From Scenedesmus sp. PABB004 (lineage: Eukaryota), in the NCBI GenBank assembly GCA_014905635.1, contig JABVCE010000017.1, positions 1-64,000 on the forward strand: a stretch of 64,000 nt of DNA. The letters run 5' to 3'. The position numbers were made by a program, and so were the translations under genes. Positions within the stretch are counted from its first letter, which is position 1. Each line of letters begins with the position of its first letter. Shown piece after piece: positions 1 to 64,000 of this stretch. The notes under the pieces are model-generated. The model searched no databases. It saw only the letters and a list, made by a program, of their open reading frames with translations, and was not told the DNA's origin.

Positions 1-1852
1 CGCGCGCGCGGGCTGAGGGCGGCGGGCGCGCCGGCCCGCCGCGCCGGGGAGCGAGCCGCGCGCCTGAACGCGCGCGGCGATGACCACCACAGCCCCCACA
101 CGCCCGGCGGCGGTGGCGGCGCGCGCGTGCGCGCGGGCCGCGCGGGCGGGCGCCCCGCATGAAGCGCGTGTGTACGCCATGCATTTAGCATTTAGCATGT
201 ACGCAGCATGTCCGTGTCAGCAGCATGCTGAAGCATGCCTAGCCTGTGTATACAGCGTGCTGTGTGCTTAGCATTTACAGCACGCCGTGTACGACCAGCA
301 TGGGCGCAGAGGCCTCCGGGCCCCATGGCGGGGCGCGCGCGCCGCCCCCCGCCGCACGCACTGCTGCCCCCTGCGCGAGAGGGCCGTCCGTCGCCGCCGC
401 GCGTGCACGCGCGCGTGGCGGCAGGCCGCACTTCTTTGATGGCAGAGGGATCGCCCCACCCAAAGAAAAACCCACCACGTTACCGTTGTGAGAGCCGCTT
501 GCACACACAGTTTGGGATTGTACGCGGGGCGCGCATCGCTTGGCCTGGCCGTTGACGGCGAGGCGGACCGACATGGCCGAGGGAGAGACAGAGCGGGGCG
601 CCAGCCGGCTGCCCCCTTTCAACCCAACCCGCGTCCCCCTGATGAGCCTCGCCTGAGGCGCGTCCGCGCACTGCCGCCGGCGCGCGCCTGTGCCTGTGCC
701 TGTGCCCTGGCCTGAACCCTCTTGTTGTTCGCACGCCCCCAAACCAACTACTACTGAGAGCGCCCCAACCCAACTACTACCGCGCACTGCAACCAGCGAG
801 AGAGAGCCTTTGATTGTTGGCGGCCCCACATCAGGCGAGTACACGGGCGCCACTTGCATGCGGCGCGGGCGGGCGAGAGGCCGCGCGGCGCGGCGCGCGT
901 GGCTCGGTGCGTGCGGCGCCTGCCGCGGTGCGCCGTGCGGGCCCTCAGTGGTTTGACTTGGCCGAAGTGTAATAACGCGTCACCGCGGGCTATGTAAGCA
1001 CATGCACAGCAGATCAGAGGAGGCCGAGCGACGCGCGCGCCGACGCGAGCGTGCTGGGCGCGGCCGCTGCGCCGCCACGCGCGCGGTGCCGCCGCCGCCG
1101 CCGCCGCCGTGCGCGCGCGCGCTGTCGCCTTGCCTCCCTGCCGCGTGGCAGAGGTCCGCCCGGGCAGCGAGCGGCGCGGCGCGAAGGGGCGGACCCGGGG
1201 CGGGTGGTGCAGCGCAGGGCGGGTGGGGCGATCAGGGCGTGCGGCAGGCGCTCTGGTGGCGGGCGCCGGCGCTGGCCCGGCCATGCGCCATCGAGCGCCG
1301 AGCAGCGACCCCCCTGCGCGAGATTCGGCGGTGTGGCCCAGCGAGACAGCGTCCCACAACTGGCACACGCCGCCAGCCGCCAGCGAAACACGCTTTGAGC
1401 TCGCGCGGCGCGTGCACACCCGCCGCTGCTGCCGCGCATGGCGCCGCCGCCGTGGACCGCCGTGGACCAAGCAAAGGCGCCTGCAAGCCGCCAGGGGGGT
1501 CCCAAGACCTTGCACAGTCACACATTTATGGAATCACCAACATGGCGTGGCACGGCCGGCCCAGACCTGTGCCAGAGCAGTTCCAGACGTGGCTGTCGCC
1601 ACAGTGCGACGGCGCGCGCGCGCGCGCCCGGCCACCGCCCGCGAGCCGCGGGCACGCCGCCGCGCTCGCGCTGACAGCGCCGTGGCCGCACGCTGCGCTG
1701 CAAGGTTACTTTGGTCATTGCCTCTCCGCCGCCGGTCGCGCGAACTCCCTGGCTCCCCATGCCTGCCTGCTCGGCAGGGCTGCAGCAGACTGCCGGCCCT
1801 CTCTGCCGACCGCGCCATGCTCTGTGTGCCCCGTGTTGCATGCCTCGCCCCT

Positions 1853-1935
1853 CCCGCTCCCTCCCTCCCTCCCTCCCTCCCTCCCTCCCTCCCTCCCTCC
1901 CTCCCTCCCTCCCTCCCTCCCTCCCTGCCTGCCTG
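1853..1935. repeat. (CCCT)n microsatellite
   Basis: Direct tandem run of ccct units grading into cctg. Confidence 0.95.
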
Positions 1936-2030
1936 CCTAACCTCGCCCCACCTCCCGCATGCCTGGCTCTCCGCGCGCCTCGCCGGCGCCTCGCCCGGCC
2001 GCATCGGGCCCCGCCGCCGCGGCCGGCTCA

Positions 2031-2195
2031 TCAGACCTGGGGCTGCGCGGGCACGCCCGCAAACTCGGCGCTCACGTCCCACACCGCGGCGGCCATCTTC
2101 TCGTCGTACGCGTGGCTCCCCGGGCGGCAGAGCTTGGTGCGGCCCATGAGGCCGTTGCCCAGCAGCCTGGCGGCGCCGTTGCCCAGCAGCCTGGC
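2031..2195 (-). pseudogene. Orphan exon resembling the C-terminus of a short-chain dehydrogenase/reductase
   Basis: Translation ...LCRPGSHAYDEKMAAAVWDVSAEFAGVPAQPQV* resembles the SDR tail motif (S..AyD...A..lW..S..l.G). No upstream SDR exons are seen before the gene at 2849. Confidence 0.35.
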
Positions 2196-2848
2196 AGCGC
2201 CGCGCACGCGCGCCGCGCGCCCGCGGCGTCGGGGCGCCCCCCGGGCGCCCCGGCAGCCCCCATCCCGCCAGCCGCCGGTGTTGAGACCACCGGCCGGCCG
2301 GCGCTCCCACGGCGGTAGCGAGGCCGGGGAGCACGCCCTCTGCAGACGGGAGCAGAAGGGGCGGACCCGGCGACTGACCTCCTCCAGCGCGTCCCCCGCG
2401 CGCCGTGCCGCACGCTGGGCGTTCAGAGCAACAACTTGGGAGCATGCCAGCGACGCGGCAGCCGGCAACACACCGAACTGCGCTGGTCTCAGTCTGCAGC
2501 AGCACGCTGCACCGCACACGCGGGCGCGTCCACTGACCTCCGTGTCCAGAAACTCGAGAGAGCCTTCCGACCGGTGGCGGCGGGCGCAGGTGCGCGGCGG
2601 GCGCCGGCGGGCGCGGGGCCGTCGCGCCGGCCACAGGGGCAGTGCCGGGTCCGGCCGGGCGGCGTGTTACACATCACGTGCGCGTTGTGCTTCACACGCG
2701 CCGCCACGCGGTCCGGGGCGCCGCCGTGGAGGCGGCCTGGAAGCCAGGCCAGGTCGAGAGCAGCGGGGTCGCGCCTGACGCCCCTCGCCGCCGCGCCGCC
2801 CTGCAGATGACCGGCGCCGCTGCCTGACCGTCACAGACGGCGACAGCC

Positions 2849-5800
2849 ATGCGCGCGGCGCGCCGGCGCGCGCCGGCACCGGCGGGCCTGGCGGCGGCGC
2901 TGCTGCTGCTGCTGCTCGCGTCGGCGCCGGCGGCGGCGCAGGCGCCCGACGCGCCCGAGGCGCGCGGCGTGGCGGCGGTGCCGTCGCCGGCCGGCGGGGG
3001 CGCAGGCGCCGAGGCGCAGCCCGCCGGCGCCGCGCGCGCGGCGGCGACGGCCGCGGCGCAGCGCGCGGGCGGCCGCACCGTCATCGCCAAGCTCCGCCGC
3101 GGCATCTGCGACTGGCGCACCGGCGCGATCGACGACGCCGACCTGGCCCGCGTGCTGCGCCGCGCGGCGCGGGAGGGCCTCGCGTTCCGGGGCGCGCTGC
3201 CGACCAACTGCTGGCTCGAGTTTGCGCCCGACGCCTCGCCCGAGCGCACCGCGGCGGCGGTCGCGGCGCTCGCAGTCGGCACGGGTGCGAGGCGCGGCGG
3301 CGCCCGGCGCGCGCGGCGCGCGGCGCGCGGCGGCGGCGGCGCCAGCCAACCGGTGGCTACCGGCAGAGCCGGGCGGGGGGCGCCTGGCGGCGGGCCCGCT
3401 CACCGCCCGCCGCGCCCACCGCGCGCAGAGGCCTCCGACGCGGGCGACGCGTCGGCCGCAAGCCTCGAGGCATCCCCGTTTGCCATCGCTGACGTGTCGG
3501 TCCCTAAGACGGTGACGCTGCCCGCGCCCACGCGGCAGACGCCGGAGCAGGCGGCCGCGGCGGCCGAGGCGGCGTCCGCAGCAGAGGCGGCGGCGGCGGC
3601 CCGCGGCGGCGCGGCCGCGCCGCGCTCGCCCGCGACCGTCCCGCCGGAGTGCCCCAACGGCGTGTGCCCCAAGCTCTGGGGCATGCAGGTGCGCGCGCGC
3701 GGGCGGCCCGGCGCTGCGCCCGCCTCGGCCGCGCTGAGCTGCGCTGCCTGCGCCTGCGCACGCACACGCGCGCCCACGCCGCCGCACAACTCGGCTCCCT
3801 CGCCGCGCCGCCACCACCACCACCGCCGCCGCCGCGCCCAGGCCATCAACGTGTCGCCGGTGTGGGAGGACTTCCTGCCGGTGCCGACGTTCCTCAAGTT
3901 TGCGACCTTCATCGACACGGGTGCGCGGCGGGGGTGTTACTTTTGTTGTTGTTTGTTATTTGCACCAAAATAACAGACATGTTGACAAAAAGTCAGCGTT
4001 TCGTCGTTGGAGCGGAGCGATTGGGGCCAGCTCCAGCCGCTGCGCCCGACGCGCGCGCGGCGGCCCCGCGCGCGCCCACCGCCCACCGCGCCGCTGCCCC
4101 CCATTCCCCTCCCCCCCCCCCCGCAGGCGTTGACTTTTCACACAACGACCTGAAGGGCCAGTTCAATGAGCAGGACAGCGCGACGTTCAACCAGGCGGGC
4201 AACCAGCCCCCCAACGGCGCGAGCAACACCGCGCTCGCGCAGAGCTGCATGGGCTTCCACGGCACGCACGTCGCCGGCACCGCCGCGGGCGCGTGGGCGG
4301 CGGCGACACGCGCGGTGCGTGTGTTCCCCGCGCGCCGCCGCCGCCGCGGGGCCGGCGCCTCCGCCGCCGCGCGCCGCGCGGCACGCCCTCCCTCCTCGGC
4401 CCTCCCCTCTCCTCAGCCCTCTCCTCAGCCCTCTCCTCAACCCCCTAAACCCCTCGTTTTTGCTGTAAACCCTGCCGCAGGCATCGCGGGCGTGCTGGGC
4501 CCCTCGCAGGGCACGCTCATCAGCTGCACGCCGTTCTACCTACCCACGGGGGCGCAGTGCGCGCCCGCGGGCGAGAGCCAGGCGCGCGGACCGCGCGGCG
4601 CGCGGCGCGCGGCGGGCGGGGCGTTGTTGGGGTGGGTGGGGGGCGGCGTGGAGCGCGGCGCGTGTTTGTGTGTGTGCGCGCGCGCAGGGCTCGCCCCGCA
4701 CACACCCAGCCAACGCACCCACGCCACACACACCCACGCCAACGCACACACGCCGCCGGTGCCATGCGCGCAGGTGCAATACACCGACGCCGACGTCGCC
4801 AAGTGCACCAAGCACGCCTCACAGGCGCGGCGCGGCGCCGCCGCCGCCGCCGGCGCGCCCCCACGCACCCGCGCGCCGCGGCCCCGCTCACCCACGCTTG
4901 CCGCCCGCACGCCTGCCCGCCGGCGCCGCCCCCCCCCCCCAACCCCGACACAACCAATCAATCAACCCAACGCAACCAACCAACGCGACAAAACCAACCA
5001 AACCCCGCGCCCAGACCAACGCCAACGCGGTGGTCAACCTGAGCCTCGGCGCCCTGTACAAGTTCACCGAGGCCGACTGGACCCTGCAGCGCGACAGCAT
5101 CAAGCAGTTCATCTGCGACCAGGTGTGTAGGGGGTCAGGGTTTAGGGTTGAGAGTAAAGGGTTCTAGGCGGGGCTCAGGCGGGGGCACCGGCCGTCGCGC
5201 GAAACGCGCGGTCGCGGCGTGCGCGCGACCACTCCCCCCCGCGCGCTCGCTCCCGCGTCCCTCCCGCCCCGCAACCCCTGCTGAACCCCCGCCCTCAACC
5301 CCGGCACCCCCCCCTACCTAACCCCGCGCGCGCAGGACGGCATCGTCGTCGCGGCGGCGGGCAACTACGGCGTTGAGATGACCACCCCCGGCACCCTGGC
5401 AAGCGGCTTTGCGTACGATGGCTTCTACCCCGGCGGCTTCGCCGTGAACTTCCCAGACTGCGTCCTCGCCGTCGCGGGTGCGCGGCGCGGCGCGCGGCGG
5501 CGGTGCCCGCGGCGGCGGCGGCTCGCTTCTGTTCGTTTTGACGGCATTTGTGGCGTGCGGGGGCGCCGCGCCGCGCGCGCGGGCGTTTTCCCCCCGCCTG
5601 CCGCCCGCGCGCGGCGGCCGCCCGCGCTCGCCCACGCCCACACGCGCCACAAACCCACACGCCCACGCACCACACCCACACAACCGCCGCGCAGCCGTGG
5701 ACGAGGCGGGGCGGCTCGCAGACTTCAGTGACTTTGGTCCCTCCGTCTCCCTCGCCGCGCCGGGGGTCAACATCCTCAGTGACAAGCAATCCGAGTTCAA

Positions 5801-7213
5801 CGGCAACGCCGCGGCCGCCGACCCGTGGGCCGACGAGACGATGGCGGGGACGAGCATGGTGCGGCGGCGGCGCGGCGCGGCGGCGCGGCGGGGAGAGCGG
5901 CGGCTGCGCTGCGGCGGGGCGGCGGGGCCCGCGAGCCGCGCGGCGGCGGCGCTGCGGGCCCCCGGGGGCGCGCGCTGTGCGCTGCGCGGGCGCGGGGCCC
6001 GCTTGAGCGCGCGCCCGCCGCCGTCGCCGCCGCCGTGTGTGCCCGCAGGCCACGCCGCACGTGACCGGCGTGGCGATGGTGCTGCGCAACGCCTTTCCGG
6101 CCGCCACCGCCAAGCAGGCGCGCCTCACCGGGCGGCGGGCGGGCGCGGGCGCGCGGCGTCCAGGCGCGTGGAGGGACCGCCCCCTGCCCTCGCTCGCGCT
6201 CAAACGCGCGCCGCCTGCTGTGCCGCCCCGCAGGTGGTGGGGTGCCTCAAGTCCACGGCGACCAAGGCGGTGAAGCCGCCGGCAAGCTTCCCCAACCGGT
6301 GCGCCCCACTCTCCGCCCCCCTCCCGCTAGCGCCGCCCGGCGCCGTCCGCCCTCGCCCGCCGGCGCCCTCTCGCCAGCGCGCCGGCCCGCCGCCGCCGCC
6401 CCGGCCCACCGCCGCCGCCCTGGCCCGCCCGCCGCCGCCGCCGGCCCGCCCGCCGCCGCCGCCGCCCCCGTCAGGTCCATCGGCGGCGGCATGCTCGACG
6501 CGGGCGCGGCGTACGCGTGCCTCCAAGCCATCATTGACCCGCCCTCCTCGCCCTCGCCGCCGGGGCCGCGGCCGAGCCCGAGCCCGCGCCCGCCCAGCCC
6601 GCGCCCGCCGCGCTCGCCGAGCCCCGCGCCGCCGAGCCCGCGCCCGCCGAGCCCGCGCCCGCCCGCGGGCAAGCGCTGCCCCAAGACGGACCTGCCCGGC
6701 TGCGTCGACGCGGCCTCGGGTGCGCCGCGCGCCGCGCCGCGCGCCGCGCCGCGCGCCGCGCCGCGCGCGCGCCCGCGCCCGCGCGCGCATGCGCGCGCGC
6801 CCCGCGCCGCGCCGCCCTCTCCCACCCGCCCTCTCCCACCACCCGCCCGCCCGCCGCTCCCCGCCACTCGCCATTCCCTGCCGCCAGGCGAGGTCGTGCG
6901 GGAGGGGTCGGACTGCCGGACCTCATACTGCCTGCGTGTGGAGCCGCGCGGCGGGCTCAACGCGCTGCGCCCGCGCATCCCGCGCAGCGAGACGCACATC
7001 TGCCGCTACGCGCTGCTCCCCGCGGGCGCGCGGTGCCGCGGCTCCGTCAGCCCCTGCACGACGTGGGCGGTCTGCGCCGGCGGCGCGCCGGAGTGCCCGC
7101 CAAACGTGGTGCACGCCGACGGCACGGCGTGCGCCAACCCCAACGGACTCTACCCGCGCCCCGCGTCGCCCGCGCCGGCGCCCAGCAGCGGCGGCGGCGG
7201 CGGCACGCTCGCT

Positions 7214-7252
<39 letters not shown>

Positions 7253-7597
7253 GGCGGCGGCGGCGGCGGCACGGGCGCGCTCGGGGACCTGAGCGTGCCG
7301 CGCAGCCGCGCGCGGCGGCGGCGGCGCGCCACCGCGCCCACGGCCGACGCGGGCGGCGGCGGCTCCGTCGCGGGCAGCGCCGTCGCGGGCGCGCTGGACG
7401 CGCTCGTGGCGGGGCGCGACGCGGCGAGCGCGCGGCTGCCGGTTGACCAATACGAGGGGTATGGCCGCGGCGGCGGCGACTCCAGCGGCGCCGACTCTAG
7501 CGGCGGCGACAGCAACGCCGGCGGCCAGCAGTCGCGACCCACCGCGGCCGTGTGCGGGCAGTGCCAGGCGGGCGTGTGCGTGGGCGTCGCGTGCTGA
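2849..7597 (+). CDS. Secreted subtilisin-like serine protease (S8) with SP-rich linker and C-terminal disintegrin-like Cys-rich domain; multi-exon
   Basis: Signal peptide LAAALLLLLLASAPAAA. Catalytic motifs across exons: FIDTG (~3910), HGTHVAG (~4258), VVNLSLG (~5030), VVAAAGN (~5345), LAAPGVNI (~5751) and GTSM|ATPHVTG (~5848/6049). Stop at 7595-7597. Confidence 0.9.
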
Positions 7598-7842
7598 GCT
7601 GAGTGCGGCAGCAGGGGCAGGGATGGGAGAGGGGGCGGGACCTTCCTTGCTGCGGCGCAGGCGTGGACTGCGTGCTGTGCGTGCGCACACGGGCTGCGTG
7701 TCTGTTCAGCGATCAGAGCACTGGCTGGTTGGCATGGCTGTATTTGCCCCGCCTGCCGTGGGGATTGGTGGCGTGACGGTGCTGGCGCTGTGGGCACACG
7801 TGGCGTGTTAACGGCCACAGTCAACAGCTCACGCCCTGCCGC

Positions 7843-10800
7843 TCAGCTGCCCTGCCGCGCCCGCTTGCTCGCCGGCTGCAGCTGGGCCTGCTCCGACCGC
7901 GCCACCAGCACCTCGTCCACGCGGCCCGCCAGCCAGCGCTGCCGCTCCTCTGCGCCGCGCAGCTCTGCCCACTCAAACCAGGGCACCACCACCAGCGAGT
8001 AGCCCCGCGCCACCAGCGCCCAGTTTCTGCGCGCGCGGCGGCAGATGGGCGGGCGGGCAGCGTGTAAGCGCCGCTCACTGAGCGGGCCTGCCTGCTTGTG
8101 GGCGCGCATGAGGGCTGGCCAGCGGAGCGCCGCCGCGGCAGCGCCCGCACCTGAACAGCGTGTCTCCTGTGAGGCCGCGGCCGGGCGTCGTGAAGTGGAA
8201 AGGCCCGTCCGCCTCCACCGCCAGCCGCGCGCCGGCCGCCGTCGTGGCGGTGATGTCGACCCGGCAGGCGCCGTCCGGCGCCGCCGGCTGCTCCATCGCC
8301 GGCGGCGCCGCCCAATCCAGCGGCAGGCGCTGCAGCGCGGCAAACACCTCGCGCTGCAGCTGAGAGGTTGGCTGTTTCTGCGTCGCCTCCAGCGACGCGG
8401 CCCACGCTGCGCGGCAGGCCTCCAGCTGCTGCGGCGCCAGCGCGCCCGCCAGCCCCGGCCTCCCGCTGCCGCCAGGCAGCTGCAGGCCGCAGTCCGTCGC
8501 CCACAGCTGCACCTGGTGCAGCTGGCACAGATCCTCAGGTGCCATGGCACCCCACTGCTCGCTGGCGGCGCGCGCCAGTATCGCCAGCTCGCTTGCGCAC
8601 TGCCGCAGGTCCAGCACCGCCACAGCCCAGCAGGTGTTCGCCAGATCCTGCTCCGGCCAGCTGGTGCCCGCCTGCACCTGCGCCGCCGCCCGCCGCAGCA
8701 GCGGGCCCAGCAGCCGCTCGTCCGCGTGGCCCAGCTTGGCGCACGCCAGGGCCATGTTGGCAAAGGCTTGAGCGCTGCTGTCCGCCAGCAGCCGCTCCAG
8801 CTGAGCCGGCTGCTGCGCCAGTGCCGCGAGCAGCTGGGACGGCAGGTGACGCAGCTGCCCGCACGCCCACAGCATGTTGGACACAGCCTGGGGTGTGGCC
8901 ACGCCCAGCTGCCGCTCCAACGTCACCAGCAGCGGCTGCAGCTGCGTCTGCGGCACCTCGCGGCCCAGGGTGGCCACCGCCCACAGGGTGTTGGCCACAT
9001 CCTGGGGCTTTGCCACGCCCAGCTGCCACTCCAGCGCCGCCAACAGCTGCTCCAGCTGCGGCTGCGGCACCTCGCGGCCCATGGTGGCCACCGCCCACAG
9101 GGTGTTGGCCACATCCTGGGGCTTTGCCACGCCCAGCTGCCACTCCAGCGCCGCCAACAGCTGCTCCAACTGCGGCTGCGGCACCTCGCGGCCCATGGTG
9201 GCCACCGCCCACAGGGTGTTGGCCACATCCTGGGGCTTTGCCACGCCCAGCTGCCACTCCAGCGCCGCCAACAGCTGCTCCAGCTGCGGCTGCGGCACCT
9301 CGCGGCCCATGGTGGCCACCGCCCACAGGGTGTTGGCCACATCCTGGGGCTTTGCCACGCCCAGCTGCCACTCCAGCGCCGCCAACAGCTGCTCCAGCTG
9401 CGGCTGCGGCACCTCGCGGCCCATGGTGGCCACCGCCCAGAGCGTGTTGGCCAGCTCTTGGGGCTTGGCCGCGCCCGCCTGCCGCTCCAGCGCCGCCAGC
9501 AGCTGCTCAAGCTGCCGTTGCGGCACCGCGCGGCCCATGCTCGCCACCGCCCACAGCACGTTGGACACAGCCTGGGGCGAGGCTGCACCCAGCTGCCGCT
9601 CCAGCGCCGCCAGCAGCTGCTCCAGCTGCGGCTGCGGCACTCCGCGGCCCATTTCGGCCACCGCCCACAGCGTGTTGGCCAGCTCTTGGGGGTTGGCAAT
9701 GCCCAGCTGCCGCTCCAGCGCCGCCAGCAGCTGTTCCAGCTGCCGCTGCGGCACCGCGCGGCCCATGCTCGCCACCGCCCACAGCGAGTTGGCCACGTCC
9801 TGGGGCTTTGCCACGCCCAGCTGCCGCTCCAGCACCGCCAGCAGCTGCTCCAGCTGCGGCTGCGGCACCTCGCAGCCCATTTTAGCCGTGGCCTACAACG
9901 TGTTGGCCAGCTCTTGGGGGTTGGCTGCGCCGAGCTGGCGCTCCAGCGCCGCCAGCAGCTGCTCCAGCTGCCGCTGCGGCACCGCGCGCCCCATGGTCGC
10001 CACCGCCCACAGCGTGTTGGCCACGTTTTGAGGCGTGGCTGCGCCCGGCTGCCGCTCCAGCGCCGCCAGCAGCTGCTCCAACTGCGCCTGCGGCACCGTG
10101 CGACCCGTGGTCGCCACCGCCCACAGCGTGTTGGCCACGTTTTGGGGGTTGGCAATGCCCAGCTGCCGCTCCAGCACCGCCAGCAGCTGCTCCAGCTGCG
10201 CCTGCGGCACCTCACGGCGCATGGTGGCGACCGCCCACAGCGCATTGGCCACGTACTGAGGTGTGGCCGCGCCTTGCTGCCGCTCCAGCGCCGCCAGCAG
10301 CCGCTGCACGTCGCCCTGCTCCAGCGCCACGCCAGCCTTGGCCGCGCCGTACGCCGCGCTGGCCAGGGCCTGGGCATTGGCGCCGCGCAGCTGCTCAGGG
10401 GCCAGGAACCGCGCCAGGCAGGCCGTGAGCAGCGGCCCGTTGTAGCCGCACACGCCGGCCGCCCACACCACGTTGGACAGCTCCCGGCAGCGACACGCCT
10501 GCAGGAGCGCCGGCTGCAGCAGCTGCTCCTCCACGCGCCGCAGCAGCTGTTGCGCCGCGGCCTGGGCGGCGCTGGTGCGGATGACGCCGCGCCGCACCCA
10601 CTGGCCCAGCTGCGTGGCCGTCGCCGCAAGGTGCTGGTGCTGCATTTCCGGGCTGCCCGCGTGCTGCTCCGCCAGCTGCCGCAGCTCCGCGAGGGTGGCC
10701 GCCTCCTTGATGGCCGTCATGAGCGCGTCACGGCCCTGTCGGCGGGTGAGGCGTGCACAGCGTCAGGGCCAGGGCTGGCGCAACGGCTCCACCGCACCGG

Positions 10801-10926
10801 CTGGCCCTGCGTGCGACCAAGCACACACACCTTGCCGCCGCCAGGCGCCGCCGCCCGCTGCCAGCCCCGGCCGCCGCCGCTGCCGCCGCCCCTGCCGCCG
10901 CCCCTGGAGCGCTGGGGCCGGCCGCC

Positions 10927-10979
<53 letters not shown>

Positions 10980-11439
10980 CCCTGCCTCGCTCAGGGCTCA
11001 GGCCGCCGCGACCGCGCGCGCTGCGGCCGCCGCCCCGCGCACTGCTGCCACCGCCGCGGCCGCCCCGCGCCGGCTGGCGCCTCCCGCCGCGCCCCCGGCC
11101 TGCGTTGCTGCTGCTGCTGCTGCTGCTGCTCCCGCTGGGCTCACCGCCACCGCCAGCAGCGGCCGCGGCGCACACCCAGACCGGCGTGGCCTCGCGCGGA
11201 GACGCCAGCGGCGGCCGCGGCGCCCTGGCGGCGCCGCTGCTCGCGCGCTGGCCGGCGGGCGGCGCGCAGCACGGCCGGCGGCGCGGCGCGGCGACCGCCG
11301 CGCGGCCTCGGCAGCCCGCCGGCGCCGCTGCCCCTGGGCCGCCGGTCGGCCAGCCGCCGCCGCGCGGCCGCCCCGCCGGGGCGCCGAGGGCGCGCCCGCC
11401 GCCGCTGCTCCCCAGCGCCCGCATCGCCCCTGCCGCCAT
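7843..11439 (-). pseudogene. OPR-RAP protein copy 1 (12 core 38-aa repeats) with an in-frame TAG; exons 11439-10831, 10735-8151, 8026-7843
   Basis: Repeats of the type PQDVANTLWAVATMGREVPQPQLEQLLAALEWQLGVAK. RAP domain VDI...LAVEADGPFHF...GDTLFR|NWALVARGYSLVVVPWFEW. Transit-peptide-like N-terminus and polyQ. The Trp codon of repeat 4 is TAG (9893-9895). Confidence 0.85.
8894..10261 (-). repeat. 12 x 114-bp coding tandem repeat (OPR array)
   Basis: The period is exactly 114 nt. Units 9-11 (9008-9349) encode identical peptides. Confidence 0.95.
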
Positions 11440-12440
11440 GGGCTGCCGGGCGGCGGTGCTGCGGGCGCTCCTAGATCAAGCACCGCACGTGGCCGCCCAC
11501 GCCAGCCGCGCCAGGGCAGGGCGCGCCAGGGCAGGGCTCGCCGCCGGCAGGGCGCGGCGCGGCGCGCCCGCGCCGCTGCGCTGGGCCCGCCTCCCCGCTG
11601 CGCGCCCGGCCGCCCGGGCGGTGGCGGGCGGCAGCAGGCGCGGTGTCAGGGGTGGTCGCGGAGCGCCGGCGGCTGCGGCGGCCGCGGCGGCGCGGGACGC
11701 GCACGCGAGCGGCGGGGCGCTGCTGCTGCTGGCGAGCGGCGTGGGCTGGAGGATGTGGGGCTGGCGCACTGGCACTGGGTTGGGCTGGAGGTGGTCGCCG
11801 CACCGGGCAGAGCGCGCCGCCAGGGCCGTGTGAGCTGAACCGCCGCCGCCCCTCGTCGCGCGCTCCGGCGCGCCAGCGTTTACTCGCGCAGCGCCGCCCC
11901 CCGCTGCTGCCGTGCCCCGGACGCCTGTCGCGGCGCCTCGCCGTCCACCCCGTGCACCCCCGATTAATGTACAAGCAGCGCGCCCAGGCGGCCCTGCCCA
12001 GCGCGCCCGCCCCACGCACTCGCACACCCACACACACACACCAAGCCGCCGCGCCGCGCACGCGCGCGCCGCGGGCGCGCCCGCCACACAGGGTGCCCGG
12101 GCGCGCGCCGCGCCGCGCCGCGCTGTGCGAGCGGCACGGCGCGGCGGAGGGGGCCAGCAGCAATCAACGGGCGCGAGCTGGCGCGGCTGCCGCCGGCCCA
12201 GCCCGCGCGCTGCGCCGCAGCACCGCGCAGGCCCCCAGCCTCGCTCAGCGCTGCGCCTGCACCGGTGAGCAGCAGGCGCCGCTGCCCCGCCGCTGCCCCG
12301 CCGCTCCGCGCCGCCGAGGCGCGGCCCTGCAGCAGCAGGGCCTGCCCCCCGTCAGCGCCGCCGCTGCGCCGCGTCAGCAGCAGGAGCTGGTCTTGCGCGC
12401 CTGCCCGCCGCTCCGCCGCGCCGCCGCGTCAGCGTCAGCG

Positions 12441-13625
12441 TCAGCAGCAGGAGCTGGTCTTGCGCGCCTGCACCGTGGTGTTCATGTCGAGCGTGTCCGG
12501 CACGTAGCTGCGGGGACGCGCGGGGGAAAGAGGAGCGGCGGCGGCGTGCGGCGGAGTTGGGTCAGGCGGGCCGCGGCGCGCGGCGCGCGGCGCACGACGC
12601 GCGCGAAAAAAAAAACGCGGGCCCCTCCCGCCCGCCCGCCCGCCCGCCGACAAAAACAAAGCCTCCCGCGCAAAAAACGCCCGCGCGCAGGCGGCGCGGC
12701 GCGGCGCTCACAACTCCTCCTCCGGCTCGTTGCGCAGCGCGTGGCGCGCGATGCAGGCGAACGCGGGCTCCACGTTGACGTCCTCCTTGGCGCTCGTCTC
12801 GTAGTGCGGGATGCCGCCCTTGGCGCTGCGGCGCGGTTTAGGGAGGGCGGGGCCCGGGGAGGGTTTAGGCAGGGTTGAGGGAGGGCTCAGGGAGGAGGGT
12901 TCAGGTGGTGAACGGGGTTTGAAGGGTTTGAGGGGCGGTGAGGCGCGGGGGGCGGGCGCTGCGCGCGCTGCGTTGCTCCCCGCACGCGGCCTCACGAGCT
13001 CCCCTCCTCCCACACACGCACACGCACGCGCGCGCTGTTGGGCCCTGAACCCTGAACCCTAAGCCCCCCACACGCACGCACACACACGCGCGCCCCCACC
13101 TGCACCAGGCCTTGGCCTTCTTCTCCGCCACCTGGCGCCCCGCGCCGCCGTCCTCGTCAATCTTGTTGCCCAGCACCACAAACGGGAACGACTCGGGGTC
13201 GCGCGGCTGCGCCTGGGGGGGGGGCGTGGTGGGTTTGGGGGGGGGGGGCGTTGGCGGGGGAGGGGGCGGCAGGGGAGGGAGGTGCGGTGTGGGAGGAGCG
13301 CGGCGACGGGTCAGGGGGGGGGGGGGGCGCGCGCGCGCTCGCTCGCTCGATCTCGTTCTCCGACGGTTCCCGCTGAGGGCGAACGAGCGGGCGCGCGCGC
13401 GCGCCGCCGGCAACAAGCTCGCGCGAGCGACCACGCCCGCCCGCGCCCGCGCTCGCTCGCCGGAGTCTGCTGTCGCAAGGCGGCAGAGTCCAGCGAGCGA
13501 GCGCGCTCGCCCGCTCGCGCTCGCGCTCGGCGGCAAGGACCGGACGCCGAGCGCAAGCGAGCGAGCGCGCGCGCGCGCCGCGCCGCGCGGCCCGGCCCGC
13601 GCCCAGCCCAAGCTTGCGCGCCGCC

Positions 13626-13663
<38 letters not shown>

Positions 13664-14475
13664 CCCGAGTTCGAATCGCAGTCCCGTTGCTCACAGTCCC
13701 ATCTAACAAACAGTCCTATTCAAACACACACAGTCCCATTCAACACACTCAAGCGTTCATGCGCCCGCACCTGTATGAGGAACTCGTCGCGCCAGGTGTC
13801 GAGAGCGTCAAAGGTCTTTGTCGCGTTGACGTCATACACGAGCACGCAGCAGTCGGCGCCGCGGTAAAAGGCCACGCCGAGCGACTGGAAGCGCTCCTGG
13901 CCCGCGGTGTCCCAGATCTGGGGGCGGGGGCGCGGGGCGCGGGCGGCGGGGGCGGGTGTGAGGGGGGGAGGGCGCGGGGGGCGGCCGCGCGGCCGCGCGG
14001 CGGGGGCCGCGCCCGGCCGGCCGGCAGCTGCCCCGGCCGCGGCCCGCCGGCCCGCCGTCGGGGGGCGCTTGCCGCCGGCTGCCGGCCACGCAGCGCCGCC
14101 GCCGCCGCCGCGTGCATGCGGCGCGCAGCGGCCGCATGCTGCTGCGTCCGCGGCCGCCGCTGCCGCTGCGTCCACGCCTGCTGCGCACCTGCATCGTGAC
14201 GAGCTTGTCGTCGATCTGGATCTCCTTGGTCAGGAAGTCCGCGCCGATGGTGGCCTTGTACTCCTTGCTAAACTTCTTCTGCACGTACTGCGGCCGCGGC
14301 GGCGCGGCGCGGGGCGCGCCGCTGATCAGCGCGCCGCGCCGCCCGCCGCCGCCGGGCGCCGCGCCGCCCGCGAGCGGGCGGTCGAGGGGGGCACCTGGTT
14401 CATGAGCGACGTCTTGCCCACGCCCGAGTCGCCCAGGATGATGACCTTGAGCAGCTTGCGCTTGCGCGTCGCCAT
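12441..14475 (-). CDS. RAB7: Rab7/RabG small GTPase, multi-exon
   Basis: [49 protein letters not shown]...|[24 protein letters not shown]...|[11 protein letters not shown]...|YETSAK...|TSSCC* (C-terminal prenylation CC). Confidence 0.97.
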
Positions 14476-14692
14476 GTTTGCCCGCTTCTCTGCTCCGGCT
14501 GCGGCTGCTGGGCCTGCCCTGGCGTCGGGGCGGCGCGGCGCGATCGGCGGACACGGGAGTGTGCCCGCGGGCGGCGGGCGGGCCGCAGCAGGGCGCGGGG
14601 GGCGTGCCAAAGCCGCGGCAGCAGGTTCCGCACGTGTGACGCGCTCTCGCCCGCCCGCACAGGCTGGCGAAAGAGCGCGGTGTCACACAGCC
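14476..14692. promoter_or_regulatory. Putative bidirectional promoter between RAB7 and the RRM gene
   Basis: About 220 bp separate two divergent start codons. No specific motif was identified. Confidence 0.5.
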
Positions 14693-16227
14693 ATGTCCAG
14701 CCCGGGAGCCAGCCCACGCAAGCCGGAGACAGGTGCGCCCGCGGGCGCGCCGCTCGCTGGCCCGTGCGGCCCCGCACGACGCCGGTCGGCGGGAGCCGCG
14801 GCGTGCTGGCTCGTGCGCTTGCGGGCGACGCCGTCCGGGCGGCAGGGGCGGCAGGGGCGGGGTGATGGGCCCCGCCCCGCCTCCCCCCGCGCGGCTGCGC
14901 CGCCCTCACGCCCTGGCCCGTCGCCCTTGGGCGTGCCGCAGGCGGGATGGACGACCACGCGGAGCCCGCGGCGGACCCGGCGTTCAAGGTGTTCGTGGGC
15001 GGCATCAGCTGGCAGATGAACGACGACGACCTCGCCAAAGGTCCGGCGGCGCCGCGGGAGGGCCCGTCGACGCGGCCTGGTCCCGGCCCAGCGCAGGGCC
15101 GGGCAGCGGAGCGGCGGCGAGCAGCAGCGCGGCGGCGGCGGCGGCAGCAGGGGCAGCAGCAGCAGCGGCGGCGGCCGACGCTCCGCCGCCCGCCGCAGAG
15201 TTCGAGTCGCACGGCGCCGCCAAGGCGGAGGTGATGCTGGACAAGGCCACGGGCCGGTCGCGCGGCTTTGGGTTTGTCTGGTTCAACGATCGCGCAGGCA
15301 TGGAGGACGCGATCCGCGACAAGCACAACACCGACGTCGATGGCCGCCGCATCTCCGTCAAGGAAGCCATCCCGCAGGAGCAGATCCCGCCGGGTGCGTG
15401 GTTGCCTGTCCGTCCTGCAAGCTCGCAGGACGGTGGCGGCGGCGGCTCACGGCTCGCAGGCGCGGAGGCGGCGGCGGCTCGCGGCTCACCGCCGCCGCGG
15501 CGCGCCGCCCGCGCCGCGCCGCCCCGCAGAGCAGCGCGGCCGCGACCGCCTCCGCGCGGCGGCGCCGCCGCCGCGGTACGACCGCGGCTACGACAGGTGC
15601 GCCGCGCCCCGCGGCGTCTGCCGCCGCGGCCGCCGCCCCCGCCCCCCGTCGACGCGCGCTCACACCGCCGTGCGCGCCGCCGCCGCTGCCCGCGCAGCCG
15701 CGGCTACGACCGGGGGTACGACCGGGGGTACGACCGCGTCTACGACCGCGGCGGCTACGGCGGCGGCTACGGCGGCGGCGGCTACGGCGGCGGCGGCTAC
15801 GGGTGCGGCGCGCGGCGCACGGCGCGGCGCGGGGGGCGGCCGCGGCGCGCGGCGCCGCGCGTGTGCCGTCGCGCCGCCGTGCAGAGCGCCCCGACGCCCC
15901 AGCTCACGCCGCCCGGGCTCACGCCGCCGCCGCTGCCGCCCGCCCGCCCGCCCGCCGCGCAGCGACTACTACGCCCGTGACCCGTATGGCGGCTACGGCG
16001 GCGGCGGCTACGGCGCGCCGCCGCCGGCGTACGGCGACGCGCGCGGCGGGTACGACAGCCGCGGCCCGCCCGGCTATGGCGGCGGCGGCAGCTACGGCGG
16101 CGGCTACGGCGCGCCGCCGCCCGACCGCGGCGGCTACGGCAGCGGCGGCTACGGCCCCGAGCGCGGCGCGCCGCCGCGCGGCTACGGCGCGCCGCCGCCG
16201 CGCGCTGGGCCCTACGACCGGCGGTAG
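14693..16227 (+). CDS. Glycine-rich RNA-binding protein (single RRM plus YGGG/YDRG tail), multi-exon
   Basis: RNP2 KVFVGGISW and RNP1 GRSRGFGFV, then [10 protein letters not shown] and Gly/Tyr/Arg repeats. Exon 1 (14693-14732) splices in frame to 14942. Confidence 0.92.
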
Positions 16228-17865
16228 GGCGGCGGCGGGCATGTCATCGGGAGCCGGCGCGACGCGGCGGGTCGCCGGCGGCAGCGCACTCGGAGCGCCG
16301 GCGCGACGCGGCGGGTCGCCGGCGGCAGCGCACTCGTAGCGCCGGCGCGGCGCGCCAGGAACAGCCGCCGCCGGCGCGCCGCGGCGGCGGGCTGCGCGCG
16401 GTGAGCAGCGCGGCGCCCCAGCCCCGCGGACGGCGCCGGGGATCGCGGGGAGCGGCAGAGGGTGGGGCAGTGCGGCGCCGGCAGAGCGGCAGGCGCGCCC
16501 AGCGCGCGGGGCTGGCAGCGGGGCCGCGCGCCCGGCCGCCGCCCGCGCGCACGCGGGGCCAGCGCGTGCGTGGTCCACTGACGCGTCGCAGCAGTGTGGC
16601 TGCGCACGCGCTGGCCCCGCGCGCGCGCAGCGGTGTGGCGGCGTCGCGCACAGCGGGCAGGCGGCGGCAGGCAGGCAGGGCCCTTGCACAGCGCGGCCGG
16701 CGTGCGTTGCGTGTCTCCCGACTGTCTGCTGCTGCACCTGGGGGCGGCGGGGCGGGGTGCGCGCAGCTGCAGGCGCAGCCGCAGCGCAACTGGGCGCGGG
16801 GGGTCGCACAGCGCAGCGCGCAGCGCGCGGGCCGTGCGGCCAGGTTGTGTGCAGTGGCGGCGCGCACAGTGCAGTGGCGGGCGCGCACAGTGCAGTGGTT
16901 CTTTTGCAGCGTGCACGGCGCAGCACGCGTCAGCGGTGTGCGCCAGGCCGCAGCCGGCAGACGGGTCAGGGTAACAGCCTCACCTCTGCACCAGCCGCAG
17001 CGGCCTGTGCGCGCAGCCGGCAGCCGGGGCGCTGCCTGCCGTCTCCCTGCCCAGGTGAGTGGGGCGCGGCGCGCGCGGGCGGCGGCGGCGCCGGGGCGCG
17101 CGCGCGGCCGCCACAAGGCGAGGGCTGGGCGCGGCGGCGCCGGGGTGCGCGGCGCGGCGGCGTGCGGTGGCAACCGAGCGGCGTGTGGCCGATCGCGCGC
17201 CCGCGCTCGCCGAGGCGCTCAAACCGCTGAAGCCTGCGCCGCCGCGGCCGCGGAACGGGCGTGAGCCGCAGCTGCCGCTGGCCACATCGCGCCCCTCCGC
17301 GCCGCTCGGCACGCCATTTGCGGTCACGACACCGCGCACGCCCCGGTCCAGCGCATTGCGAGCCGCGGCGGCCTCGCGGGACGCGGCAGCGAGCTCCACC
17401 CGCGACGCGACAGGGCGGCGCGTGCAGCGATCAGCGCAACACACCCCCGGCGCGATACAGGCGAGGCCCGGGGGCGCCCGGCAGCGCCGCGGCGCGGCAC
17501 TGGCCGTGCGGGCTGCCGCGCCCTCTCGCCACGCCCCCGCGCCCGGCCAGGCGGCGCCGGCGTGCCCAGCTGCCCGGGCCTCCGCGCTGCCGCCGGCCAC
17601 GGCGGGCGGCCCACCGACGGCCGCGCCGCCGCTGCTGCCGCTGCCGCGCGGCGCTCGCTGCTGCCGCGCGCTGCTCGCAGGGGCGCGTCGAGCGGAGCCG
17701 GCCAGGCAGCAGGCCCAGCCCACCAGCCTCTTCTCCTCTTCCTGCTCCAGCGGCGGCGAGCCCGCGCGGCGCGCGCGGCGGCCCCGGCGCACAGAGGCAC
17801 CGCCGCTCCGCGGCGCGGCAGCGCGGCAGCGCGGCAGCGCGGCAGCGCGGCAGGCGGGCAGCAGC

Positions 17866-19963
17866 ATGGACGCCGCCGGCGTGGCGGTGCCGGGCGGCGG
17901 CGGCGGGCGCGGCGCGTTCATCACCGACGTGAGCGACGCGCTCATCGCGCTGAGCTATGGCGTCATACCATTCCAGGCGCGGCGGCGGGGGCGGCGCTGC
18001 GCGGCAGCAGCCCGGCGCGGCGGCGCGGCGCAAAGCGGCGGCGCGGCAGCAGCGCGCCGCGGCGCGGCAGCGCGGCAACGAGCGGGCGGCGCCGCGCACA
18101 GCAGCACAGCGGCGCAGCTCGGGCGGCACCGAGCTCGGCCCCCCTCCCCTCTGTCCCCGCCGCCCAGGTGCTGTACTTTTTCTGGCGCCTGCGCTCCCGC
18201 CGCGCGCACTGGGTCGTCGGGGGCCTCTTTGCCAGCTTCATCTTCCTCTGTGCCATGACCCACCTGCTCAACGTGCTCGGCATGGTGCGGCGGCGGTTTA
18301 GGGCTTGATTGCTCGGTCGAGTCTGGGGCACGCGGGCGCTGCGCGCGGGATCTGTCGGGCGTGTGGGCTGCGGCTGCAGCGTCTTCGCTGCTGAGCGCGA
18401 GCGGCGCGGGCGGCGCGCGCCGCCGCCGGGCCGCCGCCCGCTGAACCCCGCCCGCCCTCTGTTCGGCCCCGCCGCCCTCGCTCAACCCGCCCCGCCGCGC
18501 CGCGCCCCGCGGCCCAGGTGCCGCTCAACACGTGGTTCAAGGCCGCCGACGCCGCGGTGTCGGTCGCGACGGTTCTCACGCTTTTCCACCTGCTGCCCAA
18601 GGTGCGGCCGTCAGCGGCGGTCAAAGAAACACTGCCTGTTATTGTTGTTATCTGTCTGTTATTGTTGGAATGGAGTGTCTCGACTGACTGGCTGTCTATG
18701 GTTTGGTGGTCTGACGCGGGGTGGTGGGCGCGTGTCGTGAGATGCGACGCGCGCTGTGGGAAGGGGTGGAGTCGGAGCTGACGCGTCGCCCGCCGCGCCG
18801 CCGCCGCCGCCGCGCCGCGCCGCGCCGTCGCACTCGCGGCGCCCAGATCCTCGCGTGGCTGAAGACCGTGGAGGAGCACAACCGCTGCGAGGCAAACATG
18901 GTGAGTGAGGGCGGCGCGGCGCGGCGCGGCGCGGCGGGGGCCCGCGGGGGCGCGACCCACGGCTCGGGGCGAGCGCGGCGCGGCGCGCGCCCGCCCGGCC
19001 GCGTCTGCGCGCGCGGCGGCGCTGCACGGATGTCAGCTCCTGCAGGAGTTGCTCCCGAGGCAGCGCCGCCGCGCCCGCGGGCGCGGGGCCCGCGGCGCCG
19101 CGCGCTCGCGGGGCGCCGCGCCGCGCCGCGCCGCCCCGGCCGTACGCGGCGGGCCGCTCACGCGCCGCCCGGGCGCCGCGCGCCGCACCGCCCTGCACGC
19201 CCAGGTCACCTTTTTCACGAGCGTGCTGCTGCCGCGCACGGGCAGCCGGTCCGCGCAGCTCCTCGCCGTCGCGCGGAGCCTGCGCCACATCCTCGGCAGC
19301 GACGCCATCGCCGTTGTGCAGCGGTGCGGCGCGGCGCGGCGCGGCGCGGCGCGGCGCGGCGGCGCGGGGCGTGGGGCGCAGCAGTAGAGCCTCGGGGCTC
19401 GCCGGCCGCGGGCTCGAGGGCGCGCGGCGCGCCGCTCTTGGCTCGGCGCCCCTGCGCCGCCGCGACCCACCCCGCCGCCGACGCCGCCGCCGCCGCCGCG
19501 GCCGCCGCCGCGCCGCCGCCGGCGCAGCTCCGCGTCTGCGCACGACCCGCTGTCGATGCGCGCGGTGCCGCTTGACTGGGAGTACGTGGCCCTGCTGCCG
19601 GCGCCGATCGCCGACGCCAACCGGCTCTTCATGGAGCAGGTGCGGGGCTGTTAGTTGGCTTTGTTGTTTCACATTTTGAACGCATGTTACTCGTCATCTG
19701 ACACATTTGAGTGTGAAGCGTCCCGCCCGCGCCGGCCGCGGGCCCGGGCCCCGGCCGCGCCGGCGCCCGACCGCCGCCCCGCCGCTGCTGCGCCCCGCCG
19801 CCCCGCCGCCGCCCCGCCGCCGCCCTCCCCTCGCCGGCAGGTGTCCAACTACGTCAAGTCGCTGCGCCCCTCGGCCGACGCGCCCGACGGCGCGCCCGCC
19901 GGCGCGCCCGGCGGCGCCGCGCCCGGCGGCGGCGCGGACACGGCGCTGCTGATCAACATATGA
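17866..19963 (+). CDS. ETR1-type ethylene-binding-domain membrane protein of about 240 aa, without histidine kinase or receiver
   Basis: Exons 17866-17976, 18168-18284, 18518-18601, 18847-18900, 19205-~19323, ~19528-19639 and 19841-19963 give SDALIALSYGVIPFQ|VLYF...FASFIFLCAMTHLLN...|FKAADAAVSVATVLTLFHLLPK|IL. This matches ETR1 TM1-3 (SDxxIAxAYFSIP; FIVLCGATH; KxxTAxVSxATA...P). Confidence 0.85.
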
Positions 19964-21338
19964 CGCGCGAGGGGGGTGGTGCAAGGCGTGCGGGGGTGGA
20001 GATGGCCGCGGGGGCGAGCCGCGGCGGCCGCGGGGCCGGCAGCAGAGAGGCTGCCGCCTGGGGGCGCGCTGCGGCAGTCAAGGGGGGCGGCGGGAGGCCC
20101 GCGCGGCGCCGGGGCCGCCGGCCGCGCGGGGCAGCCGGCGCGGCGGCCGCGCATGCGCAGCGCCCGCCACGCTGCGCCGTGCGGCGGCGGCGCGGCGAAT
20201 AACGGTCGCCGTCGCGGGGGCGCCGGCGGCTGGTGCCGCCGGCCAGCCCCGCGCCGCGGAGGGCACTCGGGGGAGGGGAGGGGCTCGGGGGGCGTTGGGG
20301 AGGGAGGCTCGCCTGCTGTTTTTGGGAGGAACTCTCATCTTTGCGTATGAGTCTGCTTTGCCGCCTGCAAATGCTGCTGTCAGGGGCGCGCGGCGCGGGC
20401 GGCGCGCCGCCCACGGGGCGCCGCCAGCGCGGGCGCCCGGCACTTGGTCTGCCGCGTCGCCGCGCCCCCCTGCGGGCGCGCGGGGCGCGTCGGCGCGCTG
20501 CCAACCACACACACACCACACAGCACCACAAACCACGCCTTGGAGAGCACCGTCACCGGGACACCGCCACCCCAACCACTGCGCACCACTCTGGCGAGGT
20601 TCGCCACGCCTCCACGCGACGCGCCTGCACGCACGCGGCGCGCGCCGCACGCGCGCGCCGTGCGGGGCCCCTCTCTCGCCCCGCGGCGGCGGCGCGGCTG
20701 CGCGGGCAGCCGCGCCGCCGCGCGCGGGCGCATCACTGCGACTGCTCGGGGCCGGCTGCCGCGCGGGCGCGGCGGCGGCGGCCGTCACTAGACACTTGGT
20801 GCACGGCTGCTGCGCAGCGCAGGCGGCCGCGTGCTGCGGGCGCGAGTTGGCGGCTGTCTCCCGCCCCACGTCGCCGCGCTTGGCCTCACCGCCGTCGTTG
20901 CACGTTGAGTTGGTGACGCGACCAGCCGGCTCAGCGCGGCGCCCGGCAGCGATCGATCGATCGGGGTTCGCCGCCGGCGGTCAGAGTCTTGCGCCCCAAG
21001 TGCGTCGCACCGAAGCGACGACCCCCGGCACGGAGCGCGGCAGCAGCAGCGGCAGCAGCAGCGGAGCGCCAGCTTCACGACCCGCCGCCGCCTCCTTCGC
21101 GCCCGCGCCTACGCGCCCGCGGAAGAGCTTTCGTGCCACATTGACCGCCTGAACGCGCCACAGCCGCGCGCACGCGCCACGCAGGCAGGCCGGGGGCGGC
21201 GCCAGTAGCGCGGGGTCGCCAGTGCCGCCGCCGCGCAGGCGCCTCCGCGAGGCCGCGGCGGCGTGCGCTGGTGACGTCTCTGGTGACGTTGCTGGCGACG
21301 TAGTTGGCGTCGCTGGCGAGCCCGGCGCCAGCGGCACC

Positions 21339-23186
21339 ATGAGCGCCCTCGAGGTGCTGCTGGCGTGGCGGCCGGACCAGGCCCTGCGGGCCGACTGGTC
21401 GGCGTGCGGCACGCGCGGCGGCGGCGGCAGCCCTGCGCAACGTCAGGGCCAGGACTGCTGGCCCGAGCACGGCAGCGGCGTCGGCGGCCGCGGCTGGCAG
21501 CAAGCGGCGGCGCCTGGCGGCGGCAAGGTGTGTGTGCTTGGTCGCACGCAGGGCCAGCCGGTGCGGTGGAGCCGTTGCGCCAGCCCTGGCCCTGACGCTG
21601 TGCACACGCCTCACCCGCCGACAGGGCCGTGACGCGCTCATGACGGCCATCAAGGAGGCGTCCACCCTGGCGGAGCTGCGGCAGCTGGCGGAGCAGCACG
21701 CGGGCAGCCTCAACCACATCCACCTGGCGGCGACGGCCACGCAGCTCGGCCAGTGGGTGCGGCGCGGCGTCATCCGCACCAGCGGCGACCAGGCCGCGGC
21801 GCAGCAGCTGCTGCGGCGCGTGGAGGAGCAGCTGCTGCAGCCGGCGCTCCTGCTGGCGTGTCGCTGCCGGGAGCTGTCCAACGTGGTGTGGGCGGCCGGC
21901 GTGTGTGGCTACGACGGGCCGCTGCTCACGGCCTGCCTGGCGCGGTTCCTGGCCCCTGAGCAGCTGCGCGGCGCCAACGCCCAGGACCTGGCCAACGCGG
22001 CGCACGGCGCGGCCACGGCTGGCGTGGCGCTGGAGCAGGGCGACGTGCAGCGGCTGCTGGCGGCGCTGGAGCGGCAGCTGGGCACAGCCAACCCCCAGGA
22101 CGTGGCCAACACGCTGTGGGCGCTGGCAACCATGGGCCGCGAGGTGCCGCAGCCGCAGCTGGAGCAGCTGCTGACGGCGCTGGAGCGGCAGCTGGGCGCG
22201 GCCAAGCCCCAAGAACTGGCCATCACGCTGTGGGTGTGCGGGCAGCTGCGTCACCTGCCGTCCCAGCTGCTCGCGGCACTGTCGCAGCAGCCGGATGATC
22301 TGGAGCGGCTGTTGGTGGCCAGCAACGCGCAAACTCTGGCCAACATGGCCCTGGCCTGCGCCAAGCTGGGCCACGCGGACGAGCGGCTGCTGGGCCCGCT
22401 GCTGCGGACGGCGGCGGCGCAGGTGCAGGCAGACGCCAGCTTGTCAGGGCAGGACCTCGCCAACACCTGCTGGGCCGTGGCGGTCCTGGACCTGCAGCAG
22501 TGCGCAGGCGAGCTGGCGGTGCTGGCGCGCGCCGCCAGCGAGCAGTGGAGCAGCACAGCACCTGAGGATCTGCGCCAGCTGCACCAGGTGCAGCTGTGGG
22601 CGACGGACTGCAGCCTGCAGCTGCCGGGCAGCGGCGGGGTGCCGGGGCTGGCGGGTGCGCTGGCACCGCAGCAACTGGAGGCCTGCCGCGCAGCGTGGGC
22701 CGCGTCGCTGGCGGTGACGCAGCAGCAGCAGCCCGGCCAGTTCCAGTGCGAGGTGTATGCCGCACTGCAGCGCCTGCCGCTGGACTGGGCGGCGCCGCCG
22801 GCGATGGAGCAGCTGGCGGCGCCGGACGGCGCCTGCCTGGTCGACATCACCGCCACGACGGCGGGCGGCGCGCGGCTGGCGGTGGAGGCGGACGGGCCCA
22901 CGCACTTCAGGACGCCTGGCCGCGGCCTCATGGGGGAGACGCTGTTCAGGTGCGGGCGCTGCCGCGGCGGCGCTCCGCTGGCCAGCCCTCATGCGCGCCC
23001 ACAAGCAGGCAGGCCCGCTCACGCGCTGCCGGCCCGCCTGCCGCCGCGCGCAGGAACCGGGCGCTGGTGGCGCGCGGCTACTCGCTGGTGGTGGTGCCGT
23101 GGTTTGAGTGGGCAGAGCTGCACAGCGCGGAGGAGCGGCAGCGCTGCCTGGCCGGCTGCGTCAAAGCAGTGCTGGCGTGGCGGTAG
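21339..23186 (+). CDS. OPR-RAP protein copy 2 (1 core repeat), intact ORF; exons 21339-21527, 21625-22949, 23054-23186
   Basis: Highly similar to copy 1 with the same two intron positions. RAP motifs LAVEADGPTHF and RNRALVARGYSLVVVPWFEW. Confidence 0.85.
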
Positions 23187-23612
23187 GCGTTCGGCCGTGG
23201 GCACGGCACGGCGACTGAGCGCTTGCAGGCGTGCGAAAGCGAGCGCGGCGCGCGCGACACTGCAACAGGCTGGTCGTGCCCGGTTGGTTGCTCAGGCCGA
23301 CCGCGCGAGCCTCACCGCCCAGGGCCGCCGCCAGCAATGGTGTCGGCCTGCCCCCCGCGCGCGCGTCGCAGCCTGCAGGGGAGTGTCATGTGATGTGAGT
23401 CGCTCGCTTGATCAAATCAACAGTGATCCACAGTGCTCGGTGCAGTCGCCAGGAGGCGCGCCGGCGGCGGCAGCAGCCTCGTCGCCCCTCCCTCCCTCCC
23501 TGCGCCCGCCCGCCCGCCCAGCCTCCATCCAGCCTGGGACGACCGAGCTGCGGCCGCGCGCGCGGCCCGCGCCGCCCCGCCAGCCCATCATCTCTCTGAT
23601 CACCTCGTCAGC

Positions 23613-26111
23613 TCACGCCGACGCCGGCGAACGGCAGCACACGGGCGACGCGATAACAGCGCAGTCGCCGCCCGTGGCCGCGGTCTTGGCCGCGCCGCAC
23701 ACGACCGCGGCGCGGGGGACGATGTCGGAAAGCATCAAGCTCACCCCGCCATAGTCGGCCGTGCCGGGCCCCAGGCACGACACGAAGCACCGCCCGCCCG
23801 CGAGCGCCGTGCCGGCGGGGCAGTTGGCCGCCTCGGTCGCCGACGCGGTGTAAACCTCGCGGCCGCCGTCGCCTGCGCCGCGGGGCGGGGCGGGGCGGGG
23901 TTTGCGGGCGGTGCAGGGTTTAGGTTTCCAGGGGCTCAGGGGTTCAGGAGGGGGGCGCAGGGTTGACGGAGGCGGCGCGGGCTGTGTGCCCTGCGCGCGC
24001 GCGCCCACGCGAGGCATTGCGTGCCCCGAGGGATCTTCAATCCTAAACGCCCACCTGCCGCGATGAGCGCCTGGGAGACATTGCCCAGCATCAGGCCGGT
24101 CGCGTAGTCGGCGCACGCGCCCGCGGGGCCGGGCGGGCCGCGCGGGCCGGCGGGGCCTGGCGGCGGCGCGGCGGCGGCCGCGGCGGCGTGTGCATGAGCG
24201 GGGGCGGCGCAGCTGCAGCGCGCGCGAGGCTGCGCGCGGCGGGCGCGGCGGGCGCGGCGCGCACCTGCCGGGCCGGCAGGGCCGGCGGGGCCGGCGGGGC
24301 CGGCCGCCGCGGCGTGCGCGCCCGCTGGGCCGGCCACACGCAGGCCCGCGGCGAGCGCGGGCTCGGCGGGCGCGGCGAGCGCGGCCACCACGGCGCGGCC
24401 GCCGTCGGGCGCGGGCTTGCCCCCCGCCGCCGCCGCGGCCCGCGCGCCGGGCAGCATGGCCGACAGCGCCGCCGCGGCCGCGCGGACGTCCTTCAGTGCG
24501 TCGGCTGCGGGGCGGCACGGCGCGGCGCGGCGCGGCGCGGCGCGGCGCGGCGCGGCGTGGCGCCGGGGTCAGGCCTCCCGGCTCGAGCGCGCTGCGCAGC
24601 TTCTCTCCACACCCCGCACAAAGACACGCGCAGACACATAGACGCGCAGACTGGCAGACCGCCCCTGCGCGCGCACCGTTGGCGTCCGTCTGCGCAGCCA
24701 GCTGCTGCGCCTGCTTCACCGTCGGCTTGAGCATCGCGCTCAGCGCCGCGGCGGCGGCCTTCACCTCCACCAAGCTCGGCTGCGCGCCGCCGCCGCCGCC
24801 GGGCTTGGCCGCTGCGCGGGCGGTGGTGGCGCGCGGGCGGGCGGGGCGGCGGCGGTGGGCGGGGTGCGCGGCGCGGCGAGGCGGCGGCGCGGGGCGCCCG
24901 CGCGCGGCCGCGCACCCTGCTGCTGCGCGGGCGCCGCGGCCTTGCCGCCGGCGGCGGCGCCGCCGCCGCCGGTGTGGACCACCAGGTCTGCCTTGCCCGC
25001 CGCCAGCGCGGCCGGGTCGGGCGGCGCGCTGCCGCCGGGCGCGCCGCCAGCATCGGTCGGGCCCAGCTGCAGGCCCGGCGCCACGGTGAGGAGCTGGTCG
25101 AACAGCGCGTCTGCGGCGGCGTGATTGGCGGTGCGCGCGCGAGAGTGAGCTTTGAGTGAGCCGCCGCCGCGCCCTGGACCGGGCCACAGGCGGGCGCCAC
25201 GGCCGCCGCGGTGGCCGCACCCGTCGCGTCGCCCGGCGGCGTGGCGTCGGACGGCTCGCGAGGCTCCACCGGCGCGCTCGGCGCGACCAGCGGCTGCTTC
25301 TGCGGCGCAGGCGGCAGCACGCCCGCCGCGGGCCGCGCCGGCTCCACGCGGCGCGGGGCCGCGGGCGCCGGCTGCTTGGCGGCGGCGGGGTCGGGCTTGC
25401 GCGGCGCGGGCGCCGGCGCCACGTGCTTGGCCTGCGCCTGCTGCTTGGCCTGCGCCTGCTGCTTGGCCAGCGCCGCCTGCTTGGCAAGGGCCGCCTGCTT
25501 GGCCTGGGCCGCCTGCTTGGCCAGCGCAGCCTGCTTGTCGAGGGCGGCCTGCTTGGCCTTGAGCTGCTCCCGCAGCTGCGCCTCGCGCTGCTGCTGCTCC
25601 AGCTTGGCCTGCGCGTCCCGCTCCTCACGCAGCTTGGTGATGAGCAGCTGCATCACCGCCGCCGTCGACGGCCCCGCGGCGGCGGGCGCGGGCTTGGCCG
25701 CCGCCGCCGCCGGCTTGGCCGCGGGCTTGGCCGCCACGGCCGCGGGCTTGGCCGCCGCGGCCGCGCGGCTCGGCGCCGGCGCGGGCGGGCTCGCGCTGCG
25801 CCAGCAGACGCCGCCGCTCCACAGCAGGCCGGCCTTGGCGCAGGCGTCAGAGCCGGCGATGCCCTTGGCAGGCTCCAGCGCCGCGAGGAGCGCGCGGCGT
25901 GCGCCCGCCGCGCTGCCCGCCGCCGGCTCGGCGGTGGCGGCGGCTGCGGAGGTGCGCGGAGTGGGTGGAGGAGGGTTGAGAGCAGCGGGAGCAGCTGCGG
26001 GGCGGCGGGGGAGGGGCAGGGGCCCGCCGCGCCGCGCGGCCAGCGGCGCGGCCGCGCACCTGCGAGCGCCGCCGCCAGCAGGAGGCCGCGCAGGGCCCGC
26101 GTGCGTGCCAT
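23613..26111 (-). CDS. Unknown secreted protein with AKQ-rich coiled coil, short collagen-like Gly-X-Y runs and a Cys-rich C-terminus; multi-exon
   Basis: Signal peptide MARTRALRGLLLAAALA; (LAKQAA)n; GPAGPAGPAGPAG and GPAGPRGPPGPAG; terminal exon CPAGTALAGGRCFVSC...CAVIASPVCC. Confidence 0.6.
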
Positions 26112-26656
26112 GCGGGCTGTCACAGCTGAGTAAGCCAGCTCGGCGCGCGCGGCTGGCGTGGGCTCAGCGCGCGCCGGGGCGCGGGGTGGGCGCGCTCGCG
26201 GGACGCGGCCGCTGCGGGCCGAGGGCGCGGCGCTGCTGGCCGCGGCGAGGGCCGCTCTGTGAGCTCAACGCGAGTCCACGGGCGAAGCTGGCGGCAGCGG
26301 AACGTTCGGGGCGAGCACTAACGCCGGGCCGCAGTAGAGCCCCGACCCCCGCGCAGCGGGGCCGGGGCGGCGCGCGATCGAGCGCGCGACGAGATGCATC
26401 GCACAGCGCGAGCTCCACGGCGCGGCCGCCGCGACAGCGGCTGCAGCGAGCCCGCCGCCGGCGCCGGCGCGCGCGCCGTCGCTCGATTCGCGCGCCACGC
26501 CCTGTTGCAGAGCTGGGGCCGACCTCCCCTCAGCGCCTCTCTCTCTCTCTCCCTGCCTCTCGCTCGCTCACCGCGCGCTGCAGCTCAGCGCAGCCGCCCC
26601 GGCCGCGCAGCGCTCAGCCGCCGCCCGTGGCGCCGACCTGGGCCGCGAGCTTTGCC

Positions 26657-28847
26657 TCAGTCGCCGCCCTTGGCGCCCACCTGGGCCGCGAGCTTGATAA
26701 AAACCTCCTCCAGCGTCGCGTGCGCGACCGCCCAGTCGAGCACGCGCAGCGGGCCGCCGCCGGCCTCGCTCCCGCCGCCGCCGCCGCCGGCCTCGCTGCC
26801 GCCGCCGCCGGCCTCGCCGTCGCTGCCGCCGGCCTCGCTGCCGCCGCGCTCGCTGCCGCCAGCCTCGCTCCCGCCGCCGCCGCCGCCGGCCTCGCTGCCG
26901 CCGCCGCCGGCCTCGCTGCCGCCGGCCTCGCCGTCGCTGCCGCCGGCCTCGCTGCCGCCGCCCGCGGCCTCCGCCTCGGCCATGACCGTGAACACCCGGC
27001 TCAGGCTCACCTGCGGCGTGCGCAGCGCGGCCCGGGCGTCGGCGCCGCCGCCGCCGCCGCCCTGCCGCTGCGGCCAGCCCCGCCGGCGCTGCGGCGCAAA
27101 CCCTGTGCGCGCGCGCCCCCGTGCCCCACAGGCGCGTGCCCGTGCCCCGCGCCCGAGCCCCTTGACCCTAAACCCCACGCACCTCGCTCGTCGGCAGCTC
27201 GTACTTCAGCGTGCCGCCCACGCTGTAGGTCAGCCGCGCGCCGGGCGCGAGCCGGCCCGTCACGAGGCCCGCCGCGGACGCCTCCTGCCCGCGGGCACCG
27301 TGATGGTGAACACCTGGGCGTGCCGGCGGCGGCAGGCCGCAGACGGCGGCAGGCGGGCGGGCGGGCGGCGGCCGCTCGGCGGGCGGCGCGCCGCGCCGCC
27401 CCGGGCCGGCCGCGCGCGCGCGCTTGGCCGGCCCGGCGCCCGAGGCGCAGCCGCCGCCGGCGTGCGTGCGTGCGCCGGCGCGCCGCGCGCTCCCCGCACC
27501 AGGAAGCGCCCGCAGCGGCGCGTGATGTCGGCGGGCGTGCCCACCGCGACGAGGCGGCCACCCACAAAGATGCCGAGCCGGTCGCACAGCGCCTCCGCCT
27601 CCTCCATGCTGGTGTGTGTGTGTGCGGGGGGGGGGGGGGGGGGGCGGGGGGGGCGCGGGGTTTAGGGTTGAGCAGGGCATGGAGGGCGCGGCAGCGCGGG
27701 GGGGCCTTGTGTGAAGGCGGGGCCGCCGGGCGCCGGGTTTAGGCCCCTAACCGGGGAGGCGCGGCTGAGAGCGGCGCGGCAAGGATCCGGGGCCCGAGGC
27801 GCGCGCGAGAGAGGAGCGGCGCCCACGCCCTCCGCCGACCCCCCCCCCCCCCCCACCCCACACACACGTGCGCGCGCACCTGTGCGTGGTGAGCACGATT
27901 GCGCGGCCGGGCTTGTTGCGCCGCACGGCGTCCCACAGGCTGCGCCGCGACGCGGGGTCGAGGCCCTGCGCGGCGGCGGCGGCGACGCCGACGGCGGACG
28001 CGGCTCGGTGGCCGACGCATCCAGCCAGGCGCGGCGCGGGCTGCGCTGGCGCTCCCCCCCCCCCCCCCCAAAAAAAAACCTCGGCCCTGACGCACCCTGG
28101 TGGGGTTTAAACCCTTAAGCCCCACACGCACCGTGCTGGGTTCGTCGAGGAACACGACGGCCGGGTGTCCCACAAACGCGATCGCCACGCTCAGGCGGCG
28201 CTTCATGCCGCCACTGAAGTGGCGGACCTGGGGGCGGGCGGGGTTTAGGAGGTGTTTAGGGTTTAGGGTTTAGGGTTTGAGCGGGTCAGGGTTTGGGCAG
28301 GGCCGTCGCAGCGGCTCTGAGGGGGGATTGGGAGCGCAACGCGGAGCGCCAGCGCGAGGGGGGCGGGGCGGGGAGGGCGCAGCCGACGCCGGGCGCGGCG
28401 CGGCGCGGCGTGGCGCGGCGCGGCGCGGGCCGCGCCTGCTGCTGCGGCGCGGCGCGGCGGCGCGCGCGGCGCCGCCCTTGGCGCCGCCGCCGCCGGCGCC
28501 GGCGGTGCCGTGGCTCCACAGGTTGACCGCGCGCAGCGACGCCCCCACTGCGTCCTCGAGCGCGGCGCCTGCGGGGTTCAAAGCCGACGGCGGCGGCGGC
28601 GGCGCGCGTGGGCAGGCGCCGCCCCCGCACTGCGCCGCGCCTGGCCGCGCCGCCCCGAGCCTGCCAGCCACCTGGGGCCGCCCGCAAGACCCTGTACCCT
28701 GTACCCCGTGCCCCGGCCTAAACCCCGCACCCGTGAGGCCCTTGAGGCGGCCATAGAACCGCAGGTGCTCCTCCGCTGTGAGCGTCTCCCACAGCCGGTC
28801 GTCCTGGGGGCAGCTGCCCAGCAGCGTGTACGCCGCGCCTGGCGTGT

Positions 28848-28878
<31 letters not shown>

Positions 28879-31800
28879 GCGGCGCGGTGCTGGCGCCGCG
28901 AGCGCCGCGGCGGCGGCAGCACCGGCGGCGGCGGCCTGGGCCGCGCGGCGTGCGCGCGCCCGCCCCCGCCCGCGCACCGAGCTCGCGCGTGACGTCGTGC
29001 CCGCCCAGCAGCGCGGTGCCGCCGCTCGGGGCAGCAGCCCAGTCATCATGTGCAGGCTCGTGGACTTGCCGGCGCCTGAGGGTATTGGGGTCGGCGGGGC
29101 GCAGGGTTTAGGTTGCCGGCGGCGACGGGCCCCAGCGGGGGGGCGCGGCGCGCAGCGGCGCGGAGCTGCAGCGGGGCGGCGCGGCGCGGCGCGGAGCGGA
29201 GCGGCTGGCCTGGCGGCGCACCGTTGGGTCCAAGCAGTCCGAAGCACTCGCCGCGCCGGATGGCCAGGTCCAGCGACGCGACCGCGAGCTGGGGGGCAGG
29301 GCGGGCGGCGGCGGTGCGCTCAGCAGGGTGGGGGCGGCGGCGGCGGCGGCGCGCTCAGCAGGGTGGGGGCGGCGGCGAGCTCAGCAGAGTGGGGCGGCGG
29401 CGCGCTCAGCAGGGTGGGGGCGGGGGCGCGCTCAGCAGGGTGGGGCGGGGGCGCGCTCAGCAGGGGCTGCGGGGAGTCAAAACCTTGCGCGCACCTTGGG
29501 CGGCTGGCCTTCGACGCTGGGAAAGGTCTTGCGCAGCCCCCGGACCACGATCGGGTGCGCCGCCAGCCCCGCCAGCCCGCCGCTGCCGCCGCTGCCGCTG
29601 CCGCCGCCGCCGCGCGCCAGCGCCTCAACGCGGCGCCGCTCCGCCGCGACGTCCGGGGGCTCGCCGCCGCCGGCGTCGCCGTTGGTCGCGCCGCCGGCGC
29701 CGCCATTGGCGTCATGCGGCGCCTGCTGCTGCTGCTGCTGCTCCCCAGACGCCGCCTTGCCCCCGGCGGCGGCGCCGCCGCCACCGGCAGCAGCGCGGCG
29801 CCGGCGGCGCCGCCGGCGGCGCGCCGCCGCGCCGGCCAGCAGCGGCGCGCGGCGGCCGCGCCGCGCGCGCCGCGGCGCCGCAGCGCCCGCGCCCGCGCCC
29901 GCCGCCGGCGCCGGTGTCGAGCGCGCGCTCCAGCCACCAGGCGAGGGCCATGAACACCACCCACTCCCCCGCCAGCACGCCCCACACCTGGGGTTGAGGG
30001 TTTTGGGCGACGGGCGGGCACCGGCGGCGCGGCGGGCGGTCGCGGGCGGCGGGGCGTCGGGGGGGGGGGGGGGGGGGGCGCCGCGCGGGAGCAACGCTCT
30101 CTCCAACCCCCACAAAAACAAACCGCGCCGGCCCCCAAAGCCCCTGCCAACCCCCAGAGCCCTGCTGGGCCCTGCTGGGCCCTGCTGAGCCCGCGGCGGC
30201 AGCAATGCGCGCCTGGGGCATGCCGTTGCCGGCGTCGCCCAGGTTGGCGAGGGCCATGCCGGCCGTGCCGCGGTACACGCCGACAAAGGCGTACTCGCCC
30301 ATCTCGTACAGGCCGCTGCGGTTTGAACGGGGTTTGAACGCGGTTTGAACGGGGGCGGGGTTTGAACGTGGCGGGTGTTTGAATGGGGAGGGGGGGGGGG
30401 GGGTGAGAATTTGAAAGGGAAAGATGAGCGCCAGCGCGCGGGGGCCGGGGCTGAGCTGCTGCTGCGGCGCACCCCCCCCCCCCGGGCGGCGCGTGCGCGC
30501 GCGCACCGGAAGAGCGCGAACGAGGGCACGAGCTGCAGCAGGCTCGCGTACCACGCGCCCGCGCTCGCGAGCTGGCCGAGCAGCAGGCTGCCGACGAGGC
30601 CGCTGCCAAAGACGAGCACGTACGCCGCGACCGCGGCGGTGCGGGCGCTGCCAAAGACGCTGCTCAGCAGGAACGCCTGCGCCGCGGGAGGGCGTGGGTG
30701 GGCGCGGGTGTGGGTGGGTGGGTGGGTGGGTGGGTGGGTGGGTGGTGGGTGGGTAGGGGGGGGGGGGCTCAGAGGCCTCCGCGGCGCCGGGGCGCCCGGG
30801 GCGAGCGCAGCGCCCCGGCGCCGCGGGCTGCGTGAGTCCCCCACGGCCATGCCGTGCCGCGCCCTGGACCCTAAACCCTGCCGCCGCGCACCTGGGCGAT
30901 GAGGTTGTTGCCAAAGAGCACGTAGAAGACGAGCTGCACCACTGCGGGGGGAGGGGTTTAGAGGGAGGCAGGGTTTAGGGCTTAGGGGCGGTTGGCTTGC
31001 TTTCTCATGTCACGTGTTGCTTGGGGTGCGGCCGCGGCGCCGCGCCACGCCCCGCGGCCGCCGCAAGGCAAAACACACGCCGCCGCGCCGCCGCCGCCGC
31101 GCCGCACCGTAGCTCGTCCGCGTCAGCAGGTTGAGCCGCACCGCGGAGCCAAAGGCCACAAACACGGCCATGTAGGCAATGTACAGGGCCCCGAACCAGG
31201 CGTACATGACGCTCCAGTAGGCGGCGTGGGAGAGGCCATGCATGCGCATCATCACGCGCAGCCCCGCCTCCTTCTCGTACACCAGCTGCACCAGGCTGGC
31301 GGTTTAGGGGGCGCACGCGCGGGGTTTAGGTGGCGGGGCAGGGCGGAGGGGTGTTAGTTTATTGTTAGTCAGGGTGTTGAGGCTGGGGTTGGAAGTGATG
31401 AGTTGAGAGGGGGGAGGGGGATTGGAAGGGTTGAGAGGCGCTGGGCGGCGCGCACCCCTGCGCGGCCCCGCGGCCCAGCTGCCGCTGCCGCGCCCCGCCG
31501 CCCTATCCCCCCCCCCCCCCCCCCCCGCCGCTCACAAGACGGGCAGCAGGAGCTGCGCGACCCAGGTGAAGAAGAGGGGGCCCAGCAGGGCGCTGAAGTC
31601 GACCGCCACGACGCTCGCCGGCTTGGGCACCTCCATCACGCCCAGCAGCTCCGCCGCGTAGCCCTCGCCTAACAGGGGTTTGATCAAAGGTTTTTGGGGT
31701 TAAAGCAGGGTTTTGGTTTTTGGGGTTAAAGCAGGGTTTTGGGTGCGCGTGGGTTAGTGGGCGTGGGCGGGGGCGTGCGGGCGTGTGGGCGCGGGGGCTG

Positions 31801-34373
31801 GCGGCGGGCCGGGGGCGCGAGGGCTGGCGGGCTGGGGGCGGGCGCGGCCGCCGATCCCCCACGGCGCTCGGCCCCGAGCCCCGACCGCCACCCGCGCGTC
31901 TGCCCCGCGCGCCCGCCCCCCGCGCGCGCGCACCCAGCACGGCGGCCAGCCAGCTGTTGATCGCCATGTTGAGGGCCTGGGGGATGCGCTGGTAGAAGGT
32001 GGGAATCTGGGGGGACGACCGGGGGCAGGGTTGAGGGTTGAGGGTTCAGGGTTTTGGGGTGCGAGGGGCGGGCGGCGCGCAGGGGACGACAGAACAACGA
32101 CGTTGCTGTCCCAGCGACGTTGCTTGCTGTCCCAGCAACGTTCATTGCTGTCCCAGCGACGTGTGCAACACAGATCGTTTCTAAAGATCAAAGCCGCCAC
32201 CCACCTGGCGGCGAGGGATGCCGTAGGTGTCGTTGAAATAGACGGCCGGCGCGAAGCGCCGCGGCCCGCTGTCGCGCCAGTCGTACGCGGCTGCGGCCGG
32301 GGTTTGAACGGGGTTTGAACGGCGGCGGCAGCAGCAGAGGCGGCGGCGGCGGTGTGTGTGGGGGGGGGGGGGGGGGGGAAGGTTGTCGAGGGGCAGCGCG
32401 CGGGTGGGGCTGGGGGGCCCCCGGCGGCGGCGGCGCGCGCGGGCGCGGCGCTGGGGGTGCGTGGCCTGCAGGCGGGGGCGCCCGGGCTCAGGCTCGCCAG
32501 ACGGCAGGCCACGCACCCCCGGCCCGCGCCCGCGCCGCCCGCGCCGCGCGCGCTCTGCCCGCCCGCCCGCTGCGCCGCAATAACAAAAACCCGCGCCACC
32601 CGGAGCAAACAAAACCCTGCGCGCCGCCGCCGCCGCCAAAACCCTGCGTCCTCGCCTGCATACTGGTTGGTCGCCGTCGTGCCGTTGCAGCGCGCCTGGG
32701 CGTAGCCGCAGTACAGCGCGCGCTGCAGCGCCGCCGCGTCGGGCTCCGGCTCCAGCACCACGTCGGTGCAGTTGATCGCGATCAAACCCCCGGCAGGTGC
32801 AGAGCCGCCGCCGCTGCTGCTGCTGCTGCTGCTGCGGCCGGCCGCGTTGCCGCCGCCGCCCGGGGAGATCAGGTCGCCTGCGCCGCGGCGCGCGCGGGCA
32901 GCGCGGTCGGCCGGGAGGGGCCGCTGCTGCTGCCGCTGCCGCCGCGGCCGCGGGCGCGCCCCGCGGGCGCCCGCCGCCGCACCCGCCGCGGCGGTGAGCA
33001 GCACGTTGAGCGCGGCCGCCGTGTCGGGCGGGTTTGAAGCGTTGACCAGCGCGGCCAGCATGGTCGGCAGGCTCGTGTTGTGCTTGGCCGGCCCCGCCAG
33101 GCCGAGCGCGTCGCACGTGCCGTTCGGCCACAGCGCAAAGAGCGTCCCCTGATGGCAGGCGGGGTTAAGGGGTGCGGGCGCGTGGGCGGGTGATTGAGTG
33201 AGCGAGCGGACGCGCGGCGGTGGGCGCACGGGCGGGCGTGCGAGGCGCCGCCCCGGCAGCGCAAGCATCTGAACCCTGGAACCCTGAACGCCCCTCGGCG
33301 CCCTCAGCCCACAACCCTGCGCCCGGCGGCTCCCCGCGCCGCCGCACGTTTGGCGCGAGCGCGCTCTCCAGGAACAGGCCGGCCTGGATCCAGCTGCTCG
33401 TCCCCAGCCGGCGCAGGCCGAGCAGGCCGAGCAGCTCCCCCGGCACCGCCGCGGCGTCAGACGCGCCGACGCTCGCTGCAAAGGCCTCCTGGTAGCCCCG
33501 CGCGGCGCCGAGGACCTCCGGCGTGACCGCCGGCGGCGGCAGCAGGCGCGCCGAGAGCGCGCCCGCGGCGGTGAGGTTGGCGCCGGTGTATAGAACAGTC
33601 GCGGCGGGCGCCGCGGGCGACGCGCGCCGGTCCTCGCGCGGCGTCTGCGCGCCGGCGGGCGGGCGCGGCGGCGGCAGCGCGGCGCGGCCGGCGGCGGCGC
33701 GTGGGCGCCGCGCGCGGTGCGTGCTGTGCGCCCCCGCGCCCCGCGTCGCGCCGCGCCTGCAGGATGGGCGGCCACGAGCTGGGGTGGGGGATGGCGCAAA
33801 AGAAGCTCTGCCGCGGCGTGGAATAGGCCAGACCGCACGCGCTCGCGTTGCGCGCGAGGCAGCGCGCCGGCGGCTCGCACGTGCCGCGCGGCAGCGACGT
33901 GCAGTTGCCCGCGTCGCCGCGCCAGCAGCAGGCCGTGCACTGGCAGCCGCACTGCGCGGCGCGGGGGCGCGGGCGCGCGGCGGGCGCGCGGTGGGCGCGG
34001 CGGCGCCGGCGCGCCGCGACCGCGCGGCGGCCCCGGCACCCGAGCGCCGCCGGCGGTTTAGGGGCGGGCCAGCGGTCTGGGCCCTACACCCCACCTCAAA
34101 GTCGGGGCCTTTGAGCAGCAGATTGTTGACCGCGAGCTGTATGGCCAGCAGTATTAGGCAGAACACCACCGGCGCGCTCAGCAGGCACACGTTGCTCAGC
34201 GCGGCGCGGCGCTGATAGGCCGCGTTCTTGCGCACCAGCGCGCCCGCCTGCCGCGCGAGCCCCGGCGCGCGGGGCGCCGCGGCGGCCGCGGCCGCGGCGG
34301 CGGGCTGCGGCGGCGCGGCCGCCGCGGGCGCGGGCGCCGGCGCGGCGGCCACGCGCGCAGCGCCGTCCATCAT
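26657..34373 (-). CDS. Half-size ABCA transporter (one TMD and one NBD), many exons
   Basis: [30 protein letters not shown]; Walker [16 protein letters not shown]; signature [14 protein letters not shown]; Walker [38 protein letters not shown]. One apparent 1-nt indel at 29028-29031. Confidence 0.92.
28241..28298. repeat. Interstitial telomere-like (TTTAGGG)n tract in an ABCA intron
   Basis: gggtttaggaggtgtttagggtttagggtttagggtttga. Confidence 0.85.
29317..29466. repeat. Intronic minisatellite, about 5 copies of a 24-33 nt unit with core gctcagcagggtgggg
   Basis: The repeated core is visible directly in the sequence. Confidence 0.85.
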
Positions 34374-35139
34374 CGCCGCTCGCTGCCCGCGCTCGCTGGG
34401 TCAGCAGACGCCGTGGAGCAGCCGCGCCGGCACCACCATGCCGGGCTCACGCCCTGCGGCGCGGCCGGGCGTGAGCCTCCAGCCGCGGCGGCTCGCGCGC
34501 GCCCCGCGAGCCGGGGCGCCGCCCACCACGCACGCTGCTGTCGCCGCCGCGCCGCCGCCCGCCGGCGGCGTTCGTCACGCGCTGCTCAGCCACACGCGCT
34601 ACGCACTGGCGTATCCGCTTCACCCGACGCCCGCAGCCGCGAGGGGTGGGCGGGCGGCCGCCTGGCGGCGCGCGGCGCACAAGCGTCGCTGCTGCTCTGC
34701 GCCCGGCGCGGGGGGCGCGGCTGGGGCCGGGCGGAGCTGCGCCAGAGAGTGGGGACCCTGCCATGCGGCGGCCGCGGAGGGCGGGCGATCCGGAGCGCCG
34801 CGAGCTGGGCGGGGGGTTCTGAGCGAACGGCGGCGTCAGAGGCAAAAGCCTTGCTCCGCGCAATTGCCCGCCCGCCAGCTTTGCGCCCCCGGTCAGCTCC
34901 AGAGTCTCCACCACGAGGGCTATCCCTCCGACGAGCGCCTGCCTTGCGCCGCGGCCGTGCAGGGCGCCGCGCAGCAGCAGCAGCAAAGCCACACGCCGCC
35001 GCGCCGCACAGCGCGCGCCCCAGCCCGCAGCGCGCCCTGCTCTGGACAGAGCAGTGGGCTAGCAGTGCGCAGGGGCAGACAGGCCAGCATGCGGAGCGCG
35101 GCGGCGCGGCGTTGACAGCGGAGCAGCGTGCGGACCGCG

Positions 35140-42436
<7,297 letters not shown>

Positions 42437-42767
42437 TGTGAGGGGCGTGATCGCGCGGGGGGCGTGGTCGAGGGCTGCGGGCAGCAGGCAGGTGTGACCC
42501 GACGGCGCGGGCAGGCTGTGAGCGCGGCCGGCCGCCGAGCGTGCGCGGGCGGCGTGCGCAGCCGGCCGGTTGCCAGCACGCGCCGCCCGCCGTCCAAAAC
42601 TGCCCCTCACCCTGCCAACTCTCCTCGCCGCACGGCGCGCACTCAAAAGCCTGCACCCGCGACGCCGCAGGCAGCGCAGCGCGCCCCGCACGCCCGCACA
42701 GCCAGCCGCTGGCCCCGCGCGGCAGGCGCCCCCAGCCTGGTGCAGCGCGGCGCGCGGCCGACCGCAC

Positions 42768-43765
42768 TCAGACGGCGTGCTCCCCCTCCTCACTCTCCCC
42801 GCCCTCGCCCTCGTCCGAGTCCCCCTCGTCCGTTTCCCATTCAGAGTCAGAGCCGTCGTCGGACCGCTCAGGCTGCGCCCTGATCCACGCGACGATTGCC
42901 TCGTGGCCTTCCTCGGCTGCATGACGCTCACAGAGCGAGCGAAACCACGGGCAGCCGTTGGCGCGCAGCCAGCGCAGCGCCTCCAGCTGCCCAACACATG
43001 CCCCGAAGAGGCACCCACACTCGTCCCACGGCGCGGGCTCGGCCTGCGCGCGCGCCCAGCGCAGCATCTCCAGGTCGCCGCGAATCGCGGCAAAAGTGCA
43101 CACGCGGTCGCCCCAGGGCAGCGGCGGCGTCTGGTCGCGCGCCCAGCGCAGCACCGCCATCTGCCCGTATCTGGCTGCTCCCCAACACACGCCCCGCAAG
43201 TCCAGCCCCTCGCCGCACGCCCACTCCACCACGCTAAGGTGGCCGTGCTCTGCTGCTGTCTGGCACACGCTGTCCATGCGGCAGCCGGCGCCGCGCAGCC
43301 AGGCCAGCCCCGCCACGTCGCCGCACGCCGCGCGTGCCCGCGACAGGCGGCGCTGCTGCTCCTCTGGCCCCTCCCCCACCGCCCGCCAGGCCGCCTGCAC
43401 CGCCGCCAGCGGCAGCTCGGGGCAGCTCGTCCGGATGGCTGTGGCGCCGCGGAAGCGCTCGCGCGCCGCCTTGCAGACCAGCCTGGCGTGCCACGCCTGC
43501 AGGGACGGCGGCAGGAAGCCCAGGACGTGGAGCACGAGGGCCTCGGACAGCTCCGGCACCGGGCTGCTGGCACGGTGGCGAGAGCGGGCGGGACGTGGCG
43601 GCGAGCAGTGAGGCGGCGCTGGCTGAGGCCGCTGGACCGTGCGCAGCGCCCGCCTGGCCAGGCAGCACCACCCAGCGGGCGCCAGCAGTGGCAGCGGCGG
43701 CGCGCCCACCTCGCCTCCTCCGCGAGCGTCAGACCGGCGAGCGAGACATCTGCCGGCGAGGACAT
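42768..43765 (-). CDS. Ankyrin-like repeat protein (GCPW-type) with F-box-like N-terminus and acidic tail; 2 exons
   Basis: LSEALVLHVLGFL...ARLVCK (F-box-like); repeats AAEHGHLSVVEWA, AAIRGDLEMLRWAR, GQLEALRWLRANGCPW; intron ~43564-43709. Confidence 0.8.
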
Positions 43766-44712
43766 GGCACCGACTGGGCCTGCAGGGAGCAGGGAGCAGC
43801 AGGCGGCGCGCCGGCAGTGGGTGAGAGCGCGCCAGCGGCGTGAGCGCAGCAGCAGCGGGCCCACCCCCGCCCCGGCGGCGCGGCGCAGCGCCGGGCCTGC
43901 CAGCGGCGCCGGGGAGCGCAGTCACGGCGGAACAAGCGCCACGCCCGCCCGCCCTCCGCGCCGCAGCCGCCCGCCGCCTGAACCAGGCGCCGCGCGGTGC
44001 TGCCCTCGCCGCCTGCCCCGCGCACCGAGCTCGCCTGGCGCTGCGCTGGGTGACACGGCCGGACCGTCGTGCGCCCGCAGGTCGGCGCCCCGCCTGGCCA
44101 GGGGCGCGCCGCGGGCGGGAGGCGGCCGGCGCCGCGCGGCAGCGGGCGGGCGCTGGGCGGCGCGGCGTGCGGGAGGTGCGGGCTGCGGCCGGCGTGCGTG
44201 TGCGTGCTGGCAAGGGGGGCAGAGGGCGGCGGCTGTGGGCTGCCGGGCGGCGCGGGTGGCCTCCCCGGCGGGCGGCTGGCCGGGCGGGGCCTTGGGGGGC
44301 CCTGGGCGCTGCACCGCCCGCCGCACGCCGCACGCCGGGTACTGGGCGTGTGCGCCTGACGACGGGGGGCCCACCGCGGCGACCACGTGCCGCCACCAGG
44401 ATTGACGCGGCGCGCGTTCCACGCGCGCTCTGGGCGGCCGCCGCTTGTCGCGTCGCAGCGACGTCGGCGGCGCCGGGAGGTGGGGTTCACGCTCGGGCCC
44501 GGCGCGCGGCGCCGGCCGGTCTCAAATCAATTCAACCCAGCACACCGGCCGGCGGTCAAAACACGCGGGTTCACCATGGCACACAGTCAGCACTCAACCG
44601 TCACGCCCACCCCCGCACAAAACCTGGAATGCCAGTCAGCCCGGCACGCGCCGCGCCCGCGGGGCTGGGCCTGGGGCTGGGGCGGCCGCGGCGCGGCGCG
44701 CGCGTGGCGCGC

Positions 44713-47700
44713 TCAGCCCGCGCTCGTGCCGCCCGCCGTGGCGGCGGTCTCGTCATAATCCAGCCCGCCAATGAAGTCACTGCTGGGCGGCGGCGGCGGG
44801 GCCCGGCCGCCGCCGCTGCCGCTGCCGCCGCGAGCGCGCCCGCGCCGCGCGTTGGGCGGCGGCGGCGGCGGCGGTGCGGCGCCGCAGGTGACCTGCAGCG
44901 GCACGCGCAGCTCGCGCGTGAGCCCGCGCGGCTGCACGCCCCCTGCGGCTGCAGGCGGGCGCTGCTGAAAAACTGCGGGCGCGCGGGGCGGAGCGCGTGG
45001 GCGGGCGGCGGCGGGTCGTTGGGTGCTCGCAGCGGCGGCGCTCGCAGCGGCCGCGCCCCGCGCCCCGCGCGCCTAGCCGTCGCACCTGGCTGTCGCCGCA
45101 CTGGCTGCGTGAGAAGGGCCCAAACTTCAGCGTGTAGTTCAGCTGCCGGCTGCCGCAGAGCCGCGTTTGGTTGGCGAGCGCGGAGCCGTTGACCAGCGTC
45201 GGCGCGGGCGGCAGCGCGGCGGCGGGCAGGCCTGGGCGCGCGCGTGCGGGCGGGGCGAGGCGGGGCGGGTGGTGGGCGATGCGCACGGTCGCGGCGGCAG
45301 GGGCGGTCGCGGCGAGGAGAGCCGAGGCGACGCGCGGCGGTGCGCGCGCACCCGCGAGCTGCTGCGACCGCGGCAGCGGCAGCCCCGCGCCGTCGCGCTC
45401 GCGCGCCGGCGGCAGCAGCAGGCCCGCCGGCGCGGACGGCTCGACGCCAAACGCGTCGCTCAGCAGCGCGCACTCGCCGAGCACCACGCGCGCCGCGCCG
45501 CCGCTGGGGCCCAGGTGAAGGGCGCGGCGGCGCCAAGGAACGACTTGCCGGCGAGGCTCGCCGGCGCGAGCCCGGGCGTGCCCGCGGGCGGCATAACGAC
45601 CACCGGCGCGAGCAGCCCGGGCGTGGGGTTGGTGGCGTTGAACGTGAAAGCGCAGAGGATCGTGCCCGGCGCCGCGGGCAGCGTCCAGCCGCCGCCCTTG
45701 CGCGCCGCCGAGGGCGGGCAGGCCGCCTTGACGAGCACCGGCGCCTCGGCGCCGGCGAGCGAGACCGCGACGCGCACGTCGGCGACGGGCAGCGCCGCGC
45801 CGCCGGGCGCGCCCGCCGCGACGGTGCCGGCGAGGCCGTACAGCGCGTCGGCGACGCCGGGGCGGCGCGTGGCGGTGAGCGTGAACGCGACCGCCACGCC
45901 CGCGGCGCCGCCCGCGGGCAGCGACAGCGCCGCCGCGCCCTCCTCGACGGACGACGCCGGAGGCAGCGGCGCGCCGCCGCTCGCGACCGCGGCGGCCGCC
46001 GCGGACGCGCTGCCGGCGGCGCCGCGGCCGCGGGGTCGGGCGTCGACTCGGCGACGCGCGTGGCGCGCGGGGCGCCCTTGGCGTCGAGGGCCGCCTTTGA
46101 GAGCTCCCAGGTGTGGATGGTGAAGTTGAGGGGCCGGAGGTCTCGTATCGACGCGACCGCACCGTCGGCCCCGCGGGGCAGCCGGTGAAGGTCACGCTGC
46201 CCGCCGCGAGCGCCGCGTCGTCGGCCTGCGGCGACTCCTGCGGCTGCAGCGTCGCGAGCGAGAGCACCTGCGGGGGCGGGGCGGGGCGACGGGGGCGTGG
46301 GCCAGATGTGGGGCGGGAGAGGGGCGAGGCTGGGTGCGCACGCAGAGACTCAAACAAAGAAGAGTCGAGCCCGGGTCGAACCTGGTGCGTGCCGCACTGG
46401 TCGCTCTTGACCGGCCCCGCCGTGACGCGATAGGCCCACTTCTTGTCGGCGCACACGCGCGCGTCGCGCGGAGGGCCCGGCCCGCCGCCGACCGGCGGCG
46501 CCGGCTGCAGCACGTTGGCCGCGCCGCCGCCGGCCGCCGGCGGCGCGCCGCCCGCGCTCACGCGCGCGCACGCGCCGACCTCCTGCGCCGCGCTGTCCTC
46601 GAGGTCGAACGACGCGGACTTTGAGAGCGAGCCCTCCGCCTCGGCCGTCCCGCTGCGCCCCGGCGCGGCGACGAGCGACGCGCGCACCGTGCCGCGCGCG
46701 TCGCGCGGCGTGCCCTCGGGCAGCGTTATGACAAACTGGCAGCTGATGCCGGTCGGCGACTTGGCCTCACCCGCCGGCAGCAGCGTCTCGCCGCGGGCGT
46801 CGCGCGGGCAGGTCACGCGCCCCGGCACGCCGCCGCGCGCCGGCGGCGCGGCGCGCGCCGCGTCCGCGTCGCGCGCCGGCGCGTCCGCGGCCTCCTGCAG
46901 CGCCGGCGCGGCGCCGCCGCCGCCGCCCGCGCGCGCGCCCGGCGGCAGGGCGGTGAGGTCGGCGCCGCCCGCGCCCCAGCCCGGCGGCGGCGCGTCGCCG
47001 CCGCCGTCAATCCAGGGGAACAGCTCCAGCCCGCTCAGGCCGGCCGCCTGCGGCGCCGACGCCTCCAGCAGGCCCCGCGCCGCGGCGGGCCGCGCCGCCT
47101 TTGCCGGCGAAGCCGCCTTCCCCGGCGAAGCCGCCGGCGCGCTGCGGCGCTGCCGGCTGTCGGTCGCGGCAGCGCCGCCCGGCGACGACGGCGGCGGGGC
47201 GCCCGCGCCGCCGTAGTCGTCGCCGCCCTCGTCCGCGGGCGCGGGCGGGGCAATGATGGCCTCAACCGTCACCTCGCGCACCACAAAGGGCCCGCCGCTG
47301 GGGTTGAGCAGGATCACGTTGCCGGCGAGGCGGCGGCTCGTCGACTCGACGCGCCGGCTCGCCTGCGCGCGCGAGAGAGAGTGGGAGAGAGAGAGAGAGC
47401 GAGAGCCCCAGCGTGAGCGCGTGCGGCGTGTGCGGCGGCGGTGGCGGGGCGGGCGGGCGAGGCGCCTCGGCCATGTCGGGCACCGGCGCACCGCACCTGC
47501 ACCTCCATCAGCAGCACGCCGCGCTCGCCCCACTTGGCGCTGCCCTTCTCGGCCTTGGCCGTCGCGGTCACGGCCCAGGCAAAGCGCGTGATCGCGGTCG
47601 CGCTGAGCTGGCCCATGCTCACGCGCAGCACCTGCGGCGCGGCGGCGGCGCCGCGGCGCGGGTGGCGCGCGCCGCGCGGGCGGCCGCGTGGCCGCGGCGC

Positions 47701-50700
47701 GGCAAGCTGGGCGACGCGCGGCAGTCACCACGCCGCACCTGCACCGCCGGGTTGTCCTGCTTGGGCGGCGCCGGCGCCGGCGCGGCGCCCCCGCCGCGGC
47801 GCCGCAGCTCGCCGGGTTGATGGGCAGCACCGCGGCCGTGCGCGCGGTCGCGGCCGCCGCGACCGCGGCGTCGGGCGCGCCCTGCGGCCGCACCGAGGCG
47901 GTGAGGATCGCCTGCGGGCGGGGCGACGGGAGGGGCGGGCGGCGTCAGCCGCCGTCGCACGGCCGCGGCCGCCGGCGAGCCCCAGCACGCCGCGGCGCGC
48001 GCGCCTGGTGGTCGCCGCAGGTGCTCCACGACGCGGGGGCAAAGTCGGCGGCAAAGGTGAAGCTCGCGTCCTCACACATGATCTTGCCAGCACTCGGGAC
48101 GAGCGTCCCGGTCAGCGCGCCGACGGGGCCGACCACGCGCGCCGCCGCGTCGGCGGGCGACACCGCCGCAAAGCCGCGCGCGCACGCGCCGCCGAGGGCC
48201 ACGCCCGCGCCGCGGCCCGCCGACGCGGCGGCGCCGCCGGCGAACGCGAACGGCGTCGCCGCGCTGCCGCCGCCGCGCGCGCCGGCCGTGCCGGCGGCGG
48301 TGACGCGGCCGGGGATGCGAGCGGTGACGGTGCCGTCCGCCGCGCTGATCAGCGGCACCCAGAAGCTGCGGGGGACACACGTGGCACACGGCGGGCGGGC
48401 GGGCGGCGGCGGGGCGCTGAGACCGCGCGCGCGCGTCAGGCGTGCGACGCGCCCGGCGCGGCGTGGCGCAGCGCGGCGCGGCGCGGCGCGGCGCGGGCTG
48501 CGGACGCGCCTGCAGGTGATGCTGCCGCCGCCGGGGACGCGCAGCGGCACCGCGGCGCGCGCCGTGCGGCCGGCGCAGTCGAGCGCGACGGACTTGGCCC
48601 CGTCGCCGACGCCGCCGACGACCGACAGCTCCAGCCCCGGCAGCGTGACGACCTGGCGGTTGGGGTTGGTCACCACGACCGTGCCGGCGACGTACGGCCC
48701 CGCCGCCGCGGGCGCCTTGGAGAAGGCGACGGTGAACGCGACGCGCCCGGGCGACCGGCCGTCGCCCGGCAGCGCGAGCGCGGCGGCGGGGTCGCTTGAC
48801 GCCGCGACCGACCAGAGGAAGCTGCTGCTGCTGTCGCCGCCCACACGGTACCCGGCGGCCGAGGCGACCTCGACGCTCACCGCCGACAGCGCCGCGGCCG
48901 GCGGCGGCGGCGGCGGCGCGGCGCCGGCGGCGGCGCCGGCGGCGGCGCCGTCCCCGCCGGCGGGGCGGCGCCGCCGCGTCTCGGCCGCCGGCGGCCGGGC
49001 GGCGCCGGCGCGGCCGGGCACGGGCGCGGACGCGGGGGGCTGGCCGCCGCCGGTCGCCGGCGCGGGCGCCGACGGCACGGGCGTCGTCGGGGCCGGCGCG
49101 CCGCCGCCGCTCGAGGTCGGCGGCGGAGGCGGCGGCGGCGCGCCCGTGGGCGCGGGCGTGCCGCCCGGCGCCGGCGCTGCGGCCGCGGCGGCGCGGCGGT
49201 TGGGGCGGCGCGCGGCGGTCGGGCGCTGCCGCGCGCGTGCGTGCGCGCACGCGCGCGGCCCCGCCTGGACGCACCTGGCTGCGGCACCGGCGCGGGCACT
49301 GGCGTGATTGCTGGGGTGCCCGAGGGACCCTGAGCGCGCGGGGACGGGGGCAGGGAGGAGTTGAGGTAGAGCCGCAGGTGAGCGCGCGCGCGGGGCGGGG
49401 CCTTGGACGGTCGCGCGAGCCCGCTCCGCGCGAGCGCCGCGCGCGCGAGCTCCGCGCGCACGCGCGGCCGCCCGCGCTCACCGGGACGGGCACTGGGACG
49501 GGCACCGGGACTGGCGCCGGGACCGGCACAATGACTGGCGTCCCGCCGGGCACCGGAACCGGCACCGGAACGGGCGTCGGCGTTGGGTTCGGCGTTGGCG
49601 TCGGCGTTGGATTCGGCGTCGGAGTGGGCGTGGGCGTCGGCGTTGGCGCCACGCCCGGGGGCGGCGGCGGCGGTGGAGGCGGCGGGCTCGGCGGCGGCGG
49701 GCTCGGCGGCGGCGGCGGCGGCGGCGCGACCCAGCCCGGCGGGTTGGGCGGCGGCGGCGGCGGGCTCGGCGGCGGCGGCGGCGCCGGGGGCTCGGCGGCG
49801 GCGGGGGCGGGCTCGGGGGCGGGCTCGGGGGCGCCTGGTTGGCGCAGCTGGTGATGGCGACCTTGACCTCGTTGATGGGCAGCGTGGTGGCCGGCTGCGC
49901 CGACGCAATCGGCGTCAGCGAGGGCTGCGTCTGGATCTGCGCGCCCGGGCGCGCGGCGGCGGCGGCAGGCACGCGGGCGGGCGGGGGCGGCGGTCGGTCG
50001 TAGGGGGAGGCCCATTTTTGGCGCGCGTGACGCTCCGCGGCCCCGCCCCTCGTCAATCCATGCAGATCCGCGCACCAGGAAGCTGCTGCAGGAGGTCTGC
50101 GTCGTCGAGGGCAGCGTCATGACCCAGCTAAAGTTGGCGGGGCCGCAGATGCGCGTCCCCGGCGACCCGCTCTCGGGGCGGCGCCCCGTGTCGGGCGGCC
50201 ACGCCTCCCAGGTCGGCTGCGTCGGCGTCGTCGCCTGCAGCACCGCGTCGCGCACAAACGCGCAGTCGCCGGCGAGCTGCGGCCGCGCGCGCGCGTGGGC
50301 GTGCGTGTGGGAGCGGCGACAGGTGGCGCCGTCGCTCGGCGAGCGGCGGCGGCGGCGGTTTCGCGCGCCTCCCCCGTCCCCGCGCGCGTCGCCGCACCCC
50401 GGCCGCCGTGTTGCCGCCGACCGGCTGCGCCAGGTCAAATTGGAAGTTCAGCGTGTTTGAAAGGTCGTTGCCGCCGCCGGCGGCGCCGTACGAGACGTTG
50501 GCCTGGCGCCGCGGCGGCGCGCGCGGCGGCGGGCGCGGGCGGGGTCGGCGACGGTGCTGCTGGGCGCAGCGCGCTCGCGTGCCCCCACGCACACACACAC
50601 GCCGCCCCCCGCGCGGCGGCGGCGCGCCTGCAGCTCAAAAACGCGGTTGGACGACCCCTCGCCGAGCAGGGAGCCGTTGATGCCCGCCGACTGGCTGCCA

Positions 50701-51515
50701 AAGGGGTTGGGGAACGTGAACGTGCAGTTGACGGTCGCGTTGGCCCACGCGTTGGGCGGCGACCCCGCCGCGTCGCTGACCTGCAGCAGCTGCGCGTAGG
50801 GGCAGTTTGCGGCCGCGGCGAGGAAGGTCGTGGTGCCCTGCCGTATGCCCACGGTGACGGCGTTCCACACGACCGGCGTCGTGCTGCCGGGCAGGCGGCG
50901 GAGCAGCACGTTGCCGCGCAGCGCGCCGGTGAAGGAGCTGACGATGCGCGTCGCGTTGAGCGTGTACAGCACCTGCACGCGCGTGGGTGGTGCGCGTGGG
51001 TGGTGTGCGCGTTGCGCGTGCGGCCCCACGGCACGGAGGGTCAGGGCGAGGGCGGTCGGCGGGGCGCCGGCCGGCGGCCGCCGCTCGCGCGCCGCGCCGC
51101 GCCGCCCGCGCGCGTCGCGCAGCAGCAGCCCCGGCGCCCGCCCCGCAGCCCCTCCCGACCCCGGCCGCGGCGCCGCGGCGCCAGCGCCACGCCGCTGCCC
51201 GCGCGCCTTGCGGCTCTCAAAGTAGGGGTAGCTGATCGTGCCGGTCGTGCCGTTGCTGGTCTGCTGGAGGCCCCACTGGAAGCGCACGTCGGCGACCTTC
51301 TCCGTCAGCGGCTCGATCAGCTGCACGTCCACCAGCGCCGCCCGCGCCGGCGCCGCGCCGAGCGACGCGGCGATGACGAGCGCCGCGAGCAGCAGCAGCT
51401 GCCGCGGCGGCAGCCGGCGGCGGCGGCGCGCTGGAGCCGGCGCCGCTCCTCGCTGACCGCGCGGGCGGCACGGCACCGCGCGGCAGGGGGCCGGCGTGCT
51501 GCCCTGTGACGCCAT
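44713..51515 (-). CDS. Large secreted, probably cell-wall hydroxyproline-rich glycoprotein with ~4 repeated globular modules; many exons
   Basis: Signal peptide LLLLAALVIAASLGAAPARA; SPPPP, (PT)n and (PV)n linkers at ~49480-49830; recurring F/H-x-W and Cys motifs. Contains at least one apparent indel (~46155). Confidence 0.65.
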
Positions 51516-52230
51516 GTGCGCGTTCTCAGTGCGCCTGCGGCGGCGCCGGCGGCGGCGGCGTGAGGCGGCACCGGCGGCACCGGCAGCGGGCTGCCGCTGC
51601 TGCCGCGCGCGCCCGCGCGCCGCCGCCGCCGCCGCGGCTGCCGCTGGGCCGCCGGGCGGCAGCTTCACAGCCATGCCGACCGCGGGGAGGGCCCAGGCCG
51701 CTGCTGCAGCGCCCCTGGGCCGGCCGGGGCTGCTGCGCGAGCCGCGGCCAGCTGCTCACCCCCCGCGCAACAACGCGCGCGCGGCGTGCCCGCTGGCGCT
51801 GTCAGTCGACCCGGCGTCGTCCGTCGTCACCACAACGCGGCCGCCGCTGCCTGGCGCGCCGCAGGCTCACCATGGCGCTCGCGGGAGCTGTTCCTCACCG
51901 CCCGCGCGGCAGCGCGCGTCGCATGGAGCGCGAGTGCCGACGGGACGGTCGATCGGCGTCGTAGGACCACACCGAACAAGTGCGACGGCGCGAGGGGCCG
52001 GCGCTGGCTCGGGAGGGGCGCTCGCGCCTCGGCAGGCTCGGGTGCGCGCAGGCGCGGCGTGGCGGGCCGTGCGCGTGCCACGGAGTCGTGCGTGCCGCGG
52101 CCAGCGCGCTGGAGGGCGGCCTGGGGTCCGCGCGACGGCGCGGGGCGCGGACCACCTGCTGGCCTGCCGCCGAGCACGCAGCTCAGCCCGTCGCAGCCCG
52201 CAGAGTTGTTGCCGGCAGCACCGCCGCCCA

Positions 52231-54705
52231 TCACTCACTCCCGCCGCCGGCGAGCCGCACGCGCCGCGTCCGGCCGCTCGCCCCCGCCGCGGGCGAGGCA
52301 GGCGGCGGCGCCGCCCGTGCCCCCGCCGCAGCTGCCTGCTGCTCGGTACCGCCGTCGCTCAGCTGCCGCCGCGCCCGCTTGCGCGCCTGCGGCGCCGCCT
52401 GATGCGCGCCGGGCGGCCGGCCGCGCAGCGCCGCGTCCACGCGCCCCGCCAGCCAGCGCTGCCGCTCCTCCGCGCTGCGCAGCGCGTCCCACTCAAACCA
52501 CGGCACCACCACCAGCGCGTAGCCCCGCGCCGCCAGCGCCCGGTTCCTGCGCGCGCGGCGGCAGCAAAGGCAGGCGGGCGGGCAGCGTGTGAGCGGGGCC
52601 TGCCCGCGGGCGCGCGTGTGGGCTGGCCAGCGGTGCCCAGCCGCGGCAGCGCCCGCACCTGAACCGCGTCTCCCCCGTGAGGCCGCGGCCGGGCGTCCTG
52701 AAGTGCGTGGGCCCGTCCGCCTCCACCGCCAGCCGCGCGCCGCCCGCCGTCGTGGCGGCAATGTCGACCAGGCACGCGCCGTCCGGCGCCGCCAGCTGCT
52801 CCATCGCCGGCGGCGCCGCCCACTCCAGCGGCAGGCGCTGCAGCGCGGCAAACACCTCGCACTGAAACTGGCCGGGCTGCTGCTGCTGCGTCGCCGCCAG
52901 CGCCGCCGCCCACGCCGCGCGGCAGGCCTCCAGCTGCTGCGGCGTCAGCGCGTGCCCCAGCCCCGGCCTCCCGGCACCGCCCGGCAGATGCGGGCCGCAG
53001 TCCGTCGCCCACAGCTGCACCTGGTGCAGCTGGCGCAGTTCCTCAGGTGCCATGGCACCCCACTGCGCGCTCGCAGCGCGCGCCAGCACCGCCAGCTCGC
53101 CTGCGCACTGCCGCAGGTCCAACACCGCCACAGCCCAGCACGTGTTGGCCAGCTCCTGCCCTGGCCAGCTGGCGCCCGCCTGCACCTGCGCCGCCGCCCG
53201 CCGCAGCAGCGGGCCCAGCAGCCACTCGTCCGCGTGGCCCAGCTGGGCGCAGGCCAAGGCAATGTTGGCAAGGGCTTGAGCATTGCTGCCCGCCAGCAGC
53301 CGCTCCAGCTGAGCCGGCTGGCGCACCAACGCTTCGAGCAGCTGGGACGGCAGGTGACGCAGCTGCCCGCACGCCCAGAGCGTGTTGGCCACGTTTTGAA
53401 GCGTGGCCGTGCCCAGCTGCCGCTCCAGCGCCGCCAGCAGGTGCTCCAGCTGCGGCTGCGGCACTCCGCGGCCCACTTTGGCCACCGCCCACAGCGCGTT
53501 GGCCACAGCCTGGGGCGTGGCCGCACCAAGTTGCCGATCGAGCGCCGCCAGCAGCTGCTCAAGCTGCCGCTGCGGCACCGCGCGACCCATGGTCGCCACC
53601 GCCCACAGCGTGTTGGCCACGTCCTGGGGCTTGGCCGCGCCCAGCTGCCGCTCCAGCGCCGCCAAGAGCCGCTGCACGTCGCCTTGCTCCAGCGCCACGC
53701 CAGCCTTGGCCGCGCCGTGCGCCGCATTGGCCAGGTTCTGGGCGTCGGCGTCGCGCTGCTCAGGGGCCAGGAGCTGCGCCAGGCAGGCCGTGAGCAGCGG
53801 CCCGCCGTAGCCGCACACGCCGGCCGCCCACACCACGTTGGACAGCTGACGGCAGCGGCACGCCTGCAGGAGCGCCGGCTGCAGCAGCTGCTCCTCCACG
53901 CGCCGCAGCAGCTGCTGCGCCACGGCCTGGTCGGCGCTGGTGCGGATGACGCCGCGCCGCACCCACTGGCCCAGCTGCGCGGCCGTCGCCGCCAGGTGGA
54001 CGTGGTTGAGGCTGCCCGCGTGCTGCTCCAGCAGCTGCTGCAGCCGCTCCACGCTGTCTGCGGCCTTGATCCGACTGGTGAGCTGCGCAGGGTGAAGGCC
54101 CTGTGATAAGCAGACGAGCGAGGCGCGCGGCGTCAGGGCCGGGGCCAGGGCGCGCAGCGGCTCCGCTGCACCGGCGGCCCCTGCGCGCGATCCACGCAGA
54201 CGCACCTTGCCGCCGGGCGCCACCGTGCGCTGCCAGCCCGGGCCGCCACCGCTGCCACAGCCGCTGCCGCCGCCCCTGCCGCGCTGGGGCCGGCCGCCCT
54301 CCTGCTGCTGGTGCTGCTGCTGCTGTCCCCTGCCTCGCTCAGGGGTCAGGCTGCCACCGACGCGGCCGCCCCGCGCCGGCTGTCGTCCCCGCCGCGCCCC
54401 CGGCCTGTGCTGCTGCTGCGGCTGCTGGGCTCACCGCCACCGCCAGCAGCGGCCGCGGCGCACACCCAGACCGGCGTGGCCTCGCGAGGAGACGCCAGCG
54501 GCGGCCGCGGCGCCCTGGCGCGGCCGCTGCTCACGAGCTGGCCGGCGGGCGGCGCGCAGCACGGCCGGCGGCGCGGCGCGGCGACCGCCGCGCGGCCTCG
54601 GCAGCCCTCCGGCGCCGCTGCCCCTGGGCTGCCGGCCGGCCAGCCGCCGCCGCGCGGCCGCCCCGCCGGGGCGCCGAGGCCACCGCTGCTCCCCAGCGCC
54701 CGCAT
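52231..54705 (-). CDS. OPR-RAP protein copy 3 (2 core repeats); exons 54705-54206, 54100-52659, 52546-52231; 1-nt frameshift near 54386
   Basis: Homologous to copy 1, including exon 1 and the upstream flank. RAP motif LAVEADGPTHF...RNRALAARGYALVVVPWFEW. Confidence 0.8.
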
Positions 54706-55184
54706 CGCCCTGCCGACACCGCGGGCTGCCGGGCCGCGGTGCTGCGAGCGCTCCTAGATCAAGTACCGCACGCGACCGCCCACGCCAGCCGCGCCAGGGC
54801 CAGGCGCGCCGCCGGCCGCTGCTGCGCTGGGCCCGCCTCCCCACTGCGCGCCCGGCCGCCCGGGCGACGGCGGACGGCAGCAGGCGCGCTGGCAGGGGTG
54901 GGCGCCGAGCGCAGGCGGCTGCGGCGGCCGCGGCGGCGCGGGGCGCGAGCGGCGGGCCGCTGCTGCTGCTGGCGAGCGGCGCGGGGGGCGGAGGAGGTGG
55001 GGGGCTGGCGCACTGGCACTGGGCTTGGGTTTGGGCAGGTCGCCGCACCGGGCAGAGCGCGCCGCGCGGGCTGAACCCCCTGCCGCCGCCCGACGCACGC
55101 GGCGCTCGCTCGCGCGCCGGCGCCGTTTACCCGCTGGCGCCACCGCCGCCGCGGCGCGCACGCACGCCGCACGCCGCGGCCGGC

Positions 55185-58100
55185 TCAGCGCGTGACCTTG
55201 TACGACCGCACCTGCTTGAGCAGCGCCGCGGCGTCCTTGTTGTTCGCAAAGTGGCTCCGCACCGGCTCGAGTATCGCGTTGAGCGACCGCGCCAGGCTGG
55301 GCTTGAGGTCGCCTGGGGTTGATAGGGCACGCGGACGGGCACACGGGCGTCGGCGGGGGCGGCGCGGCGGTCGGCGGTCGGCGGTCAGCGGTCGGCGGTC
55401 GGCGCGCACGCCGCGCGGCCGCGCAGCGCCCAGCGACCGCCGCCACGCCGCGCCCCGCGCGCCCCCCACCTGGGTGCAGCGCGCCGCTCGCGTAGTCGGC
55501 GGCCAGGTCCTCCACGCTCTCGTAGGTGCGGTCGCCGCCGTTGGCCGCCGCGCGGGTGAGCTCAAACTTGCCAAACCAGGGGAACACGATGTGCGCGATG
55601 TATTCGAGGCAGGGGTTGCCCTCGACCACCTGCGGTTTAGGGGGTGCAGGGTTTAGGCGGCGTCAGGGGCGGCGGCGGGGGCGTCACGCGTGGCGGCGGG
55701 CGCGGCGGCGGGCAGCGGGGCGGCACGCGCGCGGCGCGCGGGCGGGCGTCGGGCGCGGCGGGCCCTGCACGCGCGACCAATGTCCCGGCGCGGGCGGCGG
55801 GCGGCGCGAGGGAGAGCGGGAGAGGGACGGAGCCAGCGCCGCCGGCCGCGGCCCCGGCGGCGGCCGCGGCGGCGGCCGCAGCGGCGGCCGCGGCGACGGG
55901 CGACAGTCGTTCACGCCGCCGCCGCCGCCGGCGCGCGCGGCGGTGTGCGCGCGCGCGCGCGCGGTGCGCGCGCGCCTGGGGCGGGCAGAAGGCCTTTTTG
56001 ATCTTTGCGTTGACGTCCGCCTCGCTGTCCTCCATGAAGATGGCGCTGTTGGGGTCGCTCTTGCTCATCTTCTCCTGGCCCTGCGGCGCGCCAGTGAGGG
56101 TGGCGTGAGGGTGAGGGCGCGTGGGCGTGTGGGCGCGATGCGGCGGTGGCAACGAGCGGCGACGTCTGGTTGGAGCGCGGAGCACCATTGCATGGTGCGC
56201 GGAGCAATGGTGCTGGGCAGGCGCGCGAGAGCGCGCGCGCCGCGCAACGACGGACGACACGCCCCCGCCGCGCGCCGCCCCCGCGCCGTGCCGCCCCCGA
56301 GCCCTTGCCTCGAGCAGGCCGGGCATCATGCGGTGTGAGAGGATGATGGGCTTGACCTTGCGCTTCGTCGCGTCGCAGTACTCGCGCGCGAGCATGTTGA
56401 CCTTGCGCTGGTCAAGCCCGAGCTGGCAGATGTCGGCCTGGGGTGGTCCCGGGGTGTTCAGCGGGGGGTGTTCAGCGGGGCGGGCGCGGGCGGGTGAGGT
56501 ACGGGGTCGAGCGCGGCGCGCGGCACGGGGGGAGCGGAGGCTCGCGGGCCGCGGCGCGCGCGCGCGCGCCGGCGGCGGTCAAACGCAGCAAGAAAACGTT
56601 GATCAATCAAACTGACGGTCAAATTAACGGTCTGAAAGCAACACGTAACGGTCAAGTAACGGTCACCTTGAGGAAGAAGATGTCGGCGCACTGCATGACG
56701 GGGTACATTATCTGCGCCGCGCTCAGGTCGTCGCTCTCGCCGCGGCCCATGATCTGGCTGCGCTCGCGTGAACGCGCGTGCGTGTGTGCGTGTGCGTGTG
56801 CGTGTGAGCGCGCGGGGGCGTGTGGGTGGTGGGTGGGCAGGCGCGCGGCGCGCGCGGCGCACGGCGCGCTTGCACAAGCACGACACAAACACACACGCGT
56901 GCGCGCACACACGCACAAGCACACAAAGCACCGCAGCGACGCGCCTGCAGCGAACGATGCGCTTGAGGTTGTTGCGCCGCGCGATGTCCATCACGAGCGT
57001 CCAGTACTCGTCGGGGCGGGCGTTGATCTCCTCGCTGCTGTTGATGAACTGCACGCGCCCCAGGTCCATGCCGACGGCCTTCCACACCTGCGGACCGCGG
57101 CGTGTGTGGGCCGCGTGTGAGCCGCGGTGGACCGCGGTGGGCCGCGGATGCGGCGGACGCGGGAGGAGGAGGGGGAGGAGGGGCACGGGAGGCGGTGCGG
57201 GGGGCGTGTGGAGAGGGGCGGGAGGAGCGAGGGGGGGGGGGGGGGCGCGCCGGCGGCGGCGGCGCCGCGCGGTCAGGGAGGCATGGCCCGCGCGCCGGGC
57301 GCGGCGCCCGCGCGGGGCGCGGCGAGCCCCAGCGGCTCACCGGGGCGCATGGCGCCCATGTGGGCCTGCAGGCAACAACAAGGGCGCCACGCGCCCGGGC
57401 GAGCCGCGGGGGCCAGCCAGCCCCCGCGCGCGCGCGCGCTCCCCGCCCCGCCCCGCCGCCGCGGCCGCCGCGCCCGGCCCTGCCGGCGCCCTGGGGCGCC
57501 GGCACGCCCCCCTCGAGCCCTTGCCCAGCCCTGGCGTGCGGCCCGCGTCGCCGCCCCCGCCTGCCGACCCCCGCCTGCCGAACCCCGCCGGCGCCTCGAC
57601 CCGCGCTCTGTCGACCCTCAACCCCACGCCGTGCCTATTCCCTAAACCCCGCGCTCCGTCAACCCTAAACCCCGCGCTCCTTACACGCTAAACCCCGTGC
57701 CGCACCTCGACCATGTAGCGCCCCACGGTCTGGATCTTCTTGAGGTCGCCGCCCATCTTGTTGTTGAGCTGAGGCAGGCGGGCAGACAGGCAGGCGGGCG
57801 GGCGGGCAGACGGGCAGGCGGGCAGGCGGGCGGGCGGGCGAGTGAGGGAGAGACGGGGGTTGAGGGCGGCGCCGCGGGGCGCGCAGCAGGCTCCAGCGCG
57901 CCCCGGTTGCGTGGCCCCGCGCGCGTGAGCCTGCCCGGCGCTCCCCTGCCACCCACCCACAGGCACACAGACACACACGCGCGCCCGCCACGCCGCCCGC
58001 ACCTGCGCGAACCAGTCGGCGACCCAAAACTTGAACGTCACCCCGCACCGCGTGAGCTTGTTCACATTGATGGCCTTCAGCACGCCCTGCGCGCGTGTGT

Positions 58101-58949
58101 GTGGGTGAGCGAGGGTGAGCGCGGGTGAGCGCGGTGAGCCGGTGGGCATGGGGCCGTGTGGCCGTGTGCGGGTGCGCGGCGGCGCGGCCGCCCCACGGCT
58201 GCGCCGCCGCCGCGCCGCGCCCCTCCCCCGCGCGCCGCGCCGCGCCGCGCCTGCGCGATGTGCATGCGGCCGGAGGGCTCGAAGCCGTCGTACGCGACAG
58301 GGTTGGGCTTGCGGCGCAGCAGCTCGCGCAGCTCCGGCTCGGTGATGCACTCCTCGCCGATCGACCTGCGCGCGGCGGGGTTTTGTGTTGTTGTTGTTGT
58401 GTGCACGGCAGGGTTTTGTGCGCGCGGGTGCATGTGCGTACGCACGTGCGCGCGCCGCGCCGGGCGGACGCAAGCAGGCGCGCCGCCGGCGCCCGCCCGC
58501 CGCGCGGAGCAGCCGCGCCGCGTGCGGCCCGTGCGTGGGCAACACCCCACGCTCCCGCGCCCGCGCCCGCGCCCCTCCTGACCTGCACAGCTGGTAGCGC
58601 TCGTCCAGCGTCATCCCGTTGACCAGCGGCGCCTCCTCCTCGCCGCCCGCCGCCGCGCCCGCCGGCGCCGGCGGCGGCTGCTGCGCGTCTGACACGCCCG
58701 CCCTGCGCCGGCGGCGCAGCGGCGGCTCAAGTTCACCGCTGCAGCACCAGGAGGATACAGGCAGGGCCGGGGGCCCAGCGGGCGCCGCAGCGGCGGCGGT
58801 TGCGCGCCCGCCGCCGCTGCCGCTGCCGGCCGCGGCGGCTGCCGCCGCGCAAGGCCGCCGCCCGCTCACTTGGCCGCCAGCTCCTCCGCCAGCGCGTCCT
58901 CCTGCGCGCCCGCGGCGTCCAGCGCCGCGCCGGGCGCGGGGGAGGCCAT
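55185..58949 (-). CDS. TyrRS: Cytosolic tyrosyl-tRNA synthetase, many exons
   Basis: YDGFEPSGRMHIAQ|GVLK (HIGH-like); ADWFAQ|LNNKMGGD; AQIMYPVMQCADIFFLK|ADICQLGLDQRK; GQEKMSKSDP (KMSKS); LHP|GDLKP. Confidence 0.97.
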
Positions 58950-59191
58950 CACTGCACCCGCCTGCTGCTGCTGCTGCTCCCTGCCGGTCGCGGGCGGGCC
59001 CGCCTGCACGCCTGTCGACGGGAGGCGGTCTGAGGGGCGCGATGAGATGGAGCGGGCGCGCGAAGCGCCAGCCGACTGTGCGCACCCGTCACAAAGCTGA
59101 GCCGCGACGCGCGCGTCTTCATCTCCCGGCCGCGCCCCCGCGCCCGCCAGACGCGTTCACGTCGCCGCTGTCGATCGCGACGTCCCGCGTC

Positions 59192-61509
59192 ATGGCGCCT
59201 CCGGCCCAGCCGCGGCCGCGCGGGCGCGGCGCCGTCCGGCGCCTGACCTGGCTGGCGCGGCCCGTGCGCGGCGCCTGGCGCACGCTGCGGTGGCGACGTC
59301 GCTCGGGAGAGGGCGGCGGCGCGCGGAACGGCCCGCCCCTGGCCTCGCTGTCGGCGCTCCTGGCCGAGCCGCGGCCGCTGAGCAGCGAGGAGGACTGGTG
59401 CGTGTCCCCCAAAGTCCATGCAGCGCGCGACGGGCGCGGCACGCCGGCGCGGGCCCTGGCCGCGCGGCGGGGGGCGGGCGCATTCTCCAGCTCTGCTGCT
59501 GCGGCATCGGCATCGATGCCGCGCAGCAACGGGCGCGGGGGCGCGGTGGCGTCACCCCGCCAGCCCAGGCCGCGCTGTGGCCAGGCCCAGCGGGGCATCG
59601 ATGCCGCGCGGGAGCCGCCGCCGGGCTGCACGCTGCGCGCCGCTGCTGACGCGCGCCCCCGCTGCACCGCTGATCGCGCAGGTCCTCGGGAGGCGGCCAG
59701 GAGCCGGGCGGCTTCGGCCTCCCGCAGTGGGCCGCGCTCGCGCCGCCCTGGCTCGCGGGCCTGCTGCCGGGCGCGGCGCCCGGCGCGCCCGCGCACGCGC
59801 ACGCGCGGGCCGCCTTCAGCCCAGCGGCGCTGGCGGCGCGGCCGCGGCCTGCGGAGGCGGCGGCGCTGGCGCCGGCGGCGGCGCTGGCGCCGGCTGCGCT
59901 GGCGCCGCCGGCGCCGGCGGGCGGCGTGCAGGCGCTCGGCGCGATGCTCAACACAGCGCCGACCTTCCCCATGGCCCTCGCGTCCGTCGTGGGTGCCGCC
60001 CCGGATCCGACCGCGCAGCACGCGCAGCAGCAGGCGGCGCAGCAGGCGGCGCAGCAGCAGCGGCCGGCGGCGGCGCAGCAGCAGGCGCTGCTGACGGTCG
60101 GCAACCGGTTCTGGGGCAACTGGTGGGACGGCCGGGGGCTGCTGCGCGTGAAGATCTATGACTTCGCACTCTATGTCAACGCAGACCAGGTGGGCGGGGC
60201 AGGCAAGGGCTCAAAACCCTAGGGTTTTAGGGGTTGAGGGCCCCGGCGGCGGCGGCGGCCTGGTCGGGGCGGCGGCGCGACGCGCCGGCTGGCGGGAGAG
60301 CGAGGCTCGCGGCAGGCCGCTCACGGCGGGGCGCCGCCGCGCGCCCGCCCGACCTCGCAGGCGCGCGCCGCGCTGCCCGGCGGTGCGGCCCCGGCGCAGC
60401 AGCAGCCGGCGGCGGCGGCGCTGCCGGAGCGGCTCAGGGCGGCGCAGAGCGGCGTTGGCATGTCACTCATTCTCAAGGCCGCCCGCGAGGTGCCGCTGGC
60501 GCTGCTGGCGGAGGAGTACGAGAAGGTGGGCAGACAGGAGGAGGAACGAGAGGGGGAGGGAAGCACGGGCGGGCGGGCGGGCGGGGGAGCCGGGCGCGCA
60601 CGCGAAGGAGGCAGCCGGCGGCGGCAGCGCGCCGGCCGAGTCGCCGCGCCGCGCCGCGCCGCCGCGCGCCGCCGCAGGTGCTCACGCGGCGCCTCGCGCG
60701 CGCGGGCGGCGGGCCGTCCGACGCGGCCGCGCTGTCGGAGCTGCTGTCGGGGCTCGCGCACCCGGAGCGCCTGCCGGCCGCCGTGCGCAGCGGCGGCGGC
60801 GGCGGCGGCGGGGCGAGCGTGGTCAAAGGCGCCATGATCATCTTTGAGCGCGGCCCCGACGGCACCGTCGTCGCGCGGGTGGGCGGCCGTGTGGGCGGCG
60901 AGCGCGCCGGCGGGGGGCCTGCGGCCGCGCGCGCCAGCCGCGCAGCGCGCGCCGCGCCGGCCGGGCTCGGCTCCAACGCGCCGCCGCCGCCGCGCAGGTC
61001 GGGCCCCACCTGCTCAGCAGCGTGCGCAGCCCGCGGCTGGCTGAGGCGCTGTTCGACCTGGTGAGCCCGCCGCGCCGCGCCGCGCCGCGCCTGGCTCGGC
61101 GGGCGCGTGGGCCCGCCGCGCCCGCCGCCGCCGCCGGCCCTTCCGGCCCTTCCGGCCCTGACCGGCCCGCCCGCCCGCCGCCCCGCCCGCCGCGTCGCCC
61201 GCCGCGCCCGCCGCACCCGCCGCCCCGCCCGCCCGCCGCTGTTGCCCGCAGTACCTCGGCGACCAGCCGGTCAGCAAGTCGGCAAAGGACGGCGCCGCGG
61301 CGACGCTCGGCCGCATCGTCGCGCCCCGCGGCGGCGGGCAGCAGGCGCCGGCGGCGCAGCAGGCGGCGCCGCCGCCCTTCTACCTGCCCCGCGGCCGCGG
61401 CGAGGCGATCCGCTGCGCCGGCGGCGGCGGCGGCGGCGGCGGCGCGGCGGCGGGGCTCGGCCTGAGCGTGTCGGACCTCGCGGCGTGCACACTGCACCTC
61501 GACGGCTGA
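59192..61509 (+). CDS. Chalcone-isomerase-fold (fatty-acid-binding-like) protein, multi-exon
   Basis: LLRVKIYDFALYV; KGAMIIFER; VRSPRLAEALFDL|YLGDQPVSKSAK, which is the CHI-fold C-terminal motif. The start codon is inferred. Confidence 0.8.
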
Positions 61510-61575
61510 GGCGGCGCGGGCGCGGGCGCGACGGACGGCGGCGCGGACGATTTTGGCCGCCGCCGCCTCGGCACG

Positions 61576-61686
61576 CAGCAGCGGCAGCGGCAGCGGCAGC
61601 GGCAGCGGCAGCGGCAGCGGCAGCGGCAGCGGCAGCGGCAGCGGCAGCGGCAGCGGCAGCGGCAGCGGCAGCGGCAGCGGCAGCGG
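61576..61686. repeat. (GCAGCG)n hexanucleotide microsatellite in a 3' UTR
   Basis: About 18 tandem units. Confidence 0.97.
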
Positions 61687-62457
61687 GGGAGGCTTGCAGC
61701 GGCAGCGGGGGGAGGCTTGCGGCGGCGGCGGAGGGAGGCTTGCGGCGGCGGCGGACCCCATCGATTTTGCGCAGCGCGCATGGGGTGCGGGGGAGCACTG
61801 CGGCGCGGGCGCGTCGCGCGCGTTTTGTACACCGTTTTGCAGGCGAGGGAGGGGCGAGGGAGGGGCGCACCAACAACGCTCAGCCCCCGGCGTCGGCCGC
61901 GGGCCGCGGCCTTGCTTGCTTGCTCAATAAACGCGGCGGCGGCAACGACAACGGCCGCGCGCGCAGGGCGGCGGCGGCATTCACCTCGCAATTGCAGAGG
62001 CTGCTGAGATGAGACCCCACCAGACTGTAATCTCTCTGACTCCGGTCAAATCCCGGTCCGCTCGAGCAGCGGCGCCGGCGGCGGGCTGCCAGGCGTCGGG
62101 CGGCGGCCAGCCCGCGAGCTGCGGGCCGGCCGCGCGCCCCCACACGCCCGCTGCGGCGCGCTGACTCAGGCCCCTCCGCAATCGCTCAGGCCCAGCCGAA
62201 GTCGGCTCCTGCCCCCCACGCCAGCCCCTGCCCCCCTAAACCAGCGCCGCCGAGGAAGGAAGGTGATGTAAAAAGAAGGGGGCGCGTCGCGGCGCCGGGC
62301 GCGTGTGCGCCGTGGTGGCGACGCGCCGCCGTGGTGGCGGCGCGGTGCGATCCTAGAGACCCACCAACTGAGTGCTTTCAATTGAAAGCACTTGGTTGCA
62401 ACCGAGTGCTTTCAAGTTGGCGCTGCCAACTTGAAGCGTTGCTAGCTCGTGCTCCTG

Positions 62458-62846
62458 CTATGCCGCGTCGGGCAGGAGGCCGCCCAGCGTGAACATGAGG
62501 CCGAGCGCCTGCGGGGCGGCCGGGCCGGGCGGGCGGGGCGGGCGGGGCGGGTCGCGCACGGCGTGTGGCGGCGCCCGGGCCGTCGCCCCGCGCGCGCAGC
62601 GGTCGACACCACAGGCGCGCCCCGCGCCGCGCCGCGCCGCGCCCCGCAGCGCCCGCGCCCCGCAGCGCCCGCGCCCGCGCCCGCGCCCGCGCCCTGCGCG
62701 CCGCGCCGCGCCTGTGCGAGCAGGACTGAGAGCAGGGCGATTGGCGCGACGCGGCGCACCACCTTGCCCTCGCCCACGCCCTGCAGGTTGAGCAGCACCG
62801 TGGCCGACTGCGGGGCGGGAGGGAGAGAGGGGTGCGGGCGTCGCAC

Positions 62847-62877
<31 letters not shown>

Positions 62878-64000
62878 ACGCGGCGGCGCGGGCGAGCCAG
62901 GCGCGGGCCAGGGGGGCGAGCCCGTCAGCGCCGGCGCACCAGGATGTTTGAGAGGCAGAGCATCTTGCCGGCGCAGGAGCCGGCCACCTGCGCGCGGCGC
63001 GCGCGCCGCGTGTCGGCACAGGCGCGAGCGCGGGCCCCGCGGGCAACGCAGCCCCGTCCGCCCTCCCCCTGCTCGGCCGCGCGCGGGCCCACCTGCACCG
63101 CGAGAATGCCGCTGACGGGCACGCCCACCGCGGCGGCGGCGACCTGCGGCGCGCGGCCGGCGGCGCGGGTTCAGTGCTTGCCGCGTGCTGTGTGTGCCCT
63201 CACACGTTGAACCCCATGCCCTGCCTTTAAACAAGCCGAGCCCCATGCGCGCGCGCGCACGCCGCGCACCTTCTGCACGCCGCCGGTCATCATGTTGCCC
63301 GCGAGGACGCTGCCGCTCACAAACGACCCGAGCGCGCCGACAAAGCCCGACGCAGCGAGGAAGCCGCGCCCGAGCCAAGCACTGAGGTAGTAGCCGACCT
63401 GCCGGCGGGCGCAGGGTTTAGGGTTGAGGCGGGCGGGCAGGGTTTAGGGCGGGCGGGCGGGCGGGCGAGGGGCGCGGCGGCGGCCGCCGGCCGCGCCGGG
63501 GGCGGCCGGGAGCCGGCCGGCGCCCGCGGGCGCCGCGGCGCGCCGGGGCTGTGGCGGCGGGCGGTCGCACCAGATAGGCTGGCGAGCCGGTGCCGCCGGC
63601 CGAGGTGAGCTCGGACAGCACCATCGCGCCGAGCACCGCCGACGCGGCGCCTGCGGGCGGCGCGGCGCGGCGGGCGGCCGGGCTGAATTCTTTGCAGCCG
63701 TGCCACGCACAGCGTGGCGGCGGGGGCTTGCGCAAAGCAGGCATGCCGCGCCGAGGAGGGGGGCGGCGGCGGCGGCGGCGCCAGTCGCGCGCGCGGCGCG
63801 GCGCGGCGCGGCGCACCGCGCGTCTTGCGCCACGCGTGCGCAAAGGGCGTCGCCCAGCCGAGCCCCCCGGCCGCGAGGTCGCGGCGGTGGAGGGCGATCG
63901 TCGCGAGCGCGGCGGGCACAAAGGGCAGGAGGGCGGGGACGTACAGGGTCTGGTACTGCCAGTTAACGCCCTCGAGGCCGAGCACGCCGCGCAGCTGCAG
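62458..64000 (-). CDS. L-lactate permease (LctP family), 3' part; continues beyond the window
   Basis: SGFVGALGSFVSGSVLAGNMMTGGVQK|VAAAAVGVPVSGILAVQ|VAGSCAGKMLCLSNI...GVGEGKVVRRVAP resembles the LctP C-terminal motifs. Confidence 0.75.

Follow-up and report, generated by a model that had tools for sequence, protein, structure and literature searches.

Clustered OPR-RAP paralogues with uniform 38-residue repeat arrays of differing length in Scenedesmus sp. PABB004

Nuclear regulation of organelle gene expression in green algae depends mainly on OPR proteins, whose repeats have been described as degenerate. The motif has no Pfam model and is missing from domain databases. Single-stranded RNA is bound in the inner groove of OPR proteins, and in the Chlamydomonas mitoribosome structure the contacts between OPR proteins and RNA are mainly charge-based and made to the backbone (PMC8660880), which argues against a strict base code; no RNA-recognition code has been established for OPR proteins (PMC12691811). 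The NCL proteins of Chlamydomonas have 7-12 OPR repeats and form many locally clustered paralogues that are fast-evolving and variable in copy number among strains, and NCC1 and NCC2 destabilise particular chloroplast transcripts (PMC8635915; bioRxiv 10.1101/2022.06.16.496473). In PPR proteins, another repeat family, the specificity residues have been located where helix A begins and where the repeat before it ends (positions 1, 4, and ii).

The window analysed here is a stretch of 64,000 nucleotides of nuclear DNA from Scenedesmus sp. PABB004. An earlier note on this DNA had described three highly similar paralogues (here p1, p2, and p3) at 7843-11439, 21339-23186, and 52231-54705, lying between unrelated genes, with shared intron positions and with 12, 1, and 2 core 38-residue units between conserved flanks, and had taken them for a locally amplifying family. 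The 114-bp arrays found by TRF and the paralogue models agree with this placement. All six introns are GT..AG and lie in homologous places, and the unit numbers are recovered when the proteins are laid out in a 38-residue register. The 114-bp unit recurs 12.6 times in p1 (8864-10305, score 1981, 0% indels) and 2.6 times in p3 (53372-53664). Between the paralogues, Pfam identifies a Ras gene at about 13.7-14.9 kb, an RRM gene at about 14.6-16 kb, and pieces of an ABC transporter at about 27-28 and 39-41 kb; the scan covered 145 stop-to-stop ORFs in the left 41 kb, drawn from the 249 that are 150 aa or longer and lie outside the paralogues. The word "highly similar" needs tempering: DNA identity among the paralogues is 80-92%, but they are not very recent copies, and the p2 protein is 71-76% identical to those stretches of p1 and p3 that match it best. 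The sequencing runs listed include no RNA run, and no more than 0.10 of the sampled words occurred in the DNA runs.

A fourth OPR-RAP paralogue, P0050, with five core units, begins just past the right edge of the window. Its public model is a chimera with the exons of a permease-like neighbour (62718..64000, reverse strand). Four copies thus lie within about 65 kb, with 12, 1, 2, and 5 units in p1, p2, p3, and P0050, and further copies are found elsewhere in the genome. Unit order is partly common, with p1 units u6-u7-u8 matching P0050 units u3-u4-u5 at 35, 37, and 32 of 38 residues.

The one copy in the window with an unbroken reading frame is p2. It lies on the forward strand in three exons (21339-21527, 21625-22949, and 23054-23186), has a single core unit at 22090..22203, and is identical (100%) to the public protein HT031_004813 of 548 aa. 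Its full-length AlphaFold model is built of paired helices (pLDDT 86.4, pTM 0.83) and is disordered over residues 1-60, in keeping with a possible transit peptide.

The longest array belongs to p1, on the reverse strand, with exon 1 at 10831-11439, an intron at 10736-10830, exon 2 at 8151-10735, an intron at 8027-8150, and exon 3 at 7843-8026. Its twelve 114-bp units, u1 to u12, occupy 8897..10264. The earlier note was right about these twelve units but missed a premature in-frame TAG in u4 (9893..9895, codon 484 of 1125), at a site that is a conserved Trp (TGG) in the other 14 of 14 core units of the window. It is a one-base change, TGG to TAG, and every other codon of p1 is open; u4 has three more private changes. 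Public proteins of 319-2900 aa include none that matches p1 at about 100%. With a stop codon inside its 12-unit array, p1 may be a pseudogene, and most likely it is a copy that was inactivated recently.

The third copy, p3, also on the reverse strand, has exon 2 at 52659-54100, an intron at 52547-52658, exon 3 at 52231-52546 (together 52231..54100), and two core units at 53405..53632. The stretch at 54206..54705 is a remnant of a p1-type first exon whose frame is shifted with respect to that of p1: reading from the ATG at 54705 meets a stop, and the frame leading to the exon 1 donor is without an ATG. This paralogue has no intact first exon. In the public annotation p3 appears only within a chimeric model of 2808 aa.

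Pfam matches, AlphaFold models, and fold matches all point to an OPR/FASTK-type alpha-solenoid ending in a RAP domain, as had been proposed. The proteins show three features of OPR proteins, namely tandem units of ~38 residues, predicted two-helix stacking, and a sequence relation to accepted OPR proteins. A family profile searched against solved chains matched the Chlamydomonas mitoribosomal protein mL115 best (E 1.6e-25), then RESC6, mL123, and the mitoribosomal RAP proteins of Toxoplasma, and it also matched mS107 (E about 9e-5). Fold matches to the full model were to Polytomella ASA2, mitoribosomal OPR/HPR proteins of Chlamydomonas, Polytomella, and Toxoplasma, and RESC proteins. Pfam FAST_1 is found in p1 at 54.5 bits, and the Pfam scans of the paralogue proteins gave no FAST_2, PPR, or TAL match.

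The RAP assignment itself was borne out by an HMM search, in which residues 483-533 of p2 (P0001) matched PF08373 at 35.9 bits (cut-off 24.2, E 7.6e-9). The domain is encoded at 22882..23138 on the forward strand and is split by a 104-nt intron (22950-23053). The exon 3 pieces alone score 20.8 bits in p2 and 20.3 bits in p3 against Pfam RAP, and exon 3 of p1 alone gives no Pfam RAP match. A model of the RAP domain only (pLDDT 95.7) has as its best PDB match the FAST1-FAST2-RAP module of FASTKD4 (9gek, TMq 0.69, E 5e-5); the PD-(D/E)XK proteins Vsr, I-Bth0305I, NGO0050, McrC, and Bax1 match more weakly (E 0.04-0.3). Residues D470, E484, P488, and G500 are invariant in 25 aligned homologues, and conservation is 90% or more at D486, G487, H490, and F491. 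The superposition on FASTKD4 and the conserved acidic residues agree with the PD-(D/E)XK-like alpha/beta fold earlier ascribed to the domain, here in a predicted structure. The function of FASTKD4 is abolished by the RAP-domain Asp mutation D531A (PMC5449608), and by analogy the RAP domain of this family might have endonuclease activity.

The anchors of the core units are exactly 38 residues apart. Each unit comprises a "PQ..(A/S)N.LWA" helix and a "VPQPQL" stretch, resembling degenerate PPPEW variants (PMC12691811); in the AlphaFold model of p2 the unit at residues 219-256 has predicted helices at 220-232 and 239-251, so that helix A spans unit residues 2-14. The units had been called near-identical in DNA, which is true of u8-u11 of p1 (9011..9466, 95-100% identity), a recently duplicated block in which u9 equals u11 and u10 differs by one base, but not of other unit pairs, which are 75-91% identical. 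Among the 15 core units of the window, distinct non-synonymous alternative codons peak at positions 1, 4, 8, 14, 15, 18, 22, and 37, with 3-4 alternatives each and 27 of the 45 in total, and the 28 synonymous alternatives fall mainly at conserved unit positions. The pooled pN/pS of the core units is 0.50. Between paralogues, dN/dS is high, at 0.76-1.05 for the N-flank and 0.55-0.64 for the C-flank, values compatible both with relaxed constraint and with diversification.

Uniform arrays are also present in Raphidocelis, Monoraphidium, Tetradesmus, another Scenedesmus, and Pycnococcus, and 78 of the 272 relatives fetched have at least three uniform units (330 units). In these 78 arrays, which mix paralogues with relatives and hence are non-independent, variation is concentrated at two positions: position 4 has a within-array diversity of 0.74 and position 1 one of 0.60, and the other 36 positions average 0.235, with positions 7, 9, and 10 fixed by construction through the anchor by which units were located. 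In 49 of the 78 arrays, position 4 ranks in the top three for variability. The residues used are K/N/T/S/A at position 1 and E/A/D/N/G/H/S at position 4. Identity is 0.70-0.91 within arrays and 0.30-0.62 between genera. Helix A has position 4 in its first turn and is directly preceded by position 1, and these two positions are the best candidates for base-specifying residues. We found no published description of a code-like repeat pattern in uniform OPR units.

We consider it quite probable that this is a local nuclear OPR-RAP cluster, in which segmental copies have diverged in array length and the products would join a solenoid holding organellar RNA to a RAP domain. Each protein consists of a disordered N-terminus, a degenerate OPR solenoid enclosing the uniform 38-residue block, and, at the C-terminus, a RAP domain. 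Segmental duplication would have given rise to the copies, their array lengths could have diverged through unequal recombination or slippage in the 114-bp tandem array, and u8-u11 of p1 would be the latest expansion. By analogy with OPR, FASTK, and HPR proteins, the inner groove would hold single-stranded organellar RNA, which the RAP domain may either cut or merely help to hold. The proteins are probably targeted to the chloroplast or mitochondrion. That the uniform arrays form a modular reader with one unit per nucleotide, in which positions 4 and 1 specify the base and recombination, by lengthening, shortening, and reshuffling the arrays, redirects a RAP nuclease to new organellar transcripts, is a bolder proposal that we regard as doubtful.

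It is possible, though we would not expect it, that these are RNA-holding or structural proteins and not targeted nucleases, serving as mitoribosomal constituents or as stabilisers of transcript or rRNA-fragment ends, with a non-catalytic RAP domain and with units that act as spacers or as a generic RNA clamp. The solved chain closest in sequence is mL115, with RESC6, mL123, and the Toxoplasma mitoribosomal RAP proteins next, the fold matches give the same set of proteins, and the nearest relatives include mitoribosomal OPR proteins described as holding rRNA ends instead of cutting RNA. Mitoribosomal proteins are, however, normally single-copy and conserved, whereas the copies here are fast-evolving and differ from 1 to 12 units; variation is centred on two positions that draw on a limited set of polar residues, and the RAP acidic residues are conserved. 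Improbable in our judgement is the idea that the array differences reflect neutral slippage in a decaying cluster, the copies being mostly present or future pseudogenes and the variable positions merely the least constrained surface. Frames are broken in two of the three window copies, dN/dS in the N-flank is near 1, and neither p3 nor P0050 has a clean annotation since their public models are chimeric. Against decay, the uniform-array architecture is kept across several genera and Pycnococcus, conserved unit positions change synonymously and not in amino acid, positions 1 and 4 keep to their limited residue sets, and p2 has an unbroken frame and a high-confidence AlphaFold model.

The stop codon and repeat count of p1 bear on a further alternative, unlikely in our view, that the 12-unit array or the TAG is an assembly or sequencing artefact and that the true p1 is intact or has another number of units. 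A block in which u9 equals u11 and u10 is one base off is easily mis-counted, the stop is a single-base change, and the lack of indels together with the openness of all other codons would be unusual for an old pseudogene. Yet nine of the twelve units are mutually distinct (75-91%), so most of the array does not come from collapse or expansion, and the private changes in u4 indicate that the TAG is not a lone error in a consensus unit. The lack of a public protein model for p1 is what would be expected if the annotation pipeline had met the stop too.

Near-consensus units whose variation centres on two positions make a clean natural data set for deriving an OPR code; the dyads can be compared with the organelle genomes of their own species, and scaffolds of consensus OPR units can be constructed on the precedent of PPRs. 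If the modular-reader proposal were true, the family would be the first practical means of working out an OPR code and would supply a new scaffold on which to design RNA binders. The gene that carries the longest array is, however, broken, and the role of RNA reader is a prediction.

The array had been called TALE-like, and in one respect the likeness is apt: a few positions take up most of the variation, as they do in TALE and PPR arrays. Like TAL effectors, the family has near-identical tandem units, a few hypervariable positions, and an array length that probably changes by recombination, but only a minority of the units here are near-identical in DNA, and there is no kinship with TALEs. 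TAL effectors are DNA-binding proteins of bacteria with units of 33-35 aa, and they are unrelated to the present proteins in sequence, fold, and organism. Membership in that family was rejected on the 38-residue period, the absence of a TAL match in Pfam, and fold matches that are to OPR, HPR, and FASTK proteins. The likeness to PPR proteins lies in the RNA-binding type of solenoid built from two-helix repeats, in positions 4 and 1, which parallel PPR specificity sites, and in the restricted polar alphabets; PPR membership was likewise rejected, the period being 38 aa rather than 35 and Pfam giving no PPR match.

With the FASTK family (human FASTKD1-5) the Scenedesmus proteins share Pfam matches to FAST_1 and RAP, a RAP domain that superposes best on that of FASTKD4, and a PD-(D/E)XK-like RAP fold with a conserved Asp (PMC5449608). 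They differ in having no FAST_2 match, in regular 38-residue units in place of an irregular helical region, and in being algal and encoded by many clustered paralogues. Among solved structures, the best matches in both sequence and fold are the mitoribosomal OPR/HPR proteins (Chlamydomonas mL115-mL118 and mS107, and the Toxoplasma RAP proteins) and Polytomella ASA2. Single-stranded RNA lies in the inner groove of the mitoribosomal OPR/HPR solenoids, and by analogy the same may be true of the Scenedesmus family. These proteins and ASA2 are stable structural subunits, in which neither uniform arrays nor changes in copy number are reported in the sources compared.

A close parallel is the NCL (NCC-like) family of Chlamydomonas reinhardtii. 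None of the 181 matches listed (49 + 120 + 12 entries, overlapping and mostly unnamed, from a word-index search that may miss distant relatives) is a named C. reinhardtii NCL protein. Like NCL, the genes described here are clustered, fast-evolving OPR-RAP paralogues, with dN/dS of 0.55-1.05 among four copies in about 65 kb; unlike NCL, they belong to another order, the Sphaeropleales. Set beside NCL, the Scenedesmus family has units that are 70-91% alike within one protein and neighbours that carry from 1 to 12 of them, and the cluster looks like a second, independent locally amplifying OPR-RAP family.

The three paralogous OPR-RAP genes of the window (octotricopeptide repeats with a C-terminal RAP domain, PF08373) are p1 (7843..11439, minus strand), p2 (21339..23186, plus strand) and p3 (52231..54705, minus strand). 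G+C content across the window is 73 to 83%. The spliced p2 translation of 548 residues is 100% identical to HT031_004813, a hypothetical protein of Scenedesmus sp. PABB004 encoded on a contig of 795,618 bp, which places the window in the nuclear genome of a green alga (order Sphaeropleales). As a tblastn query against the window, p2 matched the p1, p2 and p3 loci only; DNA identity between the paralogues is 80 to 92%. All six introns start with GT, end with AG and lie at homologous positions, one preceding the conserved start of exon 2 (GRDALM/GLHPAQ) and the other interrupting the RAP domain. Outside the paralogues there are 249 long ORFs; Pfam was run on 145 of these, in the left 41 kb, and identified a GTPase of the Ras family, an RRM protein and exons of ABC transporters between the copies. 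For the second half of the ORFs (100 of 249), genes were taken from chimeric public models.

Tandem Repeats Finder located a 114-bp unit in 12.6 copies at 8864-10305 (87% matches, no indels, score 1981) and again in 2.6 copies at 53372-53664. Laid out in a 38-residue register, p1 has 12 of these core units (u1 to u12), p2 has 1 and p3 has 2, and degenerate flanking units are common to all three genes. Register layout, tblastn, splice sites and Pfam results together bear out the core of the earlier note, which had described three paralogues with shared introns, like flanks and 12, 1 and 2 units, separated by unrelated genes. It had also called the repeats near-identical at the DNA level, which holds for u8 to u11 of p1 (95 to 100%, with u9 and u11 the same in DNA) but not for the other unit pairs (75 to 91%).

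Outside the repeats, exon 1 of p1 (10831-11439) is low-complexity sequence rich in Gly, Arg and Ala, with a poly-Gln run of 16 CAG/CTG codons at 10930-10978. The N terminus differs in each paralogue; the last exon-1 codons (GWQ..AAPGG(G)K) and the next intron are common to p1, p2 and p3. Ahead of the p1 start codon, p1 and p3 stay homologous (~80%) for another ~450 bp (11440-11887 versus 54706-55134); this stretch could be a shared promoter or 5' UTR, or an additional exon upstream. Other repeats in the window are a perfect (AC)56 microsatellite at 40520-40632, a 19-bp unit in 9.5 copies of 98% identity at 37383-37562, and interstitial short tandem repeats at 57640-57697, 63404-63462 and 31689-31742, with CCCTAAA/TTTAGGG-like motifs that resemble telomere repeats of the plant or Chlamydomonas type.

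The label OPR-RAP is well supported. Spliced p2 matches Pfam RAP at 35.9 bits (threshold, 24.2; E = 7.6e-9) and p1 matches FAST_1 at 54.5 bits. Neither the N-terminal half of the RAP domain alone nor p1 exon 3 alone gave a Pfam RAP match; the domain is split by an intron, and a match above threshold required the spliced public protein. The AlphaFold model of p2, built from 25 aligned sequences (pLDDT 86.4, pTM 0.83), begins with 60 disordered residues, continues as successive helix pairs and ends in an alpha/beta domain. Its Foldseek matches are Polytomella ASA2, mitoribosomal helical-repeat proteins of Chlamydomonas, Polytomella, Toxoplasma and Tetrahymena, trypanosome RESC proteins, and the FAST1-FAST2-RAP module of human FASTKD4; among solved chains, the family profile matches Chlamydomonas mL115 (E = 1.6e-25). 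Folded alone, the C-terminal 140 residues of p2 reach pLDDT 95.7, and the closest structural match of this RAP-only model is the RAP module of FASTKD4 (TMq 0.69), with weaker matches to PD-(D/E)XK nucleases, among them Vsr, I-Bth0305I, NGO0050, McrC and Bax1. D470 and E484 do not vary among the 25 homologues, and D486 and H490 hardly vary. Nuclease activity of the RAP domain in this family is something we infer only by analogy, from work on FASTKD4 (PMC5449608).

Across the 15 core units of the window, amino acid variation peaks at positions 1, 4, 8, 14, 18, 22 and 37, with the greatest entropy at positions 4 and 1. The same units show 28 distinct synonymous alternative codons, mostly where the residue never or rarely changes, and pN/pS pooled over the p1 units is 0.50, so the units have evolved as coding sequence. 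Between paralogues, dN/dS is 0.76 to 1.05 in the N-terminal flank and 0.55 to 0.64 in the C-terminal flank, at dS of 0.07 to 0.18. By these rates the whole family is fast-evolving, in line with either diversification or relaxed constraint.

Copies beyond the window were found through protein searches. An exhaustive HMMER search returned 3102 representatives at E ≤ 0.001, of which 177 were at E ≤ 1e-30. The best match, P0050, is a public model of 1481 residues that shares the contig of p2. The C-terminal part of P0050 aligns at 100% identity with 64000-62718 (minus strand) of the window, so its OPR-RAP part, with five core units, must sit just past the right edge. Two further relatives occur in PABB004: HT031_004843 shares the p2 contig, its locus tag being higher than that of p2 by 30, and the other lies on a different contig. 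With four copies in ~65 kb and more elsewhere in the genome, the proposal of a locally amplifying family stands. Unit order is partly shared: u6-u7-u8 of p1 match u3-u4-u5 of P0050 at 35, 37 and 32 of 38 residues, which argues that arrays were inherited through gene duplication and then altered by gain and loss. The u8 to u11 block is specific to p1.

Uniform 38-residue arrays of ~2 to 7 units are also present in Scenedesmus sp. NREL 46B-D3, Tetradesmus obliquus, Raphidocelis subcapitata, Monoraphidium minutum and the prasinophyte Pycnococcus provasolii, and in many metagenome proteins. The few Chlamydomonas, Trebouxia and Cymbomonas matches showed no uniform array at the 38-residue lag. Two proteins of Chlamydomonas sp. 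UWO 241 (P0041 and P0280) have no self-identity at lag 38 but high values (0.63 and 0.82) at one control lag; they may carry uniform repeats of slightly different period. Arrays with at least three uniform units were found in 78 of the 272 fetched proteins (330 units), a set that includes paralogues and relatives and is thus not independent. Within arrays, mean diversity is 0.74 at position 4 (bootstrap, 0.69 to 0.79) and 0.60 at position 1 (0.53 to 0.66), compared to a mean of 0.235 for the other 36 positions. The anchor pattern used for finding units fixes positions 7, 9 and 10, and the set was restricted to units with 60% or more identity to another unit. In 49 of the 78 arrays, position 4 ranks in the top three for variability. 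The main residues are E, A, D, N, G, H and S at position 4 and K, N, T, S and A at position 1. Units are 70 to 91% identical within one array versus 30 to 62% between genera, and each lineage has its own helix-B consensus, a pattern that points to concerted evolution or to recent expansions that took place independently. In Raphidocelis subcapitata, the neighboring locus tags Rsub_04093/04097 and Rsub_06409/06414/06439, on shared contigs, suggest that OPR-RAP genes with uniform arrays form local clusters there too.

The 12-unit flagship gene p1 is broken. Codon 484 of 1125 (9893-9895, minus strand) is an in-frame TAG; it falls in u4, at a position that is Trp in all 14 other core units. No public protein of 319 to 2900 residues matches p1 at ~100%, and p1 is therefore not annotated as a gene of such size. 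Most likely p1 is a recently inactivated copy, since there is a single stop, there are no indels and the frames are otherwise open; a sequencing error at the TAG is the main alternative. Reading TAG as a sense codon was dropped, as this is a nuclear gene with spliceosomal-type introns and no sign of a variant nuclear code. Among the public sequencing runs listed there was no RNA run, and the five DNA runs (freshwater metagenomes and one unlabelled) contained at most 0.10 of the sampled words. Four gave short contigs, mostly 90 to 99% alike and probably derived from related organisms, with no difference listed at 9893-9895 and no piece crossing the array; they have no bearing on the TAG, array length or expression.

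The p3 copy lacks an intact first exon: translation from the ATG at 54705 meets a stop codon, no ATG occurs in the frame leading to the exon-1 donor, and the alignment with p1 contains indels of lengths not divisible by three. Public gene models include p3 only within a 2808-residue chimera named tyrosine--tRNA ligase 1 (42831-58949, minus strand), which joins a tyrosyl-tRNA synthetase gene (~55.2-58.9 kb), p3 and several downstream genes. P0050 is a second chimera, in which the fourth OPR-RAP copy is fused to a PF02652 gene, presumably a lactate permease, at 62.7-64 kb. Public gene models of this very GC-rich assembly tend to be over-fused. The sole intact copy in the window is p2.

In the p2 model, helix A spans unit positions 2-14 and helix B positions 21-33, so that, in the secondary-structure register, position 1 immediately precedes helix A and position 4 belongs to the first turn of that helix. 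In pentatricopeptide repeat (PPR) proteins, the specificity residues are at positions 1, 4 and ii, according to PMC8635915; by analogy, positions 1 and 4 here may belong to the corresponding part of the repeat. Proteins of the cluster would enter an organelle, where the solenoid would hold single-stranded RNA in its inner groove, as in solved mitoribosomal OPR proteins of Chlamydomonas (PMC8660880). Positions 4 and 1 would contribute to base choice, the RAP domain would either cut the bound RNA or merely help to hold it, and unequal recombination inside the 114-bp array would alter the length of the reader.

The earlier note describes a real finding and names the family correctly; its reading as a designer nuclease runs ahead of the evidence. 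Membership of the TALE class was rejected, since period, fold and Pfam result are all wrong, and the family is not a PPR family either. The closest known system is the NCL family of Chlamydomonas reinhardtii, which, according to PMC8635915 and bioRxiv 10.1101/2022.06.16.496473, comprises 49 OPR-RAP genes of 7 to 12 repeats, nearly all on chromosome 15, that evolve fast and vary in copy number by strain; NCC1 and NCC2 act by destabilising specific chloroplast transcripts. In behavior the PABB004 cluster resembles NCL, whether or not it descends from that family, and no named C. reinhardtii NCL protein was among the matches listed in our protein searches. Full-text searches, judged by their listings and by term-matched passages of some listed papers, returned no description of Sphaeropleales OPR-RAP genes or of uniform OPR arrays, though the primary NCL paper may show similar features. 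According to PMC8635915 and PMC12691811, OPR repeats are degenerate, are missing from domain databases and have no known code. What is new is an array of uniform units that varies at two positions and recurs across several green-algal lineages, and such arrays bring the question of an OPR code closer to a direct test.

What the first reader, a model, noticed from the sequence alone, without database searches (positions are those of the whole stretch)
8894..10261. Candidate recognition code: variation clusters around the PQ of each repeat
Residue 3 across the 12 units reads Y,N,N,E,D,E,A,E,D,D,D,D. It co-varies with residues 4-5 (VA/LA/VS) and with the residue before PQ (T/N/K/S), giving recurrent types K-PQDV, N-PQEL, T/N-PQNV and S/T-PQAV that also appear in copies 2 and 3. 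The second helix is almost invariant. Inference: these are specificity residues analogous to the PPR code or TALE RVDs. Identical units 9-11 point to very recent unequal crossover.
Basis: partly seen in the sequence, partly recalled or inferred. Interest (0 to 1): 0.75.

Follow-up and report, generated by a model that had tools for sequence, protein, structure and literature searches.

The report
Green-alga OPR RNA-binding repeat array
This is a green-alga gene for an organelle RNA-binding protein of a known kind, built of twelve near-identical 38-residue helical repeats whose third residue varies as a base-reading position would; this copy is interrupted by a stop codon.

Summary
The gene (11439-7843, three exons, 1125 codons) encodes an octotricopeptide-repeat (OPR) protein with FAST_1 and RAP domains. 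It is one of at least four clustered paralogues; NCBI names the protein that copy 2 encodes as Scenedesmus sp. PABB004. The idea of an OPR code is already in the literature, but I found no published code.

Across 41 homologous arrays, residue 3 is the most variable position within an array (0.74). It is never Lys or Arg in 355 units. It sits in the first turn of helix A, on an exposed face that is otherwise conserved, and it co-varies with the residue before PQ. That fits a specificity residue but does not prove one: no model coordinates were available, so groove orientation was not measured.

Inside this window the recurring "types" are largely explained by descent: a 228-nt higher-order repeat and blocks shared between paralogues. 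Verdict: new member of a known kind, moderate interest.

The parts
7843..11439 (-). Copy 1 gene: three exons (11439-10831, 10735-8151, 8026-7843 including the TGA stop), GT..AG introns at 10830-10736 and 8150-8027; 3375 nt = 1125 codons, open except for one TAG
   Evidence: Splice sites and frame read. The junctions mirror those of the NCBI protein P0001 encoded by copy 2.
10831..11439 (-). Exon 1: the N-terminus is rich in Arg/Ala/Gly/Pro/Ser and has no acidic residue for about 80 residues, like an organelle presequence. It is followed by RGG-rich and poly-Gln low-complexity sequence.
   Evidence: translation. No targeting predictor was run; only a weak Pfam hit.
10262..10489 (-). Two degenerate OPR-like units ahead of the canonical array
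   Evidence: upstream translation in register. The equivalent unit of copy 2 scores 77.7 with the unit matrix.
8894..10261 (-). Twelve canonical 38-residue OPR units. Helix A = residues 1-13, loop 14-19, helix B 20-32, loop 33-38.
   Evidence: AlphaFold2 secondary structure (pLDDT 96-98 over the array).
9893..9895 (-). In-frame TAG replacing the invariant Trp9 of unit 4. It lies within a patch of 7 private substitutions in codons 8-12 and 16, of which 5 are GC>AT.
9008..9463 (-). Units 8-11: recent tandem copies differing by 0-6 nt
   Evidence: distance matrix.
9350..10033 (-). Units 3-8: a two-unit (228-nt) higher-order repeat in which xV-type units alternate with EL-type units
   Evidence: identity 0.875 at lag 228, against 0.816 at lag 114 and 0.827 at lag 342. 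The synonymous CAA codon of Gln2 travels with the N3 and E3 units.
8693..8884 (-). FAST_1 (PF06743) match over the degenerate C-terminal helical repeats
   Evidence: E=1.2e-14, 54.4 bits (cut-off 27.4), residues 333-396 of the 601-residue ORF.
8151..8269 (-). First half of the RAP domain (end of exon 2)
   Evidence: By homology to P0001 residues 483-505, where RAP (PF08373) scores 35.9 bits against a cut-off of 24.2. Beta strands are predicted there.
7846..8026 (-). Exon 3: second half of the RAP domain
   Evidence: PF08373, E=7.7e-4, 19.8 bits, profile positions 25-51 of 58. This is below the cut-off because only half the domain is present.
21339..23186 (+). Copy 2 (equals NCBI protein HT031_004813, 548 aa): one canonical unit at 22093-22206 (N-PQDV) followed by a K-PQEL terminal unit
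   Evidence: encoded letter for letter in three pieces.
52240..54100 (-). Copy 3: two canonical units at 53629-53402 (K-PQDV, T-PQAV) and a T-LQNV terminal unit. In the public annotation it is fused into a 2808-residue gene model.

Best explanation
The array is the RNA-binding solenoid of a nuclear-encoded OPR-FAST-RAP protein of a sphaeroplealean green alga. It belongs to a tandem, fast-evolving paralogue cluster that resembles the Chlamydomonas NCL family.

Shown:
- Each 38-residue unit folds into two 13-residue helices joined by 6-residue loops.
- The units stack into an alpha-solenoid, followed by a FAST_1-type helical region and a RAP domain.
- Residue 38 is the N-cap of helix A and residue 3 sits in its first turn.
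- The array grows and shrinks by unequal crossover.
- Copy 1 carries an in-frame stop.

Inferred:
- The solenoid binds single-stranded organellar RNA along the exposed face of helix A (Gln2, residue 3, Asn6, Trp9, Ala10, Thr13).
- The invariant residues of that face give generic contacts.
- Residue 3, drawn mostly from E/D/N/A, modulated by residue 38 of the preceding unit and slightly by residue 4, sets the preference of each unit.
- The RAP domain then processes or destabilises the bound transcript.

Copy 1 is therefore either a recently disabled gene or a mis-called base, and its 'code' is best read as a family property.
For: Family and fold:
- FAST_1 matches at 54.4 bits. RAP matches in copy 2 and in exon 3 of copy 1.
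- 347 homologues at E<=0.001; 100 of the 120 listed carry RAP, and all 16 NCBI/UniRef-named ones among those 120 are Sphaeropleales.
- AlphaFold2 model: pLDDT 90.9, pTM 0.87.
- Best structural matches are RESC proteins, Chlamydomonas mitoribosomal OPR protein mL115 (7pkt_O, E=3.6e-10), Toxoplasma and Polytomella mitoribosomal helical-repeat proteins, and ASA2. mL115 is also the only sequence match in the PDB (E=4.2e-8).
- mL115, mL116 and mL117 hold single-stranded rRNA 3' ends in their inner groove (PMC8660880, passages).

Residue 3:
- It is the most variable position within arrays in 41 independent homologous proteins (203 units): 0.74, against 0.56 for the next position (38) and about 0.07 for positions 2, 6, 9 and 10.
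- Its alphabet is E54, A45, D40, N33, G12, H9, S5. It has 0 K/R in 355 units, although K, Q, T and V are single-step neighbours of the codons used (codons).
- On a helical wheel it lies about 129 degrees from the hydrophobic direction. The other exposed helix-A positions have mean variability 0.12, against 0.40 for exposed helix-B positions.
- The coupling 38(n-1)-3(n) ranks first of 147 nearby position pairs (z=3.99). E3 follows K in 52 of 61 cases, against 61 of 165 for other residues (p=7e-11).
- The 59 homologues with at least 4 units carry many different residue-3 strings; two pairs are identical.

Selection and literature:
- Conserved codons have pN/pS 0.29 against pS 0.21, which indicates past purifying selection.
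- The OPR literature expects one primary specificity position plus the three positions just upstream (PMC13126933, figure legends only).
Against: - Groove orientation was not measured because no coordinates were returned. The alignment to mL115 is too degenerate to transfer contacts.
- The copy-1 array is acidic (pI 4.9, net charge -9), whereas the solved OPR-RNA contacts are described as mainly Lys/Arg to phosphate.
- The 38-3 coupling is the same size as ordinary helix-B surface couplings (32-33 z=3.92; 32-36 z=3.28). It could be a Lys-Glu salt bridge or an N-cap/N3 capping effect.
- Within the window, the types are inherited blocks. There is a 228-nt higher-order repeat, a linked synonymous codon, and a 51-residue block identical between copy 1 and a fourth paralogue.
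- E3 mostly follows K family-wide but follows N in 2 of 3 units here.
- Copy 1 has a premature TAG. Copy 3 has a 1-nt deletion in its exon-1 homologue, and copy 2 lacks the presequence-like region.
- No RNA target, expression data or organelle localisation is available.
Confidence: 0.55

Rival explanations
1. Residues 3 and 38 vary for local structural reasons rather than for recognition. Residue 38 is the N-cap and residue 3 the N3 position of helix A, so K-E salt bridges and capping-box pairings (T/S/N with D/N) compensate for each other at a solvent-exposed edge. Under this reading RNA binding, if any, is not read out unit by unit. It would be charge- or shape-driven, as in the mitoribosomal OPR proteins.
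For: - The secondary structure places residue 38 immediately before helix A and residue 3 in its first turn.
- The coupling is i,i+3 and dominated by K-E (52 of 61).
- It is no stronger than the helix-B i,i+1 to i,i+4 couplings.
- The paper on 7PKT describes the contacts as primarily charge interactions.
- The residue-3 alphabet is close to the one-step mutational neighbourhood of the Asp codon GAC (codons seen).
Against: - K is a poor N-cap yet is the commonest residue 38 (100 of 203 units).
- Neutral drift should also admit K, Q, T and V at residue 3, which are nearly absent (0 K/R in 355 units; 1 Q and 1 V among the 226 units tabulated).
- The rest of the exposed helix-A face is three times more conserved than the exposed helix-B face, which points to a functional surface around residue 3.
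Confidence: 0.25
2. Copy 1 is a dead or dying gene. Its long array ballooned by unconstrained unequal crossover, and the pattern of 'types' is only a record of block duplications with no present function.
For: - In-frame TAG at the invariant Trp of unit 4, inside a patch of 7 private substitutions, 5 of them GC>AT.
- Copy 1 was not returned as an annotated protein in either the near-length or the longer-length search.
- Units 8-11 are almost identical.
- 228-nt higher-order repeat.
- Paralogue flanks evolve at dN/dS 0.5-0.95.
- Copies 2 and 3 also show possible defects.
Against: - Apart from the TAG, all 1125 codons across three exons stay open with intact GT..AG junctions.
- Conserved codons show pN/pS 0.29.
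- Copy 1's flanks are not more diverged than those of copies 2 and 3.
- The stop could be an assembly error or a strain polymorphism; no reads from the source were available.
- The family-wide signal at residue 3 does not depend on this copy.
Confidence: 0.35
3. The array is a protein-protein interaction scaffold, as many TPR, HEAT and ARM solenoids are. On this reading the variable residues tune partner binding, not RNA.
For: - Acidic, Gln-rich surface (pI 4.9).
- Importin-alpha and AP-2 solenoids appear among the weaker Foldseek matches.
- ASA2, an OPR-like protein, is a structural subunit of Polytomella ATP synthase (6rd4_2).
Against: - The best structural and sequence matches are RNA-associated (RESC, mitoribosomal OPR/HPR proteins).
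- The array is fused to FAST_1 and RAP domains, which mark organellar RNA-metabolism proteins (PMC5449608 listing, abstract only).
Confidence: 0.07

Closest known systems
Chlamydomonas NCL (NCC1/NCC2-like) OPR-RAP family
   Same: Both have a central block of highly conserved OPR units (7-12 in NCL) plus a C-terminal RAP domain, tandem paralogue clusters and rapid diversification. Single substitutions in NCC1 and NCC2 created new chloroplast mRNA targets (PMC8635915 passages; PMC8226300 passages).
   Different: The NCL orthogroup is reported as specific to the genus Chlamydomonas and absent from Volvox. Here the named relatives in the near-length search are all Sphaeropleales, and no Chlamydomonas protein is among the 120 best hits. 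Unit number ranges from 1 to 12 among neighbouring paralogues. There are no functional data. No phylogeny with NCL sequences was made, and the primary NCL paper (Boulouis 2015) was not available.
PPR proteins and the PPR code
   Same: Both are helix-turn-helix repeats forming an RNA-binding solenoid. In both, the candidate determinants are a polar residue early in helix A and the last residue before the next helix A, drawn from a restricted polar alphabet without Lys or Arg (PPR code as summarised in PMC8635915).
   Different: The unit is 38 residues, not 35. There is no Pfam PPR match. The coupled pair here is 38 of unit n-1 with 3 of unit n; residue 3 does not co-vary with residue 38 of its own unit. 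No target alignments exist to derive a code.
TALE repeats with repeat-variable diresidues
   Same: Both have near-identical tandem units in which variation concentrates at very few positions, and arrays that are reshuffled by recombination.
   Different: TALEs are bacterial DNA binders with 33-35-residue units and a variable pair in the inter-helix loop (recalled, not tested here). In this array a second variable cluster exists (13/17/21), and helix B varies across the family.
Mitoribosomal OPR protein mL115 (PDB 7PKT chain O) and related HPR/FASTK-type proteins
   Same: mL115 is the only significant PDB sequence match (E=4.2e-8) and a top Foldseek match (TM 0.56-0.58). It binds a single-stranded rRNA 3' end in its inner groove.
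   Different: The mL115 repeats are degenerate. It is a structural ribosomal protein, and its RNA contacts are described as mainly electrostatic.

Membership tests
OPR (octotricopeptide repeat) proteins | Tandem degenerate repeats of 38-40 residues | tested here: met
   114-nt period, 12.6 copies, no indels. In homologues, 283 neighbour spacings are exactly 38 residues; the next commonest value (40) occurs 7 times.
OPR (octotricopeptide repeat) proteins | Each repeat forms a pair of antiparallel helices that stack into an alpha-solenoid | tested here: met
   AlphaFold2 pLDDT 90.9, with regular 13-residue helices and 6-residue loops. Foldseek matches OPR/HPR solenoids, including 7pkt_O.
OPR (octotricopeptide repeat) proteins | PPPEW motif at the start of helix B | tested here: not met
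   Units have V-P-Q-x-Q-L at positions 18-23: the first Pro is kept and Trp is replaced by Leu. A 2025 review lists PQPQM-type variants among accepted Chlamydomonas OPR units and finds the motif unrecognisable in about a quarter of them (PMC12691811 passages), so this is a variant form rather than an exclusion.
OPR (octotricopeptide repeat) proteins | Organelle targeting and binding of organellar RNA | not testable with these tools
   Only a presequence-like, acid-free N-terminus in exon 1 and in Raphidocelis homologues. No predictor, localisation data or RNA data.
FASTK/RAP-domain proteins | FAST_1 (PF06743) helical region followed by a C-terminal RAP domain (PF08373) | tested here: met
   FAST_1 scores 54.4 bits against a cut-off of 27.4. 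RAP scores 35.9 bits against 24.2 in copy 2. The RAP half in exon 3 of copy 1 scores 19.8 bits. 100 of the 120 listed homologues carry PF08373.
Chlamydomonas NCL family | Membership of the Chlamydomonas-specific NCL orthogroup (chromosome 15 cluster) | not tested
   No NCL sequence was compared. No Chlamydomonas protein is among the 120 best near-length hits. The orthogroup is reported as genus-specific. The architecture and clustering are the same, so it works like an NCL but is probably an independent expansion.
PPR proteins | 35-residue PPR motifs recognised by Pfam PPR models | tested here: not met
   No PPR family among the Pfam matches up to E=0.1 or E=0.001. The unit length is 38.
Repeat proteins with a per-unit recognition code (PPR, PUF, TALE type) | Variable residues line the ligand-binding groove and changing them changes specificity | not testable with these tools
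   The structure tool returns no coordinates. There is only indirect support from the helical wheel and conservation pattern.

The most novel reading that the evidence does not exclude
This sphaeroplealean OPR-RAP family could be a natural 'consensus' OPR scaffold with a nearly one-residue code. Residue 3, with four main letters (E, D, N, A), would specify the four bases one unit per nucleotide, and residue 38 of the preceding unit would act as a modifier. Because the rest of the unit is almost invariant, the unpublished OPR code could be read directly from these arrays and used to build programmable RNA binders.
Probability: 0.2. Interest if true: 0.7.

Novelty: new member of a known kind. 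Interest (0 to 1): 0.4.

Why it matters
OPR proteins are the main sequence-specific regulators of organellar gene expression in green algae. No recognition code for them is in print in the searched library. The phrase 'OPR code' occurs in only one relevant paper, as a citation of a 2019 thesis. A 2025 review states that the RNA interaction code of the related HPR proteins and its relation to the RAP domain are uncharacterised.

This family has unusually uniform units with one outstanding variable position. That gives a clean natural data set and an obvious design for synthetic-array tests. It also shows that NCL-like clustered, fast-evolving OPR-RAP expansions are not confined to Chlamydomonas. 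For this particular locus the value is lower, because the copy is interrupted by a stop codon and its internal pattern mostly reflects duplication history.

Tried and rejected
- Whole-genome search: no genome is held for this window.
- Earlier findings of the scan: nothing found by place or by words.
- Reads: no RNA holder is listed. Only two metagenome DNA runs hold a small share of the sampled words (0.07 and 0.04). Laid on 9700-10300, they gave short contig pieces, mostly under 95% alike. No listed piece spans 9893-9895, so there is no verdict on the TAG or on expression.
- hmmsearch with a 12-unit profile gave only 50 full-length units among 531 domain hits. I replaced it with an ungapped position-matrix scan.
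- Boulouis et al. 2015 (NCL family) is not held, by DOI or by PMC id. The Jarrige 2019 thesis was not seen. The figures of PMC13126933 that mark the expected OPR specificity position are not held and its text gives no position number, so I could not map that position onto residue 3.
- The alignment to mL115 is too degenerate to decide which helix lines the groove.
- Model coordinates are not exposed, so solvent exposure and groove orientation were inferred from a helical wheel only.
The same distances were then computed from coordinates and gave no clear one-to-one orthology of units (nearest distances 9-14 nt).
- Runs of identical residue 3 in neighbouring units are not enriched family-wide (59 of 234, against 52.6 +/- 4.9 in shuffles).
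- Considered and rejected: the 1262-residue plus-strand ORF 8045-11833 and the other overlapping ORFs are by-products of 74-80% G+C. Only the minus-strand frame has homologues and domains.
- The Pfam matches to VMAP-M8 (42.9 bits) and DUF1601 (29.3 bits) lie on the repeat units themselves and were not pursued.
- Papers on OPR-RAP clusters in Sphaeropleales: none found.
Full report
**What is there**

The window has 73-83% G+C throughout, and no genome is held for it. Tandem Repeats Finder reports one outstanding array at 8864-10305: period 114, 12.6 copies, 87% matches, no indels, score 1981.

Read on the minus strand from 10261 to 8894, it gives twelve in-frame 38-residue units that all begin with Pro-Gln.

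Units 9 and 11 are identical in DNA. Unit 10 differs from them by one synonymous base, and unit 8 by 5-6 bases. Units 1-7 differ from each other by 12-25 bases. Recent unequal crossover is therefore well supported.

Unit 4 has TAG (9895-9893) where every other unit has the invariant Trp9. This splits the frame into ORFs 10720-9896 and 9880-8075. The stop sits in a patch of 7 substitutions private to that unit (codons 8-12 and 16), 5 of them GC>AT.

**The gene**

Using the splice pattern of the paralogue annotated by NCBI, copy 1 has three exons: 11439-10831, 10735-8151 and 8026-7843. The introns have GT..AG ends. The total is 3375 nt = 1125 codons, open apart from the TAG.

Exon 1 encodes an N-terminus rich in Arg/Ala/Gly/Pro with no acidic residue for about 80 residues, followed by RGG and poly-Gln tracts. 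This looks like an organelle presequence, but no predictor was run.

The other domains are:
- After the array come degenerate helical repeats that match FAST_1 (PF06743, E=1.2e-14, 54.4 bits against a cut-off of 27.4).
- The C-terminus is a RAP domain split by the second intron. Exon 3 alone matches profile positions 25-51 (19.8 bits).
- The intact domain of copy 2 scores 35.9 bits against 24.2.

**Relatives and identity**

A search with the 601-residue ORF found 347 proteins at E<=0.001. Of the 120 listed, 100 carry RAP. All 16 named by NCBI or UniRef are Sphaeropleales: Scenedesmus sp. PABB004, Scenedesmus sp. NREL 46B-D3, Raphidocelis subcapitata, Monoraphidium minutum and Tetradesmus obliquus.

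The best hit, P0001 (HT031_004813 of Scenedesmus sp. PABB004), is encoded letter for letter by copy 2 of this window in three exons. That names the organism.

The window holds three paralogues:
- Copy 1 has 12 canonical units.
- Copy 2 (21339-23186, plus strand) has 1.
- Copy 3 (about 54100-52240, minus strand) has 2.

A fourth paralogue, P0121, has 5 canonical units and lies mostly beyond the right end of the window. Copy 1 itself was not returned as an annotated protein in the near-length or the longer-length search.

**Structure**

An AlphaFold2 model of the 601-residue ORF with a 60-sequence alignment is confident (pLDDT 90.9, pTM 0.87; 96-98 over the array). Each unit has the same layout:

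| Element | Unit residues |
|---|---|
| Helix A | 1-13 |
| Loop | 14-19 |
| Helix B | 20-32 |
| Loop | 33-38 |

So residue 38 is the N-cap of helix A and residue 3 is in its first turn.

Foldseek's best solved matches are trypanosome RESC proteins, Chlamydomonas mitoribosomal protein mL115 (7pkt_O), Toxoplasma and Polytomella mitoribosomal helical-repeat proteins, and Polytomella ASA2. mL115 is also the only significant sequence match in the PDB (E=4.2e-8).

The 7PKT paper describes these as OPR proteins that hold single-stranded rRNA 3' ends in a positively charged inner groove (PMC8660880, passages).

The protein is thus an octotricopeptide-repeat (OPR) protein with FAST and RAP domains. This is the architecture of the Chlamydomonas NCL proteins, which have 7-12 OPR units plus RAP, in tandem paralogue clusters (PMC8635915 and PMC8226300, passages).

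**Testing the 'code' idea outside the window**

I scanned the 120 homologues with an ungapped matrix built from the 12 units and recovered 427 units. 283 neighbour spacings are exactly 38 residues.

In the 41 proteins with at least 4 units (203 units), I measured the fraction of unit pairs within one protein that differ at each position:

| Position | Within-array variability |
|---|---|
| 3 | 0.74 |
| 38 | 0.56 |
| 32 | 0.54 |
| 28 | 0.53 |
| 20, 21 | 0.47, 0.46 |
| 4 | 0.44 |
| 2, 6, 9, 10 | about 0.07 |

Residue 3 uses E (54), A (45), D (40), N (33), G (12), H (9) and S (5). It is never Lys or Arg in 355 units, whereas residue 38 is basic in 166 of them.

On a helical wheel, the exposed face of helix A comprises residues 2, 3, 6, 9, 10 and 13. 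Without residue 3, their mean variability is 0.12, against 0.40 for the exposed positions of helix B. Residue 3 is thus a hypervariable, alphabet-restricted position inside a conserved exposed surface, which is what a specificity residue looks like.

The 59 homologues with at least 4 units carry many different residue-3 strings, though two pairs are identical.

**Co-variation**

I used 226 consecutive unit pairs and permuted within proteins. Residue 3 co-varies with residue 38 of the preceding unit (mutual information 0.49 against 0.34 +/- 0.036; 0 of 2000 permutations reach it). It co-varies weakly with residue 4 (p=0.005). It does not co-vary with residues 5, 7 or 13, with residue 38 of its own unit, or with residue 36 of the preceding unit.

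Among 147 pairs of variable positions within 12 residues, the 38-3 pair ranks first (z=3.99). Pairs 32-33 (3.92) and 32-36 (3.28) on helix B come close behind. E3 follows K in 52 of 61 cases, against 61 of 165 for other residues (p=7e-11).

The coupling is real, but it could equally be a Lys-Glu salt bridge or an N-cap/N3 capping effect.

**Why the pattern inside the window is weaker evidence than it looks**

Units 3-8 form a two-unit higher-order repeat. Identity is 0.875 at lag 228, against 0.816 at lag 114 and 0.827 at lag 342. The synonymous CAA codon of Gln2 occurs only in the N3 and E3 units.

The fourth paralogue carries K-PQDV, K-PQEL, K-PQEL, S-PQAVS, K-PQEL and shares a 51-residue identical block with copy 1 units 6-7. 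The recurrent types are therefore largely inherited blocks, not independent recurrences.

They are also not strict. Unit 8 is K-PQEL, and copy 2 has N-PQDV and K-PQEL.

'The second helix is almost invariant' holds only approximately, and only for this copy. Position 21 has 1.73 bits here, and helix B is the more variable helix across the family.

**Selection and state of the copies**

Among the distinct units of copy 1, pS is 0.24 and pN/pS is 0.55 overall. The conserved codons have pN/pS 0.29. The seven variable codons give 1.24, but that set was chosen after the fact.

The non-repeat flanks of the three copies differ by pS 0.07-0.16, with dN/dS 0.5-0.95 in every pair. This means fast protein evolution in all copies, and copy 1 is no outlier.

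Possible defects also exist in the other copies. Copy 3 has a 1-nt deletion relative to copy 1 in its exon-1 homologue. Copy 2 shares homology with copy 1 only from about 45 nt before the exon-1 donor, so it lacks the presequence-like region.

The copy-1 array is acidic (pI 4.9, net charge -9). Units across the family are near neutral on average.

**Literature and novelty**

The idea that OPR units carry specificity residues is not new. PMC13126933 marks one 'primary determinant' position plus the three positions upstream in its OPR logos and cites a 2019 thesis on 'the OPR code'. I saw the figure legends only, and no position number is given in the text.

The phrase 'OPR code' occurs in one relevant paper of the searched library. 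A 2025 review says that the RNA interaction code of the related HPR proteins and its relation to the RAP domain are uncharacterised. The same review quotes a Chlamydomonas OPR unit that begins PQDVSN, so the motif seen here is shared with Chlamydomonas.

NCL genes are reported as genus-specific to Chlamydomonas. I found no paper on OPR-RAP clusters in Sphaeropleales. The primary NCL paper was not available.

**Verdict**

The object is a known kind of protein, OPR-FAST-RAP and NCL-like, in a lineage where it has not been described.

The reading of residue 3 (with 38) as specificity-determining is the best-supported mechanism, at about 0.55. It remains unproven because groove orientation, RNA targets and expression could not be tested. 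This particular copy carries a premature stop.

Noticed in passing
window 42771-58949 (-): The public protein P0122 (2808 aa, named tyrosine--tRNA ligase 1) maps as one gene model across this whole stretch. It joins a Tyr-tRNA-ligase-like gene (58949-55212), OPR-RAP copy 3 (54100-52240) and further downstream exons. This looks like a chimeric annotation of several genes.
   Followed up: partly
window 62461-64000 (-): Only residues 1270-1481 of P0121 (1481 aa, flagged as the window's own) map here. Its OPR part (5 canonical units) must lie beyond the right end of the window, so the paralogue cluster extends past the window.
   Followed up: partly
window 54080-54720 (-) versus 10700-11460 (-): Copy 3 has a homologue of copy 1's presequence-like exon 1, but with a 1-nt deletion plus several in-frame indels, so the frame breaks. 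Copy 2 (21000-21660, +) is homologous to copy 1 only from about 45 nt before the exon-1 donor onward and lacks that region.
   Followed up: partly
window 10930-10978: Perfect trinucleotide tract (CTG on the plus strand, 16.3 copies, 100% matches) that encodes a poly-Gln run in exon 1 of copy 1.
   Followed up: no
window 8894-10261 (-), unit positions 1-3 and 19-21: Both helices of every unit start with Pro-Gln-x, and the x is variable in both (positions 3 and 21). This gives an internal pseudo-symmetry of the 38-residue unit (18 + 20 residues).
   Followed up: partly
window 9008-9463 (-), unit position 32: Units 8-11 have Trp instead of Arg at position 32 on the exposed face of helix B. It is a single change spread by the recent duplications.
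   Followed up: no
601-residue ORF 8075-9880 (-), residues 87-147: The repeat units match the bacterial Pfam family VMAP-M8 (PF19969, 42.9 bits against a cut-off of 27) and DUF1601 (PF07671, 29.3 bits against 25). This hints that these families contain OPR-like helical repeats.
   Followed up: no
window 13627-13661 and 1857-1938: A 35-nt homopolymer C run and a (CTCC)x20 microsatellite.
   Followed up: no

Follow-up and report, generated by a model that had tools for sequence, protein, structure and literature searches.

A predicted kinase-less protein with an ethylene receptor-type binding domain in the alga Scenedesmus sp. PABB004

The plus-strand gene at positions 17866 to 19963 of the window (the whole stretch of DNA analysed here, 64,000 nucleotides at the start of contig JABVCE010000017.1) is, as judged from its sequence, a real one, predicted to encode a 239-amino-acid protein in which an ETR1-type binding domain retains its ligand residues and no kinase follows. 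The explanation that we prefer, and to which we give slightly less than an even chance, is that the product is a functional, kinase-less membrane sensor of Cu(I)/ethylene, derived from ethylene receptors, that would act through a partner protein.

Gene model and relatives

The ATG at 17866 opens a 720-nucleotide reading frame in seven plus-strand exons, closed by the TGA that ends at 19963. Exon 1 (17866..17976, residues 1-37) encodes a Gly-rich, Cys-free N-terminus and then the first transmembrane helix (TM1) with Asp24 (17935-17937), Tyr31, Ile34 and Pro35; exon 2 (18168..18284, residues 38-76) holds the end of TM1, a loop, and TM2 with Ile62, Cys65 (18249-18251), Ala66 (usually Gly), Thr68 and His69 (18261-18263); and exon 3 (18518..18601, residues 77-104) holds a short loop and TM3 with Lys84 (18539-18541), Asp87 (Thr in bacteria), Ser91, Thr94 and Pro103. 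A cytoplasmic helix that extends TM3 is encoded by exon 4 (18847..18900, residues 105-122), and the first part of a conserved soluble domain, a helix and then loop or strand, by exon 5 (19205..19323, residues 123-162). Exon 6 (19528..19639, residues 162-199) adds a conserved AVxLDWE motif, short strands and the start of the terminal helix, which ends in exon 7 (19841..19963, residues 200-239 plus the TGA) ahead of a Pro/Gly/Ala-rich tail. The introns are 191-304 nucleotides long; all six acceptors read CAG and five of the six donors are GT, intron 1 (17977..18167) being of the GC-AG type (CAG/GCGCGG). Among 87 in-frame donor/acceptor pairs compared with the relative P0018, this GC donor gives the top score (160; best GT donor, 125), and several GC donors are apparent by eye in the kinase gene of locus L136 (below) as well. 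GC content of the window is 73-83%, and the GC3 of the 239-residue frame is 0.94.

A search of 1.84 billion representative proteins with exon 2 gave two matches, P0018 and P0019, of which the latter was a repeat artefact and was dropped; P0020 was the sole further match among 4869 candidates of 119-380 amino acids. The query had 40 residues, and algal relatives scoring below ~36 bits could be missed by it. P0018 (217 amino acids, JGI/IMG) is an uninterrupted gene on a 5.2-kb contig, and P0020 (219 amino acids, ENA), uninterrupted on a 231-kb contig, is 88% identical to it; since the two are near-copies of each other, they represent one independent lineage. Both are single gene calls that begin at TM1 and have a Pro/Ser-rich tail and a stop where the window protein ends, so that the short kinase-less design appears conserved in two other records. 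P0018 is identical to the spliced window product at 80 of 205 positions (39%), with one gap and an E value of 5e-45, over all six splice junctions; no gap falls at a junction, and identities by exon, from 1 to 7, are 10/19, 21/39, 11/28, 8/18, 11/40, 13/38 and 6/23. Because P0018 aligns across the six junctions and reaches the same end point, it lends support to the GC donor and to the gene model as a whole, as well as to the stop at the position given in the initial annotation.

The JGI label of P0018, "cytochrome/quinol oxidase subunit 4", has no Pfam support. An intron-poor alga or a large virus is a possible source of P0018 and P0020, and the replicons that carry them may be those of a giant virus or another mobile element; 0 of 6 and 0 of 128 stretches matched in searches of viral contigs, and phages gave no match. 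A fold search of BFVD gave as its best match the 289-residue viral protein A0A8E4UZR7 (E 5.3e-3, 176 columns, 18% identity; next E 0.38), which, going by the models, could reflect viral kinship or no more than a general likeness between helical proteins.

The gene model would be incomplete if transcripts were spliced from a cryptic GC donor within exon 7 to kinase exons farther on. Three weak GC donor-like sites do lie inside exon 7, and no TGTAA signal occurs at 19964-21340. Against this, however, genome-wide searches gave no Pfam match to HATPase_c, receiver or GAF within the window, and profiles from bacterial kinases, which picked up the exons of all three kinase genes used as controls (L134-L136), detected none for HisKA, HATPase or a receiver among 856 frames of the window, where the best independent E was 3.1. 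In addition, the nearest HATPase_c match on the contig is at 679 kb, an unrelated FAST-like gene is present on the same strand by 21640, and the two relatives share the stop. We consider such a longer transcript very unlikely. Thus the absence of kinase and receiver claimed in the initial annotation holds for the window, where nothing in the frames seems to point to kinase exons joined on downstream.

A strong CAG/GTGAGT donor near 17055, in the interval 17040-17690 (+), could belong to an intron in the 5' UTR of the gene; the stretch 17059-17866 has no ATG in frame. The upstream neighbour at 14900-16230 (+) has an RRM-like start and a Gly/Tyr/Arg-rich tail, and we take it to encode an RNA-binding protein. 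At 13200-14600 (-) is a multi-exon small GTPase gene, presumably a Rab7, which its translated pieces resemble. The 3' neighbour (21340-23100, +; frame 21640-22881) is a helical-repeat gene with a weak match to FAST_1 (E 2.2e-5, below the cut-off), and probably encodes an organellar RNA-binding protein.

The ethylene-binding domain

Scanned one by one against PF25487 (ETR1_N; 97 profile positions, cut-off 27 bits), exons 1, 2 and 3 match profile positions 7-22, 25-59 and 68-93 in that order (E 0.08, 1.3e-5 and 7.3e-4), each singly below 27 bits; the whole proteins P0018 and P0020 score 69.2 and 70.9 bits. The match to an ethylene-receptor profile on which the initial annotation depended is thus present, whereas exons 4-7 matched nothing in Pfam in exon-wise scans. 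Within the 40-Mb genome an exon-by-exon search, which gives a lower bound, found PF25487 at this locus only. Hydropathy of the window protein shows three peaks, as for three transmembrane helices, and the P0018 model has helices at 4-29, 35-60 and from 63 onward with pLDDT ~85-94 (mean of the model, 75). No solved chain with an ETR1_N domain appeared in the copy of the PDB that was searched.

In Arabidopsis ETR1, Tyr32, Ile35, Pro36 and Ile62 belong to the seven residues required for ethylene binding. Asp25 and Cys65/His69 of ETR1 are needed for copper and ethylene binding, and Asp25-Lys91 couples binding to output (PMC10266040; this and the other papers are cited from their accessible parts). 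Our numbering was anchored on AzoEtr1 of Azospirillum brasilense, with residues recovered from locus L142, in an alignment that included 173 bacterial domains; Asp35, Cys75, His79 and Lys98 of AzoEtr1 correspond to ETR1 Asp25, Cys65, His69 and Lys91 (PMC11819568). Asp24, Cys65, His69 and Lys84 of the window protein share columns with these four residues, Tyr31, Ile34, Pro35 and Ile62 stand in columns that are 91-100% conserved among the 173 bacterial domains, and Ser91, Thr94 and Pro103 agree with the consensus of those domains. This bears out the initial claim that the ETR1-equivalent ligand residues and the TM3 lysine are kept, and the ligand and switch residues are present in all three family members (the window protein, P0018 and P0020).

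Other positions differ between the family and the bacterial domains. Position 66 is Gly in 173 of 173 bacterial domains and Ala or Ser in the family; the His-to-Lys spacing is 15 in the family and 19 in each of the 150 bacterial rows that have both residues, and the TM2-TM3 loop of the family is four residues shorter. Position 87, Thr in 99% of bacterial domains, is Asp in the window protein and Ala in P0018 and P0020; position 95 has gone from Ala to Val or Met; and no Cys precedes Cys65 in the window protein or the equivalent Cys in its relatives. Any one of the changes at Gly66, in the His-Lys spacing or at Asp87 could alter the ligand or abolish binding. Given the change at Gly66, the shorter loop and the N-terminal cysteines missing by comparison with bacterial receptors, we regard ethylene binding by the window protein as likely, with the chances somewhat in its favor.

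The same observations could describe a copper-site sensor for a cue other than ethylene (copper status, or CO or a different alkene as the Cu(I) ligand) with the same partner-based output, since the copper ligands are intact while the position adjacent to Cys65 and parts of TM3 have changed family-wide. In a tree of 64 of the 176 rows, with no plant or other eukaryotic rows, the three family proteins group together on a long branch (100/99), separate from the 61 bacterial rows, which would also suit such a sensor, as would the report that chlorophytes are without EIN2 and EIN3 (PMC10518463). Nevertheless, every residue listed in the initial annotation as required for ethylene binding is kept, and some chlorophytes release ethylene (PMC10518463). 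We hold a non-ethylene cue to be unlikely.

The cytoplasmic domain and its possible output

About 135 residues follow TM3, of which ~105 are conserved with P0018 and the last ~30 are low-complexity; residues 104-209 align to P0018 with a local score of 142, against a mean of 24 and a maximum of 50 in 2000 shuffles. The gene was first annotated as a stand-alone binding domain followed by about 130 unrecognised soluble residues. The approximate length and the lack of a Pfam match stand, as does the absence of kinase and receiver; but some 105 of these residues form a conserved domain, and "stand-alone" needs a qualifier because that cytoplasmic domain is attached.

In the P0018 model TM3 runs as one helix from 63 to 114; a further helix (123-139) and short strands come next, and the last helix spans 173-193. 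The order and position of these modelled elements are what a GAF domain would show if its middle were missing, and the soluble part may also resemble the ETR1 linker plus GAF. By its ESM Atlas features P0018 is closest to clusters that contain GAF, among them a streptophyte ETR1_N+GAF cluster, at 0.87 (188 of 256 features), where a value below 0.9 is a lead only; nine of the ten best family hits belong to one clan. Pfam gave no GAF match in the soluble part, 36 of 60 shuffles scored as high as the real sequence in a profile alignment to 20 cyanobacterial GAF domains, and a fold search with the soluble domain (a model of pLDDT 53) had a best Z of 5.7, with no GAF among the matches listed. Fold searches with the full model returned generic helical bundles; the top match, Orai (Z 10.2, rmsd 5.0, 106 aligned), is within the chance range for helices and is therefore not used for the channel idea discussed below. 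GAF ancestry of the soluble domain stands at about even odds.

Conservation of the soluble half far beyond chance is as expected if the domain has a job. A receptor minus its kinase might instead no longer signal, and be a relic in slow decay or a buffer that persists as a sink for copper or ethylene. This would agree with the long branch in the tree, with the finding of no full-length paralogous receptor in the genome for it to pair with, and with reviews that take partial chlorophyte sequences as loss (PMC10518463, PMC10452086). Yet the frame is open through seven exons with the high GC3 given above, and both halves are conserved nearly gap-free against a relative that is 39% identical; we think a relic or buffer quite unlikely.

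A word-index search with exon 2 among proteins of 132-420 amino acids had no match in its 1 candidate, and NCBIfam had no family that matched. A metagenome scan with a degenerate TM2 pattern yielded at least 49 loci in 599 stretches, none above 52% identity over a long segment among the matches listed, and the family profile matched those loci in the binding domain only. Among 8000 scored candidates for fused longer forms (385-2000 amino acids), the one match was a bacterial PAS kinase, through the binding domain only, which is weak evidence of absence. Nine of 133 complete bacterial ETR1_N open reading frames end within 160 amino acids; of six short ones that were scanned, two carry a broken-off HisKA or PAS domain and four showed nothing informative, and the soluble domain of the family matched none of the short bacterial frames (plus-strand loci up to L142). 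At locus L138 (2917-3810), an IS1 transposase interrupts the GAF region of a plasmid-borne Acaryochloris ethylene-receptor gene, and the binding-domain fragment that this leaves behind carries no annotation.

By analogy with ETR1, the sensor that we prefer would work as follows. Three transmembrane helices would hold Cu(I) via Cys65 and His69 with the help of Asp24, and ethylene arriving at the copper would alter the Asp24-Lys84 link and move TM3. TM3 is predicted to continue without a break as the cytoplasmic helix, after which a compact conserved domain (~75-105 residues), perhaps a reduced GAF, would pass the signal on by contact with a separate protein. Partner candidates in the genome might be the hybrid histidine kinase on G000:C77 or the CTR1/EDR1-type kinase on G000:C46. 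Ethylene binding needs no kinase in AzoEtr1, whose first 130 residues suffice for it (PMC11819568). There are also precedents for output that does not depend on the receptor's kinase: in rice, the OsERS2 GAF domain binds a separate kinase, MHZ1, and inhibits it (PMC6981129), and ETR1(1-349) still signals although the site at which CTR1 docks is missing from it (PMC4238421). The predicted absence from our protein of the CTR1 docking region, the kinase domain, counts against this explanation.

The initial annotation had proposed a search of the genome for parts of the pathway, and a CTR1/EDR1-type kinase was found while EIN3 gave no match. The former, at 525-5382 of L173 (G000:C46:40500-50400), has a PF14381 match (E 2.7e-27) and then a protein kinase domain; by its domains it is of the CTR1/EDR1 type, as PF14381 also covers EDR1. 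Neither EIN3 (PF04873) nor RTE1 (PF05608) matched the genome in an exon-by-exon search in which both controls were silent. At L134 (G000:C1:3134859-3138391) and L135 (G000:C21:482640-485777) rhodopsin exons lie directly upstream of kinase and receiver exons, and these two genes look like histidine-kinase rhodopsins. Such kinase-rhodopsins, together with the high GC content and the style of the introns, would suit a chlorophyte host. L136 (G000:C77:65000-74900) contains, at ~3300-7900, a hybrid histidine kinase whose N-terminal exons are hydrophobic; it does not match rhodopsin and has a poly-Gln insert in its ATPase region. We also considered a split receptor, with a sensor-less kinase half encoded elsewhere, and rejected it: since, judged partly by eye, all three hybrid kinases carry rhodopsin exons (two) or hydrophobic exons of their own (the third), none looks like the missing half.

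A different output would be the membrane domain itself, acting as a ligand-gated Ca2+-permeable unit that would therefore need no kinase. Ca2+ permeability is reported for ETR1, ERS1 and eight homologues from streptophytes (bioRxiv 10.1101/2025.10.20.683334; PMC13261662), and the window protein has an extra acidic TM3 residue, Asp87. However, Asp87 is Ala in P0018 and P0020, the reported current needs a dimer bond between N-terminal Cys4/Cys6 (bioRxiv 10.1101/2025.10.20.683334), cysteines that the family is without, and chlorophyte or truncated receptors are absent from the Ca2+-permeable set as given in the accessible parts of those reports. We give a Ca2+ conduit little probability.

A broader reading joins several of these elements: the window protein would be the first member seen of a conserved natural family of mini-ethylene receptors, in which a reduced domain of GAF origin follows the binding domain. 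A chlorophyte would have kept this form after loss of the kinase, and the protein would bind ethylene and either send its output via a separate kinase or itself act as a gated Ca2+ conduit. As a whole we consider it plausible but somewhat doubtful. If it is true, some chlorophytes sense ethylene without EIN2 or EIN3.

Comparison with known receptors

Homologues of ETR have been described in fungi, amoebae and diatoms (PMC6324907, PMC5285503), including truncated receptor homologues in Entomophthoromycotina (PMC5285503); the accessible parts of PMC2890016, PMC9603746 and PMC9032582 added nothing further on their spread. One review states that chlorophytes lost the ethylene receptor gene (PMC10452086), and another that they keep candidate or partial sequences, which maybe mark loss (PMC10518463). 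The latter are "candidate" or "partial" ETR homologues of Coelastrella and Coccomyxa, and of Chlamydomonas and Ostreococcus; compared by description only, they are like the window protein in being ETR-like and, in some cases, incomplete, and they may belong to the same family. Since such homologues are already in print, as far as that review's accessible text goes, presence alone is not new. The literature searched, with subscription papers and supplements largely outside it, held no account of a kinase-less architecture of ETR1_N plus a short domain. Conservation of the short form with an apparently intact copper site suggests that a "partial" receptor can be design rather than decay. The family offers a natural test piece of 217-239 amino acids for how a receptor N-terminus signals without a kinase, and also for whether the Ca2+ permeability that has been reported resides in the membrane domain by itself; the small size suits structure work.

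In terms of its predicted domains the window protein is a member of the ETR1_N family but, having no kinase, not a canonical receptor. Like bacterial receptors (AzoEtr1 and the cyanobacterial ETR1_N-PAS/GAF-kinase proteins) it has the same conserved columns, and phmmer gives 18-41 bits against 81 bacterial domains; unlike them, in the examples scanned, it has no kinase output in cis, and the family forms its own clade with the loop shorter by four residues. With the plant subfamily I receptors Arabidopsis ETR1 and ERS1 (ETR1_N, GAF, HisKA and HATPase, with or without a receiver), a comparison made via papers and Pfam alone, it shares the three-helix ETR1_N domain, the equivalent Asp, Cys, His and Lys, a cytoplasmic helix and domain directly after, and the lack of an extra N-terminal helix. 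It differs from them in having no kinase, receiver or N-terminal Cys pair, in the replacement of Gly66, and in a cytoplasmic domain much shorter than GAF (133 profile positions). The closest functional parallels are engineered ETR1(1-349) and the rice OsERS2 GAF-MHZ1 pair, where a membrane domain plus GAF, or the GAF, signals without a kinase of its own (PMC4238421, PMC6981129). Of these, however, one was made by truncation in the laboratory and the other is part of a full-length receptor, and both belong to plants that have the complete pathway, whereas the window protein comes from a genome in which no other ETR1_N was found and is the product of a natural gene.
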